From: an uncultured bacterium
GTDB lineage: Bacteria; Elusimicrobiota; UBA5214
DNA length: 26,147 nt
Reading direction: 5' to 3'
NCBI GenBank assembly: GCA_964599925.1
Contig: CAZRHN010000005.1
Coordinates: 2,563 to 28,709 of the forward strand
How positions within the stretch are numbered: position 1 is the first letter of the stretch; the number at the start of each line of letters is the position of its first letter. The notes under the pieces are model-generated. The model worked only from the letters and a program-made list of their open reading frames with translations, did not search any database and was not told where the DNA came from. This document shows positions 1 to 26,147 of the stretch, piece by piece. The translations under genes were made by a program, and so were the position numbers.

Positions 1-2
1 CA

Positions 3-950
3 ATTCTTTTTCTTAATCGGCGTGGGTATTCCACTTTTCTTCTTTGTCGTCGTTGTGGTTTTGTAGCAAAATGTCCACATTGCCATTTAAGTTTGGTTTA
101 TCACTGGCAGGGGAACATTCTTTCCTGTCATTATTGTCGCTATAAGGAAATACTGCCATTTTCTTGTCCTTCCTGTCGCAATTTGCGCTTATCTTTTTCA
201 GGCACGGGCACGGAGAAAGTAGAAAACGAAATTCGTAATTTATTCCCGCAAGCACGCTTACGACGAATGGACTTAGATACGACTAAGAAAAAGGACATCT
301 ATCACGAAATTTATCACGCATTTAAAAATGAAAAGATTGACATTCTTATTGGTACACAGATGATTGCGAAAGGTTTCGATTTCCCAAAGGTAAGTGTGGT
401 AGGGATAATTAATGCTGATACCGCCTTGCATTTACCTGATTTTCGTGCTGCGGAACGCACCTTCCAGTTAGTGATTCAAGTTGCCGGGCGCGCCGGTCGG
501 GCAGAAATACCAGGTAAAGTTATTCTGCAAACATATTGTCCGGAACATTATGCTTTGATAGCGGCTGCGGAACATAATTATGCTAAATTGTATGCAGAGG
601 AAATAAGACTGCGTAAGGAATTGGGTTATCCTCCTTTTGTCCATTTGGTCCGGGTACTTCTCCGCGGGGGAAAAGAAGATAAAGTACGCGCTCTGGCTAC
701 GGAAATTGTTGAAAAAATTAAATCTCAACAGAGATTACTAAAAATTAAGGCTGGCTATCTCAAAGGTATAGAGATAGTTGGACCAACACCAGCCGCCTAC
801 CCACGGATTGCCGGCAAATATCGTTGGCAAATTTTGCTTAAGTCGTGTAAAGATGCGAGTCTCAAGCAAATTCTTGACCCACTTAGAGACCTCTATCACT
901 CAAATAACGTGCAAATATCTTTTGATGCCAATCCTCTGGATATGCTTTGA
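3..950 (+). CDS. priA: Primosomal protein N' (PriA), C-terminal part; gene begins before the window
   Basis: Frame open from base 3 (ILFLNRRGYSTFLLCRRCG...CPHC...CHYC...CPSC zinc motifs); helicase motifs GTEKVE, DILIGTQMIAKGFDFP and QVAGRAGR; C-terminal YPPF. Confidence 0.97.
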   Translation: MLFLNRRGYSTFLLCRRCGFVAKCPHCHLSLVYHWQGNILSCHYCRYKEILPFSCPSCRNLRLSFSGTGTEKVENEIRNLFPQARLRRMDLDTTKKKDIYHEIYHAFKNEKIDILIGTQMIAKGFDFPKVSVVGIINADTALHLPDFRAAERTFQLVIQVAGRAGRAEIPGKVILQTYCPEHYALIAAAEHNYAKLYAEEIRLRKELGYPPFVHLVRVLLRGGKEDKVRALATEIVEKIKSQQRLLKIKAGYLKGIEIVGPTPAAYPRIAGKYRWQILLKSCKDASLKQILDPLRDLYHSNNVQISFDANPLDML

Positions 951-989
951 CCCTGCTCTTTCTCAAGGTCTTTTCAGAAAGGGCGGGGT
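950..989. repeat. Intergenic palindrome, ACCCYGC...GCRGGG family; may also act as a terminator-like hairpin
   Basis: ACCCTGCTCTTTCT (950-963) pairs with AGAAAGGGCGGGGT (976-989): 14 bp including 2 G-T pairs, 12-nt loop. Confidence 0.8.
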
Positions 990-993
990 AAAC

Positions 994-1021
994 TTGACAA
1001 ATCTTATAAATTTTGTAAAAT
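994..1021 (+). promoter_or_regulatory. Sigma70-like promoter upstream of def
   Basis: TTGACA (994-999), 16-nt spacer, TAAAAT (1016-1021). Confidence 0.6.
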
Positions 1022-1028
1022 GACTATC

Positions 1029-1058
1029 GCGTGGGGTAAACCCTGGGGAACCCCACGC
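1029..1058. repeat. Hairpin in the putative def 5' leader
   Basis: GCGTGGGGT (1029-1037) / ACCCCACGC (1050-1058) perfect 9-bp inverted repeat, followed by AAATTTTTT. Confidence 0.7.
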
Positions 1059-1092
1059 AAATTTTTTGATTGCGCTAATTAACTTTATTGCC

Positions 1093-1668
1093 ATGAGCAT
1101 ACGGGAAATAAAAAAATTTAATGAACCTATACTTTACCAGAAGGTTAAACCAGTAGAGAAGGTTACCTTGGAAACTAAAAATTTAATTCAAGACCTGAAA
1201 GATACTCTTCTGGCAAGTAAAGGTGTTGGATTAGCGGCTAATCAAATTGGTGTACCTTTAAGGGTGCTTGTGATAGACTTAAAGTCAGACTCAAGTAGCC
1301 AAGAGCCAAGAGCTTCACCCCGCACCAAACTCGGTGCGGGGCAAGAGAGCCAAGAGCGAATTCTTACTTTAATTAATCCAAAAATAGTTGCTTCTCGAGG
1401 GAGAGAAATTGCTGAAGAGGGATGTTTATCTTTTCCCGGGCTTTATCTCAAAATTAAACGTGCCTCCCGGATAAAAGTGGAAGCCTTGGACTTGCAAGAA
1501 AAATCTATAGTTATTGAAAGTGAGGGTTTACCTGCTCGTGTAATCCAGCACGAAATTGACCATTTGGAAGGGAAAGTTTTTATTGACCGTTTATCTTTCT
1601 GGAAAAGATGGAAAATTAAACGTGAATTAACACGAATAATGAAAGAAAAAACGAATTTACACGAATGA
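1093..1668 (+). CDS. def: Peptide deformylase with an in-frame repeat-derived insertion
   Basis: Motifs GVGLAANQIG, EGCLS and HEIDH. ATG 1093 (MSIREI) is preferred to TTG 1066. Confidence 0.97.
   Translation: MSIREIKKFNEPILYQKVKPVEKVTLETKNLIQDLKDTLLASKGVGLAANQIGVPLRVLVIDLKSDSSSQEPRASPRTKLGAGQESQERILTLINPKIVASRGREIAEEGCLSFPGLYLKIKRASRIKVEALDLQEKSIVIESEGLPARVIQHEIDHLEGKVFIDRLSFWKRWKIKRELTRIMKEKTNLHE
1297..1357. repeat. Composite insertion in def: AGCCAAG heptamers flanking a CCCCGCACC/GGTGCGGGG palindrome
   Basis: AGCCAAG x2 (1297-1310), 9-bp perfect stem (1318-1326 / 1333-1341), AGCCAAG again (1348-1354). Confidence 0.85.
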
Positions 1669-2627
1669 AAATTATTTTTTTTGGAACACCGGAAGTGGCG
1701 GTACCTTTTTTGGAATTTCTTTATAAAAATGAAAAAGTAGTAGCAGTAGTGACGCAACCGGATAAAAAGGCAGGTAGAGGTGTAGAACATCTTAAATTGT
1801 CTCCGGTAAAACTTTTTGCTAAGAAGAAAGGTTTACCCCTTTTTCAACCTTTAAAAATAGATGAACTACTCGCTACTCGCTACTCGTTATTCGCTGATTA
1901 TGATTTGGGTGTTGTAGTTGCTTACGGTAAAATTTTACCTAAATCTTTAATTGAAACTGCAAGATTGGGTTACATAAATGTACATTTTTCACTTCTGCCA
2001 AAATATCGTGGTGCCGCGCCGGTCCAATGGACATTGATTAATGGAGAAAAAGAAACCGGGGTGACTACTTTCTGGATTGACGAAGGATTGGATACAGGCA
2101 AAATTATTTGTCAAAAAAAAATAGCCATTGAAAATAGTGACACGGTGATTACCTTAGAAAAGAAATTAACCCCTCTTGGTATAGAAATACTTAAAGAAAC
2201 AATAGAAATAGTTAAAAAAAATCCGCAGGTCAGCAACCTTCAGATAGGTATACCTAGTTATGCACCGAGTTTAAAAAAGGAAGACGGTAAGATTAACTGG
2301 GGAGATAAAGATGCTTTTGAAATATGCAATCTAATTCGGGGGACACAACCTTGGCCCGGAGCATATTCAACAGTTAAAAGTGTAAAGTGTAAAGTGAAAA
2401 GTTTAAAAATTCTCGAAGCGGAAGTTGTTGATTTTAACCTATCACCTATCACCTATCACCTATCACCTGGTTCTATTGTCGGTCTTGAAAAAAGTATCGG
2501 TTTTATAGTAAAATGTAAAAATAATTTTTTGCTCATCTTAAAAGTGCAAGAAGAAGGGAAAAAAATAGTTTCTGCTTGGGACTGGTTGCAAGGGGCAAGA
2601 TTAAAAATTGGTGATTGTTTGGGGTGA
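1665..2627 (+). CDS. fmt: Methionyl-tRNA formyltransferase
   Basis: MKIIFFGTPE, VVTQPDKKAGRG, NVHFSLLPKYRGAAP, ETGVT, DEGLDTG, PWPGAY; follows def. Confidence 0.97.
   Translation: MKIIFFGTPEVAVPFLEFLYKNEKVVAVVTQPDKKAGRGVEHLKLSPVKLFAKKKGLPLFQPLKIDELLATRYSLFADYDLGVVVAYGKILPKSLIETARLGYINVHFSLLPKYRGAAPVQWTLINGEKETGVTTFWIDEGLDTGKIICQKKIAIENSDTVITLEKKLTPLGIEILKETIEIVKKNPQVSNLQIGIPSYAPSLKKEDGKINWGDKDAFEICNLIRGTQPWPGAYSTVKSVKCKVKSLKILEAEVVDFNLSPITYHLSPGSIVGLEKSIGFIVKCKNNFLLILKVQEEGKKIVSAWDWLQGARLKIGDCLG
1866..1895. repeat. Heptamer tandem array (CTACTCG)x3 plus TTATTCG, in-frame in fmt
   Basis: Read directly; encodes LLATRYSLFA. Confidence 0.9.
2377..2404. repeat. Heptamer tandem array AAAGTGT-AAAGTGT-AAAGTGA-AAAGTTT, in-frame in fmt
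   Basis: Read directly; encodes KSVKCKVKSL. Confidence 0.85.
2437..2468. repeat. Heptamer tandem array (ACCTATC)x4 plus ACCT, in-frame in fmt
   Basis: Four perfect copies; encodes NLSPITYHLSP. Confidence 0.95.
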
Positions 2628-2638
2628 TAACTCTTAGG

Positions 2639-3181
2639 ATGAGGCACTGGTTATTAGTTCGTTTTGGTTATCCGATTTTAGTAATTTTATCTAAACTTTT
2701 CCCTTGGGCTGAAGAATTTTATGAATCTGCGTTTATTAATTTTAATAATCAACTGGTAAAAGCAAAAAAAATTGTATTAAAAAAAGCACAACAACTTTTG
2801 GTTCTTTTACCACAATGTTTACAATTTGCTGATTGTCCGCATAAAATTACAAAAAATATACTCAATTGTCACCAATGCGGTAAATGTTTAATTGCTGATT
2901 TAGTTCGTTTGGGTGAAAAATATGGTTTGAAAATAAATGTTGCTACTGGTGGACGGTTAGCACGAAGAATTGTCTCTGACTTCAAACCAAATGCAATTGT
3001 TGCCTGTGCTTGTGAACACGAATTAGCCGATGGCGTTCAGGCGGTATACCCTTTACCAGTATTGGCTATATCCAACAGTCGTCCTTTTGGTCCCTGTTTA
3101 AATACCGGTGTTGATTTAGACAAAATTGAACAAGCAGTAAAAACGTTTTTAGGGGGTGAAAAAGATGAAAAATACATTTAA
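2639..3181 (+). CDS. DUF116-family protein
   Basis: LLVLLPQCLQ...C...CHQCGKC, VATGGRLAR, AIVACACEHEL, RPFGPCLNT pattern; typical position after fmt. ATG 2639 chosen. Confidence 0.8.
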   Translation: MRHWLLVRFGYPILVILSKLFPWAEEFYESAFINFNNQLVKAKKIVLKKAQQLLVLLPQCLQFADCPHKITKNILNCHQCGKCLIADLVRLGEKYGLKINVATGGRLARRIVSDFKPNAIVACACEHELADGVQAVYPLPVLAISNSRPFGPCLNTGVDLDKIEQAVKTFLGGEKDEKYI

Positions 3182-4031
3182 AACTTTTCTTTTGATGCTC
3201 GGTTTAACCTTACTCTTTTTATTCCTCGGACAAAATATTGCGGGGAGACAAGGGTTAATCACTGCTTTTCTTTTTGCTTTAGTGATGAATTTTGTTACTT
3301 ACTGGTTCAGCGATAAAATTGTTCTCGTGATGTATGGTGGACGACAAGTCTCCCGAGAACAAATGCCGGAAGTTTATGCTTTGTTGGATGAAATTACTAT
3401 GCAAGCCGGAATGCCGATGCCGAAAGTATATCTACTTCCAATGGAGGCACCGAATGCTTTTGCTACTGGACGTAATCCTGCGCATGCCAGTGTTGCCGTA
3501 ACTAAAGGTATCCTTAAACTTCTTGACCGCGAAGAACTGAAAGGGGTATTAGCCCATGAAATTGGACATATTAAAAATCGAGATATTCTCATTGCTACAA
3601 TTGCGGCTACAGTTGCGGGAGCGATAATTTTTCTTGCCCGGATGGCACAATATGCGGCAATTTTTGGTGGCGTGGGGCGTGATGAGCAGGAAAGAGGAGG
3701 CAATCCTTTAGGATTATTCCTTCTGGCAGTATTGGCACCTTTAGCCGCGATAATTATTCAAATGGCAATTTCTCGCACTCGTGAATATCAAGCCGACGAA
3801 ACTAGTGGAAAGATTTCTCGTAACCCGCTGGGTTTAGCGCGAGCGTTACAAAAACTTGATGCTTATGCACGGCGGATACCCTTGGCTAATGCTAATCCTT
3901 CAACTGCACATCTTTTTATCGTTAATCCTTTAAGGGGCGGTAGTATTTTTACCCTTTTCTCTACACATCCACCGATAAAAGAAAGAATTAAACGGTTGGA
4001 AAAACTTACTCAAGGAATGTCTGGTTATTAA
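3165..4031 (+). CDS. htpX: Zinc metalloprotease HtpX (M48)
   Basis: PNAFATGRNP, HEIGH (HExxH), SRTREYQADE, LFSTHPP; purine-rich SD before ATG 3165. Confidence 0.95.
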   Translation: MKNTFKTFLLMLGLTLLFLFLGQNIAGRQGLITAFLFALVMNFVTYWFSDKIVLVMYGGRQVSREQMPEVYALLDEITMQAGMPMPKVYLLPMEAPNAFATGRNPAHASVAVTKGILKLLDREELKGVLAHEIGHIKNRDILIATIAATVAGAIIFLARMAQYAAIFGGVGRDEQERGGNPLGLFLLAVLAPLAAIIIQMAISRTREYQADETSGKISRNPLGLARALQKLDAYARRIPLANANPSTAHLFIVNPLRGGSIFTLFSTHPPIKERIKRLEKLTQGMSGY

Positions 4032-4984
4032 TGAAAAGACAAAAATTATTTTATCAGTTACTTTTTACCGGGGTTGTTTTTCTTGGGGTGACTATTTTTC
4101 TTTTTAATCAAATAATGCACATATTGGTGCATCAGAAAAAGACAGTTACTGTGCCAAACTTAATTGGTAAACCGATGGAAGAAGCGCTTGACCTCTTAGC
4201 AAATTTGAATCTGGGGTTACAGAAAGTTGGTGAACGTTACGAGAAAAGATTTTCTCCGGGAACAATAATTCAGCAGAGACCTTCTCCCGGATTAACCGTT
4301 AGAGAAGGAAAAATTATCCGGGTGGCCCTCTCCCGGGGAGGGGAAATAATTTTTATTCCGGATTTAACGAATCAGTCTTTACGTTCTGCAGAGGTTATTT
4401 TACGGCGGAGCAATTTGGCATTAGGTGAAATTGACCAAAGTTACAGTCTTACTGTTGAAAAAGGGAAAATAATTCGCCAGAAACCTTTAGTGGGGACTGC
4501 GGTAGCGAGAGATAGTTTGGTTAATTTAGTTCTTTCTCTTGGATTACCGCCAGCGGGGATAGTATTGATGCCTGATTTCGTAAACAAAAATATTTCCGAA
4601 GCGGAACTCTGGATGCAAGAACGCAATTTAAAAATTAAACAGATTGAGGAAGATACAAATTCAACATTACCGAAAGGGACGATCCTTAAACAGATACCCT
4701 CAGCAGATACCGTGGTGAGCAAAGAAAGCGAGATAAAACTCGTAGTAAGTGGGCGAATTAAAGAAACATTTAAGAAATTATATTGGTTGCATTACGAAAT
4801 ACCGCAGGCAGATGAAGAAAAGAATATCCGTATTTTCCTTGAAGATAGCGCTGGAGAGCGTATCGTCTACGAGAAGGCACATTTACCGGGGACAAAAATT
4901 GATTTACCCTTAGCAGTTGAAGACAAAGGAAAAATAAAAATATTTGCCAACGAAATTTTAGTTGAAGAAAGAATACTTGAATGA
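4031..4984 (+). CDS. Membrane-anchored PASTA-domain protein (about 3 PASTA repeats, no kinase domain)
   Basis: N-terminal TM segment; repeats VPNLIG / IPDLTN / MPDFVN each followed by G.IIxQ.P motifs. Confidence 0.85.
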   Translation: MKRQKLFYQLLFTGVVFLGVTIFLFNQIMHILVHQKKTVTVPNLIGKPMEEALDLLANLNLGLQKVGERYEKRFSPGTIIQQRPSPGLTVREGKIIRVALSRGGEIIFIPDLTNQSLRSAEVILRRSNLALGEIDQSYSLTVEKGKIIRQKPLVGTAVARDSLVNLVLSLGLPPAGIVLMPDFVNKNISEAELWMQERNLKIKQIEEDTNSTLPKGTILKQIPSADTVVSKESEIKLVVSGRIKETFKKLYWLHYEIPQADEEKNIRIFLEDSAGERIVYEKAHLPGTKIDLPLAVEDKGKIKIFANEILVEERILE

Positions 4985-5661
4985 AAAATAAAATTGCCCC
5001 TTCACTACTCAGTGCTGACTTTTCTTGCTTGCAAAAAGAGTTGAAATTAGTTGAGCGTGCCGATGCTGACCTTTTACATCTTGATGTAATGGACGGACAT
5101 TTTGTTCCCAATCTTACATTCGGACCATTATTATTAGAGTCCTTGAGAAAATATACTGCGTTGCCTTTTGATGTTCATTTAATGATTGAAAATCCTGCTA
5201 AATTTGTTGAGCGTTTTATCTCCGCAGGTGCAAAATATATTACCTTCCATTCTGAAGCGTCTACTCCTACGGAAATCAAAAAAATTCTAACTTATCGAAA
5301 GGTGAAAACCGATGGCGGGTATCTCAAAGTTGGCTTGGCGATTAAACCGAAAACTCCACTGGAGACAATTCTTCCCTATCTTAAGAATTTAGATTTGGTG
5401 CTGGTGATGACAGTTGAACCGGGTTTTTCTGGACAGAAATTTATGCCGGAAGTTTTACCTAAAGTAGCCTACTTACGAAAAATCTTAAATAAAAGAAAAC
5501 TTAATTTGGAAATTGAAGTTGATGGTGGGATTAATCCGGCGACTGCAAAACAATGTGCTTTGGCGGGGGCAAGTATTTTTGTTGCGGGGAACAGTATTTT
5601 TCGTAGCGGTAATATCCGAAAAGCAATTTTTGAATTAAGAAAAAGTATTTCTCCCATATAA
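4981..5661 (+). CDS. rpe: Ribulose-phosphate 3-epimerase
   Basis: IAPSLLSADF, HLDVMDGHFVPN, DVHLM, MTVEPGFSGQ, VDGGI. Confidence 0.97.
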   Translation: MKNKIAPSLLSADFSCLQKELKLVERADADLLHLDVMDGHFVPNLTFGPLLLESLRKYTALPFDVHLMIENPAKFVERFISAGAKYITFHSEASTPTEIKKILTYRKVKTDGGYLKVGLAIKPKTPLETILPYLKNLDLVLVMTVEPGFSGQKFMPEVLPKVAYLRKILNKRKLNLEIEVDGGINPATAKQCALAGASIFVAGNSIFRSGNIRKAIFELRKSISPI

Positions 5662-5679
5662 GTAACTCGGATAGAGAAT

Positions 5680-5708
5680 TTGACTAAAAAAATATTTTAA
5701 TGTATAAT
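5680..5708 (+). promoter_or_regulatory. Sigma70 promoter for the rpsP operon
   Basis: TTGACT (5680-5685), 17-nt spacer, TATAAT (5703-5708). Confidence 0.8.
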
Positions 5709-5743
5709 CGTTACAAATTTTGAAAATAAGAATTGGAGGAGAA

Positions 5744-6046
5744 ATGGCGGTAAGAATAAGATTTCAACGTCTCGGTCGTCCGAAGCATCCCTTTTTTCGT
5801 TTGGTAGCAGTGGAAAAAAGAAAAAAAAGGAACGGAGAAATTATTGAAAAACTTGGTTATTACAACCCAAAAACTAAGGAATTTAGGTTTGCTGCAGAAA
5901 GAGTTAAGTTCTGGTTAGCAAAAGGTGCGCAACCCTCAGAAACAGTGAGTAATCTTTTGAAAAGAAATCTAAAGAAAAGCGAAAAGCCCGCTTCGCAGCG
6001 AGGCGAGCCGGATTCGGTGAGCAAGCCCGGCGAAAAGTCAGGTTAG
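5744..6046 (+). CDS. rpsP: 30S ribosomal protein S16 with a GC-rich C-terminal tail
   Basis: MAVRIRFQRLGRPKHPFFRLVA, EKLGYYNP, WLAKGAQPSETV; GGAGG SD before ATG 5744. Confidence 0.97.
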   Translation: MAVRIRFQRLGRPKHPFFRLVAVEKRKKRNGEIIEKLGYYNPKTKEFRFAAERVKFWLAKGAQPSETVSNLLKRNLKKSEKPASQRGEPDSVSKPGEKSG

Positions 6047-6082
6047 TTTTTCTGAACGGGAAAATGGAGGTGAAAAGAGAAG

Positions 6083-6313
6083 ATGAAGGACCTTTTATTG
6101 ACGATGGCTAAAGCGTTGGTTGATTACCCCACGCAGGTGGAGATTAAGGAAGTTGAAGGGGAGCGGACAAGAATTCTTGAACTGAAAGTTGCTGAGACTG
6201 ACCGCGGAAAAATCATTGGTAAAGAAGGGAGAATTATTAAAGCAATCAGAACGATTGTTAACGCTGCTTCAGCAAAACAAAATAAACGTGTAACTGTAGA
6301 AATTATTGAATAG
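6083..6313 (+). CDS. khpA: KH-domain RNA-binding protein (KhpA/YlqC-like)
   Basis: [20 protein letters not shown] (GxxG KH loop); canonical position after rpsP; GGAGGTG SD. Confidence 0.9.
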
Positions 6314-7055
6314 GATAGACATAATTACGCTTTTCCCTTCAATGTTTGTTGGTCCCTTTAATGAAAGTATTATCAAAAGGGCAATTGAAAAGGGAAAAGT
6401 AAAAATTTTCGTTCACAATTTACGTAATTTTGGCGTTGCTAAACATCGCCTTTGCGATGATCGCCCTTACGGCGGTGGTCCGGGTATGGTTTTGAAACCC
6501 GAACCAATCTGGCGAGCCCTAAAAGCGATTAAACAAAGAGCAAAGAACAAAAAGCAAAAAATAATTCTTCTTTCTCCGCAGGGAAAACTCTTTAATCAGA
6601 AAGAAGCAGAAAGATTAGCAAAATACAAACATTTAATTTTAATCTGCGCCCATTACGAAGGCGTGGATGAGCGAGTATATTCCTGGATTGATGAAGAAAT
6701 TTCCATCGGTGATTATATTTTAACTGGAGGTGAAATACCTACCTTAGTCCTTGTTGATAGTATTGTTCGTCTTCTACACGGGGTTGTAGGAAAGAGTGAA
6801 TCGCTGAAAAGTGAGTCCTTTAGTGGTAAATTTCTTGATCACCCTCAGTATACCCGACCCCGATGTTACCGAAGTAAAAGGGTGCCCGCAGTTCTCCTTT
6901 CCGGGGATCATAAGAAAATTGCTCTCTGGCGTAGGAAAGAGGCAATTAAAAATACCTATTTACGGCGCCCGGATTTACTGACGAAGATACGTTTAACCAA
7001 AGGAGAGAAAAAAATTGTAGAAAAGGTAAAGAAAAAATATGCGTGGACTGATTGA
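6306..7055 (+). CDS. trmD: tRNA (guanine-N1)-methyltransferase
   Basis: [48 protein letters not shown]; TTG start. Confidence 0.97.
6532..6559. repeat. Degenerate heptamer array AACAAAG-AGCAAAG-AACAAAA-AGCAAAA in trmD
   Basis: 7-nt periodicity; encodes [10 protein letters not shown] in a variable loop. The A-rich composition lowers certainty. Confidence 0.55.
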
Positions 7056-7467
7056 CCTGGTTGAATCGCAAATAATAAAATCAGGATTAAAGAAAGACTT
7101 ACCTCAATTCCGTGTCGGTGATACGGTAAGAGTATGGTTTAAGATTGTTGAAAATCCCTCGGAGAAGCCAAGCGAAGCGGTGGTGCGTTTACAACCTTTT
7201 GAAGGGATCGTAATTCGTTACCGTGGGACAGGTTTATCCCGCACTTTTACAGTACGAAAGATTTCTTCCGGTATCGGTGTAGAGCGCACCTTTCCCTTGT
7301 ATTCCCCACAAATTGAAAAAATTGAAGTTTCAAAATCAGGTAAAATAAGACGAGCGCGATTATATTACTTACGCTATGCTCTCGGTCGCGCTGCTCGGGT
7401 TGAGGGAGAAACGGTTAAAGAAACAACAGGTAGTGTTAGTGAACAGGCAGAAAAAAATATTTCCTGA
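7039..7467 (+). CDS. rplS: 50S ribosomal protein L19
   Basis: [49 protein letters not shown]. Confidence 0.97.
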
Positions 7468-7843
7468 AAATAAAGGGCGATGGCAAGAATTCGGGCATTA
7501 CGGGGAAAGAATCGCCTTAGAGTTCTTAGAAAAAGAGGGTTACCGTATTCTTGAAAAGAATTATCGTTGCCAACTGGGTGAAATTGATTTAATTGCCCGG
7601 GATAAAAATATAATTGCCTTTATTGAAATAAAATCTCGTCAAGGGCTAAGTTTTGGTTCTCCTCAAGAGGCAGTTACTCACCATAAACAAAGACAGATTG
7701 TTAAAGTTGCACTCTATTATCTAAAACAAAAACACCTCCTTAAAGACCGTCTATTATTTAGATTTGATGTTGTATCTATTTCTCCAGAGGGTATTGAATT
7801 GATTAAGGATGCTTTCTCGTCCCCAGCGGGGTATACATATTGA
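7439..7843 (+). CDS. YraN/UPF0102 family putative endonuclease; start uncertain
   Basis: [43 protein letters not shown]. In-frame GTG 7439 has AGGT 7 nt upstream. Confidence 0.85.
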
Positions 7844-7844
7844 A

Positions 7845-8915
7845 ATGATTATTGGTCTTACCGGTCCAAATGCCTGTGGCAAAGGAGAAGTTGCAAAATA
7901 TTTATCCACTAAAGGTTACCGGGTTTACTCTTTATCCGATGTTTTACGTACCGAAGCAGAAAAAGTGGGGTTAGACCTTTCTCGCCAAAATTTGATTAAT
8001 TTTGGACGGAAATTAAGAAAAAAATATGGTAAAGCAGTACTGGTAAAAAAACTTTTATCGCAAATTCAAAAACATAAAAATGTAGTCATTGACAGTATAA
8101 GAAATACTGGCGAAATTAGCGAATTGCGTAAACTATCAACTATCAACTCTCAACTGTCAACTGTTTTTATTCTTGGTGTTGATGCACCAGCAAAATTGCG
8201 TTATCAAAGATTGTGTCAACGCAAACGTTTAGGGGACACAAAAACTTTTACTGAATTTATGGAAACTGAAAAAAAGGAAAATTCTTCAAATAAATTTAAC
8301 CAACAAATTAGCCACTGTATGAAATTAGCCGATAAAGTTATCATCAATGACAGTTCGCTTAAACAATTACATAAAAGAATTGACTCTTTTCTTTCTGCAA
8401 TTGAGAACTCCCGCTTACCACTTACCACTCACTACTCACCAGTTCCCCGTCCCTCATGGGATAAATATTTTCTTAAACTTGCATTATTGGTTGCCGAAAG
8501 GTCAACCTGTCGGAGACACCATGTTGGTGCGGTAATTGTCCGTGATAAACGTCTGCTCACTACCGGTTATAACGGTGCACCAGCGGGAGTAAAAGATTGC
8601 CTTGAGTTGGGTTGTTTAAGGGAAGAATTAGGTATACCTTCAGGAACAAGACAGGAAATCTGTCGGGCGATTCATGCAGAACAAAATGCAATTATTCAGG
8701 CGGGGTTATACGGAATAAATATTGAAGGAGCAACAATTTATTGCACTCATACACCCTGCACTCTTTGTGCACGGATGCTTGCTAATGCAAAAATAAAAAG
8801 ATATGTTACCTGCGGAACTTATGCCGATAAGTCTTTTTGTTCTCTGTTTAATGAGGCAAAAATAAAATTTGCCAAACTTAAAAAACCGAACTTAAAAATA
8901 GGAATTTTAGATTGA
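7845..8915 (+). CDS. Fusion: P-loop NMP/dephospho-CoA-kinase-like domain plus dCMP (cytidine/deoxycytidylate) deaminase
   Basis: N-terminal IIGLTGPNACGKGEVA (Walker A), LSDVLR, VIDSIRN. C-terminal RPSWDKYF, RSTC, VGAVIV, TGYNG, HAEQNAI, PCTLC. ATG 7845 chosen. Confidence 0.88.
   Translation: MIIGLTGPNACGKGEVAKYLSTKGYRVYSLSDVLRTEAEKVGLDLSRQNLINFGRKLRKKYGKAVLVKKLLSQIQKHKNVVIDSIRNTGEISELRKLSTINSQLSTVFILGVDAPAKLRYQRLCQRKRLGDTKTFTEFMETEKKENSSNKFNQQISHCMKLADKVIINDSSLKQLHKRIDSFLSAIENSRLPLTTHYSPVPRPSWDKYFLKLALLVAERSTCRRHHVGAVIVRDKRLLTTGYNGAPAGVKDCLELGCLREELGIPSGTRQEICRAIHAEQNAIIQAGLYGINIEGATIYCTHTPCTLCARMLANAKIKRYVTCGTYADKSFCSLFNEAKIKFAKLKKPNLKIGILD
8131..8163. repeat. Heptamer array AACTATC-AACTATC-AACTCTC-AACTGTC-AACTG, in-frame
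   Basis: Read directly; encodes KLSTINSQLST. Confidence 0.9.
8414..8441. repeat. Heptamer array CTTACCA-CTTACCA-CTCACTA-CTCACCA, in-frame in the interdomain linker
   Basis: Read directly; encodes LPLTTHYSP just before the deaminase RPSW motif. Confidence 0.85.
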
Positions 8916-8969
8916 CACTGAAATGGGATTAGTAAGTTTAACAAAACTAATTATCCAAAGGCGAGAGAA

Positions 8970-9620
8970 ATGGTAGAGAACTTATTTTGGTTAGGGCATG
9001 CAAGTTTCAAAATTACCGGAGAGATGGTTCGAGACCCTCACCATCCCGAGCAAAGTCGAAGGATGGTTGTCTATGTTGACCCCTGGCAGATAAAGAAAGG
9101 TGGTGAGCCGGCAAACATAATTTTGATTACTCATGACCATTATGACCATTGTTCAGCAGAAGATGTAAAAAAGATACAAACCAAAGATACAGTTATTGTT
9201 ACTGTTTCTCAGTGTAAAAGTAACCTTAGTGGTGAAATAATTATTACCAAACCGAATGAAAAAATTACTGTGCAAGGAATTGAGATAAGTGCTGTACCGG
9301 CTTACAATCTCAATAAGCCTTTCCATCCCAAAGCAAACGGTTATCTCGGTTTTATTGTTAATTTGAATAAGAAACTTTATTATCATGCCGGGGATACTGA
9401 TTTCATTCCCGAAATGGAAAAGGTTAAATGTGATATTGTCCTTTTACCAGTCTCGGGAACTTATGTGATGACCGCGGAAGAAGCAGCGAAAGCGACTGAG
9501 AAAATTAAACCTGCACTTGCGATCCCAATGCATTATGGCAGTATCGTCGGGTCAAGAAAAGATGCTGAACAGTTTAAAAAGTTATGTGAATGTTCGGTAG
9601 AAATCTTAGAAAAAAGTTGA
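8970..9620 (+). CDS. MBL-fold metallo-hydrolase (UlaG-like/beta-lactamase superfamily)
   Basis: WLGHASF, THDHYDH (HxHxDH), YHAGDT, AIPMHYG. Confidence 0.9.
   Translation: MVENLFWLGHASFKITGEMVRDPHHPEQSRRMVVYVDPWQIKKGGEPANIILITHDHYDHCSAEDVKKIQTKDTVIVTVSQCKSNLSGEIIITKPNEKITVQGIEISAVPAYNLNKPFHPKANGYLGFIVNLNKKLYYHAGDTDFIPEMEKVKCDIVLLPVSGTYVMTAEEAAKATEKIKPALAIPMHYGSIVGSRKDAEQFKKLCECSVEILEKS
9023..9068. repeat. Palindromic element in-frame in the MBL gene, bounded by GATGGTT direct repeats
   Basis: GATGGTT at 9023-9029 and 9062-9068 (39 nt apart); internal TTCGA...TCGAA inverted repeat. Confidence 0.8.
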
Positions 9621-9624
9621 ACAA

Positions 9625-11205
9625 ATGTTTTATCTTGAACCGTTAGTTCTACCCGAAGAAGAAAATTTTACCGACCGTTATTTAAAATTATCTAAAAATT
9701 TGTTTTCCCTCGGCTTTGCTCGGGATGGTGAAAATATTGAACTATTAGCCCAAGATAAAGATATGAATTATCAGCAAATTCCCTTGAGCCTCAATGAAAA
9801 AATTTTGCGCATAATCTGGTATGAACAAAAATTTGAACGGCGTGGTTTAAGGACAGTTGATGGTAAAAAGATTTGTATTATCTCACCCGGTGAATGGAAT
9901 CTTGATGAGGGACCAGATTTTAAAAGTGCGGAGATACGTTTTGGTGAAAAGATAATTTCTGGAGATATTGAAGTAGACCTGAAAGCATCCGACTGGAAGA
10001 AACATCAACATAACTGTGATGAGAAATATAATCAAGTAATCCTTCATGTTTTTTTTCTCAATAATCGCAAAGAAGAAAAAATTGCCCGAAAAGCAAATCA
10101 GGAATACGCTGAGCGTGTGGAACTGCGCGGAGCGTTGAGAGAAGATTACCTCCCCAATCCGGAAGATATGGAAAATTATCCTTCCCGTGCTTATTTAAAA
10201 AGAGGTAACTGTGGTAAAAAAATTTCTGTTCATAGTTATCCCTTAATAGAGAAGTTACTCCTCTGGGCTGGCGCGGGAAGATTTTTATTAAAAACCGAAC
10301 GGTTTAATCAGCGCTTAGCACGATTATCTTTTGACCAACTTCTTTATGAAGGGGTAATGGAAGGTCTAGGTTATAAAGCGAACCGTGAGCCGATGCTTAC
10401 TCTCGCTCGCTTGTTACCTTTAGAAAAAATTAAAAGTTATGTGGAAGATTTTCCTCTTGAAGAAAAAATTTACCTCCTGGAGACACTTTATTTTTATCTT
10501 TCTGGACTTTTACCAGAAGAAAAATATTTTTCTTCTTCTTCTTGTCCAGAAACAAAAATTTATCTTGAAAAGTTATGGACAATTCTGAAAAATTATCTGA
10601 AATTTCTGCCTACACCTTTTCATCTCAGTCGCTGGGTATTTAAAGGTGTCCGTCCGGCGAATTTTCCTTTAAGACGTCTTTCGGGGATAAGCCATTTTCT
10701 TAACCGCCATTGGCAAGGAGTAAAGGAAGGTTTTTTTCTTTCTTTCTATAAAAAAATAAAGATGGCTAATTCAATAAATGAGTTGAAAAAAATTTTTTTT
10801 CAACCTGGGGAAGGATATTTTGCCAACCACAGCCAATTTTCCCAGAAAAAAAGTAAAAAAGTATATGCTTTAATTGGTGAAGAACGAGTTTCGGCAATTC
10901 TGGTGAATACAGTTTTTCCTTTATATTACCTTTATGCATTGCGGGAAAATGATTTATCTACCCAGAAGATAATCTATTCGTTTTATCACTCTTTGAAAAG
11001 AATAAACGTTAACCATATTGCTAAATTGATGGCTTACCGTCTTTTTGGTGCAGAGAAAATCAGGCAATTTCCGATTGAAAGCGAACAAAAACAGCAAGGT
11101 CTTTTACAAATTTTTCAAGATTTTTGCGAGACAAGAATTTCCGCTTGTGGACAATGTTTCTTTCCACAAATTTTTGATTTGTCAATTGGCGAAATAATAA
11201 AGTGA
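9625..11205 (+). CDS. DUF2851-family protein; start could be ATG 9763
   Basis: EKILRIIW, PGEWNLDEGPDF, GDIEV..KASDWKKHQH..D..YNQVILHV, RPANFP..RL pattern recalled for DUF2851. Confidence 0.75.
   Translation: MFYLEPLVLPEEENFTDRYLKLSKNLFSLGFARDGENIELLAQDKDMNYQQIPLSLNEKILRIIWYEQKFERRGLRTVDGKKICIISPGEWNLDEGPDFKSAEIRFGEKIISGDIEVDLKASDWKKHQHNCDEKYNQVILHVFFLNNRKEEKIARKANQEYAERVELRGALREDYLPNPEDMENYPSRAYLKRGNCGKKISVHSYPLIEKLLLWAGAGRFLLKTERFNQRLARLSFDQLLYEGVMEGLGYKANREPMLTLARLLPLEKIKSYVEDFPLEEKIYLLETLYFYLSGLLPEEKYFSSSSCPETKIYLEKLWTILKNYLKFLPTPFHLSRWVFKGVRPANFPLRRLSGISHFLNRHWQGVKEGFFLSFYKKIKMANSINELKKIFFQPGEGYFANHSQFSQKKSKKVYALIGEERVSAILVNTVFPLYYLYALRENDLSTQKIIYSFYHSLKRINVNHIAKLMAYRLFGAEKIRQFPIESEQKQQGLLQIFQDFCETRISACGQCFFPQIFDLSIGEIIK
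9706..9730 (-). repeat. Second copy of the 9039-9063 element, inverted orientation
   Basis: Reverse complement CACCATCCCGAGCAAAGCCGAGGGA vs CACCATCCCGAGCAAAGTCGAAGGA: 23/25 identical. Confidence 0.9.
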
Positions 11206-12578
11206 AAACCTGTTTATTGATGAAAAAAATATTCGGGAAAAAAAATTTTGGACTCCTTAAGGAAATTGGGCAAGCAGCCCAAGAGGATGGTCTTACTGCT
11301 TATTTGGTTGGTGGGCCGGTACGTGATTTTCTATTGAATAAGCTGAGTAAACCCTGCACCAGAAGGATGCAGGGCAAGGATTTAGATATTGTAATTTCCG
11401 GTGGAGAGAAACTTGAGGAAAATACGGCAATAAATTTGGCAAAAAAGTTATTTAAAATTTGGTCGCCTCATCGGCGACTTGCCGGAGAGGCATGGCAGAA
11501 AAGAATAAAATTTAAGATACATCAGCGTTTCGGAACAGCGACCATTTTATTTCCTGAAAAAGGAAACCAACTTTTAGAAATAGACTTTGCTTTTTCCCGT
11601 AAGGAAAACTATCCTTCTCCTGGTAGATTGCCGGAAGTGGAGCCAGGCAATATTGAAGACGACCTTTATCGTCGGGATTTTACGATTAATGCTTTAGCAG
11701 TAAATTTAAGTTCGGACGAGTTTGGCGAATTGGTCGATTCTACTGATGGAAAAAACGATTTAAAAAAAAAATTTATTCGTGTGCTTCACGAAAAAAGTTT
11801 TCTTGATGATCCGACCAGGATATTGCGGGCGGCACGCTTCGCCGGAAGATATAATTTTTCTTTAGAAAAAAAAACTTTAACTTGGTTAAAAGAAGCGATA
11901 AAGAAAAATGCGCTTTTCACAATTAGCCGGCAACGTTTCCGCGAAGAGATGGTGAACATTTTGAAGGAGAAAGAGTCCGCTCATTGCCTTAATTTACTTG
12001 CTGATTGGAGTGTGTTAAGTTTCTTGAGTCCTGATATCCGTTGGGATAAAACCAAAACTATAGATTATAAAATGGAAAAAGGAGACGAAAATTGGTTGGT
12101 AGGGTTGCTTCTGCTGATCAAAGATTTAGATTATCAAAAGACGGAAGAAATTACCAGAAGGATGGTTTTAACCCGCAAGGAGAGAAAAATAATTCTCCAG
12201 AGTAAGAAATATTTACCCGATGCTCTTAAAGCATTGGAGAAAAACTATTCACTTACCCATCTTTATCACTATCTTTCTTTACTTCCCGAACAAGGGTTGA
12301 TATACTTAGGGGTGACCAATTCTTGTTGGACAAATCTAATTGGTACTTTTCAGAGGAGAAAAGACAAAGCAAAACCGGTACTCAACGGTGAAGATTTGAA
12401 AAAAATAGGATATCCTCCAGGGCCAATTTATAAAAAAATATTGAAAAAAATTTTTCAGGTTAAACTTTTAGGTAAGTTGCCGACTTACCTATCAGAAAAA
12501 CAGACTAAGGAAAAAGAAATCAAATTTGTCCTCCGACATTTTCCTCTTAAAGGGGTGACAGCGAAGGAGCGCGCCTAA
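11202..12578 (+). CDS. Class II tRNA nucleotidyltransferase / poly(A) polymerase family
   Basis: LVGGPVRDFLL, DLDIV, RRDFTINALA, SFLDDPTRILRAARF, LNGEDL..G.PPGP. CCA-, A- or CC-adding specificity cannot be determined from this. Confidence 0.9.
   Translation: MKTCLLMKKIFGKKNFGLLKEIGQAAQEDGLTAYLVGGPVRDFLLNKLSKPCTRRMQGKDLDIVISGGEKLEENTAINLAKKLFKIWSPHRRLAGEAWQKRIKFKIHQRFGTATILFPEKGNQLLEIDFAFSRKENYPSPGRLPEVEPGNIEDDLYRRDFTINALAVNLSSDEFGELVDSTDGKNDLKKKFIRVLHEKSFLDDPTRILRAARFAGRYNFSLEKKTLTWLKEAIKKNALFTISRQRFREEMVNILKEKESAHCLNLLADWSVLSFLSPDIRWDKTKTIDYKMEKGDENWLVGLLLLIKDLDYQKTEEITRRMVLTRKERKIILQSKKYLPDALKALEKNYSLTHLYHYLSLLPEQGLIYLGVTNSCWTNLIGTFQRRKDKAKPVLNGEDLKKIGYPPGPIYKKILKKIFQVKLLGKLPTYLSEKQTKEKEIKFVLRHFPLKGVTAKERA
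11351..11378. repeat. ACCCYGC-family palindrome in-frame in the nucleotidyltransferase
   Basis: CCCTGCA-CC / GG-A-TGCAGGG followed by CAAG; encodes KPCTRRMQGK. Confidence 0.75.
11465..11491. repeat. Second palindrome in-frame in the nucleotidyltransferase
   Basis: GCCTC-A-TCGGC / GCCGG-A-GAGGC stem with loop GACTT; within SPHRRLAGEAW. Confidence 0.7.
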
Positions 12579-12770
12579 CGAAGTAGCGAGCGAGTAAGCG
12601 CAATAAGGGGTCGCTGACCGACACTGTCTGAGCGACGAAAAGGAGCTCGTGTCTTGACAGGCCCGAAGGGCAGGATGTCGGGACTTGCGACACAGGCTGA
12701 ACGACGAAGAGGAGTTCGTGCCTTGCGTGCGGCAAAGCCGTGCGAAGTCCTTGATTCTCCTCTATTGAGA
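12541..12770. mobile_element. Candidate non-autonomous structured repeat element (MITE/REP-like), long variant
   Basis: GC-rich multi-hairpin block homologous to 25889-25904 and 25978-26067; contains a 69-nt-period internal duplication. Mobility is inferred, not shown. Confidence 0.6.
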
Positions 12771-12776
12771 GAAAAG

Positions 12777-13382
12777 ATGTTGATCCAGATTTTTGTATTA
12801 CTTTTTGCGGTAGTAGTTCACGAATGTTGTCATGGATGGATGGCCGAAAAATGTGGCGATGATACTGCACGAATAATGGGAAGAATTACCCTTAATCCTC
12901 TACCGCATTTAGACCCATTTGGTTCAATTTTACTTCCTTTACTTTTGATTTTAAGTCGGTCCCCTTTCCTCTTTGCTTGGGCAAAACCGGTACCGATTAA
13001 TCCAACAAAATTCAATAATCTACGGCAGGATTTAGTTAAAGTTGCTTTAGCCGGTCCGGGAGCAAATTTTCTTCTGGCAGTTATCTCAGCAATATTTCTT
13101 TGGTTCGTACCTAGAGGTTTAGTTTTCTACGATACCTTAAATTTTTCGGTATTGATAAATTTAGTTTTGGGTGTGTTTAACCTTATCCCCATACCACCGC
13201 TTGATGGTTCACGGGTTGTTTCGGGTTTATTGCCCTTAGATTTATCTTATAAGTACGATTCCCTTGCCCCTTATGGGTTCATTATTGTTATTTTCCTTTT
13301 TTACAGCGGTTTCTTAGGTTCGGTTCTCTGGCCAATTGTAGTTTTTTTGCATCGGCTTTTACTTATTGGAATCAAGTTTTAG
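12777..13382 (+). CDS. Site-2 protease family (peptidase M50)
   Basis: HECCH (HExxH), GDDTARIMGRITLNPLPHLDP, VALAGP, FNLIPIPPLDG. ATG 12777 chosen; the upstream 41 codons of the ORF call lie in the repeat element. Confidence 0.92.
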   Translation: MLIQIFVLLFAVVVHECCHGWMAEKCGDDTARIMGRITLNPLPHLDPFGSILLPLLLILSRSPFLFAWAKPVPINPTKFNNLRQDLVKVALAGPGANFLLAVISAIFLWFVPRGLVFYDTLNFSVLINLVLGVFNLIPIPPLDGSRVVSGLLPLDLSYKYDSLAPYGFIIVIFLFYSGFLGSVLWPIVVFLHRLLLIGIKF

Positions 13383-13387
13383 ATGAA

Positions 13388-14401
13388 ATGAAAAGAATTC
13401 TTTCTGGAATGCGTCCTTCGGGAAAATTGCATGTTGGTCATTATTTTGGTGCTCTAAACAACTGGGTAAATTTGCAAGATTCATATGAGTGCTATTATAT
13501 GATTGCTGATTGGCATGCGTTAACTTCTGAATATGCGAATCCAGGTGAACTTCAAGAAAATATATCGGAGATGGTCATTGATTGGTTAGCCTCCGGAATT
13601 AACCCGAACAAAAGTGTTCTTTTCCGTCAATCGGAAGTTAAGGAACACGCAGAACTACATTTGCTACTTTCAATGATTATACCCCTCCCCTGGCTTGAAC
13701 GCTGTCCGACTTACAAGGAACAATTACAAGAAATTAAAGATAGAGATTTATCAACCTATGGATTTTTAGGTTACCCAGTTTTACAGGCGGCAGACATTCT
13801 TATTTACAAGGCGGAATTTGTCCCGGTTGGCGAAGATCAGTTACCACATTTAGAATTATCCCGGGAAATTGCACGGCGATTTAACAATTTTTATGGTTCA
13901 CCCCGCCCTTGCACACAAGAGCGGGGTAAAATTTTACCCGAACCTCAGGCATTACTGACGGAAACAGCGAAATTGCCGGGTGTTGATGGGCGAAAGATGT
14001 CAAAATCTTATAATAACGCAATTTACCTCTCGGATTCGGAAGAAGGGGTTACCGAGAAAGTAAGGAATATGTTTACTGATCCGCAAAAAATAAGAATTGA
14101 TGACCCCGGACATCCGGAGACTTCCGGCTGCGTGGTTTACGCTTTTTATCAAGCCTTAGCTCCACACTTTTTTGAAAAAGTGCGGGGTGAATGTGAAAAA
14201 GGAAAAATTGGTTGCGTTGCCTGTAAAAAGGAACTGGCTGTAATTTTGAATCACTTTTTAGAGCCCTTTCGGAAAAGACGAAAAGAATTAGCCTCTGACC
14301 CAGAAAAAATTAAAAAAATTCTTCTTCAAGGAAAAGAAAAAGCGCAAATTGTTGCTCAGAAAACAATGGCCGAAGTGCGTAAAGCAATGAATCTTCAATA
14401 A
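13388..14401 (+). CDS. trpS: Tryptophan--tRNA ligase
   Basis: SGMRPSGKLHVGHY (HIGH), GYPVLQAADIL, VPVGEDQ, KMSKSY. Confidence 0.97.
   Translation: MKRILSGMRPSGKLHVGHYFGALNNWVNLQDSYECYYMIADWHALTSEYANPGELQENISEMVIDWLASGINPNKSVLFRQSEVKEHAELHLLLSMIIPLPWLERCPTYKEQLQEIKDRDLSTYGFLGYPVLQAADILIYKAEFVPVGEDQLPHLELSREIARRFNNFYGSPRPCTQERGKILPEPQALLTETAKLPGVDGRKMSKSYNNAIYLSDSEEGVTEKVRNMFTDPQKIRIDDPGHPETSGCVVYAFYQALAPHFFEKVRGECEKGKIGCVACKKELAVILNHFLEPFRKRRKELASDPEKIKKILLQGKEKAQIVAQKTMAEVRKAMNLQ
13900..13930. repeat. ACCCYGC-family palindrome in-frame in trpS
   Basis: ACCCCGC-C-CTTG / CAAG-A-GCGGGGT; encodes SPRPCTQERG. Confidence 0.85.
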
Positions 14402-14404
14402 TAC

Positions 14405-14503
14405 GATGCAAACAGATAAAAGAGACGATGTAGACGAGATAAAAAAGCTGATTCAAACAAATGAAAAAATCTGTCTGAATCATAGCAGTTATCTGTCTGG
14501 ATC
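14405..14503. repeat. Nested inverted array of ~13-nt modules filling the trpS-scpA intergenic region
   Basis: Left modules GATGCAAACAGAT, GATGTAGACGAGAT, GATTCAAACAAAT; right modules ATCTGTCTGAATC, ATCTGTCTGGATC. Confidence 0.7.
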
Positions 14504-14515
14504 GCTTTATAAAAG

Positions 14516-15235
14516 ATGGATTACACAGTAAGATTAGAAATTTTTGAAGGTCCTCTTGATTTATTACTTTATTTAATTAAAAAGAACGACCTTGACATTT
14601 ATGATATTCCAATTTCCCAGATCACTGCTGAATATTTAGAATATGTAGAGTTGATGAAGATGCTTAATTTAGAAGCGGTGGGTGAATTTTTGGTGATGGC
14701 AGCGACATTAATGCAGATTAAAGCACGGATGCTTCTTCCCACACCAGTATCGGAAGAAGAAAAAGAAGAAAAGGATCCACGGGCTGAACTTGTAGCAAAA
14801 CTTTTGGAATACCAAAAATTTAAAGAAGCCGGGAAATATCTTGAAACACAAGAATTACAGCGAGAAAACATTTTTTATCATCAAGAACCCCAATTTGATG
14901 AAGAAGAATTCGTTTTAAATGTAAGTCTTTTTGACCTGCTGGAATCTTTCCGCCAAGTTATCCGTGAAGCAAAAGAAGAAGTTAAAGAGATTATTTATGA
15001 AGAAATTCCATTAGAAGAAAAGATACGTTATATCTTAAGTTGCCTGGAAGGGAAGCTTTATATTACTTTCCGTCAACTTTTTAATTTTGCAGAAGGTCGT
15101 CTTTCAATGATTGTGACATTTTTAGCGCTTCTGGAATTAATTCGTTTAAAACAAATTGTTGCTCGGCAATCTCGTTCTTTCGGTGAAATTAGAATTTATA
15201 AATTAAAAACTACCCAGACAGATATCTCGGAATGA
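14516..15235 (+). CDS. scpA: Segregation and condensation protein A (kleisin)
   Basis: LEIFEGPLDLLLYLIKKN, EFLVMAATLMQIKARMLLP, VTFLALLELIR. Confidence 0.95.
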   Translation: MDYTVRLEIFEGPLDLLLYLIKKNDLDIYDIPISQITAEYLEYVELMKMLNLEAVGEFLVMAATLMQIKARMLLPTPVSEEEKEEKDPRAELVAKLLEYQKFKEAGKYLETQELQRENIFYHQEPQFDEEEFVLNVSLFDLLESFRQVIREAKEEVKEIIYEEIPLEEKIRYILSCLEGKLYITFRQLFNFAEGRLSMIVTFLALLELIRLKQIVARQSRSFGEIRIYKLKTTQTDISE

Positions 15236-15238
15236 AAT

Positions 15239-15784
15239 ATGGAAAAAGAAGAGATAGAAAATATTATTGAGAATTTACTTTTCGTCTCTAGCGAACCGTT
15301 GAAAATCGAAAAGATTAGCGAACTTCTTGACCTGGAAAAGGAAAAAATAAAAGAAATTATTGAAGAACTTCGTAGTGAATATTCTTCCCGTGCCTTGCAG
15401 ATAGAGGAAATTGCCGAGGGGTACCTGATGAGTACACGTCCGCAATATGCTCCTTGGGTGAAAAAGTTGTATAAAGAAAAAATTACTTTGAAATTGAGCA
15501 GCGCGGCTCTGGAAACTTTATCAATTATTGCCTATAAACAACCGATTAGCCGTGCGGAAATTGAAGAGATCCGCGGTGTGGAAGTAATCGCAGTTTTGGA
15601 AACACTTTTAGAGAAAAATCTTATTCATGTCTGCGGAAGAAAAGAGAGTATCGGACGCCCTTTACTTTACGGCACAACTGATAAATTTCTTAAATATTTT
15701 GGCTTAAGGAGTTTATCGGAAATTCCACCCTTAGAAGAGTTTGCCGAGAAAGTTCCCGAAGAAGAAACAGAGGTGGAGAGATAG
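15239..15784 (+). CDS. scpB: Segregation and condensation protein B
   Basis: LSSAALETLSIIAYKQPISRAEIEEIRGV, GRPLLYGTTDKFLKYFGL. Confidence 0.95.
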   Translation: MEKEEIENIIENLLFVSSEPLKIEKISELLDLEKEKIKEIIEELRSEYSSRALQIEEIAEGYLMSTRPQYAPWVKKLYKEKITLKLSSAALETLSIIAYKQPISRAEIEEIRGVEVIAVLETLLEKNLIHVCGRKESIGRPLLYGTTDKFLKYFGLRSLSEIPPLEEFAEKVPEEETEVER

Positions 15785-15789
15785 AAAAA

Positions 15790-17811
15790 ATGAAAACTTA
15801 CGAAAAAGAAAATTTGCGTAATGTCTGTTTTCTTGGTAGTGGCGGAAGTGGTAAAACTTCGCTATTGGAAACGCTATTTTATAATGCTGGAGTAATTACC
15901 CGTTTAGGAAAAGTGGGAGAAGGAAATACTATTTCCGACTTTACCCCTGAAGAAATCGATCGGAAAAGTTCACTTTATCTTACCTTGGCTTCCCTTGAGT
16001 ATAAAGATAAAAAAATAAATTTCCTAGATACACCGGGTTATGCTGATTTTATCGGTGAAGTTTACGCAGCGATGAATGTCTGTGAAACAGCAATTTTCGT
16101 GCTTGATAGTAGTGTCGGTTTGGATCTAACTTTAGAAAGTCTCTGGGAGGAAGCTACAACCAAGGGGTTAGTTCCCGTGATTTATATTAATAAATTGGAT
16201 AAAGAAGAGATTAATTTCTGGCATTTCATTGAAGAAATAAAAAAGAAGTTAACTCCCCAAGCACAACCATTTTATCTCCCTTACGGTGAGGCAGTAAATT
16301 TTTCCGGGGTTGTTGACCTTTTAAATAAAAAATTGCTTAAGTTCTCAGAAACAAAAACCGAGACTTTAGAAATACCTTCAGAACTTGAAGATTTAGTTGA
16401 AAAAAAGCACGCCGAACTTATTGAAACTATCGCCAGTGAAGATGAAGTCTTGATTGAAAAATATTTAAATGGCGAAGAAATTAAGTTAAATGAACTGAAG
16501 GTAACCTTGGAAAAAGCAATCAGGGAAAGAAAAATTGTGCCTCTCTTTTGTGGTTCAACAATAAAGAACATCGGTCCTCATGTCCTCCTTGATTTTATAA
16601 TTGACTATTTTCCGAAACCAAGGATTGAGGAAAAAAATTCTTTAAGTGTACTAATTTTTAAAACTTTTCTTGAACCGCACACAGGCAAAATTTCATATCT
16701 GAAAGTCCATTCGGGAACTTTGGCTCAAGGAACTGATGTATACAATTCTAATCGTCGGATTCGTGAACGCGCTGGGCAACTGTGTGTAGTGCAGGGTAAA
16801 AAACGTATTGATGTGCCTAATTTATCGGCAGGTGACCTTGGTTGCGTGGCTAAATTGAAAGAAAGTTTAACTAACGATACCCTATGTAATGAGAAAGAAG
16901 TAATAACCCTTAAACCGATTGTTTTTCCTCAAGCCAGTATGGATCTGGCAATTTATCCGAAAACTTCAGGAGAGGAAGAAAAAATTGCCAATGCTCTATC
17001 GGTAGTTGTTCAGGAAGACCCGACAATTAAGTGGCATTATAATACCGAGACCAAAGAGACGGTTGTTTACGGTATCGGGGAAACCCAGTTGGAAGTGATG
17101 ATTAATCGGATTAAGGAAAGGTATAATGTGGGGGTTGAATTACGCCGTCCACGGGTACCATATAAGGAGACAATTAAAATTAAATCTGAAGTGCAAGGGA
17201 AATATAAACGTCAATCTGGAGGAAGAGGACAATACGGTGATTGCTGGTTACGTCTTGAACCATTAGAACGGGGTAAAGGATACGAATTTATTGATGCAAT
17301 CCGTGAAGGAAGAATACCAAAAAATTATATTCCTTCCATTGAAAAAGGTGTAAAACAGGCGATGGAAGAAGGAATAATTGCCGGTTATCCAGTAGTAGAT
17401 ATAAAAATAACTCTTTATGATGGTTCCTATCATGAAGTTGACTCTTCGGATATTGCTTTTAAAATTGCTGGAGCGATGGCTTTAAAGAAAGGCGTTGAAC
17501 AGGGGAAACCAATAATTTTGGAGCCGATAGTGAATGTAGAAATAACTATCCCTGAAGAATATTTAGGTGCAGTGGTTGGCGACTTGAATGCCCGTCGGGG
17601 GAGGGTTCTGGGCACAGAAGCACAAGGAAGAAAACAAATTGTTAAGGCACAGGTACCGTTTACGGAAATGTATAAATATGCTGCTCAATTACGTTCCTTA
17701 AGTAAAGGGAGCGGAAAATTTCAGATGAATTTGTCTCATTATGAGGAAGCACCGCAACCGGTTACTCAAAAACTAATTGAAGAATATCAAAAAATAAAAC
17801 ATGGCGAATAA
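15790..17811 (+). CDS. Elongation factor G-like protein (EF-G2 / FusA2 class)
   Basis: Full EF-G architecture (GKYKRQSGGRGQYG, DGSYHEVDSS, GDLNARRGRV) with divergent GTPase motifs GSGGSGKTS and DTPGYADF. Confidence 0.9.
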   Translation: MKTYEKENLRNVCFLGSGGSGKTSLLETLFYNAGVITRLGKVGEGNTISDFTPEEIDRKSSLYLTLASLEYKDKKINFLDTPGYADFIGEVYAAMNVCETAIFVLDSSVGLDLTLESLWEEATTKGLVPVIYINKLDKEEINFWHFIEEIKKKLTPQAQPFYLPYGEAVNFSGVVDLLNKKLLKFSETKTETLEIPSELEDLVEKKHAELIETIASEDEVLIEKYLNGEEIKLNELKVTLEKAIRERKIVPLFCGSTIKNIGPHVLLDFIIDYFPKPRIEEKNSLSVLIFKTFLEPHTGKISYLKVHSGTLAQGTDVYNSNRRIRERAGQLCVVQGKKRIDVPNLSAGDLGCVAKLKESLTNDTLCNEKEVITLKPIVFPQASMDLAIYPKTSGEEEKIANALSVVVQEDPTIKWHYNTETKETVVYGIGETQLEVMINRIKERYNVGVELRRPRVPYKETIKIKSEVQGKYKRQSGGRGQYGDCWLRLEPLERGKGYEFIDAIREGRIPKNYIPSIEKGVKQAMEEGIIAGYPVVDIKITLYDGSYHEVDSSDIAFKIAGAMALKKGVEQGKPIILEPIVNVEITIPEEYLGAVVGDLNARRGRVLGTEAQGRKQIVKAQVPFTEMYKYAAQLRSLSKGSGKFQMNLSHYEEAPQPVTQKLIEEYQKIKHGE

Positions 17812-18712
17812 ACTTGCACTCTCTGCTGCTTTCCTTATTCCAGATTGTCATTCTGGCGAAGATTTAATTAATCAAAGTATCAATTTAGGTTTCTCAGCTT
17901 TAGAATTAAATATTGAAGTTACCGAGAAGATGATTATGGAGATAAAGCGTGCTGCCCAAGAAAAGAAAATTGAAGTTGTGAGTCTGCATAATTTCTGCCC
18001 AAAACTTGATTTCATTCCAGCAGGAAGAGATTTGCTTGACGCTTATCAATTTTCTTCCCCTGACCCAGAAGAAAGAAAAAAGGCAATTGAATTAACTAAA
18101 AGGACAATTGACTATGCTGCTGATTTAGAAGCAAAAGTGGTAGTTATTCATGCTGGAGAAGTAGAAATTGAATCCGATGAAGGGAAACTTTTCTGGCAAT
18201 TTGCAAGAGGGAAAAACAGTAGTGATTATCTGGAAAGAGTAAAAAAAGAACGAAAAGAAAAGGAAAAGATATATCTGGAAAATAGTTTAAAATCCATAGA
18301 AGAATTGGTTAATTATGTGCAAAAAAAGAAAGTTAAAATTGGTTTGGAGAATCGTTTTTTTTATCATGAGATACCTAATTTTGAAGAGATCGGTTTTTTC
18401 CTTAAGCATTTCTCTGATGGGTTAGGTTATTGGCACGATACCGGGCACGCAGAAGTCTCTGCAAAGTTGGGTTTTGTGCCTAACCGCGAGGAGTATCTCA
18501 AAATCTATGGTTCACGAATGATTGGTATCCATCTGCACGATGTAGTTGGTTTATTTGACCATCATGCTCCTGGAACCGGTGAGATTGATTTTACTTTTTT
18601 AACAAAATATACGAATTCGTCAGTAATTAAAGCGGTTGAAGCCCATTGTTGTTCAACTGTTCCTGAAGTAAAAGCAAGCATTAGTTATTTAAAAAAGGTA
18701 GGTATTGTCTAA
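17801..18712 (+). CDS. Sugar phosphate isomerase/epimerase (xylose-isomerase-like TIM barrel, AP endonuclease 2 family)
   Basis: SLHNFCP, VVIHAG, GLENR, WHDTGHA, IHLHD, DHHAPGTGEIDF. Confidence 0.8.
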   Translation: MANKLALSAAFLIPDCHSGEDLINQSINLGFSALELNIEVTEKMIMEIKRAAQEKKIEVVSLHNFCPKLDFIPAGRDLLDAYQFSSPDPEERKKAIELTKRTIDYAADLEAKVVVIHAGEVEIESDEGKLFWQFARGKNSSDYLERVKKERKEKEKIYLENSLKSIEELVNYVQKKKVKIGLENRFFYHEIPNFEEIGFFLKHFSDGLGYWHDTGHAEVSAKLGFVPNREEYLKIYGSRMIGIHLHDVVGLFDHHAPGTGEIDFTFLTKYTNSSVIKAVEAHCCSTVPEVKASISYLKKVGIV

Positions 18713-18718
18713 AAGTTG

Positions 18719-18737
18719 CCCCGATGTCATGTCGGGG
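18719..18737. repeat. CCCCGATG-family short palindrome
   Basis: CCCCGA-TGTCATG-TCGGGG; resembles CCTCGATG-TAA-CATCGGGG at 25913-25931. Confidence 0.65.
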
Positions 18738-18749
18738 TGGGAGGGGGAA

Positions 18750-19742
18750 ATGCCGGAATTAAGAAGAGACCCGATTATTGGTCGTTGGGTAATTGTCTCT
18801 ACAGAAAGGGGGAGAAGACCGACAAATTATAAGGAACAATTTAAGGAAGATCCAAGTAAACCCTGTCCTTTTTGCCCGGGGAATGAATCCTTTACTCCAC
18901 CGGAAATTATCGCCTATCGCTCCCCAGGTTCACTTAAGGACGGATCGGGTTGGTGGGTAAGGGTTGTACCGAATAAATTTCCCGCTTTACAGATTGAAGG
19001 CGCGGTGAATCGCAGTGGTGAGGGTATGTATGACCGAATGAACGGCGTCGGTGCTCATGAAGTAATAATTGAGACACCAGAACATAAAAAAGAAATACCG
19101 GACCTGGAAGATAATAGAGCGGAAGATATTTTTTGGGCCTACCGGGACCGCATTCTTGACTTACGCAAAGATGCACGATTTGAATATATCCTCATTTTCA
19201 AAAATTATGGTTATTCTGCGGGTGCTTCTTTATCTCATCCCCATTCACAACTTATTGCTACACCGATTGTCCCAAAACGTGTCCAGGAAGAAGTAAAAGG
19301 AGCAAGGGAGTATTTTGAGTATAAGGAAAGATGTGTATTCTGTGATATTATTCAACAGGAAATGGTTATCCAATCACGGATCGTTGCTGAGAATGACGAT
19401 TTTATCGTTTTTGAACCTTTTGCCAGCCGTTTCCCTTTTGAAACTTGGGTGATACCCAAAATCCACGATCCCTGTTTTGAAGATGCTTCTAAACACGAGT
19501 TAGTTAACCTGACAAGAATTATGAAAGTGACTTTAGAAAAAATTCGTCTCGTTTTGGAAAACCCACCTTATAACTGGTTAATTCATAATTCACCTTTGAA
19601 AGTGTCCCATTCACCGCATTATCACTGGCATATTGAAATTATACCAAAATTGGTAAGAGTGGCAGGATTCGAATGGGGGACAGGATTTTATATTAATCCT
19701 ACGCCACCCGAGGAAGCAGCAAAATTTTTACGGGAAGCCTAA
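18750..19742 (+). CDS. GalT-like nucleotidylyltransferase (HIT/GalT family)
   Basis: ELRRDP, CPFCPGNE, VRVVPNKFPAL, HEVIIE, GASLSHPHSQ, CVFC, HWHIEI; GAGGGGG SD before ATG 18750. Confidence 0.9.
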   Translation: MPELRRDPIIGRWVIVSTERGRRPTNYKEQFKEDPSKPCPFCPGNESFTPPEIIAYRSPGSLKDGSGWWVRVVPNKFPALQIEGAVNRSGEGMYDRMNGVGAHEVIIETPEHKKEIPDLEDNRAEDIFWAYRDRILDLRKDARFEYILIFKNYGYSAGASLSHPHSQLIATPIVPKRVQEEVKGAREYFEYKERCVFCDIIQQEMVIQSRIVAENDDFIVFEPFASRFPFETWVIPKIHDPCFEDASKHELVNLTRIMKVTLEKIRLVLENPPYNWLIHNSPLKVSHSPHYHWHIEIIPKLVRVAGFEWGTGFYINPTPPEEAAKFLREA

Positions 19743-19752
19743 AGGAGAAAAA

Positions 19753-21225
19753 ATGAAAATTCTTATTGCTACTCCAGAATGTGTTCCTTATGCAAAAACT
19801 GGCGGATTGGCTGATGTTACTGGTGCGTTACCAAAATTTTTTAAGAAGAAAAAACATGATGCCCGAGTGATTACGCCCCTGTATAAGAAAGTTGATCGGC
19901 AAAAGTTTGAACTTAAACTGCTGGTTAAAGGTTTACTTATTCCCCTTGGAGAAAGGATGGAAATTGCCAATCTCTGGGAAACAAAATTGGAACGGAATAT
20001 TCCGGTATACTTCATTGAGAATGATAAATATTTTGGACGTGGCGAACTTTATCGGACTCCCACCGGTGATTATCCGGATAATGCGGAAAGGTTCATCTTT
20101 TTTTCTCGGGCTTGCTTGGAAGGGTTGAAGGCAGTTACCTTCCAACCGGAGATAATTCACTGCCACGATTGGCAGGTAGGTCTTATTCCGGCATATCTTA
20201 AAACTTTATATCGTATTGATGGATTTTTTCATTCCACGGCTACCATTTTCACTATTCATAATATTGCTTACCAGGGTATTTTCCCCAAAGAAATCCTTTC
20301 CTTAGCCGGATTTAGCCTGTGGGATTTTACTCCAGAAAAATTAGAATATTATGGTCAGATTAATTTTCTCAAAGCAGGTATTGTCTACAGTGAGATTGTT
20401 ACCACAGTTAGTCCGACCTATGCTCAGGAAATACAATCATCTAACGAGTATGGTCGGGGGATGGAAGGAGTTCTTCACAGTCGAAATAAAGATTTATTTG
20501 GTGTCCTGAATGGAATTGATTATAAAGAATGGGATCCAGCAAAAGATAAATATATTGCGGCGAAATATTCAATTAAGAATTTGGAAAAGAAAAAAGTTTG
20601 TAAAATTGAGTTAGGTAAAATCGCCGGATTAAAGGTAAGAGAAAACCTTCCCTTAATTGGAATGATTTCCCGGCTTGATTCCTTAAAAGGATTTGATTTG
20701 TTAACCGAGAGTATACCTGATTTACTCAAAGAGAATCTACAACTGGTCATCCTTGGCACCGGAGACCAAATTTACCAAGATGCTTTAAAAATCGCGGCAA
20801 AAAAATACCCTGATAAGATTAGTCTGAATATAAAATTTGATAATGTTTTAGCCCATCAGATATATGCCGGTTGCGATTTTTTCCTTATGCCTTCACGGTT
20901 TGAACCCTGCGGTTTAACCCAGTTGATCGCAATGCGCTATGGGACAATACCGATTGTGCATCGCACTGGCGGATTAGCGGATACGGTAAAGCTTTTTTCT
21001 CCAAAAGAGGGTAAGGATAAAGGTAACGGTTTTGTTTTTAGCGAATACAAACCACAAGCATTAGTAAAAGCAGTAAAAGATGCGTTAGCAGTTTATGCGG
21101 ATAAAAAAATTTGGGCAGAACTGGTTAATAACGCAAGGAATAGTGATTTTTCCTGGGATAAAGCGGTGGAACAATATCTTAAACTCTACCAATATGCAAA
21201 AGAAAAAGTTGGAGAAAAGATTTGA
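19753..21225 (+). CDS. glgA: Glycogen synthase (GT5)
   Basis: KTGGLADV, HCHDWQ, TIHNIAYQG, PSRFEPCGLTQL, TGGLADTV. Confidence 0.95.
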   Translation: MKILIATPECVPYAKTGGLADVTGALPKFFKKKKHDARVITPLYKKVDRQKFELKLLVKGLLIPLGERMEIANLWETKLERNIPVYFIENDKYFGRGELYRTPTGDYPDNAERFIFFSRACLEGLKAVTFQPEIIHCHDWQVGLIPAYLKTLYRIDGFFHSTATIFTIHNIAYQGIFPKEILSLAGFSLWDFTPEKLEYYGQINFLKAGIVYSEIVTTVSPTYAQEIQSSNEYGRGMEGVLHSRNKDLFGVLNGIDYKEWDPAKDKYIAAKYSIKNLEKKKVCKIELGKIAGLKVRENLPLIGMISRLDSLKGFDLLTESIPDLLKENLQLVILGTGDQIYQDALKIAAKKYPDKISLNIKFDNVLAHQIYAGCDFFLMPSRFEPCGLTQLIAMRYGTIPIVHRTGGLADTVKLFSPKEGKDKGNGFVFSEYKPQALVKAVKDALAVYADKKIWAELVNNARNSDFSWDKAVEQYLKLYQYAKEKVGEKI

Positions 21226-22937
21226 ATAGATTGATTGTTCTTCTTCTTTCCCTTTCCTTAATTCTTTGCTTACCAATTTTAATTCTCCGTTACCGTCTTG
21301 AAACTCACAATCGGAAAGTTGAAATTTGTTTAGATTGGGCTGCTTTTAAAGCGAGATGCCGGGAGGAAAACTATCCCTGGGAAGAATTCTTATTAAAAAT
21401 TCGTGAATATGGTATTTCCTCGCTGGGTTTAAGCGAAGATAATTTTTCTGAAATTAAAGAAAAAATTTATATTTTTTCTGCTGAAGAAAGAGAAAAACTT
21501 GTCTTACTTGGTTTAATCTCACCTGCTGCTTTGCCCTTGGGTGAAACCTGGGTATTCGCAGATAAAAAATTTTCTGAGCGGATAAAATCTATTCTGGAAA
21601 CAAGGAGTAAATCCTTTTTACCTCTCCTTAAACGGGGTGATTATTTCTTCCTTTTTTTACCTTCGGGAACAAATTACCAGGAGTGCCGTTTTGGTTATAG
21701 TTTAGAAAAAATTAACCAGGCAAAAAACTATGGTTTAAAAGTTATCCTGCAAATGGAAAACTTTGCGCCGAGTGAATTGGGAATCTTGAATGAAGATATC
21801 TTTTTATCTGCCAAAGAAAATATTTCCGGAGTAATACTTAATGATTTTTCAAGGGCAGATGTTTTTAGAGAAAAGGAAATAAAAATTGCTCTGCCTGAAT
21901 TTCAGAAAATAAACAATCGTAAATATTTAGTTTCCTCAGCAGTGAGATTGCATTATTTAGGTCAGGAGGAATACTCCTTCTATCCAACAAAGGCTGGTTC
22001 ATTAAATACAATTTTAAAACGTTTAGTTCGGGCAGTTAAGGAAAGAAATGTGCGTATCCTTTATTTATATCCTTTACCGAAAGAATACCTGGCTGAAAAA
22101 GAAAATTATTTCCAAGGACAATACACTTTTTTTTGGAAATTAAAAGAGATTTTGGAAAAAGAAAATTTTCAATTTGCATCTGCTGAACCTTTCAATTTGG
22201 GAAAAAAAGAATTTTTTTCGCAAAAGACAAGGTTCATTCGTCAATTTTTATCTTTTGCTTTTGCCTGCTTCTTGCCTTTTCTTGGTTTAAAATTTTCTTC
22301 TCCGCAAAGGAAAGCAATGGCTAACTTTTTAATCTGTACTTTTTTTTCTTTCTCCGCGGGAATTTTAATTGTAACTTTGCTTAGCGGGGAGGAATTTTTT
22401 TTGAAATTAGACGAATTTCGTGGCACAAAATTATCCTTGGTTTTACCGCTACTTTTTGCTTTCTTTTATCTTTATCGCAGTGAATGGAATAAAATTTTAT
22501 CCCAAGAAGTAAAAGTCAAGCATTTATGCCTTTTTTTGTTTATCTTTCTGTTTTTTGTTCTTTTTTTATTACGGAGCGGTGAGCATTTTTCTTTTCTTCT
22601 CCCCGGTGAAGATAAACTACGCCTTATTTTAGAAAATATTTTTTTGGTTCGTCCACGAACAAAAGAATTCCTTTTTGGACACCCCTTGTTGATTTTGGGA
22701 TTTTTTTTGCTTAACCGTCCCTTAATCCTCCTTGGGCTAATCGGTCAGGTATCAATTGTGAATACTTTTGCTCACCTCCATACGCCCTTATCCATTTTAT
22801 TTTTACGTACCTTTTACGGACTTTTTTTAGGTACTCTCTGCGGACTCGGATTGCTTAAATCTTACACATTTATTAAAGAAAAAAACTATGGTAAATATTT
22901 TAATCTCTGGATATTATGGTTTTGGAAATGCTGGTGA
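21222..22937 (+). CDS. DUF5693-like multi-pass membrane protein
   Basis: RAVKERNVR, FRGTKL, VRPRTKEFLFGHP, SIVNTFAHLHTP motifs recalled for this family; adjacent to csaB. Confidence 0.7.
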   Translation: MNRLIVLLLSLSLILCLPILILRYRLETHNRKVEICLDWAAFKARCREENYPWEEFLLKIREYGISSLGLSEDNFSEIKEKIYIFSAEEREKLVLLGLISPAALPLGETWVFADKKFSERIKSILETRSKSFLPLLKRGDYFFLFLPSGTNYQECRFGYSLEKINQAKNYGLKVILQMENFAPSELGILNEDIFLSAKENISGVILNDFSRADVFREKEIKIALPEFQKINNRKYLVSSAVRLHYLGQEEYSFYPTKAGSLNTILKRLVRAVKERNVRILYLYPLPKEYLAEKENYFQGQYTFFWKLKEILEKENFQFASAEPFNLGKKEFFSQKTRFIRQFLSFAFACFLPFLGLKFSSPQRKAMANFLICTFFSFSAGILIVTLLSGEEFFLKLDEFRGTKLSLVLPLLFAFFYLYRSEWNKILSQEVKVKHLCLFLFIFLFFVLFLLRSGEHFSFLLPGEDKLRLILENIFLVRPRTKEFLFGHPLLILGFFLLNRPLILLGLIGQVSIVNTFAHLHTPLSILFLRTFYGLFLGTLCGLGLLKSYTFIKEKNYGKYFNLWILWFWKCW

Positions 22938-23934
22938 TGAACTGATACTTTTATCAATGCTCAATTCTCTGCGGGGATTACGGAGCAATTTGAGGATAAC
23001 CGTTCTTTCCGGCGATCCTAAATCTACAAACGAAAAGTATAAGGTAAAAGCAATTAATCGATTAAATATTTTTAGTTTCCTTAGCGAACTTTATAAGACC
23101 GATTTAGTTATTTCAGGTGGCGGCGGGCTCCTTCAGGATGTTACAAGTTTTTGGAGTTCATTATATTATTTAGGGATAATTTTTCTCGCACAGACATTCG
23201 GTAAGAAAACTTTTCTTTATGCTCAAGGAATTGGTCCGTTAAGAAGTAAACTAATCCATTGGTTAACGGGAACTATCTTAAATCATATGACTAAACTTAC
23301 TGTCCGTGACGAGGAGTCAAAAAATTTTATTTGCCGCTTAGGTATAAATCATTCCCGTGTTCAAACTACCGCTGACCCGGTATTCAGTTTGGAATTACCA
23401 GCATTATCAAAGGAATTCATAGAAAAAAAACGTTTCGGTTTTGTTTTTAGAAAAATTTCACCAGGAGAACAAAAAATTTGGGCAGAAACCATAGACCAAA
23501 TTCATCAAAACTTAGGTGCAGAAATATTTTTAATTCCTTTTCAAGAAGGGGAAGATTATCCTATAGCAAAGAGGATTGCTCAATTAATGAAAAATGAAGT
23601 GAAATTATTTCAATGGAGAAATTTGAACCAATTAGTAAATCTTTTTTCTTCGTTGAATTTAGTTATCACCATGCGTTTACATGCACTCATTCTTGGACTA
23701 ATAAACCAAAAAATTGTCATCGGCGTAAGCGATGAGCCAAAAATTGTTAATCTACTGAGTGCTTTTGATTTACCAGTAATTTCACAAATAAGGTCTTCTC
23801 CAGAAAATTTATCCGAGTCTATCGCTCATATTTGGCAGGAACGAGAAAAATATCAAAAGACTATCCGTGAAAGAATTCCTTTTTACAGGAAAGAAGCAAA
23901 AAGGACAGCACAATTAGCTCTCGAACTTTTATGA
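22888..23934 (+). CDS. csaB: Polysaccharide pyruvyl transferase CsaB
   Basis: ISGYYGFGNAGDE, SGGGGLLQDVTS, AQGIGPL, TVRDEES, TADP, MRLHALI. Confidence 0.9.
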   Translation: MVNILISGYYGFGNAGDELILLSMLNSLRGLRSNLRITVLSGDPKSTNEKYKVKAINRLNIFSFLSELYKTDLVISGGGGLLQDVTSFWSSLYYLGIIFLAQTFGKKTFLYAQGIGPLRSKLIHWLTGTILNHMTKLTVRDEESKNFICRLGINHSRVQTTADPVFSLELPALSKEFIEKKRFGFVFRKISPGEQKIWAETIDQIHQNLGAEIFLIPFQEGEDYPIAKRIAQLMKNEVKLFQWRNLNQLVNLFSSLNLVITMRLHALILGLINQKIVIGVSDEPKIVNLLSAFDLPVISQIRSSPENLSESIAHIWQEREKYQKTIRERIPFYRKEAKRTAQLALELL

Positions 23935-24680
23935 AAAATTTTCTTCGTTGGTTAATTACTTTTCTGTTTTATTCCTGTTTGACTGTGATTATCGGTATCT
24001 ATTTACTCCTTTTCCTTAATTTGTCTACTCTGATTGAAGGCTTGAAAAATGAAATTGAATTAACTGTTTTTCTTAAAGATAACCTTACAGCAGAAACTAT
24101 CGGTCAATTAGGAGAAAAATTGCGTCATGATGAAAAAATAGGTAAAGTAAGTTATACCTCTAAAGATGATGCCTTGAAAGAATTCCAAAGTGAGCCTTTA
24201 TTGTCCCGTGCTATTACTATAGTGGGAGAAAATCCTTTACCCGCATCTTTTACAGTTTATCCCCTTACCTATGAGGAGGGAGTAATTTACGAACTTTCTA
24301 CCCGCGTATCTTCTTTCCCGGGGGTAGAAAAAGTTGTTTATAATACGGAAATCTTAGCGAAATACAAGTATTTAACTACTCTTTCAAAATCGTTGAGAGT
24401 ATTTAACTACATTTTTTTAGGGATTGTTTCTCTTATTCTAATTTCTCTTTTTGTGTATACTGCTTATACTTTTTCCTGGGTTAAGTCTTTTCCTATATTA
24501 TTAGAGCAGGTTAGTTTAGTCTTACCAGGAATACTAAGCGGATTAATTCTCCTTTACCTTTTTAGCAAGACCCTAAAAGGAAATATTGTCTTTTTTAATT
24601 TTACCCAGGTATTTTTCTTTTTCTTAGGAATAGTAACTTTAAGCGTTTCTCTCAGTTTCTACCTTAGTCTTCAAAAATAA
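23931..24680 (+). CDS. ftsX: FtsX-like permease (short, divergent C-terminal half)
   Basis: TM1, extracellular loop (VFLKD, YTSKDDALKEF, NPLPASFTV, GVEKV), three further hydrophobic segments; precedes an EnvC-like gene. Confidence 0.75.
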   Translation: MKNFLRWLITFLFYSCLTVIIGIYLLLFLNLSTLIEGLKNEIELTVFLKDNLTAETIGQLGEKLRHDEKIGKVSYTSKDDALKEFQSEPLLSRAITIVGENPLPASFTVYPLTYEEGVIYELSTRVSSFPGVEKVVYNTEILAKYKYLTTLSKSLRVFNYIFLGIVSLILISLFVYTAYTFSWVKSFPILLEQVSLVLPGILSGLILLYLFSKTLKGNIVFFNFTQVFFFFLGIVTLSVSLSFYLSLQK

Positions 24681-24684
24681 AGAG

Positions 24685-25824
24685 ATGCGCCCAAAATACA
24701 TTTTTATAATTTTATTTTTTTCTCTTGCTCGAATTGTATTCGCTCAAGGTTATGACCAACAATTAAAAGAATATGAAAAAGAAATTAAGAGCAAACAAGA
24801 GGAACTCCAAAGGTTGTATAAGGAGATAGAAAAACTTGACCAGGAAACAGAAAAAACTAAAAAGAAAGAAAAAGGTTATTACCAAGAAATAAATAAAGTT
24901 GAAAACGAAATTCGTTTTCTTTTGGATGCATTAAAAAAACTTGAAAATAAGAAAAAGCAAATTGAAAAACAGGTGCAAGAAACAGAAAAAATGTATCAAT
25001 TAACTGAGGAAGAAAGAACTCGTTTAGCAAATCTCCTTAAACAAGAAATAAAATTCTTTTATACTTGGCAGAAATTTTCCCCCGATTTACGTAAAAATTA
25101 TTACCTGCTCAATTTCATTAAACAAAAAGGTAATGTTTATGAACTAACTGAAGACAAGAAAAAGCAAATAGAAAAAAAGAAAAACCTTCTACTTGAAAAA
25201 CGTGAGGAAACTCTACAAGAAAAAGATAAAATACAAAGGCAAGAAAAAACTGTTGTAAATTTGAAAAGAGAAAAAGAACAAATACTTACTCAAGTTAAAA
25301 CCCAACGGGTTACTCAGGAAAAAGAAATTGAGAATCTAAAAAAAGCAACTGCGGATTTAGAAAAATTTATTTTTGATTTAGAAGGGAAGAAAAAAGAAAC
25401 TGAAGAGGCAAAAAAGCAAGCAGTTCTTGCTCGGAAAGCTTTTGCAGAAAAGAAGGGTTATTTACCCTGGCCGGTTTATGGTGAAATAGTGACTAAATTT
25501 GGTAAACAAAGACACCAGGAATTTAACACTTATATTGTTAGCAACGGAATAAAAATTCGCTCAAAGGGAGAAAAAAATGTAAGTGCGGTAGCACAAGGGA
25601 AGGTAGTTTTTGCAGGTAATTTTCAAACTTACGGGAAGATGGTTATTCTTGACCATCAGGGCGGATTTTATAGTATTTACGGTTCACTAAATGAAATCTT
25701 AGTTAAAGAAGGAAAAGACGTCCTCTTAGGGGAACAAATAGGTAATCTTGGTGAAGAATCTTTATATTTTGAATTACGGAGTGAAGGTCAGCCCGTTGAC
25801 CCTTTACCTTGGCTACAAAAGTAA
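24685..25824 (+). CDS. EnvC-like murein hydrolase activator (coiled coil plus degenerate LytM/M23)
   Basis: Signal/TM N-terminus, long coiled coil, LPWPVYG...FG. SNGIKI and LYFELR stand where active M23 enzymes have HxxxD and HxH ligands. Confidence 0.85.
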   Translation: MRPKYIFIILFFSLARIVFAQGYDQQLKEYEKEIKSKQEELQRLYKEIEKLDQETEKTKKKEKGYYQEINKVENEIRFLLDALKKLENKKKQIEKQVQETEKMYQLTEEERTRLANLLKQEIKFFYTWQKFSPDLRKNYYLLNFIKQKGNVYELTEDKKKQIEKKKNLLLEKREETLQEKDKIQRQEKTVVNLKREKEQILTQVKTQRVTQEKEIENLKKATADLEKFIFDLEGKKKETEEAKKQAVLARKAFAEKKGYLPWPVYGEIVTKFGKQRHQEFNTYIVSNGIKIRSKGEKNVSAVAQGKVVFAGNFQTYGKMVILDHQGGFYSIYGSLNEILVKEGKDVLLGEQIGNLGEESLYFELRSEGQPVDPLPWLQK

Positions 25825-25851
25825 AAAATTTTACAGGCTTTTTCTAAGCAC

Positions 25852-25880
25852 TTGACAAACTTCAAAAAATTTGTTAAATT
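25852..25880 (+). promoter_or_regulatory. Sigma70-like promoter upstream of tRNA-Met
   Basis: TTGACA (25852-25857), 17-nt spacer, TAAATT (25875-25880). Confidence 0.65.
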
Positions 25881-25888
25881 AAAAACAA

Positions 25889-26067
25889 TTCCTCTTAAAG
25901 GGGTAGCAGTGACCTCGATGTAACATCGGGGGAACACAATATCCCGACTATTGTCGGGATTTGAGTACGAGTTTAACTCCTCTTAAGGGAATGACAGTGA
26001 AGGCAACTCTGACTAACGAAGTGTCAGAGCGACTGAACGCAATAAAGGGGGTATCCCCTTATTGAGC
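25889..26067. mobile_element. Candidate structured repeat element cluster (two element heads plus short palindromes)
   Basis: TTCCTCTTAAAGGGGT (25889-25904) is identical to 12541-12556; 25978-26067 aligns with 12542-12610 plus 12757-12769; hairpins at 25913-25931 and 25941-25960. Confidence 0.6.
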
Positions 26068-26075
26068 AAGTTTTT

Positions 26076-26147
26076 AGCGGGGTGGAGCAGTTTGGTAGCT
26101 CGTCAGGCTCATAACCTGGAGGTCGTGGGTTCAAATCCCACCCCCGC
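26076..26147 (+). tRNA. tRNA-Met(CAT), initiator-type; last bases cut by the window end
   Basis: Cloverleaf: acceptor GCGGGG/CCCCGC, D-arm GAGC/GCTC with A11-U24, anticodon CAT at 26110-26112, T-arm GTGGG-TTCAAAT-CCCAC. Confidence 0.95.

Follow-up and report, generated by a model that had tools for sequence, protein, structure and literature searches.

Small in-frame hairpin repeats and heptamer arrays in housekeeping genes of an uncultured Elusimicrobiota-like lineage

The window (the whole stretch of DNA that was analysed, 26,147 nt, CAZRHN010000005.1:2563-28709) comes from an uncultured Elusimicrobiota-like lineage and has a GC content of 37%. All ORFs were searched against Pfam and gave housekeeping families only; they were intact and none encoded a transposase, as had been noted. 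Several families of GC-rich hairpin repeats, mostly 24–39 nt in length, were found in frame within essential genes, hairpin elements also fill almost every intergenic spacer, and two of the families between genes reach a length of about 90 nt. Perfect GC-rich hairpins numbered 5 in the window against 0.89 expected, and 534 kb of sequence from unrelated bacteria contained none of the element motifs. About eight palindromic inserts had been proposed in coding DNA; six of these (def, MBL, DUF2851, two in the nucleotidyltransferase gene, and trpS) were confirmed as an insertion or a dispersed repeat, and those in rplS and rpsP were not confirmed. In rplS a 7-aa insertion is seen against solved L19 structures, but it is retained across the clade and is no palindrome, and rpsP has only a GC-rich C-terminal tail, in which neither a palindrome nor a second copy was found.

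Directly 3' of the priA stop codon lies a family A-like hairpin (950..989, plus strand) with a 14-bp stem containing two T·G pairs; it matches the pattern ACCCYGC..GCRGGGT and is identical in L044 (L numbers denote related loci). Together with a GC-rich hairpin upstream of def whose 9-bp stem, GCGTGGGGT/ACCCCACGC, is perfect (1029..1058), it makes up a block (950-1058) with a fold z of −4.9. Within def, TTCA and a perfect 24-nt hairpin with the stem CCCCGCACC/GGTGCGGGG (1314..1341, plus strand) are in frame, and an extra AG after the hairpin extends the 28 nt to 30 nt. The hairpin is embedded in a CAAGAGC heptamer array, detected by TRF on the left flank (1292..1313, plus strand) and read from the sequence on the right (CAAGAGAGC CAAGAGC, 1342..1357, plus strand). 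It falls in a segment of ~17–20 aa (residues about 76–96) with no counterpart in solved deformylases, the loop is 9 aa longer than in L040 and L042, and the stem recurs in the L062 DUF2851 gene (2361-2387).

Family B has two copies in the window, in opposite orientation, and is repeated in L037, L040 and L042. A 39-nt copy with the core TCACCATCCCGAGCAAAGTCGAAGG (9024..9062, plus strand) is in frame in the MBL-fold gene, and the second 39-nt copy (9703..9741, minus strand; reverse complement TTCACCATCCCGAGCAAAGCCGAGGG) is in frame in DUF2851; both sites are empty in L037 and L062. Near-identical relatives of family B were also seen in high-GC viral contigs. A further GC-rich stretch of DUF2851 (10105-10142) belongs to the conserved native sequence and is no insert. 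The nucleotidyltransferase gene contains a perfect 27-nt hairpin insert (CCCTGCA/TGCAGGG, 11349..11375, plus strand), at a site that is empty in L037 and occupied by a different, shorter insert in L039. The same gene carries a 32-nt double mini-hairpin of family E, GGTCGCCTCATCGGCGACTTGCCGGAGAGGCA (11461..11492, plus strand), which is absent from L062; in L042 a copy with 91% identity (17201-17232) lies in the 5' end of the deaminase gene.

The strongest case among the inserts is the trpS element of family A, which consists of TTCA and a 26-nt palindrome, exactly 30 nt (13897..13926, plus strand), and encodes ..SPRPCTQERG.. in frame. It appears as an exact 10-aa gap in the alignment with T. 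maritima TrpRS and lies in a low-pLDDT loop of the structure model. An orthologue of 92% identity has no insert at this site, and the window and L039 trpS sequences differ by exactly 30 nt, with the junction between TATGG and TAAAAT and no clear target-site duplication between filled and empty alleles. Exact matches to the insert (CACCCCGCCCTTGCnnnCAAGAGCGGGG) were obtained at 12 further metagenomic loci (JGI metagenomes, all 34–42% GC); these exact copies, only about a dozen out of a very large metagenome collection, lie on genome fragments. Across related metagenomic genomes, no fewer than six further housekeeping genes carry the insert sequence in frame. Hosts of family A, assigned by the look of the translations rather than by Pfam, were peptidyl-tRNA hydrolase, MBL hydrolase, glycosyltransferase, cysteine desulfurase and RNA cyclase, and a xylose-isomerase-like TIM-barrel gene also carries the family in frame. 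A 28-nt family A sequence, identical but for a 3-nt loop, was found in at least seven unrelated genes and in both orientations. Five of the six reading frames are open and all five are used; the sixth carries a stop. TTCA is kept in 10 of 12 copies, the stem has one conserved asymmetric mismatch (C·A on one strand, T·G on the other), and copies are single or arranged in direct tandem modules.

Five intergenic blocks had been described as structured, and each proved to be structured or repeated. Besides the priA–def block, these include a nested composite of family D, a structured repeat of ~90 nt, with hairpin inserts (block at 12541-12770, element at 12542..12776, plus strand), which provides the last codons and stop of the nucleotidyltransferase gene and takes up all of the spacer before S2P, which starts at 12777; a related copy is present in the L042 DUF116–htpX spacer. 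The trpS–scpA spacer holds family F, an AT-rich long hairpin (14405..14503, plus strand, z = −3.5) with an orthologous copy in L037 and partial copies in the L040 def–fmt and L037 S2P–trpS spacers. Between a sugar-phosphate isomerase-like gene and galT lies the block at 18719-18737, a family A-like hairpin (CACCCCGACATGACATCGGGG on the minus strand, 18716..18740) that is kept at the same site in L039. The last block (25889-26067) consists of one and a half ~90-nt family D copies and two hairpins: a partial family D head with the hairpins (25890..25977, plus strand) is followed by a basic ~90-nt copy (25978..26067, plus strand), 8 nt upstream of tRNA-Met. One of its hairpins (25913-25932) resembles the L064 trpS insert and the other (25941-25960) is a perfect 8-bp stem. 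No Rfam family was matched at E ≤ 1, including by the family D copy at 25978..26067, and for a CRISPR reading neither an Rfam match at this threshold nor regularly spaced arrays were found.

All seven heptamer arrays described beforehand were recovered by TRF, whereas 100 dinucleotide shuffles averaged 0.25 and never exceeded 2. Period 7 is nearly the sole tandem period with at least 2.8 copies in the window, and unrelated bacteria gave 15 heptamer arrays in 534 kb. Apart from the array in def, the arrays (all plus strand) lie at fmt site 1 (CTACTCG ×4.3, 1866..1895), fmt site 2 (AAAGTGT ×4.4, 2377..2407), fmt site 3 (ACCTATC ×4.6, 100% matches, 2437..2468), in trmD (a weak A-rich CAAAGAG array, 83% matches, 6534..6558), in the kinase domain of the kinase-deaminase gene (AACTATC ×4.6, 8131..8162) and in the linker between its kinase and dCMP-deaminase domains (ACCACTC, 8417..8441), which are separate genes in L040 and L042. 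The array at 8131..8162 adds 4 aa relative to L037, that in trmD adds 3 aa relative to solved TrmD and none relative to L037 and L040, and fmt site 1 shows no length change relative to E. coli Fmt or Elusimicrobia outgroups. At this fmt site, TTCTCAA ×4.3 is present in L044 and AATCACC ×4.4 in L040, and L042 has no array. Units were heterogeneous among 35 arrays, with no shared consensus, and the arrays mostly overwrite variable loops with length unchanged. Their inclusion among the element families was therefore not upheld, and mobile copies of one element were rejected as an explanation because the units vary and differ at the same fmt site. Since units are heterogeneous, overwriting is of equal length and the unit at a given site changes between lineages, the arrays look, from their sequences, like products of local slippage rather than of mobility. 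In this reading, replication would slip in 7-nt steps and create the arrays on the spot, within the kind of variable loop-coding DNA that also receives the hairpins; turnover would be fast, and frame and stop codons would act as filters. An excess of heptameric repeats has been reported for bacteria, with polymerase slippage as a hypothesis (PMC4692102).

The insert sites were variable loops and appeared as gaps relative to solved structures. Internal indels of at least 5 aa among relatives gave 32 rows, with some events entered under two or more pairwise comparisons; of these rows, about half were GC-rich (genome background 37% GC) and folded at −8 kcal/mol or better. Alignment of orthologues revealed empty-site alleles in sequences 88–92% identical. 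As close relatives lack inserts at the same sites, the hairpin repeats act as mobile DNA of the smallest kind would, and as different, unrelated inserts occupy the same loop positions in different relatives, these positions are hot spots rather than sites of single events. The original prediction that non-autonomous elements add peptides to tolerant loops thus stands for the palindromic families (dispersed in unrelated genes, with empty sites and variable loops) and not for the heptamer arrays; with dispersed families and empty-site alleles found, neither outcome named beforehand as speaking against it (motifs confined to this stretch without excess over shuffled sequence, no empty alleles among orthologues) was observed. 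Two distinct repeat processes have probably colonised the host genome, namely small hairpin elements that are, or recently were, mobile, and in-place heptamer slippage.

Hairpin elements would persist in essential genes only if they have a length that is a multiple of three, a stop-free frame and a tolerant surface loop, and, judging from the intact frames, would be read through as 8–13 extra residues. The 5' tetranucleotide and the hairpin with its conserved asymmetric mismatch suggest that an enzyme provided in trans may recognise family A in single-stranded form, in the way RAYT-type HUH proteins recognise REP elements. No transposase, HUH or other, was found in the window (Pfam), or in ~220 kb of related loci (crude HUH/Y motif screen), and none is listed among the genes of L037, L040 and L042, three long related loci. 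A MITE reading, which would call for terminal inverted repeats, a target-site duplication and a parent IS, was not borne out: the filled and empty trpS alleles show no clear duplication and no parent IS was seen. A counterpoint to simple insertion is fmt site 1, where the segment replaces ancestral sequence of equal length; the repeat-bearing segment at the second nucleotidyltransferase site does the same relative to L037, so simple insertion does not explain these segments. Different inserts at one loop position could mean rapid divergence or cassette exchange instead of repeated insertion. It is conceivable, though we hold it to be rather doubtful, that the elements represent an undescribed class of ~30-nt 'TTCA-hairpin' modules, frame-neutral by construction (30 nt, 5/6 frames open), recently active in an uncultured Elusimicrobiota lineage, repeatedly hitting or exchanging at the same loop-coding sites in essential genes, and found alongside heptamer arrays in the manner of SDR/STRR in Nostocaceae. 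If this class were real, the co-occurrence with heptamers would point to mobilisation machinery common to distant phyla.

In all relatives the loop positions in question vary and hold unrelated sequences, and some segments are replaced at constant length, as would be expected if the inserts were fast-evolving native loops whose GC-rich hairpins were made locally by template switching or quasi-palindrome correction, without mobility. The near-identity of the 28-nt sequence across its unrelated host genes in either orientation contradicts such an origin for family A, and the recurrence of families B, E and the def-type stem in unrelated genes contradicts it for B and E; overall we regard it as quite improbable. 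A single SDR/STRR-like system, of the sort present in Nostocaceae, could also have produced both the hairpins and the heptamer arrays, with an RNA or single-strand intermediate and the heptamers as landing pads or footprints. The def hairpin embedded in its CAAGAGC array, the nested and tandem modules, and the occurrence of TCACC, the start motif of family A and B modules, in several heptamer units are consistent with this, and SDRs are said to be often embedded in tandem heptamers; however, just one of the seven window arrays contains a hairpin, similarity among heptamer units is not clearly above chance, and the TTCA-plus-hairpin module is enriched only ~4-fold, in small numbers. We consider a single system unlikely.

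That selection maintains the hairpins for a function as RNA or DNA signals (as terminators, mRNA stabilisers or protein-binding sites), and that they are not selfish elements, is very improbable in our estimate. Such secondary roles are known for REP elements, promoter-like sites at 994-1021 and 25852-25880 are bordered by intergenic copies, and some hairpins are conserved at orthologous spacers, but plus-strand intergenic hairpins have no T tails and were not called as terminators, no Rfam family matched, and copies in essential coding regions, in either orientation and present or absent in close relatives, are unexpected for required signals. Mobile hairpin elements alongside in-place heptamer slippage remain the preferred reading.

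By analogy, REP elements, Rickettsia palindromic elements (RPE) and the small dispersed repeats (SDR) of Nostocaceae appear closest. Like REP/BIME/REPIN, the window elements are imperfect palindromes of 25–35 nt that carry a constant tetranucleotide on the 5' side, TTCA here and GTAG in E. coli REP, and a conserved stem mismatch; they are dense in spacers, clustered and nested, with different elements at the same site per strain. They differ in lying in frame inside essential genes (6 verified coding copies, whereas REP are extragenic), in being single or in direct tandem rather than in the inverted pairs of REPIN/BIME, and in that no RAYT partner was found in the window or, by the crude screen, in the ~220 kb of related loci. 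SDR1–8 of Nostocaceae are reportedly 21–27 nt long and often embedded in tandem heptamers. By description they share with the window elements the size class (palindrome cores of 24–26 nt here) and hairpins common to sequence-distinct families, and may also share nesting in their own copies and location in heptamer arrays; here modules are nested in L045, L037 trpS and the window at 12542-12776, and heptamer embedding has one clear case, def. We know of no systematic in-frame use of SDRs in core genes. The reported range of SDRs is limited to Nostocaceae (PMC5861425). Cyanobacterial STRR resemble the window arrays as tandem 7-nt units that, within one lineage, strongly outnumber repeats of other periods, but STRR and Xanthomonas arrays have one consensus unit and are mainly intergenic, whereas units differ in the window arrays, which lie inside coding regions (PMC4692102); no sequence identity was seen between cyanobacterial STRR units and the window heptamers. 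RPE are palindromic selfish DNA found in frame in unrelated housekeeping genes (Ogata et al. 2000, summarised in PMC10969869). The window elements share this in-frame insertion in unrelated ORFs and are likewise read as an extra peptide that the fold tolerates, but they are not elements of ~100–150 bp that encode a conserved peptide: RPE are ~150 bp long with a conserved peptide in one frame, whereas the window elements are 24–39 nt, use five of six frames and belong to an unrelated phylum.

The window holds 28 housekeeping genes, all on the plus strand, followed by tRNA-Met, and its GC content is 37%. The gene order is priA (3′ part), def, fmt, DUF116, htpX, PASTA protein, rpe, rpsP, KH protein, trmD, rplS, yraN, kinase-dCMP deaminase fusion, MBL-fold, DUF2851, CCA/poly(A) nucleotidyltransferase, site-2 protease, trpS, scpA, scpB, EF-G paralogue, xylose-isomerase-like TIM-barrel protein, galT-like, glgA, DUF5693, pyruvyl transferase, ftsX-like and M23 peptidase. 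The closest named homologues were Elusimicrobia/Endomicrobiia MAG proteins (identity at most 66%), and a genome-contig search with TrmD returned distant relatives only (at most 60%); metagenomic relatives (loci numbered with the prefix L) were 75–92% identical. Two further loci (L001 and L002) were identical to the window and thus uninformative for comparison. Independent assembly of the window sequence from two samples shows that it is no assembly artefact.

Nearly all elements escaped an inverted-repeat finder with a 9-nt seed, which was replaced by a custom hairpin scan. Five perfect GC-rich hairpins were observed in the window (0.89 expected), and the family patterns occurred 0 times in 534 kb of unrelated genomes. 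A GC-island scan was discarded as a detector because it did not discriminate (85 observed, 72.5 in shuffles). Among close relatives 32 internal indels of at least 5 aa were listed, with some events counted in more than one pairwise comparison, and about half were GC-rich and hairpin-forming. Eight palindromic inserts in coding regions had been proposed in the original prediction; those in def, MBL, DUF2851, nucleotidyltransferase (two) and trpS were recovered, but rplS and rpsP were not, the former carrying a 7-aa insertion relative to solved L19 structures that is common to the clade and not palindromic, the latter a tail that matched no repeat. All five proposed intergenic blocks were either repeated or folded better than shuffles, and the seven heptamer arrays were found in the genes named.

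Family A (TTCA and a 26-nt palindrome, 30 nt in total) was analysed at its window copy in trpS (13897–13926). The window reads TATGG[TTCACCCCGCCCTTGCACACAAGAGCGGGG]TAAAAT and is exactly 30 nt longer than the 92% identical L039 orthologue, an empty site in which TATGG directly abuts TAAAAT; against Thermotoga TrpRS the insert forms an exact 10-residue gap. The predicted peptide across the insert junction reads, for example, ..NNFYGSPRPCTQERGKILPE..., and a TrpRS model places the insert in a low-confidence loop after helix 149–169. The same family A sequence is carried in another frame by the TIM-barrel (xylose-isomerase-like/sugar-phosphate isomerase-like) gene of L037. One scan of JGI metagenomes with CACCCCGCCCTTGCnnnCAAGAGCGGGG as query gave 12 loci, every one of 34–42% GC, with the element in both orientations and in frame in peptidyl-tRNA hydrolase-, MBL hydrolase-, glycosyltransferase-, cysteine desulfurase- (IscS/NifS) and RNA 3′-phosphate cyclase-like genes (named from translations, not Pfam); a search of viral contigs for family A gave none. 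Five of the six reading frames are in use, the remaining one ending in TGA. Copies differ in the 3-nt loop only, and one stem position always reads C.A or, on the opposite strand, T.G.

Blocks of 90–480 nt holding family A were seen in L051 (2196–5064) and L056 (535–1028), with three repeats within 5.8 kb, between aroK/aroB and toxin-antitoxin-like genes (named from sequence, not Pfam); they appear to be larger composite repeats made of small modules. The 3′ part of tRNA-Met (window 26076–26147), GGGTTCAAATCCCACCCCCGC, resembles the family A start GGTTCACCCCGC (13895–13906), and its acceptor stem GCGGGG/CCCCGC resembles the family A outer stem; this likeness could be coincidental or could point to descent from a tRNA.

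The trpS position after ..NNFYG holds a different insert in each lineage: family A (30 nt) in the window, a distinct 24-nt TTCA-hairpin-GGGG insert in L062, a 96-nt multi-module array with TTCACC at the start of every module in L037, a 15-nt tandem repeat in L063 and another hairpin in L064, and it is empty in L039 and three other orthologues. At a second trpS site L039 and P0009 carry family C, which is also found in an fmt orthologue in another frame, and L062 has a family A-like hairpin at the same nucleotide. It follows that tolerant loops either take repeated hits or swap cassettes. Family B (core TCACCATCCYGAGC...CGARGG) has two window copies of 39 nt each, one in MBL (9024–9062, plus strand) and its reverse copy in DUF2851 (9703–9741, minus strand); L062 and L037 lack the element at both positions (empty sites), and L037 and L042 have further copies in trmD, scpB and the TIM-barrel gene. 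The family B architecture (MVR..HHPE.SRR) is that of ATGGTTCGACATGCTCACCATCCTGAGCGAAGTCGAAGG, which was observed in IMG/VR viral contigs of 57–59% GC (L058 20–44, locus minus strand; L059 4878–4902); because high-GC viral contigs carry it, family B seems part of a repeat class far wider than this lineage. Another GC-rich stretch of DUF2851 (10105–10142) was rejected as an insert, being conserved native sequence. The L042 deaminase gene holds a copy 91% identical to family E of the window nucleotidyltransferase gene (11461–11492), and L062 lacks this element; the def hairpin stem was found again in the L062 DUF2851 gene.

Heptamer arrays are a phenomenon different from the hairpin elements. Period 7 is nearly the sole tandem period in the window, with 7 arrays compared with 0.25 in shuffles and 15 in 534 kb of unrelated bacteria. 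Units are heterogeneous between arrays, and a single sequence family was rejected, similarity not being clearly above chance. At fmt site 1 (1866–1895) the arrays of three lineages match in length but are built of different units (CTACTCG, TTCTCAA and AATCACC); the site is free of arrays in a fourth lineage, and outgroup loops are equally long but non-repetitive. Arrays therefore overwrite variable loop-coding DNA rather than adding to it, and their net gain is 0–5 residues. An abrupt swap of this array in an identical background was rejected, as the flanking tract is only 75–80% identical and part of a recombination mosaic: window 771–2886 compared with L044 alternates between blocks of 100% (about 921–1370 and 2371–2870) and 75–80% identity (1671–1920), which indicates frequent strain recombination. 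In-frame stops limit the arrays; one such case is the AAAGTGT array (fmt site 2), whose third junction, read directly from the sequence, is mutated. The sole physical link to hairpins is in def: a CAAGAGC array encloses a 28-nt TTCA-hairpin, and the frame is restored by the duplication of 2 nt (AG) in the heptamer unit that follows. Heptamer repeats are over-represented in bacteria, and polymerase slippage has been proposed (PMC4692102).

In the window (7845–8915) and L037 a single fused ORF encodes the kinase and the dCMP deaminase, which are separate overlapping genes in L040 (18144–19302) and L042 (16613–17744). Their junction is rich in repeats in every case, with a heptamer array in the window (8417–8441), two such arrays in L040 and family E in L042. 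The fusion may owe its origin or its loss to repeats. L037 1–5512 and L042 12189–17743 are 99.5% identical up to this junction and 83% beyond; a clean recent insertion was rejected here, the junction being a repeat-rich recombination breakpoint. Downstream, the place of the window's MBL gene is taken by restriction-modification genes in L040 and L042.

Between genes, family D (about 90 nt, three stem-loops, with compensatory changes between copies in the middle stem) was found immediately before tRNA-Met (25978–26067), as a partial copy at 25890 and at 12542–12776, where smaller hairpins are nested within it and it supplies the last codons and stop of the nucleotidyltransferase gene; in L042 a different spacer contains a related copy. 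Family F (14405–14503) is kept at the same spacer in L037, with partial copies in other spacers. Neither family had an Rfam match or resembled an intrinsic terminator; CRISPR repeats and known RNA families were rejected (Rfam at E ≤ 1 matched tRNA-Met only), as were plus-strand hairpins as intrinsic terminators, which are without T tails. Strong sigma-70-like sites were noted at 994–1021 (TTGACA-16-TAAAAT, 11/12 matches) and 25852–25880 (TTGACA-17-TAAATT with TG), between or adjoining intergenic hairpins, and a 24-nt stretch spanning the former recurs beside a family A-like element in L056. Because the repeats are stop-free, gene calls are over-extended: mechanical ORFs of the site-2 protease and galT run upstream through repeats (12654–12776 and 18705–18749, respectively) and the public protease call (242 aa) takes in the extension, whereas orthologues start at 12777 and 18750.

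For the hairpin families, spread over unrelated genes, presence or absence in close relatives, frame compatibility and loop location were established. From sequence we infer that the inserts are translated, and by analogy an enzyme acting in trans would drive their movement. Modules consist of a 5′ tetranucleotide and a hairpin in which an asymmetric mismatch is conserved, and they abut directly with no clear target duplication. This layout most closely resembles REP elements and the single-strand chemistry of HUH enzymes (RAYT, IS200/IS605). REP elements are extragenic. A crude motif screen of about 220 kb of related loci gave no HUH/Y1 gene, none was seen in the window, and the window was without a transposase. 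Movement might alternatively be RNA-mediated, as has been proposed for Nostoc small dispersed repeats. The only transposase-like gene among the related loci is an rve-family integrase between trpS and scpA in L064 (4925–5356), with no evident link to the small repeats.

On these data, mobile DNA down to 30 nt can spread across the essential proteins of a free-living bacterium; if translated, the inserts lengthen TrpRS, deformylase and other enzymes by 8–13 residues. Filled and empty alleles form a clean natural data set on element movement and insertion-tolerant protein loops; in practice, the repeats inflate protein length variation in MAG catalogues and gene callers over-extend ORFs. A literature search on Elusimicrobia repeats and translated repeat peptides gave nothing relevant, and no such case is recorded in the phylum. 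In Rickettsia, in-frame palindromic selfish DNA of about 150 bp is known (PMC10969869), and the window elements are like these RPE in their in-frame colonisation of core genes. SDRs measure 21–27 nt and are embedded in heptamers; they have been reported from Nostocaceae only (PMC5861425). The window elements are like them in size and, in the one clear case of def, in lying within a heptamer array. SDR-like size and a possible heptamer association are here combined with RPE-like colonisation in a phylum without prior record, and the SDR/REP-like phenomenon is extended past cyanobacteria, proteobacteria and Rickettsia.

Follow-up and report, generated by a model that had tools for sequence, protein, structure and literature searches.

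Palindromes and in-frame inserts in the window

The window (the whole 26-kb stretch of DNA that was analysed) holds four palindromes, at 951-988, 1318-1341, 11352-11374 and 13900-13927. The first, CCCTGCTC...GGGCGGGG, starts right 3' of the priA stop codon (948-950), while the others lie within def (CCCCGCACC-AAACTC-GGTGCGGGG), a nucleotidyltransferase gene (CCCTGCA..TGCAGGG) and trpS (ACCCCGC..GCGGGGT). The identities of the genes were checked as the priA C-terminus, def, an A-adding/CCA-type nucleotidyltransferase and trpS. A first-pass annotation of this DNA had described the four as one intergenic and three in-frame copies, and all were found where it placed them, as were the peptides GSPRPCTQERG (trpS) and SKPCTRRMQG (nucleotidyltransferase). 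The nucleotidyltransferase copy, said to lie just before the DLD motif, indeed abuts KDLDIV, which lines up with DVD in the A-adding enzyme of Aquifex (4wby). An inverted second copy in trpS and several further in-frame inserts had been missed (Table 1).

The pattern CCCYGC followed within 60 nt by GCRGGG occurs four times in the window, where 200 dinucleotide shuffles gave 0.04 on average and 1 at most, and perfect GC-rich hairpins number 8 versus 1.7 +/- 1.3 in shuffles. Single-stranded DNA folding gave z values of -3.3 to -4.4 across the four palindromes.

A covariance model, as the first-pass annotation had proposed, was built from 23 sequences which included the second trpS copy and left out the intergenic one (951-992). 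The model matched the window five times, once outside its training set: the intergenic copy was recovered with E=2e-7. It scored higher on the minus strand (30.6 bits) than on the plus strand (19.7 bits), and is thus inverted relative to the others. The second trpS copy scored 28 bits, which is not independent since this copy was used for training. Four of the five family-A copies are inside genes. Lineage-specific in-frame inserts in the window number at least eight, listed as two each in trpS and the nucleotidyltransferase gene, one in def, a 33-nt hairpin of different sequence and a non-palindromic 39-nt repeat that is present twice; two further insertions are intergenic. CRISPR repeats were ruled out, as the copies are solitary (spacings of 1141 and 1641 nt in locus L017) and an Rfam search of the elements matched neither CRISPR-DR nor any other family.

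Table 1. Inserted elements in the window
Feature	Position	Strand	Description
Intergenic family-A hairpin	951..992	-	42-nt insertion (hairpin 951-988 + 4 nt), priA stop to def promoter; minus strand TTTA-CCCCGCCCTTTC...GAAAGAGCAGGG; DNA fold z=-3.3
def in-frame insertion	1297..1347	+	51 nt, encodes SQEPRASPRTKLGAGQE; TTCA tag (1314-1317), 24-nt hairpin CCCCGCACCAAACTCGGTGCGGGG (1318-1341), repeated CAAGAG(C) target-like sequence; flanked by 10-nt direct repeat AGCCAAGAGC; DNA fold z=-4.4
Family-B insert, MBL-fold hydrolase	9024..9062	+	39 nt in-frame, MVRDPHHPEQSRR; repeat …CTCACCATCCCGAGCAAAGTCGAAGG; DNA fold z=-0.2
Family-B insert, DUF2851 gene	9703..9744	-	39 nt, in-frame, inverted orientation
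Nucleotidyltransferase in-frame insertion	11349..11375	+	27 nt = 23-nt hairpin + 4 nt; KPCTRRMQG
Nucleotidyltransferase hairpin insert	11463..11495	+	33 nt, SPHRRLAGEAW; sequence type TCGCCTCATCGGCGACTTGCCGGAGAGGCATGG, distinct from family A
GC-rich multi-hairpin composite	12621..12770	.	~150 nt, spacer between nucleotidyltransferase and M50 peptidase genes
trpS in-frame insertion	13897..13926	+	30 nt = TTCA + 26-nt hairpin CCCCGCCCTTGCACACAAGAGCGGGG; (G)SPRPCTQER
Second trpS family-A copy	14159..14191	-	inverted; minus strand TTCACCCCGCACTTTTT-CA-AAAAAGTGTGG; hot spot FYQAL^

Sequence is shared between different genes of the window. The 12-mer TTCACCCCGCAC is common to the second trpS copy and the def copy, and the two family-B inserts have an 18-mer (CACCATCCCGAGCAAAG..) on opposite strands (9714-9731 and 9039-9056). 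Family B is a dispersed repeat that does not form a significant hairpin. Within the composite lies a direct repeat, GA(G/A)CGACGAA(A/G)AGGAG(C/T)TCGTG, and the block has an RNA fold of -59 kcal/mol. The ORF caller extends the M50 peptidase ORF through this composite (242 vs 199 aa).

Filled and empty sites in relatives

Individual copies are polymorphic among close relatives, with clean junctions. For three of the four palindromes (priA-def spacer, def and trpS) a precise empty site was found at the DNA level. The spacer of L008 reads GATATGCTTTGA^CTTGACAAATC with identical flanks, and def of L007 (protein P0122, 89% amino acid identity, alignment A2) reads ...AGTAGCCAAGAGCGAATTC... without an insert, its flanks differing by 2 substitutions in ~95 nt. 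The trpS site in L003 is empty, TATGGT^AAAATT; the 30-nt excision that had been predicted for trpS is exact, with L003 reading ...TTTTATGGT|AAAATTTTACCC... = FNNFYGKILPEP. The first-pass annotation had also listed a shared CAAG/TAAA 3' flank. This is unreliable as a feature of the element, as the TAAA 3' of the trpS copy is target sequence by comparison with L003 and TT...TTCA is the commonest flank across 21 copies. That annotation had further allowed that relatives might keep the same residues without palindromic DNA, and what was found instead is that the insert itself is missing, from def in L007, from the spacer in L008, from trpS in L003 and from the nucleotidyltransferase gene in L004.

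The first nucleotidyltransferase insert (11349-11375) is common to the window, L006, L023 and L024 (in L006 the stem is decaying through single mismatches), and is missing in the more distant relative L004 (P0245), in P0249 and in all outgroups. The second (11463-11495) provides one case of polymorphism at strain level: L023 is empty (TGGCAAAAGAGAGAGAAAAGA), and is otherwise the same as the window over 3.9 kb bar one SNP. The site is also empty in L006 and L004 and filled in L003, and short-patch recombination with an L003-like allele could account for the strain difference as an alternative to new transposition.

Different elements have hit the same permissive sites more than once, and some elements are nested in others. 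At the first trpS point (13897-13926) L006 carries a different 24-nt hairpin and L004 a 93-nt composite. At the second, L003 has a double hairpin and L006 a ACCCCGTTAGA...TCTAACGGGGT hairpin; net length is unchanged relative to L004, which makes the window copy a less clear-cut insertion. Double hairpins occur in L003 trpS, in L008 fmt and in the nucleotidyltransferase genes of L003 and L006, and the AP-endonuclease gene of L004 contains a related family-B copy with nested family-A hairpins. Both family-B inserts of the window are missing in L004 and L006, and the composite is missing in L003 and L006, whose spacers measure 7-90 nt. An unbiased census against syntenic relatives of indels of at least 7 codons with well-aligned flanks returned nearly exclusively GC-rich, strongly folding blocks (dG/nt <= -0.29).

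Copies at other loci

The first-pass annotation had made its proposal depend on further genomic copies. Besides the five covariance-model matches in the window, the trpS-type hairpin was found at about 20 distinct unrelated sites in public data, in AT-rich metagenome contigs and in MAGs labelled Omnitrophota or otherwise. Exact-pattern scans retrieved 12 metagenome and 9 GTDB-genome stretches, all with distinct contexts and 34-52% GC, and the repeated sequence is a 28-mer with 26 fixed bases. The elements are dispersed over unrelated genes and spacers of the window genome, its relatives and other AT-rich uncultured lineages. In a genome of 31-42% GC they form GC-rich islands, and the host proteins are closest to those of Elusimicrobiota and Omnitrophota MAGs, not Rickettsiales.

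More than half of the copies outside the window are in long ORFs. They are in-frame in Pth, IscS (two units), RtcA, MnmA, GatB, a primase-like protein, an MBL hydrolase, an AP endonuclease and another TrpRS site. The 30-nt unit is open in five of six frames, all five of which are used (FTPPLRARAG, HPALARKSGV, xPRPCxQERG, PRSCAQGRGE and NPALARKGGV), and both orientations occur. A tabulation by location and by length modulo 3 had been suggested, and every one of the more than 20 coding copies examined is a multiple of 3 and stop-free. Genes probably tolerate the elements because the frame is preserved and the units are nearly stop-free.

The minimal form is a GC-rich palindrome of 23-38 nt plus about 4 nt, usually TTCA, with outer arms of CCCCG/CGGGG or CCCTG/CAGGG. 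The net insert equals hairpin plus 4 nt in six of seven cases (30, 27, 27 and 42 nt, and gaps of 10 and 20 aa); net inserts range from 24 to 51 nt and their hairpins from 23 to 38 nt. Flanks of the type TT(CA)...TTCA are found in 16-19 of 21 copies, and GTAG or CGTC in none. Flanking 4-mers often match (TTCA/TTCA, TCCA/TCCA in L029, TCAA/TCAA in L022), but do not in the trpS, spacer and nucleotidyltransferase copies. In trpS the TTCA came with the element, being absent from the empty site, and in RtcA, MnmA and the L030 TrpRS removal of the insert leaves TGAA. Junctions have direct repeats of 1, 2-3, 3, 3, 6 and 10 nt, without an apparent target duplication of fixed length. No simple rule, be it a 4-bp duplication or insertion beside TTCA, covers all cases. 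Long forms of 61-104 nt have the same termini as the short ones, (T)TCACCCCGC(C/A)C...G(G/T)GCGGGG(T). At locus L033 a related element with a tRNA-Val inside its hairpin arms splits a tRNA gene.

Position of the inserts in protein structures

It had been suggested that the inserts be mapped onto enzyme structures as a check for surface loops, and they fall in gaps relative to solved PDF, TrpRS and A-adding enzymes and in coil of lower confidence in AlphaFold models. The first trpS insert is a 10-aa gap relative to Thermotoga maritima TrpRS (2g36), modelled as a loop joining helix 149-169 and strand 187-190 (pLDDT 72). The def insert is unaligned to all solved PDFs. The first nucleotidyltransferase insert is a 9-aa gap relative to 4wby and the sole segment of its model with pLDDT<50 (residues 37-45), and the second lies in a coil region of mean pLDDT 65-74. 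Elsewhere, the RtcA insert is exactly a 10-aa gap relative to 4o89 and the IscS insert exactly a 20-aa gap relative to 9wep.

Nature and origin of the elements

The elements probably are non-autonomous, hairpin-forming selfish repeats of a REP/RPE/MITE-like kind, mobilised in trans, with frame-breaking insertions purged by selection. Close relatives lack the repeats at the same sites, which points to a selfish element resembling Rickettsia RPEs and REPs, and we infer mobility from presence/absence polymorphism together with dispersal. A copy would be moved in trans by an HUH/RAYT-type transposase or an enzyme of another kind, the likeliest form being single-stranded hairpin DNA. Microhomology-guided template switching may be an alternative route; microhomology at the junctions amounts to 1-10 nt. 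Selection would then remove insertions that break frame or fold, and the survivors would be translated as surface loops of 8-17 residues, rich in Pro, Arg, Gly and Cys, in essential enzymes. RAYTs, which mobilise REPs and REPINs, are IS200/IS605-like Y1 (HUH) transposases whose genes lie in the same genome with the repeats on their flanks. A tblastn search with Escherichia coli RayT in a small sample of 260 kb identified no transposase (best E=1.6), and no autonomous parent IS sharing these inverted repeats was seen among the loci examined.

It is unlikely that the hairpins are RNA or DNA structures under selection for a regulatory role (terminators, sites of RNase action or mRNA stabilisation, translational pause sites). 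The intergenic copy does follow directly on the priA stop, a T-run resembling that of an intrinsic terminator comes after a copy in L028, and mRNA stabilisation by REPs is known (PMC3733652). However, copies come and go among near-identical strains and close relatives, and they occur in both orientations and five reading frames. The nucleotidyltransferase copies of the window and L006 each have a different unpaired substitution and none is compensatory, whereas in the same data a truly conserved hairpin in the def leader (1029-1058) shows full compensation. Since orthologous copies decay through unpaired substitutions, the stem is not kept by selection. That the peptides are what is adaptive, as Cys/Arg/Pro-rich functional surface loops with incidentally palindromic DNA, is very unlikely: the similarity of SPRPCTQERG to KPCTRRMQG and the insert adjoining a catalytic motif would fit, but the same DNA yields unrelated peptides in five frames, copies are present in spacers too, the inserts are predicted as low-confidence loops, and close relatives function without them.

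Junction microhomology of variable length, and a def insert lying amid reiterated CAAGAG target sequence, could suggest that palindromes were born locally through template-switch/quasi-palindrome mutation or slippage and were not copied in. This is highly improbable because local events cannot yield the same sequence repeatedly, and an identical 28-mer occupies about 20 unrelated loci spread over many genomes, while a 12-mer and an 18-mer are each common to different genes of the window. Programmed translational bypassing is known from T4 gene 60 and the mitochondrial "byps" of Magnusiomyces. The two GGT codons around the trpS hairpin could act as take-off and landing sites, and the elements resemble byps as GC-rich elements in AT-rich genomes. 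We nevertheless give scant credence to the idea that the inserts are left untranslated, by bypassing or by removal from the mRNA, as more than 20 coding copies are all stop-free multiples of 3, a constraint needed only if they are translated; moreover, no stop follows the putative take-off codon and matched codons are missing from other copies. Every dataset is a metagenome assembly, in which hairpin chimeras and other assembly or sequencing artefacts might arise, but the chance of this here is close to nil: five contigs, from different samples assembled by JGI and Logan, encode an identical insert-bearing trpS product, the nucleotidyltransferase copy recurs in four loci, and frames are intact.

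Within the preferred reading of a selfish repeat mobilised in trans, a more specific version is possible though doubtful, namely a currently active, horizontally spreading "nano-MITE" family of about 30 nt that is shared by uncultured AT-rich phyla (Elusimicrobiota-like, Omnitrophota and others) and moves in a way so far undescribed for REPs or MITEs. Its unit might tentatively be defined as a 26-nt hairpin plus 4 nt, frame-neutral in length and open in five of six frames. Movement by a new HUH-type enzyme recognising TTCA plus hairpin, or by microhomology-templated copying, is conceivable on the same uncertain footing. Such elements could carry some cargo, as the tRNA-Val in L033 illustrates. 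If this version were true, they would be the smallest mobile DNA known to routinely colonise essential protein-coding genes.

We know of no RPE/REP-like selfish element described in this lineage, and to our knowledge in-frame selfish DNA in essential genes is a curiosity known mainly from Rickettsia; it would prove more general, much smaller and more dynamic than that case. The inserts provide a natural insertion-tolerance map for conserved enzymes, and they account for puzzling differences in length and "low-complexity" loops among the proteins of these candidate phyla, which bears on annotation, phylogenetic alignment and structure prediction. TTCA with a CCCCGC hairpin is a tractable signature for tracing the mobilising enzyme, and the apparent sharing of a 28-nt sequence across phyla calls for an explanation by horizontal transfer.

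Comparison with known repeat families

The first-pass annotation had proposed a mobile, Rickettsia-RPE-like element. This holds as an analogy of behaviour, backed by the further copies and empty sites, and does not hold as family membership. RPEs have a long stem-loop and are 105-146 bp long (Ogata et al. 2000, as reviewed in PMC2229807). Both kinds are palindromic, lie in spacers and are fused in-frame into conserved housekeeping genes where they are tolerated as extra surface peptides, and RPEs enter RNA genes much as the related element entered the L033 tRNA gene. In Rickettsia gmk the RPE insert was found to be mildly harmful (PMC2229807). In contrast to RPEs, which are AT-biased like their host, Rickettsia-restricted and mostly ancient and fixed, the elements described here are GC-rich, polymorphic, prone to hot spots and spread over several uncultured lineages, and their short forms (23-40 nt), net inserts and even long forms fall below the RPE length range. 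They are not members of the RPE family because they are 3-5 times shorter, occur in a different phylum and appear unrelated in sequence.

REPs and REPINs share with the elements the form of 20-40-nt GC-rich imperfect palindromes in many copies with a flanking tetranucleotide, the occurrence in clusters and composites and, apparently in the elements here, the lack of a fixed target duplication, and REPs are occasionally inside ORFs. In REPs one end carries a conserved tetranucleotide, GTAG or CGTC (PMC3733652), whereas the elements here are tagged by TTCA, which commonly stands on both sides. REPs are mainly extragenic, and the elements are far denser in essential genes than reported for REPs. 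They are not a member of the GTAG/CGTC REP families.

MITEs (Correia/NEMIS, RUP, ERIC, YPAL, Nezha) are likewise non-autonomous, with terminal inverted repeats and filled and empty sites. The 107-bp Correia element has open frames and is fused to ORFs (PMC2229807). Terminal inverted repeats are present in both short and long forms here, and the 61-104-nt forms resemble classical MITEs. Typical MITEs are 70-300 bp and AT-rich with TA ends and a fixed target duplication, while the commonest form here amounts to two fused inverted repeats around a 2-6-nt loop, with junction repeats that vary.

Short mobile GC-rich palindromes are also known as yeast mitochondrial GC clusters, the byps derived from them and fungal mitochondrial double-hairpin elements. 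Like the elements here, GC clusters and byps are short GC-rich palindromes that invade an AT-rich genome including its coding genes, and some of the inserts here are double hairpins. The mitochondrial elements differ in being organellar, and the ribosome skips byps, which need not preserve the frame, whereas all copies here keep it. Coding palindromes have been described in mitochondrial genes of Nematomorpha (PMC6649704).

A GC-rich hairpin family and its empty sites

The four palindromes that the first-pass annotation reported in the priA-def spacer, def, the nucleotidyltransferase gene and trpS (family A) were all present when the sequence was inspected, and its gene identities agree with an NCBIfam search. 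The motif CCCYGC…GCRGGG with a gap of <=60 nt occurs exactly four times in the 26,147 nt, at these four sites, against a mean of 0.04 and a maximum of 1 in 200 dinucleotide-preserving shuffles. Folded as single-stranded DNA, the palindromes reach z = -3.3 to -4.4, and because the window has only 31-42% GC they form sharp GC islands. The nearest named TrpRS (<=65%) and PDF (about 46%) come from Elusimicrobiota/Endomicrobiia MAGs, and the nearest named nucleotidyltransferase (about 37%) from Omnitrophota MAGs.

A covariance model of 23 family-A hairpins, from which the intergenic copy was withheld, was searched against the window with filters off and returned five loci, with no other match below E = 0.1. 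The withheld copy was recovered at E = 2e-7 and is inverted (TTTA-CCCCGCCCTTTC…), since the minus strand scores better.

Syntenic contigs of close relatives were reached via homologues of TrpRS, PDF and the nucleotidyltransferase. The trpS allele of L003 (about 87% aa identity) is empty, TTTTATGGT|AAAATTTTACCC, while the window reads TTTTATGGT-TCACCCCGCCCTTGCACACAAGAGCGGGGT-AAAATTTTACCC, a 30-nt insertion; the excision predicted from the window sequence alone matches this allele exactly. In L007 (89% aa identity) the def allele is empty (…GACTCAAGTAGCCAAGAGCGAATTC…) with nearly identical flanks, and the window has 51 additional nt between 10-nt direct repeats, AGCCAAGAGC. The priA-def spacer is empty in L008, GATATGCTTTGA|CTTGACAAATC, and has 42 additional nt in the window, which follow the priA stop codon and precede a conserved TTGACA-17-TAAAAT promoter. 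The nucleotidyltransferase copy is common to L006 and other relatives to about 57% identity (proteins P0244, P0246) and is missing in L004 (protein P0245), in protein P0249 and in every outgroup. Its stem has decayed in the orthologous copies, with a different mismatch in each (CCCTGCACC…GGATGCAGGG in the window, CCCCGCACC…GGGTGCAGGG in L006).

All indels that separate the window from its syntenic relatives were surveyed in a codon-aware manner, and those of >=7 codons with well-aligned flanks were almost all GC-rich, strongly folding blocks. GC-rich 10-mers are repeated within the window in 98 pairs, mostly by chance; only the family-A 12-mer and an 18-mer common to the two family-B copies are conspicuous. 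Family B is a dispersed, non-palindromic in-frame repeat, as a hairpin was ruled out for its two copies (z = -0.2 and -0.5). The hairpin at 18719-18737 was likewise ruled out as an insertion, as the same spacer, ahead of the galT ribosome-binding site, also keeps it in L003.

Features of the window, its relatives and other stretches
Feature	Sequence	Position	Strand or orientation	Remarks
priA C-terminus	window	93-950		NCBIfam
def	window	1093-1668		NCBIfam
A-adding/CCA-type tRNA nucleotidyltransferase	window	11202-12578		NCBIfam
trpS	window	13388-14401		NCBIfam
Second trpS family-A copy	window	14159-14191	inverted	12-mer TTCACCCCGCAC also in def
33-nt hairpin, different sequence type	window	11463-11495		in nucleotidyltransferase
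Family B, 39 nt	window	9024-9062	+	in MBL-fold hydrolase
Family B, 39 nt	window	9703-9744	-	in DUF2851
GC-rich composite, about 150 nt	window	12621-12770		spacer; missing in L003 and L006
Double-hairpin family	L008	6970-6999
Double-hairpin family	L003	3361-3399
Double-hairpin family	L003 / L006	547-576 / 3086-3115
Composite intergenic repeats	L017	2193-2372, 3264-3513, 4906-5137
Composite intergenic repeats	L022	857-1007, 3332-3416
trpS-type hairpin with T-run	L028	1850-1890
Interrupted tRNA-Val-like gene	L033	6620-6800		CAZCSJ010000005.1
def leader	window	993-1070
M50-family peptidase, mechanical ORF	window	12654-13382		242 aa
Folding 3' end of S16 gene	window	5973-6039		67 nt
Kinase-like/deaminase ORF	window	7809-8915

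Turnover at hot spots

Several sites are occupied differently from genome to genome. At the trpS site TATGGT^AAA, which is empty in L003 and holds the 30-nt element in the window, L006 is occupied by another hairpin, of 24 nt (TCAGTCCGACGGAACCGTCGGGGT), and L004 by a 93-nt composite. The second trpS site, FYQAL^, carries a double hairpin in L003, ACCCCGTTAGA…TCTAACGGGGT in L006 and the inverted family-A copy in the window, and other relatives bear other inserts at the def site. Elements are also nested, as the AP-endonuclease gene of L004 contains a family-B element with a hairpin inside it that differs from the window trpS element solely in its loop (CGTG vs CACA).

Over 3.9 kb, L023 and the window differ by a single SNP outside the 33-nt hairpin site of the nucleotidyltransferase gene, where L023 reads TGGCAAAAGAGAGAGAAAAGA and the window TGG-TCGCCTCATCGGCGACTTGCCGGAGAGGCATGG-CAGAAAAGA. 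The window flanks at this site are of the haplotype shared with L023, and the filled allele is present in the more distant L003. The hairpin was either gained very recently or exchanged in a very short patch of recombination.

A separate double-hairpin family (TCCGCCAAAGGCGGA + TC(A/C)GCC(T/C)CGGGC(T/G)GA; GAGCCTGAGGCTC + ATCAACCTCGGGTTGAT) lies in frame in fmt, trpS and the nucleotidyltransferase N-terminus of relatives, and the window is without it.

Inserts in the proteins

The three in-frame inserts of the first-pass annotation all proved to be gaps against solved homologues: 10 aa in TrpRS (T. maritima, 2g36), 9 aa immediately ahead of DxD in the nucleotidyltransferase (Aquifex A-adding enzyme, 4wby) and about 17 unaligned aa between the β-strands …VIDL and LINP… of PDF. 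In proteins from elsewhere, the gaps against solved structures are exactly 10 residues (RtcA) and 20 (IscS). The match of the window TrpRS to NCBIfam PRK12283, a 400-residue TrpRS family, also splits in two at residue 171, the hairpin position, which marks this loop as a recurrent, naturally permissive insertion point. AlphaFold models from 56- and 52-sequence alignments (mean pLDDT 86.7 and 90.1) place the TrpRS insert in a lower-confidence link (pLDDT 72) from helix 149-169 to strand 187-190. The first nucleotidyltransferase insert (model residues 37-45, KPCTRRMQG) is the sole segment of its model with pLDDT < 50, and the second is coil (mean pLDDT 65-74).

Every one of the more than 20 coding copies examined is stop-free and a multiple of three in length, which speaks for translation of the inserts over bypassing or splicing. 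They would be read as peptides of 8-17 residues.

Anatomy and insertion

The trpS-type hairpin has the consensus (G)TTCA-CCCCGCCCTTGC-loop-GCAAGAGCGGGG-TTCA over 21 copies, with TT 5' of the pattern in 17-18 and TTCA 3' of it in 16-19 of them. The net insertion equals the hairpin plus 4 nt in six cases, namely trpS, RtcA and the TrpRS gene of L030 (each 26+4), DUF2851 of L006 and the nucleotidyltransferase (both 23+4) and the spacer (38+4). The exception is def (24+4+23), in which the additional 23 nt reiterate the target CAAGAG(C). The same termini bound elements of 61-104 nt in L007, L016, L017, L018, L022, L027 and L030, so the short hairpins have the appearance of MITE-sized elements reduced to a minimum, in essence two inverted repeats fused together.

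Direct repeats at the junctions measure 1, 2-3, 3, 3, 6 and 10 nt. TGAA(CCCCG) was already in some targets (MnmA, RtcA), whereas TTCA is missing from the trpS target. A uniform rule, be it a 4-bp duplication or insertion beside TTCA, was rejected, as neither suits every junction. The junctions may reflect any of three modes: duplication of 4 bp at preferred targets, IS200/IS605- or REP-style insertion beside a tetranucleotide, or microhomology-templated copying.

Dispersal beyond this genome

The exact pattern CACCCCGCCCTTGC-NNN-CAAGAGCGGGG was found in 12 stretches of the JGI metagenomes scanned and, with R permitted at one position, in nine stretches of the GTDB species genomes scanned, labelled Omnitrophota (5/9), Saccharibacteria (2/9), Clostridia (1/9) and "uncultured bacterium" (1/9). 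After orthologous duplicates are dropped, the trpS-type hairpin has 21 distinct contexts, throughout on contigs of 34-52% GC. Many of the copies sit in frame in genes for identifiable housekeeping proteins, namely peptidyl-tRNA hydrolase (a composite of about 40 aa), IscS/NifS (two units), RtcA, MnmA, GatB, a primase-like protein, an MBL hydrolase and a ribonucleotide-reductase-like protein, and at a different TrpRS site in an Omnitrophota MAG. Three sense frames (FTPPLRARAG, HPALARKSGV, xPRPCxQERG) and two antisense frames (PRSCAQGRGE, NPALARKGGV) are in use; the sixth, read directly from the sequence, has a TGA stop inside the TTCA tag.

The composite repeats of L017 and L022 (about 180-250 nt) are assembled from several hairpin modules, among them the trpS-type hairpin and an 85-nt element, and resemble BIME-like mosaics in arrangement. 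Three lie within 5.8 kb between small toxin-antitoxin-like ORFs, which we take to be a PIN-like protein and a small DUF4258-like ORF. The L028 copy is immediately followed by TTTTTTT and may have been recruited to act as an intrinsic terminator. In L033, a GTDB MAG contig labelled Saccharibacteria (52% GC), the anticodon loop of a tRNA-Val-like gene is interrupted by a 107-nt element with arms TTCACCCCGTTAGA…TCTAACGGGG(CAAG) and a complete tRNA-Val(TAC) inside (6685-6758). Taking the element out regains a 74-nt tRNA-like fold, and the hairpin-armed element appears to bring the tRNA gene a replacement tRNA.

Nature of the element

The repeats are dispersed, present or absent with clean junctions, nested and turned over at hot spots, and their coding copies preserve frame, lack stop codons and sit in loops, with stem decay in orthologous copies. 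Together these traits agree with a non-autonomous selfish repeat of the REP, RPE or MITE kind. Mobilisation would be in trans, probably as a single-stranded hairpin, and purifying selection would act as a filter that leaves only frame-neutral, stop-free loop copies. A tblastn search with E. coli RayT gave nothing better than E=1.6 in 260 kb of sequence, a small sample and a weak test. A phage vector was rejected, as the exact-pattern scan of IMG/VR gave 0 matches. A known RNA family or CRISPR repeat was rejected on the Rfam results: at the gathering threshold the whole window yielded only tRNA-Met at 26076-26147, and permissive scans of two element-rich stretches only chance miRNA-like matches, far under threshold.

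The RPEs of Rickettsia, 105-146 bp long, occur as in-frame fusions in 19 protein genes, and translation and activity of an RPE-containing guanylate kinase have been demonstrated (PMC2229807). Functionally, the window elements behave as RPEs do in Rickettsia (PMC2229807) and as GTAG/CGTC-tagged REPs sometimes do in Proteobacteria (PMC3733652). However, size, host and apparently sequence differ from both, the tag being TTCA and not GTAG or CGTC, and the window element belongs to neither family. The initial reading as a mobile Rickettsia-RPE-like element holds as an analogy of behavior but not as family membership. The 61-104-nt forms are MITE-like, but no parent IS turned up in the loci examined and the junction repeats vary in length. 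In "ecology", the nearest parallel is with the mobile GC clusters in the AT-rich mitochondria of yeast. Our analysis supports regarding the small in-frame elements, as a confirmed observation, as a variation on the known REP/RPE/MITE type of repeat. Such elements were not described in the Elusimicrobia/Elusimicrobiota or Omnitrophota literature that we searched for palindromic, in-frame or selfish DNA. They are of interest because the inserts are dense in essential genes and very small, turn over between close relatives and apparently span uncultured phyla.

Other observations in the window

The def leader has a conserved sigma-70-like promoter (TTGACA-17-TAAAAT, 993-1021) and a downstream 9-bp GC hairpin at 1029-1058 (GCGTGGGG…CCCCACGC AAATTTTTT, including the T-run). 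This hairpin was ruled out as a family member, being a leader structure conserved in position with compensatory changes; L008 has a fully compensatory stem there (GCGTCCCG…CGGGACGC). It looks like a conserved leader for the def-fmt operon, of the attenuator or terminator type, and is separate from the mobile hairpins.

As called mechanically, the ORF for the M50-family peptidase extends through the GC-rich composite insertion. The peptidase starts about 43-50 codons further in (199-220 aa) in relatives, so an ATG near 12777 is probably its true start. At its 3' end, the S16 gene has a GC-rich stretch that folds strongly (RNA fold -20 kcal/mol); S16 has 108 aa in the window vs 95 aa in L004 and L009, and the stretch may be a further element giving a C-terminal extension. 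One ORF combines an AAA/nucleotide-kinase-like domain and a dCMP/ComEB-type deaminase in a single fusion, with "anti-phage dCTP deaminase" as its top NCBIfam model (118 bits, far under the 400-bit cutoff), and its two halves are separate genes in L009 (17223-17798, 17788-18354).

Follow-up and report, generated by a model that had tools for sequence, protein, structure and literature searches.

Tandem heptanucleotide arrays in housekeeping genes of an uncultured bacterium, probably slippage-made repeats kept in frame by selection

Seven period-7 arrays within intact genes

The window, by which we mean the whole 26,147-nt stretch of DNA analysed, carries seven tandem arrays of 7-nt units. They are probably lineage-enriched heptanucleotide (sometimes octanucleotide) simple-sequence repeats, which slippage would have produced, selection would have kept in frame and repeated rounds of re-homogenisation would have made uniform. 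Tandem Repeats Finder (TRF) recovered all seven with the positions and copy numbers given in the first-pass annotation, each lies within an intact ORF, and Pfam identified the host genes as def, fmt (7994 homologues at E <= 0.001), trmD and a kinase-deaminase, as annotated (Table 1). The arrays in trmD and at the kinase/deaminase junction are weak in their percentage of match, and TRF detected no period-7 array in 8442-26147 of the window. The best named relatives of the lineage are Elusimicrobiota MAGs, and the genome is AT-rich with about 37 % GC.

Table 1. Arrays, hairpins and host genes located in the window
Feature	Position	Strand	Evidence
GC hairpin, 30 nt, GCGTGGGGT-N12-ACCCCACGC, intergenic priA/def	1029..1058	.	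sequence
def (peptide deformylase) gene, with array 1 and hairpin	1093..1668	+	PF01327, E 5e-49; ortholog alignments
def array 1, AGCCAAG type	1292-1313	+	TRF, 3.0 copies
left part of def array, (AGCCAAG) x2.4	1297..1313	+	TRF, sequence reading
hairpin segment, 30 nt, GC-rich, TTCA-CCCCGCACC-AAACTC-GGTGCGGGG-CA, in frame within def array	1314..1343	+	9-bp perfect stem
right part of def array, AGAG + (AGCCAAG) x1.4	1344..1357	+	sequence reading, L166 comparison
fmt (methionyl-tRNA formyltransferase) gene, arrays 2-4	1665..2627	+	Pfam PF00551 + PF02911
fmt site 1, CTACTCG	1866-1895	+	TRF, 4.3 copies
fmt site 2, AAAGTGT	2377-2407	+	TRF, 4.4 copies
fmt site 3, ACCTATC	2437-2468	+	TRF, 4.6 copies, 100% match
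trmD gene, array 5	6306..7055	+	Pfam PF01746, E 2e-63; alignment
trmD array 5, A[AG]CAAA[GA], period 7 (or 14)	6532-6558	+	TRF row 6534-6558, 3.6 copies, score 36, 83% match
fused nucleotide-kinase-like (AAA_17)/dCMP-deaminase ORF, arrays 6 and 7	7809..8915	+	Pfam
kinase site, AACTATC (array 6)	8131-8162	+	TRF, 4.6 copies
kinase/deaminase junction linker, CTTACCA (array 7)	8417-8441	+	TRF, 3.6 copies, 83% match
GC hairpin, CCCTGCA-N9-TGCAGGG, in CCA-adding/poly(A) polymerase gene	11352..11374	+	gap vs PDB 4wby
GC hairpin, TTCACCCCGC...GCGGGGTA, in trpS	13896..13927	+	gap vs PDB 2g36
short intergenic GC hairpin, CCCCGATGTCATGTCGGGG	18719..18737	.	arm comparison

Exact self-match runs in the window occur four times at lag 7 and never at lags 5, 6 and 8-15, with one short run at lag 4; in a lag scan tolerating mismatches, all five tracts found across lags 4-12 were at lag 7. 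Seven period-7 rows were observed against a mean of 1.0 and a maximum of 4 in 100 dinucleotide shuffles. Two assemblies from other samples (L169 and L170, overall identity 99.7-99.8 %) carry all seven arrays and their 10-nt flanks unchanged, so the arrays are not assembly artefacts. Chance low-complexity sequence or misassembly, which the AT-rich composition and the two weak arrays might suggest, deserves almost no credence: it is refuted by the shuffles, the lag controls and the independent assemblies, and relatives have orthologous arrays.

Enrichment in the clade

Relatives from the clade (about 108 kb) hold 20.3 period-7 arrays of at least 3 copies per 100 kb, compared with 2.8 in 80 unrelated genome loci and 0.24 in 76 unrelated metagenome loci, which is a 7- to 80-fold enrichment. 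The period spectrum is not flat but has the sharp spike at 7 that had been expected, with a small shoulder at 8. The unrelated control bacteria have scattered 4-5-copy heptamer arrays with assorted units. Within the clade, 27 of the 33 period-7/8 arrays lie in ORFs; those in non-coding spacers likewise have about 3.4-4.7 copies, so a frame filter alone does not explain the size of roughly 30 nt.

The first-pass annotation had argued that ordinary slippage would not favour 7. This does not agree with the surveys summarised in PMC4679880 and PMC4692102, according to which many prokaryotes have heptanucleotides as their most abundant kind of long simple-sequence repeat, nor with our control loci, which hold some. 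As these two papers relate it, Mrazek, Guo & Shah 2007 proposed slippage for heptanucleotide repeats and left the preference for 7 unexplained. The preference seen here would be the one that long simple-sequence repeats of many prokaryotes are already known to show, and it does not point to a special machine.

Proposed origin and maintenance

The mechanism that we propose is drawn entirely from comparative patterns. Misaligned replication or repair (slippage) would amplify a local stretch of 7 nt, occasionally 8 nt, and within genes the survivors would be events with a net length change divisible by 3 and no in-frame stop. This survival filter would confine the arrays that we see to sites able to tolerate them, namely a surface helix, a turn, loops, linkers between domains or genes, and the 16S V1 helix. 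An established array may then persist for long at its own site, where repeated contraction and re-expansion, or misaligned conversion, could re-homogenise it; this would produce near-identical units in each lineage that are unlike the units of its relatives (concerted evolution). Selection on protein length would hold the total tract near 30 nt.

Some patterns bear on the survival filter. Among the in-gene units, 16 of 20 have no stop in any of the three sense frames, where 52 % would be expected to have none, and the AAAGTGT array at fmt site 2 is broken exactly where an in-frame TAA would fall, by a T>A change in its third unit that removes the stop, which supports the filter. The purine/pyrimidine strand bias, noted in the first-pass annotation for several arrays, is accounted for by stop-codon avoidance. 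All seven arrays are indeed frame-preserving and the arithmetic of 7 against 3 is correct, but preservation of the frame follows automatically from the host genes being intact.

Orthologous arrays at fixed sites

The arrays are inherited and keep to fixed sites, as can be followed in fmt. At fmt site 1 the window and four other lineages each carry 30 nt of tandem units that correspond in register, whereas two relatives (L167 and L003) have 24 non-repetitive nt instead; the difference of +6 nt is not a multiple of 21. Unit identity is 0.90 within an array, 0.50 between lineages in the same register and 0.14-0.33 in other registers. At fmt site 3, where the window array is perfect, the orthologous arrays have period 7 with the units ACCTATC (window) and ACCTTAC, and period 8 in three lineages with the units TATCAACC, CAATCACC and AACTTATC. 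The claim that the period is always 7 is thus true of the seven window arrays and fails at this orthologous site, where related units at period 7 or 8 (AACCTATC-type and others) suggest that a one-base indel spread to all units. An AlphaFold2 model of Fmt (mean pLDDT 88.5) places all three arrays at peripheral elements: site 1, encoding LLATRYSLFA (residues 68-77), in a short surface helix, site 2 in a beta-hairpin turn and site 3 in a loop at residues 256-269.

The trmD tract encodes the Lys-rich QRAKNKKQK without a change of length relative to relatives, and the orthologue in L001 has (GCGAAGA)2.3(AGCAAAA)2.3 at the same place. The kinase-deaminase, whose two reading frames are joined by the CTTACCA linker, is a single 368-aa gene also in L169 and L170; L001 and L003 have two genes, and L085 has a fusion with a different linker. 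The kinase site of L001 has AACTATC-type units together with a 30-nt GC hairpin, while L003 and L085 have neither. The L001 kinase further has six copies of CAAATTC, of which the window has only one. Heptamers amplified from a single copy, here and in def, and the relatedness of units in register argue for local amplification and re-homogenisation and not for imported cassettes. Outside proteins, the 16S V1 helix of the window genome is extended by about 60 nt in two arms of degenerate period-7 repeats in opposite orientation, and the one arm base-pairs with the other (dG -40.2 kcal/mol, z -5.7).

That homogeneous arrays persist at given sites in lineages sharing 67-85 % protein identity could also be read as selection on the nucleic acid itself, the arrays serving as functional cis elements such as sites for a heptamer-reading protein or regulatory RNA structures; cold-shock OB-fold proteins are reported in PMC4679880 to bind one heptamer each. 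We regard this as very improbable, since units vary by site and by lineage, the period can shift to 8, the hosts are unrelated housekeeping genes and the close relatives L167 and L003 do without an array at fmt site 1. Units from different sites resemble each other little more than a composition-matched null predicts: 7 pairs reach 6/7 identity or more, where 2.2 would be expected (P about 0.02).

Length changes

Slippage with selection in frame fits the lengths less simply. No unit-number polymorphism was found between the window and the two other strain-level assemblies (L169 and L170), which counts against the slippage reading. A stepwise 1>2>3>4 route would frameshift essential genes, so that one has to suppose a jump of several units or an event compensated locally. 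The arrays of trmD and of fmt sites 1 and 2 stand in place of native sequence and leave the net length as in distant homologues, and the L001 kinase array is 18 nt longer than that of the window, which is not a multiple of 21. Simple expansion does not predict such length-neutral replacement, nor the +18 and +6 nt changes. The 3-unit step that had been predicted fits one case, def (+21 nt beside a 30-nt hairpin), and this only clean +3-unit step is confounded by the hairpin insertion.

Length neutrality at these three sites would be expected if a process specific to this lineage rewrote a patch of about 30 nt in place as repeats of an adjacent 7-8-nt word, leaving the length nearly or wholly unchanged. 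Such a dedicated or semi-dedicated generator could be gene conversion out of register or a repair polymerase that switches template. Such rewriting would also suit the total tract of 27-33 nt at period 7 and period 8 alike, the similar copy numbers of coding and non-coding arrays and the strong enrichment of the clade. We nevertheless hold it to be quite improbable: a candidate enzyme was not identified, loop-length selection after expansion can give the same neutrality, unrelated bacteria hold heptamer arrays of similar size, and lengths do change at def (+51 nt), at window kinase site 1 (+12 nt) and in the L001 kinase (+18 nt).

The def array and GC-rich hairpins

A 30-nt hairpin interrupts the def array. 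In two relatives, L166 and P0124, the hairpin is missing, the flanks are identical and the site has 1.4 AGCCAAG units, in L166 just AGCCAAGAGC; the +51 nt of the window consist of 21 nt (3 units) and the 30-nt hairpin. The def hairpin is related to those at 11352 and 13896, which form in-frame insertions of 9 aa in the CCA-adding enzyme (vs PDB 4wby) and of 10 aa (30 nt, SPRPCTQERG) in TrpS (vs PDB 2g36), and the CCCCGATGT arm of the short hairpin at 18719..18737 is common to the hairpin of the L001 kinase. The GC hairpins are a separate family of 27-30 nt, inserted in frame and twice within arrays; arrays and hairpins each also occur without the other. That the hairpins are mobile is inferred from the one empty site in def.

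The first-pass annotation had proposed a dedicated generator of period-7 DNA, such as scars of a mobile cassette flanked by heptamers. One array, in def, does flank a small inserted element, and there is limited support for the idea of a cassette scar. In such a scheme a ~30-nt CCCYGC...GCRGGG hairpin would multiply its 7-nt target on insertion and leave a 4-5-copy array when lost. The step at def from 1.4 units to a hairpin plus 3 extra units, with the 10-nt direct repeat AGCCAAGAGC flanking, is consistent with it, and so is the modal array size of about 4.4 units (one imperfect) that remains once the 30-nt hairpin is subtracted. At exactly the position of the hairpin-free (AACTATC)4.6 of the window, the L001 kinase has a hairpin enclosed by AACTATC-type units, L166 has (AAAGTTT)3 beside a 30-nt double hairpin at fmt site 2, and the hairpins are a small related family. 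Yet no arrays flank the hairpins of the CCA-adding enzyme and trpS, hairpins are missing from five of the seven window arrays and from most arrays of the clade, one orthologous site has period-8 versions, and a shared need for the same permissive loops may alone explain the co-occurrence. As no transposase or other candidate mobiliser was found in the about 37 kb of genome examined either, we consider this origin unlikely. Local amplification and the independent occurrence of arrays and hairpins speak against the proposed cassettes; a dedicated generator is improbable, and nothing observed requires one. The earlier interpretation thus stands for the arrays, genes, copy numbers, arithmetic and cyanobacterial analogy, and not for the special generator or for slippage disfavouring 7.

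Comparison with known repeats

The window shares with the long heptanucleotide repeats of prokaryotes, as summarised in PMC4679880 and PMC4692102, assorted 7-nt units in few copies that are over-represented against neighbouring periods. The surveyed heptamers are over-represented intergenically (Xanthomonas, Nostoc), and units divisible by 3 are most often the ones in coding regions, whereas the arrays of our clade lie mostly (27/33) in ORFs, in housekeeping genes and at conserved sites. The analogy with cyanobacteria is sound in that the STRR (Calothrix/Nostoc) and the GGGGA(C/T)T and GGGAATC repeats (Nostoc, Xanthomonas) described in PMC4692102 are tandem heptamers too, and they sometimes occur as inverted pairs able to fold into hairpins, as do the two arms of the 16S V1 extension. 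According to the same account, those repeats reuse a few fixed units at many intergenic loci, whereas here the unit differs per site and the taxon is unrelated. The TAACTGA direct repeats of marine Beggiatoaceae, some cyanobacteria and Bacteroidetes resemble our arrays in having two to six heptamer copies, and a minority is read through in ORFs as peptides with a 7-aa period (PMC4679880). They are one heptamer, mostly just upstream of start codons and with a proposed translational role in that paper, whereas our arrays show neither a fixed unit nor a rule of position.

Related copies of the 27-30-nt hairpins number only three in about 37 kb of genome, so a high-copy dispersed family is not demonstrated here. 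The small dispersed repeats (SDR) of Nostoc punctiforme, a different taxon, are reportedly hairpin elements of 21-27 nt (Elhai et al. 2008), said to lie within tandem heptamer repeats and within genes that are not destroyed, and to differ in presence or absence between relatives. Ogata et al. 2000 are said to have described Rickettsia palindromic elements in frame in housekeeping genes at structurally tolerant positions; those elements are roughly 100-150 nt and high-copy, whereas here the hairpins have about 30 nt and tandem heptamers dominate. The repeat units inside Borg genes are reportedly divisible by 3, and ours have 7 or 8 nt and are read in all three frames. Like the arrays in the window, the in-frame tandem repeats of Borgs, as portrayed in PMC9879509, are fast-evolving, arise independently and add new, likely flexible protein segments.

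Heptanucleotide arrays in the window

Tandem Repeats Finder (TRF), run on the whole window, detected seven period-7 arrays, all within positions 1292-8441, and no period-7 array in the remaining 17.7 kb. The host ORFs are intact and were assigned by Pfam to peptide deformylase (one array), methionyl-tRNA formyltransferase (three), TrmD (one) and a fused AAA_17 kinase/dCMP deaminase (two). The arrays qualify as long SSRs, being made of head-to-tail units within the 5-11 nt range and longer than expected by chance. Weak arrays (83 % match) are those in trmD and at the kinase/deaminase junction, and the one in def has an interruption. Exact self-matching gave four runs at lag 7 and elsewhere just one short run at lag 4. 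The mismatch-tolerant scan recovered five tracts at lag 7 and none at the other lags within 4-12, and 100 dinucleotide shuffles contained on average 1.0 period-7 rows (maximum 4), compared to seven in the window itself. Rfam and tRNA scans of the window showed no feature overlapping the arrays.

All seven arrays recur without change in two near-identical assemblies from other samples (L169 and L170, 99.7-99.8 % identical to the window), therefore the arrays are real and not hypervariable at the strain level. The first-pass annotation had described seven heptamer arrays in coding genes, and TRF, Pfam, the lag scans, the shuffles and the two assemblies all agree with it. It had also proposed to look for polymorphism of unit numbers in steps of three; no unit-number variation, three-unit steps included, was found between the window, L169 and L170, which is a weak test with few strains. 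Of the 19 differences between the window and L169, 17 were noticed to crowd together where fmt ends (its last 90 nt) and the DUF116 gene starts (window 2540-2656), which is a short recombinant tract.

Two TRF rows with a 21-nt period were considered as decayed heptamer arrays and rejected. At 2181-2220 the relatives have similar sequence without an insertion, and the motif duplicated at 5563-5609 matches what we take to be a conserved Rpe motif.

Period spectrum of the carrier clade

An exact look-up of the window Fmt gave no match; relatives were reached by a search for Fmt homologues and their syntenic loci were then compared. The search led to a small clade of uncultured relatives with 67-85 % identity, while the best named matches outside it are Elusimicrobiota/Endomicrobiia MAGs with 50-55 % identity. 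In the clade DNA (approximately 108 kb), arrays of at least three copies occur 20.3 times per 100 kb for period 7, compared to 0.9, 4.6 and 0.9 for periods 6, 8 and 9. Two controls were used: 80 loci from a genome-contig scan with Rpe, which is too conserved and therefore returned unrelated taxa alone, and non-clade loci from a metagenome scan. The corresponding period-7 rates were 2.8 (1.34 Mb) and 0.24 (0.82 Mb) per 100 kb. From the clade spectrum and these rates it follows that the spectrum is not flat, and the predicted spike at 7 is present.

The accompanying argument, that ordinary slippage would not favour 7 and that a dedicated period-7 generator is at work, was not supported. Scattered heptamer arrays of 4-5 copies are present also in control MAGs of Thermoanaerobaculia, Deltaproteobacteria, Bacillota and Planctomycetales, and an earlier survey, as summarised in two papers, ranks heptanucleotides as the most abundant long SSRs in many prokaryotes, tentatively explaining this by the stretch of DNA that the polymerase holds (PMC4679880, PMC4692102). 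Given this survey and the control arrays, bacterial repeats are known to prefer 7 with varied units, and this preference is no sign of a special generator. A family of units common to several sites was considered and set aside, since the similarity of units across sites is only weakly above the null (P about 0.02). One control locus, L052 from a Thermoanaerobaculia MAG, has nine heptamer arrays, several of which share CCGACCC/GGGTCGG in both orientations within 20 kb; one unit at many loci is STRR-like, unlike the site-specific units of the window.

Arrays in fmt across lineages

Fmt orthologues were compared by codon-level alignment. At fmt site 1, each of five lineages has a 30-nt array bordered by the same codons, with units that differ (in one register TCGCTAC, TTCTCAA, TTACCAC, TTACAGA and TCACCAA). 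Unit identity is 90 % within an array, 50 % between lineages in the shared register and 14-33 % in the other six registers. In two lineages this site is 24 nt of non-repetitive sequence, where no leftover periodicity was found. Site 3 carries an array in every lineage aligned, with period 7 in the window, L165 and L167 (ACCTATC, ACCTTAC) and period 8 in L166, L001 and L003/L085 (TATCAACC, CAATCACC, AACTTATC). The L166 octamer equals the window heptamer plus one A. Such a one-base indel common to all units is the signature of concerted evolution, and it means that 7 is a preference, not a rule. Peptides with a period of 7 or 8 residues also occur at sites 2 and 3 of more distant Elusimicrobiota Fmt proteins. 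Judging from the alignments, the arrays are probably old, site-bound and re-homogenised. In L165, the C-terminal part of Fmt is identical to the window and the N-terminal part including array site 1 is much more diverged (window 1665-2100), which suggests recombination within the gene.

Several arrays take the place of native sequence and hardly alter the net length, if at all: compared with distant homologues, fmt sites 1 and 2 and the trmD array are unchanged in length. Where differences were seen, they are +6 nt (fmt site 1 against array-less relatives) and +18 nt (the L001 kinase against the window), not +21, and the tracts cluster near 30 nt at period 7 or 8, coding or not. This length neutrality and clustering leave room for a process rewriting the sequence in place, e.g. 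out-of-register conversion, though we regard it as quite improbable.

Probable selection filter and protein context

Since 7 cannot be divided by 3, each array runs through all three reading frames. Sixteen of 20 in-gene units have no stop codon in any of the three sense frames (base composition predicts 52 %), whereas their reverse complements often do. The strand bias of the arrays (C 26 % and G 14 % in the units) thus follows from stop-codon avoidance. In the AAAGTGT array, A replaces T at the sole position where TAA would fall in frame. In Fmt as modelled by AlphaFold2 (mean pLDDT 88.5), the three arrays lie on the short surface helix 66-76, the beta-hairpin turn 239-242 and the 14-residue loop 256-269.

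The def locus and GC-rich hairpins

In two relatives, L166 and P0124, the def site is empty (...AGT AGCCAAGAGC GAA...) and its flanks are the same as in the window. The window and L165 are 51 nt longer here: 21 nt are three more AGCCAAG-type units, the other 30 nt are a GC hairpin segment, and each part is in frame. This 21-nt gain, confounded by the hairpin insertion, is the only direct support for the proposed three-unit step. A further search of Def homologues for the intermediate state, an array without the hairpin, returned just more empty or different states. In the L001 kinase there is (CAAATTC)x6; at this place the window contains one copy of CAAATTC and then unrelated sequence. The units of both def and the L001 kinase seem to have been amplified from sequence already on site.

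GC-rich hairpins of 27-30 nt with CCCYGC...GCRGGG stems were found in frame in several genes. TTCACCCCGC is common to the def and TrpRS hairpins, and the def and CCA-adding enzyme hairpins differ by a compensating C>T / G>A stem pair. These three are the related copies in the window, next to looser relatives, in what is a small part of the genome, and each makes its protein 9-10 residues longer than solved homologues. Exact hairpin arms searched across all loci gave chance 9-mer matches alone; a looser motif search resulted in a small family.

Positions of repeat arrays, hairpins and variable regions
Feature	Locus and positions	Remark
Array, def	window, about 1297-1357	AGCCAAG, split by hairpin
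Array, fmt site 1	window 1866-1895	CTACTCG
Array, fmt site 2	window 2377-2407	AAAGTGT
Array, fmt site 3	window 2437-2468	ACCTATC
Array, trmD	window 6532-6558	
Array, kinase	window 8131-8162	AACTATC
Array, kinase/deaminase junction	window 8417-8441	CTTACCA
Kinase/deaminase region	window 7809-8915; L001 18144-19302; L003 16613-17744; L085 14013-15110	
Hairpin, def	window 1314-1343	
Hairpin, CCA-adding enzyme	window 11352-11374	9-residue gap vs PDB 4wby
Hairpin, TrpRS (trpS)	window 13896-13927	10-residue gap vs PDB 2g36
Hairpin, kinase	L001	exactly 10 extra codons within AACTATC-type units
Hairpin, fmt site 2	L166	2 x 15 nt
Hairpins, Def loop	L174 (more distant relative)	two copies
Patch 1, Def C-terminal tail and def-fmt spacer	L085 7359-7470; L086 7317-7409	
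Patch 2, DUF116-htpX spacer	L085 8981-9085; L086 8919-9085	
Arrays with CCGACCC / GGGTCGG	L052 83-150, 1601-1888, 2356-2386, 11103-11133	

The first-pass annotation had suggested that the arrays are scars of a mobile cassette. This idea keeps some weight because of the window def and the L001 kinase, the two cases of a coding hairpin inside a heptamer array. However, the hairpins of the CCA-adding enzyme and trpS lie outside arrays and most arrays have no hairpin, so that we consider the cassette unlikely.

The Def of L174, 52 % identical, contains two GC hairpins at 3240-3340, GCCCCGCC-TTC-GGCGGGG and CCGCCCCGA-GAGAG-TCGGGGGG, in the A-rich heptamer-like sequence of the Def loop, which is a recurrent insertion site. 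Two strains, L085 and L086, are 99.6 % identical, with total mismatch in two patches of about 100 nt. One version of patch 1 contains (AGTTTAA)4.7 and (ACTTATGA)4.0, and the others contain GC hairpins. These differences may come from short-patch recombination or local rewriting.

Kinase/deaminase junction

The nucleotide-kinase-like protein and dCMP deaminase are encoded by one fused ORF in the window and L085, with different repeat linkers, and by two genes in L001 and L003. In the window, the linker joining the two reading frames is the (CTTACCA) tract, and the junction is made of repeats or hairpins in every lineage compared. The large differences between L085 and L086 at this junction were considered as in-situ array turnover and rejected, as they lie at the edge of a diverged region.

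Heptamer-like arms in 16S rRNA

A longer contig of the same genome, L171, carries an rRNA operon approximately 10 kb downstream of the window (11392-17094; 16S, two tRNAs, 23S and 5S). The window ends with tRNA-Met (26076-26147), and L171 continues with the complete rRNA operon followed by rplJ-rplL-rpoB. The V1 helix of the 16S (11839-11901) exceeds the Rfam model by about 60 nt, and its two arms, GGTGAGT GGAATGT GGGGCGT GGTGAGT and CCACTTA CTACTAA CTACATA TTACAAA, are degenerate heptamer arrays in opposite orientation. The 6.2 kb scanned around the operon gave no lag-7 signal apart from these arms, and they pair into a single long hairpin in the computed fold (-40.2 kcal/mol, z -5.7). The junction unit exactly matches a 16S arm once, which is by itself not significant.

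Comparison with known repeat systems and possible origin

The clade shares with the heptanucleotide SSR class the excess of period 7 over neighbouring periods. However, SSRs with units that are not multiples of 3 are mostly intergenic, whereas 27 of 33 clade arrays lie inside ORFs, and the strain variation in unit number expected of this class was not seen in the window arrays against L169 and L170 (few strains). Cyanobacterial STRRs are also tandem heptanucleotides, but a few fixed units are reused at many loci, while units in the window differ by site; moreover, their hosts are (heterocystous) cyanobacteria, while the best named Fmt matches here are Elusimicrobiota/Endomicrobiia MAGs. Phase-variable contingency repeats differ in copy number and switch genes on and off; here no polymorphism was found between the window, L169 and L170, and the housekeeping hosts are intact. 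Elhai is said to have found in 2008 Nostoc SDR hairpins inside tandem heptamer repeats. SDRs are hairpins of a few tens of nt that some relatives carry at an orthologous site and others lack, and similarly the def hairpin is lacking in L166 and P0124. Insertion within heptamer repeats is seen in the window def and the L001 kinase and not in the CCA-adding enzyme or trpS. SDRs have many dispersed copies of conserved sequence; three related copies and looser relatives were seen here, in a small part of the genome. Rickettsia palindromic elements are roughly 100-150 nt long and stand in frame in genes, as do the window hairpins, which measure just 27-30 nt. In-frame tandem repeats of Borgs reportedly have units divisible by 3, in contrast to the 7 or 8 nt of the clade units.

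The most economical explanation, which we consider fairly probable, is that these are slippage-type heptanucleotide repeats, strongly enriched in this lineage. They would be filtered by selection on the frame, on stop codons and on the structure of the protein or rRNA, and recurrent contraction and expansion would keep the arrays homogeneous. An active undescribed mutational process would be an improbable alternative: it would rewrite patches of about 30 nt in place as copies of an adjacent 7-8-nt word, perhaps coupled to the GC hairpin mini-elements of about 30 nt, remodel loops of essential proteins and rRNA helices, and be able to fuse or split neighbouring genes.

The window arrays are a useful natural system for the question of "why 7" and not a new class of element. 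The dominance of 7 among long SSRs in many prokaryotes is an old question. Here the heptamers lie within the reading frames of essential genes, at fixed sites that can be aligned, and in 16S rRNA, therefore their birth, homogenisation, unit change (even from 7 to 8 nt) and loss can be traced site by site among relatives, so that further genomes and data at the level of reads could put the mechanism to the test. The tracts yield new peptide segments in conserved enzymes and one of them links two genes into a single ORF. In annotation, the tracts and small in-frame hairpins should not be taken for frameshifts or assembly errors.

Other possible small insertions

In L001 (15076-15219) and L003 (14875-15012), a GC-richer spacer of about 110-140 nt lies between the KH-domain gene and trmD and holds GGTTCGGTAWACTCACC twice. 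It was called as an N-terminal extension of TrmD in both and is absent in the window, where the two genes overlap. In the window, ribosomal protein S16 has a C-terminal tail whose coding sequence is an unusually GC-rich (57 %), hairpin-prone stretch (5975-6046), which may be another small insertion.

Follow-up and report, generated by a model that had tools for sequence, protein, structure and literature searches.

A self-folding 39-nt repeat in two adjacent genes of an Elusimicrobiota MAG: a probable non-autonomous mobile DNA element present in many bacterial phyla

Two stretches in neighbouring genes of an Elusimicrobiota MAG (G000, 78% complete) are probably copies of a self-folding, non-autonomous mobile DNA element of 39 nt. 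Our best reading of this element is a new miniature mobile element resembling both REP/REPIN sequences and Rickettsia palindromic elements (RPE). It is apparently previously undescribed, as no description was found in the literature by exact sequence or by keywords. Coordinates throughout are those of the window, the whole 26,147-nt stretch of DNA analysed here.

A first-pass annotation of the window had described a near-identical 25-nt pair in opposite orientations in two adjacent genes. This pair, CACCATCCCGAGCAAAGTCGAAGGA at 9039-9063 on the forward strand and its reverse complement with two mismatches (23/25) at 9706-9730, is confirmed and lies beyond chance (0/100 dinucleotide shuffles gave two matches). 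Its extent was set too short: similarity runs over 40 nt by repeat finding, and comparison with more than 100 copies elsewhere gives an exact unit of 39 nt. Chance or artefact is rejected by the shuffles and by copies in long-read and closed assemblies. The features are as follows:

8970..9620, + strand: host gene 1, an intact MBL-fold metallo-hydrolase gene (Lactamase_B_3) that carries the HDHYDH motif
9023..9029, + strand: upstream GATGGTT, comprising the final two target bases (GA) and the element head TGGTT
9025..9063, + strand: element copy 1, TGGTTCGAGACCCTCACCATCCCGAGCAAAGTCGAAGGA, in the MBL-fold gene (nhmmer E=1.9e-12)
9024-9062 (codon register), + strand: copy 1 peptide, MVRDPHHPEQSRR, residues 19-31, by translation
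9025..9043, + strand: hairpin A of copy 1, TGG / loop TTCGAGACCCTCA / CCA (compensatory variants CGG/CCG and TAG/CTA)
9044..9063, + strand: hairpin B of copy 1, TCCC / loop GAGCAAAGTCGA / AGGA (family-wide covariation at the Y-R pair)
9062..9068, + strand: downstream GATGGTT, a look-alike comprising the element tail (GA) and the target TGGTT
9625..11205, + strand: host gene 2, DUF2851 protein, with the Pfam domain from residue 58
9706..9744, - strand: element copy 2, reverse complement TAGTTCAATATTTTCACCATCCCGAGCAAAGCCGAGGGA, in the DUF2851 N-terminal extension (E=4.3e-9)
9706..9744, element on - strand: copy 2 peptide within DUF2851, SLGFARDGENIEL, by translation

Removal of the 39 nt from the MBL gene restores ...KITGE|MVVYVDPW, as had been proposed, and orthologues read GE-(K/R)V(V/I)YIDPW; in an alignment, exactly 13 residues are absent from all MBL orthologues but those of the nearest lineages. 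Translation across the reverse copy in DUF2851 likewise gives FSLGFARDGE as annotated. The N-terminal 57 residues of DUF2851 appear to be coding, judging from differences there between the window and the G001 genome, which are mostly synonymous. Both orientations are indeed stop-free in the frame used, but this is not noteworthy: 4-5 of the 6 frames of the unit are open, as are at least 4 of 6 in 59% of composition-matched shuffles, and stop-free frames were therefore rejected as an adaptation. The two GATGGTT sequences at the MBL site, spaced 39 nt apart, could suggest a target-site duplication. This suggestion is rejected: the conserved 5' end of the element itself reads ATGGTT, and relatives with the same insertion have AAGGTT or AAGGTC downstream, so that their counterpart of the downstream GATGGTT is GAAGGTT or GAAGGTC.

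Filled and empty sites among relatives differ by the entire unit. The gap is exact (39 nt or 13 amino acids) in orthologues at three sites, in the MBL, DUF2851 and Trm112 genes, and in the filled/empty pairs the difference is exactly 39 nt, leaving no more than one A ambiguous. The window and two related contigs (L020 and L158) are filled at the MBL site, whereas L018, L162 and L163 have an exact 39-nt gap there; L162 and L163 are only 1.6-1.8% diverged from L020. The empty allele reads GAGAGGGTG. Compared with three gains at the same site, a single precise loss would be the most parsimonious history. At the DUF2851 site an exact 39-nt gap is found in L020, L162, L163, L018 and L165; the window is the sole filled one among close relatives, yet the distant L011 (from G001) and L164 are filled. 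The copy in DUF2851 represents either an old insertion that has since decayed or a second hit on one site. The Trm112 site is empty in the closest relatives and its copy is found only in G000; the identity of this copy with the MBL copy (38/39) shows what is probably recent copying within the G000 lineage.

The first-pass annotation had also proposed a dispersed insertion-element family, as opposed to chance or conserved protein, and this part of its insertion reading stands. A search for other copies found further ones in G000 and in many other genomes. The opposite outcome, a unique insert conserved as protein sequence, does not apply because other copies exist and the MBL insert is absent from most orthologues; a conserved protein motif was rejected on the same orthologues lacking the 13 residues. 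G000 carries four canonical copies (MBL, DUF2851, Trm112-like and the N-terminus of an ABC ATPase), all of them intragenic, as well as shorter variants, and in-frame hosts in this genome are MBL, Trm112, ABC ATPase, DUF2851 and a 1444-aa ORF. The family unit, TGGTTCGAC-NN-GCTCACCATCCYGAGCRAAGTCGARGGA, ends sharply, and the sequences that flank it are unrelated. In MAGs of many phyla, more than 119 loci conserve the 5' TGGTTCGAC and the 3' RGGA, both of which lie outside the search pattern used to collect the loci, and a length of exactly 39 nt is found in 94 of 106 copies.

Hosts belong to more than 10 phyla, with MAGs including Elusimicrobiota, Planctomycetota, Desulfobacterota, CPR, Omnitrophota and Zixibacteria. 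The distribution is very patchy: copy number reaches 39 per genome (17-39 in some), while the element is in 0/150 other genomes of the class of one host, G063. Genome-specific sub-variants have multiplied within copy-rich genomes; in four of these, the counts of left and right halves are almost equal (34/35, 39/39, 18/17 and 16/12). Outside G000, approximately 80% of copies lie between genes, and the remainder are in frame within real genes (in other phyla, LeuRS, GH106, GH38 and GT4). One tandem dimer, with no spacer, and nested copies are also present. All-against-all BLAST of 821 flanking ORFs identified no recurrent neighbouring gene. No match was found in plasmid and phage collections, and only two were found among 2.9 million viral contigs. 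Two other candidates were dropped: a CRISPR solo repeat, as there are no arrays and only the single spacerless dimer, and a likeness to a tRNA T-arm/CCA-end or a 23S rRNA stretch, for which stems or contiguous matches failed when compared by eye.

Insertion occurs in either orientation, usually after A or AA: A is found at -1 in 77% of copies and at -2 in 68%, with no preference further out, and right-flank positions 1-2 do not match the element head. This A/AA-only preference is weaker than that of known IS200/IS605 elements and was counted against a mobile element. Strand bias is also weak, the forward strand of the element lying on the G-rich strand at 60/96 loci (p=0.018, using local GC skew as a proxy). 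It is conceivable, though unlikely, that no transposon is involved and that the 39-mer is patched into breaks or hairpin loops by repair or template switching from an abundant template (such as small ssDNA or RNA made by a retroelement), with loss by replication slippage. Such patching would suit the junctions, where there is no target duplication and look-alike sequence spans just 1-7 nt (only 1-4 nt outside MBL), as well as the failure to find a transposase and the existence of the tandem dimer. Many other small palindromic inserts, GC-rich and in frame, likewise come and go in the G000 lineage, and approximately 9-10% of copies are located at the tips of strong hairpins formed by the flanks. 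However, hairpin-loop insertion was rejected as a rule, the enrichment not being significant overall (mean -7.6 versus -8.4 kcal/mol). Apart from a single A, microhomology is not a general feature of the junctions, and no template source was found. The multiplying genome-specific sub-variants fit copy-from-copy spread instead.

The consensus, TGG-TTCGACnnGCTCA-CCA-TCCY-GAGCRAAGTCGA-RGGA, has the architecture of a REP doublet in miniature. It contains two short stems, in which TGG pairs with CCA and TCCY with RGGA; each stem encloses a conserved loop of 12-13 nt, and the two loops are mutual reverse complements. The Y-R pair covaries across the family (UA 71, CG 26, other 4), a value reached in 0/500 shuffles, although this covariation could be partly due to sub-family descent. 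Compensatory variants are found in 3 of the 7 stem pairs; among the changes of this kind in hairpin B are a T-A pair variant and TACT/AGTA in the ABC copy. Hairpin B of copy 1 has a C.A mismatch, where L020 and L158 have GGGA. The compensatory changes support two stacked hairpins. Thermodynamically, the consensus prefers a single long hairpin (-7.9 kcal/mol, z -2.2) over the two-hairpin form, and the G000 copies show no folding advantage over shuffles (z ~0); both results weigh against the mobile-element reading. The centre, CCATCCTG, may resemble the nick core of IncP-type relaxases (YATCCTG|Y), which we offer as a lead only.

Stems of this kind could also belong to a structured RNA or single-stranded DNA motif kept in place for a cellular function (RNA stability, translation control or a protein-binding hairpin), in which case spread would reflect selection and not selfish mobility. 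We consider this improbable. In its favour, beside the compensatory changes, are old intragenic copies in which the loops drift and the stems are kept, and several copies that lie shortly before a start codon, so that their terminal GGA/GGGA is similar to a ribosome-binding site. The ABC-site copy, in a start-codon region, is 38/39 identical (1/39 changed, versus 262/850 in the gene) despite 31% flank divergence; such conservation above that of its gene is not predicted by the decay of junk DNA and counts against a mobile element. On the other hand, orientation relative to flanking genes is unbiased (24 co-oriented, 19 anti, 13 convergent and 12 divergent), copies lie in both orientations within coding sequences, and the DUF2851 copies decay at approximately the rate of their flanks. 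Rfam gave no relevant match at E<=10 for the window region and none at E<=1 for three consensus-copy loci. Presence and absence alternate between lineages 1.7% apart in a gene that is otherwise unchanged, and 150 of 151 genomes of one class lack the motif altogether.

Two further explanations are very doubtful. The first-pass annotation had raised possible recombination between the inverted copies, which could make the pair a device that inverts or switches the MBL gene. The arms are inverted and 642 nt apart, and the MBL gene has been lost in G001, but there is no evidence for such recombination: the arms have no more than 25-27 nt in common, at 92% identity, the order of MBL and DUF2851 is collinear in five related contigs with both genes, copies are gained and lost independently (L020 has one, L162 neither), and the ends of the G001 deletion do not match element positions. 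Inverted repeats moreover lead to inversion, not deletion. Equally far-fetched is a 13-residue peptide acting as a functional protein module under protein-level selection: three G000 copies are translated in one common frame (MVRDPHHPEQSR- / MVQYIHHTEQSR-), but the C31 variant is read in a different frame and the DUF2851 copy lies on the opposite strand, most copies elsewhere are intergenic, open frames are expected from base composition, orthologues function without the insert, and the AlphaFold model of MBL places it in a hairpin turn between strands 12-20 and 30-36 with low confidence (block pLDDT 66 versus 89 overall).

No enzyme that would mobilise the element was found. No Y1 transposase (Y1_Tnp) was found in G000 at 78% completeness, and none of 12 Y1 loci in element-rich genomes has a copy within ~1.5 kb; the RAYT gene of G066 is flanked by different hairpins. 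Adjacency to a RAYT was therefore rejected for the genomes examined. Y1_Tnp is present in 11/11 hosts, but this co-occurrence is uninformative because such genes are frequent without the element (127/151 Planctomycetia and 25/56 Elusimicrobiota).

For the mobile element, we propose that in a single strand the terminal TGG and GGA base-pair with the central CCA|TCC, and that this end-centre pairing would stack the two hairpins and bring the left and right flanks side by side. Both movement and precise loss may proceed through such a folded single-stranded intermediate, moved by a putative trans-acting strand-transferase of the HUH/Y1 type or another type; alternatively, loss may occur when replication skips the folded unit. 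A circle of 39 nt could exist only in single-stranded form. Horizontal spread would explain the patchy distribution across many phyla. In the compact G000 genome, the surviving copies lie in tolerant protein loops and termini, since 39 nt amounts to 13 codons and 4-5 of the 6 frames of this GC-rich unit are open.

A stronger version of this proposal is possible but tentative: that this is the smallest self-defined mobile element seen so far in bacteria. Its two stacked hairpins, a dumbbell once the ends are joined, would present the junctions for seamless excision and insertion as a single-stranded circle, and a host or mobile enzyme of wide occurrence would carry it from phylum to phylum, leaving 13-residue inserts in essential proteins. 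If the mobile-element reading in general is right, one 39-nt sequence would be a common genomic parasite of many uncultured bacterial phyla and a continuing source of small in-frame insertions in housekeeping proteins (LeuRS, ABC ATPase and Trm112). It would offer a clean system for how very short DNA becomes mobilised and is seamlessly removed, and a marker of horizontal exchange among distant phyla in sediments and groundwater. It would also account for odd peptides in MAG protein predictions (VRQAHHPERSRR, SFDFAQDGEPVEP, WFDRLTILSEVEG and similar), and would matter for annotation, where it can give spurious ORFs, inserts wrongly taken as lineage-specific, and contigs that break at repeats.

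Among known systems, REP/REPIN sequences (PMC3116915, PMC3479197) are similar in being imperfect palindromes of 20-40 nt per unit, in which two inverted units form one larger hairpin, and in being non-autonomous, with within-genome sub-families and tens of copies in some genomes. REP families are species- or genus-specific and extragenic, carry a 5' GTAG tag, flank a single RAYT gene and are mobilised by RAYT/TnpA-REP Y1 transposases (PMC3116915, PMC3479197). The 39-nt element, in contrast, is common to more than 10 phyla, has the head (A)TGGTTCGAC and not GTAG, lies inside genes, and has no copy found beside a Y1 gene, G000 having none.

RPE (PMC10969869) are also palindromic selfish DNA in frame within unrelated housekeeping genes; the peptide that they add falls where the protein surface tolerates it, and the protein is not destroyed. 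They are ~100-150 bp long and form about ten families in Rickettsia only (PMC10969869), whereas here a single 39-nt family spans many phyla and, except in compact genomes, lies mainly between genes. Bacterial MITEs (Correia, ERIC, BOX, RUP and Nezha; PMC10969869) share short length, non-autonomy, imperfect terminal inverted repeats and in-frame ORF fusion. MITEs are typically 50-500 bp, with target duplications and a parent IS with the same ends (PMC10969869); the 39-nt element is below this size range and has no fixed-length target-site duplication at MBL, DUF2851 or Trm112.

With respect to mechanism, a parallel is the 'peel and paste' movement of IS200/IS605 elements and their palindrome-associated derivatives through a single-stranded circle (PMC6006769): there is no target duplication, loss is seamless, folded single-strand ends place the two junctions next to each other, and a one-strand bias is present, if weak, here. 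IS200/IS605 elements need ~40 nt per end and are inserted on the 3' side of a defined target of 4-5 nt (PMC6006769), while here 39 nt is the length of the complete element, the target is just A/AA, the presence of TnpA is uninformative and the two hairpins are unlike in the same orientation. The strand bias reported for IS608-type elements, in favour of the lagging-strand template, is far stronger than the one observed for the 39-nt element.

A 25-nt sequence at 9039-9063 (+ strand), which the first-pass annotation had paired with a 23/25 reverse complement at 9706-9730, is a genuine repeat: two matches are found in no shuffle of the window, and a repeat search extends the inverted similarity to 40 nt at 80%. 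The pair is neither a chance match nor a protein motif. A genome-wide search with pattern and nhmmer scans identified two more canonical copies of what is a 39-nt element in the window's own genome (G000, a 0.99-Mb MAG, 78% complete, with 37.6% G+C content and relatives named Elusimicrobia or Elusimicrobiota), and all four lie in frame within coding sequence. These copies, their host genes and variant forms on other contigs of G000 (prefix C) are as follows.

8970-9620: MBL-fold hydrolase gene (Lactamase_B_3), host of copy 1
9025-9063, + strand: copy 1, read as KITGE[MVRDPHHPEQSRR]MVVYVDPW
9625-11205: DUF2851 gene, host of copy 2 in its N-terminal extension
9706-9744, - strand: copy 2, read on the other strand as NLF[SLGFARDGENIEL]LAQDK
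C50:5676-5714, + strand: canonical copy (pattern and nhmmer) in a Trm112-like zinc-ribbon protein gene, read as KLKKK[MVRDPHHPEQSRG]NEQEYLVC
C84:2679-2717, - strand: canonical copy (pattern and nhmmer) in an ECF/ABC ATPase gene, read at the N-terminus as MEA[MVQYIHHTEQSRS]IEIKNLSF
C31:2635-2670 and C72:4281-4316, both - strand: 36-nt variants
C44:5310-5353, + strand: variant with both stems swapped for other complementary stems (TAG/CTA with GACCCT/AGGGTC)
C2:8414-8477, + strand: multiply nested composite next to an assembly gap

One of the 36-nt variants falls within a 1444-aa ORF and is read in frame as NGSVPHHPEELKD.

Comparison with orthologues bears out the proposed 13-residue insert in the MBL protein: among the best 120 homologues, which are typically 202-206 aa long, only P0001 (93% identical) has it, and filled and empty alleles are exactly 39 nt apart at the DNA level. 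The site is filled in the window and in its relatives L020 and L158, and empty in L162, L163 and L018. Outside the element, the gene diverges by 7.4% between the window and L020, by 1.6-1.8% between L020 and L162/L163, and by about 15-17% to L158 and L018. If L020 and L162 are taken as sisters, a single seamless loss is a more parsimonious account than three gains at one and the same position. The DUF2851 site is filled in the window and in a distant pair, L011 (genome G001) and L164, and empty in L020, L162, L163, L018 and L165, a pattern requiring either two insertions at one site or a single old insertion lost seamlessly three times. The filled copies, three in all, are approximately 30% different, comparable to their flanks, a divergence that favours old copies; even so, all retain the stems, with CGG/CCG in place of TGG/CCA in L164. 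The suggestion that the inverted pair could recombine finds no support in these separate histories or in five related contigs with both genes, where MBL and DUF2851 are collinear.

The Trm112 site is filled in G000 only; L166, the nearest relative found (roughly 90% DNA and 98% protein identity), and five other relatives are empty by exactly 39 nt. As the copy matches the window MBL copy at 38/39 positions and the L158 MBL copy at 39/39, its sequence points to recent copying. At the ABC site, L155 (904-942) carries in the same place a copy 38/39 identical to that of G000 within a gene that is 31% divergent (Fisher p=2e-5), L155 having been picked up by a search pattern that itself requires element conservation. 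These copies keep the second stem by a double change (TACT/AGTA), and their conservation could come from selection, conversion or repeated homing.

Other changes are seen in neighbouring DNA. At L011 1340-1410, in G001 of the same family, the MBL gene is almost wholly deleted, with its first ~26 nt (GTGGTAGAAAATTTATTTTGGTTGGG) fused to the bases immediately before the DUF2851 start and an unrelated NYN/LabA-like gene upstream of the remnant. The window and L162 (~7-10% diverged) differ by many more short GC-rich indels in genes, often palindromic (10461, 10512, 11212, 11464, 12648, 13368 and 14413); there are 15-, 27- and 30-nt inserts in L162 that are absent from the window, a 24-nt insert in the window that is absent from L162, and differing blocks of 81 to 122 nt. 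Turnover of several small repeat families is rapid here.

The GATGGTT repeats described around copy 1 are present (9023-9029 and 9062-9068), and a target-site duplication is rejected: the upstream ATGGTT is the head of the element itself, and the downstream look-alike differs in relatives (ATGGTT in the window, AAGGTT in L020, AAGGTC in L158). The empty MBL allele reads GAG|AGGGTG. Junction sharing at other sites is limited to A, AT or AATG, and the DNA gained is 39 nt, with one ambiguous A at most.

Four same-phylum genomes other than G000 carry the element, which occurs in only 5/61 genomes of the Elusimicrobiota sample. A cross-phylum scan using one genome per species yielded at least 119 loci; every one listed is from a MAG. 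Among the matches listed, hosts include Pirellulales, Phycisphaerae and other Planctomycetota (including Scalindua), Desulfobacterota, Zixibacteria, Omnitrophota, Elusimicrobia, CPR bacteria (Woese-, Roizman-, Levy- and Daviesbacteria), Binatia, Nitrospirales, Chloroflexi, Ignavibacteria, Bacteroidota, Aegiribacteria and one gammaproteobacterium. The loci range from 33 to 62% in G+C content, and host contigs include megabase contigs and closed chromosomes. Aligned copies give the consensus (A)TGGTTCGAC-NN(N)-GCTCACCATCCYGAGCRAAGTCGARGGA, in which the head TGGTTCGAC and tail RGGA are >90% conserved despite lying outside the search pattern; similarity breaks off abruptly at both ends. Among the matches listed, the unit is exactly 39 nt in 94 of 106 copies and 40 nt in the other 12. 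Some genomes hold 17-39 copies with genome-specific sub-variants, such as GAGCGGAG and GAGCAGAG in G063. A sample of 150 further genomes from the class of G063 has no copy of the element, and it is likewise missing from 72,556 plasmids and 50,697 phage records; among 2.9 million viral contigs, only 2 carry it. No Rfam family matches it, and its exact sequence was not found in the literature.

Two adjacent hairpins, TGG[13]CCA and TCCY[12]RGGA, emerge as the favoured fold from RNAalifold and from explicit pair counts, with 99% of cells paired. At the Y-R pair, 71 distinct sequences have UA, 26 have CG and 4 have another combination, a covariation reached by 0/500 shuffles, and independent compensatory variants occur at two further pairs (ACGG...CCGT in G070, G063 and L164; CACCC...AGGG in four genomes). 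The loops are mutually reverse complementary (TTCGAC/GTCGAA, GCTCA/TGAGC), so the consensus can alternatively form one long hairpin, which as DNA is thermodynamically its best fold (-7.9 kcal/mol, z -2.2); covariation for this fold is not beyond shuffles, and 30 sequences break one of its pairs. Folding of the G000 copies is no better than that of shuffles. In the two-hairpin fold, the terminal TGG and GGA are complementary to the centre CCA|TCC, so that stacking of the hairpins or joining of the ends would create a continuous 7-bp duplex (RGGATGG/CCATCCY) with two closing loops and bring the left and right flanks side by side. Single hairpin units (stem-TGARC-N2-3-GYYGAA-stem) with variable stems of 5-6 bp, such as GACCC/GGGTC, are present in C2, C28, C38, C63 and C68, which suggests a wider superfamily with the 39-mer as an inverted doublet.

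Approximately one fifth of the 106 copies among the matches listed lie within long ORFs and the remainder are intergenic. Intragenic hosts include a LeuRS gene of a Woesebacteria (two copies in one gene), a GH106 rhamnosidase, a GH38 mannosidase and GT4 glycosyltransferases. The MBL model (pLDDT 89, pTM 0.89) places insert residues 19-31, at reduced confidence (block mean 66), in a predicted turn joining the second and third strands, and the HxHxDH motif is intact. Of the six frames of the element, 4-5 are open, as its composition predicts; survival in genes therefore needs only a 3n length and a tolerant site. There is no orientation bias with respect to flanking genes (24 co-oriented, 19 anti, 13 convergent, 12 divergent), and no gene family recurs beside copies.

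Immediately 5' of TGG, 77% of copies have A, and 68% have A one position further out. Insertion is of fixed 39-nt length, in both orientations, without duplication and with an A/AA preference. About 9% of copies sit at the tip of a strong flank hairpin, and flank complementarity overall is not above control. A Pirellulales MAG (L046 1056-1133) has one perfect head-to-tail tandem dimer without spacer, which an 8-bp flank hairpin (AACCCGCC...GGCGGGTT) carries in its loop; a third copy lies 36 nt upstream. In three loci (L026, L056, L136), a complete 39-mer is nested in loop 2 of another copy, at GAGCAG^AGTCGA each time. In several phyla (for example L038, L068, L107 and L124), the 39-mer is central in a larger AT-rich composite repeat (…AAATCCCAAATATCAA[39-mer]CAAATTCCAATGACCAAAAT…), which may be a longer element carrying it.

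Copies are present or absent among near-identical lineages, multiply in sub-variant bursts and are distributed patchily across multiple phyla. The element probably moves as a folded single-stranded intermediate, by means of a strand-transferase acting in trans, and spreads horizontally; replication skipping the folded unit would be an alternative route to seamless loss. No tie was found between the element and the obvious candidate, a Y1/HUH transposase. A weak G-rich-strand bias (60/96, p=0.018, from a noisy proxy and non-independent copies) agrees in sign with what lagging-strand-template targeting would give.

The element resembles REP doublets/REPINs in architecture but is without their RAYT linkage, GTAG tag and lineage specificity. 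It shares in-frame residence in proteins with RPE, from which it differs in size and host, and like IS200/IS605 derivatives it leaves no scar, although its target motif and end length are different. We file it among the short interspersed palindromic repeats, as a new variant.

Follow-up and report, generated by a model that had tools for sequence, protein, structure and literature searches.

A probable nested composite copy of a modular interspersed repeat between a nucleotidyltransferase gene and an M50 peptidase gene

The window analysed here, a stretch of 26,147 nt, is a housekeeping region of a chromosome with 37% G+C, and every gene in it lies on the + strand. Its genes include priA, def, fmt, rpsP, trmD, rplS, a CCA-type nucleotidyltransferase gene, an M50 peptidase gene, trpS, scpAB, an EF-G-like gene, glycogen genes, ftsX and an M23 peptidase gene, and a tRNA-Met gene lies at its end. 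Near-identical DNA is present in sediment and groundwater metagenomes. Among reference genomes, a MAG labelled Elusimicrobia bacterium UBA5214 comes closest, with EF-G 73% identical. The nucleotidyltransferase has named relatives of at most 37% identity; reference collections therefore contain next to nothing of this lineage. The element under study is found between the nucleotidyltransferase ORF (end at 12578) and the ATG of the M50 peptidase gene (12777). Its bin is the only 200-nt bin of the window with more than 50% G+C (0.525 versus about 0.37).

The region from 12542 to 12776 has two homologues, which lie in tandem ahead of tRNA-Met (25890-25977 and 25978-26078). A motif search of the window with the 23-nt 5′ motif TCCTCTTAARGGRRTRRCAGYGA gave three occurrences, always on the + strand, versus 0.01 expected, and a covariance-model scan of the window with filters off gave no copies beyond these three (Table 1). 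The first-pass annotation had noted two of the copies correctly and had missed the third, at 25890-25977, directly upstream of 25978. The scaffold that it described as common to the two loci was reproduced when 12535-12790 was aligned with 25970-26080. Similarity between copies begins exactly at the T of TCCTC, and in the copy at 12542 the P1 box overlaps the nucleotidyltransferase codons F-P-L-K-G. The parts in 12556-12600 jointly make the base helix that bears the tandem purine pairs. At the tRNA-Met locus, a sigma-70-like promoter was located at 25852-25880 (10 of 12 matches and an upstream TG; promoter scan), with unit C starting 10 nt later; the tail of unit B extends into tRNA-Met, which starts at 26076.

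Table 1. Coordinates of the repeat copies in the window and of the parts of the expanded copy
Feature	Position	Strand	Basis or remarks
5′ box, hairpin P1 (UCCUC-UUAAA-GGGG)	12542..12555	+	Motif search; box kept in all copies
Junction UGACAGCGAA, degenerate P2 (CGC/GCG, loop CUAACGAAGU) and junction UAAGCG	12556..12600	+	
P3 terminal hairpin, 5′ arm (CAAUAAGGGG)	12601..12610	+	
Level-1 hairpin module in P3 loop	12611..12756	+	Own parts 12611-12622, 12677-12691, 12744-12756
Nested unit 1	12623..12676	+	Hairpin GAGC-GACGAAAAGGAG-CUCG, mini-hairpin GCCC-GAA-GGGC
Nested unit 2, paralog of unit 1	12692..12743	+	Hairpin GAAC-GACGAAGAGGAG-UUCG, mini-hairpin CGGC-AAA-GCCG
P3 3′ arm (CUCCUCUAUUG) and short tail	12757..12776	+	End one base before M50 peptidase ATG (12777)
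Unit C, first of two tandem tRNA-Met leader units	25890..25977	+	Covariance model 45.5 bits, E 2e-10
Unit B, compact full unit	25978..26078	+	Covariance model 115.7 bits; tRNA calls

A search for additional copies had been named as a test of the annotation. A first covariance model, built from seven compact copies, found about 30 copies in the window and the fetched loci; about 25 further copies lie in related metagenome contigs, with E values down to 1e-31. A second covariance model confirmed the copies and found none in the relatives L021, L022 and L023 or at the UBA5214 locus. The 23-nt motif is present in 18 metagenome contigs, with about 15 true copies. A pattern made from the box had no match in 185,579 reference genomes; in viral contigs it had five matches, which comprised the box only, were at chance level and yielded no family copy. 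With Rfam 15 at the gathering threshold the window gave tRNA-Met only, and at E values up to 10 both loci gave chance-level matches outside the element only, so that this check, also proposed with the annotation, matched no described family. The repeat family is previously undescribed and belongs with the small interspersed repeats. Nothing but the metagenomic origin of the window speaks for chance similarity or an assembly artefact; the probability of this is next to nil, since the same sequence is found in independent assemblies (JGI and several sequencing runs), the covariance-model E values reach 1e-31 and chance alone would give 0.01 occurrences of the motif.

The unit spans about 97 nt. 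It begins with a conserved 5′ box hairpin (P1), which is followed by a variable hairpin (P2) standing on a helix that contains tandem G.A pairs, by the terminal hairpin (P3) and by a short tail. The consensus of P1 is UCCUC-UUAA-GGGGA (core CCUC-UUAA-GGGG), and the junction UGACA comes next. The base helix, with the pairs G-C, U-A, G.A, A.G and A-U, runs into P2, the sequence of which is variable, and is followed by one or two unpaired bases. P3 is made of CAAUAAAGGGG, a loop and CCCCUUAUUG, and the tail reads AGCA(C/A)GACUUUA. Model-based alignments were used since P2 was misaligned when MAFFT alone was applied. In these alignments, in which related copies were fitted to the model and which are biased towards the modelled structure, 90-91% of the cells were paired versus 36-53% in slid controls, 0 of 500 shuffles scored as high, and double changes occurred at all 21 pairs of P2 and P3. 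The annotation had suspected selection for folding and had named a covariation check; constraint on folding was indeed seen, and covariation was strong in both large helices. In a DNA repeat, covariation is a weaker proof of selection on RNA than in a single-copy gene, because template switching at quasi-palindromes can make paired changes in one step. Two approaches were independent of the model: RNAalifold on the MAFFT alignment recovered P1 and P3, and the minimum-energy fold of the L026 copy alone gave P1, P2 with its base helix, and P3. P1 itself is nearly invariant: its third pair is U.G in 14 of 17 copies, and its variants CCUCUUAAGAGG, CCUUUUAAGGAGG and CUCCCGCGGGG are still paired. 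The pair beside the G.A tandem is C-G in the 12542 copy and in L026, L005, L009 and L013 (about four or five copies) and U-A elsewhere. G-U pairs outnumber A-C pairs by 17 to 7, which favours a fold on the sense strand. The data demonstrate that the family has a sense-strand fold with three hairpins around a junction that contains tandem G.A pairs.

Several known structures were compared with this fold. A K-turn, which has a three-nucleotide bulge ahead of its tandem G.A pairs between two helices, was rejected, as here Watson-Crick pairs adjoin the tandem symmetrically on both sides and there is no bulge. Pairing of the P2 loop AAGU with the tail ACUU into a pseudoknot fits some copies and fails in L018 and L019. 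Hammerhead-like core motifs do not fit, and Rfam was silent. A new self-cleaving or otherwise catalytic RNA, carried in the repeat and freeing the downstream tRNA or mRNA from its leader, could account for the three-helix junction, the conserved unpaired purines, the many copies and their location 5′ of RNAs that need processing. We judge it very improbable, given that no Rfam ribozyme family matched even at E values up to 10, that the conserved GA pairs are fully explained by a helix of tandem sheared pairs, and that RNase P alone explains the 5′ maturation of tRNA.

Compared with the compact unit, the copy at 12542 is degenerate in P2 and expanded in P3. The stem around CTAACGAAGT had been reported to differ in sequence between the loci and to pair in both, and this was confirmed: three pairs (CGC/GCG) here and seven (CTCTGAC/GTCAGAG) in the tRNA-Met copy. 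The compact ortholog in L026 has the P2 stem CGCC/GGCG. Likewise as reported, the closing P3 stem encloses GTAT (4 nt) at 26051 versus 146 nt here (12611-12756); L026 has AUUUAAU where the window copy has the 146-nt insert. The frame of the insert is UCGCUGA-CCGAC..GUCGG-GACUUGCGAC..GAAGUCCUUGAUU, and a 51-nt form of the same module is present in L003, L013 and L016, also in the P3 loop. Nested unit 1 takes the place of the GAAGAGGAG loop in hairpin 1 of the module, and nested unit 2 takes the place of GGA in its second hairpin. The internal units (12628-12656 and 12697-12725) are indeed identical at 25 of 29 positions (28 of 34 when extended outward), and each is followed by a different mini-hairpin, GCCC-GAA-GGGC and CGGC-AAA-GCCG, respectively. 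Two of the four differences are compensatory (GAGC..GCTC versus GAAC..GTTC), and the stem stays paired. Hairpin 1 of the L003 module also matches nested unit 2, with 87.5% identity over 32 nt. Through this likeness to the first hairpin of the module, the motif CUGA-NCGAC-GAARAGGAG-NUCGN-GNCUUG is recognized three times, one copy within another. Of the 69-nt duplication described earlier, the repetition stands and the plain tandem duplication does not: it consists of two nested copies of a module that are homologous to the module hosting them. In the lineage of the window, then, the terminal loop gained a hairpin module, and that module subsequently gained two more copies of itself. In the minimum-energy fold of the window copy, the box pairs with the altered 3′ arm and P1 is not formed. 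Read depth over the level-1 module was 5-6 times that of the flanks (DNA, run X1).

The element also alters the end of the upstream protein. The stop codon of the nucleotidyltransferase, TAA at 12576-12578, falls inside the P2 loop. Proteins encoded at sites without the element end in FPLKKEN*, versus FPLKGVTAKERA with the element, and the ends follow (F/Y)PLKGVTA(K/N)ERA across filled sites. This comparison shows that the element provides eight codons and the stop, in agreement with the claim of the annotation that the last codons lie in the element.

Comparison of related assemblies revealed three states of the orthologous site between the nucleotidyltransferase and M50 genes, namely empty, compact (97 nt) and expanded (230 nt). 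In L021 (86% protein identity) the site is empty, with a 6-nt spacer and the sequence TTTCCCTCTTAAAAAAGAAAATTAACC. In L026 (also 86% protein identity) a compact unit lies between 9-bp direct repeats, CCTCTTAAA, and the right flank is otherwise that of L021. The expanded form is found in the window and in three near-identical assemblies, and in it the right-hand repeat is absent. The more distant relatives L022 and L023 have no unit at this site. These states establish that the nucleotidyltransferase gene took up a unit of about 97 nt within its last codons, and that this insertion gave rise to the 9-bp direct repeat CCTCTTAAA, a new C-terminus and a new stop. At the tRNA-SeC site, similarly, L004 has a copy and L003 has none; the empty site reads GTGTTAAAGGAGG. 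A contig of run X3 is without 12692-12742 (unit 2) and has GGA instead, like L003 and L016. A 159-nt array of L010 is absent from contigs of X1 and X4, where the flanks are without mismatch and 3 nt (TAG) are common to the edges; in the relative from X4, tRNA-Gln is almost directly joined to the gene that a 230-nt array precedes in L010. Close relatives have no copies across 11-22 kb of syntenic DNA. Units and modules have a read depth 3-7 times that of their flanks, and assemblies and contigs break at the repeat edges. The copies of L010 have a P3 variant of their own in common (CCAG..CUGG), which points to turnover within the genome. The annotation had called the element modular and mobile. 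It is modular, for whole units, box-only fragments (30 nt apart), box plus P2 fragments, tandem units and hairpin modules nested in loops were all found; and it is mobile, or at least gained and lost, at the nucleotidyltransferase/M50 site and in the X1, X3 and X4 contigs.

The placement of the copies relative to genes is strict. All copies examined are in the sense orientation to the next gene, with 0-40 nt between the copy and the 5′ end of a tRNA or a ribosome-binding site. The tRNA genes with a copy in front are those for Met, SeC, Ser, Lys, Leu and Arg and one called Cys; the Shine-Dalgarno sequences and start codons preceded by a copy are those of the M50 peptidase, rpsC, rnpA, tadA, atpB-like and MotA/TolQ-like genes and others. 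Similarity between copies stops just before the Shine-Dalgarno sequence. Some copies lie within an operon or a cluster of tRNA genes, so the unit has no fixed link to the start of transcription. An internal promoter (TGACAG, 17 nt, TAACGA) was considered and rejected, as the second hexamer has a wrong final base and this ‘hexamer’ is the loop of one P2 subtype; a promoter scan found no promoter-like sites inside units. P3 was also rejected as a terminator or attenuator, with no terminator-like site in 12000-13200 and two in 25700-26147, neither of them P3 on the + strand. A contig from an RNA run, derived from an empty-site relative, spans the nucleotidyltransferase and M50 genes. The metatranscriptome X14 held this type of relative and generic tRNA only, and the window organism was in none of the RNA runs searched.

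These observations could be taken to mean that the family is a cis-acting leader RNA of the host, with the three-hairpin junction serving as a signal for docking or processing. Many genes and tRNAs would use this leader, and its copies would have arisen by duplication. Roles in 5′ maturation, protection from decay, antitermination or ribosome access, the last through the anti-SD-like CCUC and the SD-like GGGG, have to be thought of. Such a leader would explain the strict sense orientation, the abutment to gene starts with 0-2 nt to mature tRNA 5′ ends, the conserved junction nucleotides, the tandem G.A pairs with flanking covariation and the conserved U.G pair in P1. The same gene is preceded by a copy in two species with about 70% protein identity (by eye). 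The loop AAGAGGA of the module is complementary to the box UCCUCUU, as read off the sequence. Furthermore, the box presumably resembles both rrn boxA (UGCUCUUUAACAA) and the 3′ end of 16S rRNA, and we take CCUCUUAA to be a boxA-like stretch; in rrn antitermination, single-stranded boxA in rRNA leaders is bound by NusB/NusE. A host signal of this kind is possible, yet we regard it as somewhat unlikely. Copies vary between otherwise identical strains and are lacking in the syntenic DNA of close relatives, the genes served share nothing, and the copy at 12542 landed in a coding sequence and rewrote the end of a protein. Truncated box-only units and nested modules, moreover, resemble the dynamics of a repeat and not a tuned signal.

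The edges of the repeat bear on how it may spread. The 9-bp direct repeat of L026 is identical to the conserved start of the unit itself, and the right-hand flanks of other copies (CTTTAAGGAGG, TTTAACGGAGG and TTTTAGCGGGGTGG) are box-like too; these two features favour copy-in at box-like microhomology. Many CCTCTTAA sites are free of a unit, so that this 8-mer, or likeness to the box alone, is insufficient as a target, and CCTCTTAA was ruled out as a sufficient one. TTAA as a duplicated target of the piggyBac kind was rejected because it leaves the conserved TCCTC on its left unexplained. A classical transposase is not indicated, since terminal inverted repeats are lacking and the edge repeats differ in length (9 nt and 3 nt). 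The ends of the element are TCCTCTTAAGG.. and ..GCACGACTTTA, and only the 3′ arm of P3, which is internal, matches the box in inverted orientation. A target duplication of fixed length and variable sequence, as in MITEs, was not seen either: the 9 bp of L026 are the box, and the 159-nt block of L010 has 3 nt. The annotation had proposed to look for full-length versions with a transposase or nuclease ORF between the same ends. No transposase-bearing version was seen in any locus, no mobilising gene or full-length autonomous version was found in the fetched loci, and neither these loci, about 290 kb in all, nor the viral contigs yielded an autonomous IS that shares the ends.

A single-strand DNA element like IS200/IS605 or REP/RAYT, moved by an HUH transposase acting in trans, was also weighed. 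The hairpins would then be recognition sites of the enzyme and the conserved 5′ flank its target, and the orientation would follow the strand that is single-stranded in replication or transcription. A structure on one strand that tolerates G-U (G-T) pairs, the lack of terminal inverted repeats and of a fixed target duplication, the conserved left border, the uniform orientation and the proximity of copies to highly transcribed genes (tRNAs, rpsC, atpB, rnpA) are all in keeping with this. However, neither a TnpA nor a RAYT gene was seen, each of the three hairpins differs from the other two, a GTAG-type REP signature is lacking, truncated copies retain the 5′ end, and elements of this family are not known to make a 9-bp direct repeat like that of L026. 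On this evidence an HUH-driven element is improbable. REP and REPIN sequences with RAYT are imperfect palindromes of 20-40 nt with a conserved 5′ tetranucleotide, and the RAYT gene is flanked by copies; no RAYT gene adjoins any copy in the loci examined. The element is like REP/BIME with RAYT and like IS200/IS605 ends in having one-strand hairpins, no inverted terminal repeats and a conserved flank, and unlike REP/BIME-RAYT in its length of about 97 nt, its three unlike hairpins with tandem G.A pairs and its location 5′ and not 3′ of genes.

We believe that the region is probably a composite copy, built by nesting, of an interspersed repeat that is modular, non-autonomous and specific to the lineage and that resides in the transcribed spacer directly before genes. 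The repeat might spread by copy-in recombination or template switching at short box-like sequences, for instance from a tandem donor; alternatively, an enzyme acting in trans might spread it. Ribosome-binding sites (TTAAGGAGG), G-rich 5′ ends of tRNAs and resident boxes are all similar to the box, and copying at such sites would explain the position, the orientation and the tandem arrays at once. An inserted unit would form part of the transcript of the downstream gene, as a stable, structured leader or a spacer between cistrons, where it would be tolerated, and it may modulate processing, stability or translation. A further reading goes beyond this and sees in the unit a general-purpose structured leader in front of tRNA precursors and mRNAs, that is, a mobile regulatory RNA module. 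The three-helix junction, the tandem G.A pairs and a mini-helix that resembles anti-SD/SD pairing would form a common handle for a factor in processing, stabilisation or ribosome access, and the module would copy itself next to sequences like ribosome-binding sites. We consider this reading rather doubtful; if it were true, the repeat would be a regulatory RNA module rather than junk.

The preferred reading, an interspersed repeat, invites comparison with known families. Neisseria REP2 and the Borrelia plasmid IR have no terminal inverted repeats, contain internal stem-loops and lie directly upstream of genes in gene orientation (PMC3184786). In all copies inspected the element likewise lies directly upstream, in sense, with internal stem-loops. 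Unlike REP2-type repeats, which have their own promoter, ribosome-binding site and ATG, it contains no internal promoter, and the promoter of the tRNA-Met array is upstream of it. It also differs from REP2 and IR in that its copies precede tRNAs, form arrays and nest, and there is no sequence similarity. With pneumococcal BOX (boxA, a variable number of boxB, and boxC) it shares modular sub-units in variable number and a stable predicted RNA structure, as well as an intergenic location near gene starts, non-autonomy and co-transcription, the latter presumed for our element (in part PMC3184786). It is unlike BOX in that its modules are nested in hairpin loops and not arranged in a row, its orientation and abutment to gene starts are strict, its host lineage is different and its sequence is dissimilar. 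Like MITEs (Correia) and the Rickettsia RPEs, it is short, present in high copy, folded and polymorphic between strains, and it alters the ends of reading frames (PMC3184786). Unlike them, it has no terminal inverted repeats and no fixed-length target duplication; no related IS was found in the loci and viral contigs searched.

Small interspersed repeats are known in many bacteria, and strict placement 5′ of genes is unusual among them. Especially unusual are the abutment to mature tRNA 5′ ends and ribosome-binding sites, the covarying junction and the growth by hairpin modules nested in loops. The empty, compact and expanded series at one site is a natural test of insertion without inverted ends, and it lets one ask whether a long structured leader alters the expression or maturation of the downstream RNA. 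The element also provides a case of a repeat that rewrites a protein C-terminus. As a minor observation, automatic gene calling was misled by the element, and the start of the M50 peptidase was called inside it.

In the public annotation, the M50 peptidase gene begins at a TTG codon inside the element. Homologues begin at the ATG at window position 12777 and not at this internal TTG. In a relative whose site between the nucleotidyltransferase and M50 genes carries no unit, a 296-nt contig from metatranscriptome run X14, placed on window 12384-12883, spans the 3′ end of the nucleotidyltransferase gene and continues into M50. The contig points to co-transcription of both genes in the empty-site relative, unless it represents DNA carry-over.

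Features at the element site and in fetched loci
Feature	Position in window	Position in fetched locus	Strand
Public M50 peptidase gene call	12654-13382	L001 3566-4294	
tRNA-Thr, diverged unit and tRNA 3′-half copy		L009 8283 down to 7960	minus
Array		L010 4495-4260	minus
Array		L010 12148-12306	
Short high-depth sequences		L011 7455-7539 and 7766-7797	

In locus L009, a diverged unit carrying a nested GACGAAAAGGAG module comes directly after tRNA-Thr in the order of the minus strand. Beyond this unit the 3′ half of the tRNA is present once more, and the T-loop of this additional copy contains a 35-nt insert. The arrays of L010, a related locus with several unit copies, consist of unit-like pieces mixed with other hairpins (GCATCGGAATT..AATTCCGATGC and UAUUCCC-GAA-GGGAAUA), and comparison of strains revealed that they are present or missing as entire blocks.

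We also observed a 40-nt inverted repeat with the core CACCATCCCGAGCAAAGTCGAAGGA, whose arms lie at window 9024-9063 and 9706-9745, one in frame within an MBL-fold gene and the other within a DUF2851 gene. The core was also found in intergenic DNA of loci L007 and L020 and in the UBA5214 locus L027. It appears to represent another family of small repeats, one able to occupy coding sequence. Several more repeat families are present in these genomes, as represented by the high-depth sequences of L011. Their depth was 150-1190, compared with 16-24 for the flanks, and a contig from sequencing run X2 skips one of them (57 nt).

The trpS-scpA spacer together with the scpA start (window about 14423-14529) shares 90% identity with L023, a relative without units, across 107 nt, although the L023 proteins are only ~62% identical. 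With L027 the identity is likewise 90%, across 54 nt. A scan of the window gave no Rfam match for it. Conservation at this level is unusually high for non-coding DNA. A 50-nt inverted repeat (window 14386-14435 and 14473-14522) overlaps the conserved stretch.
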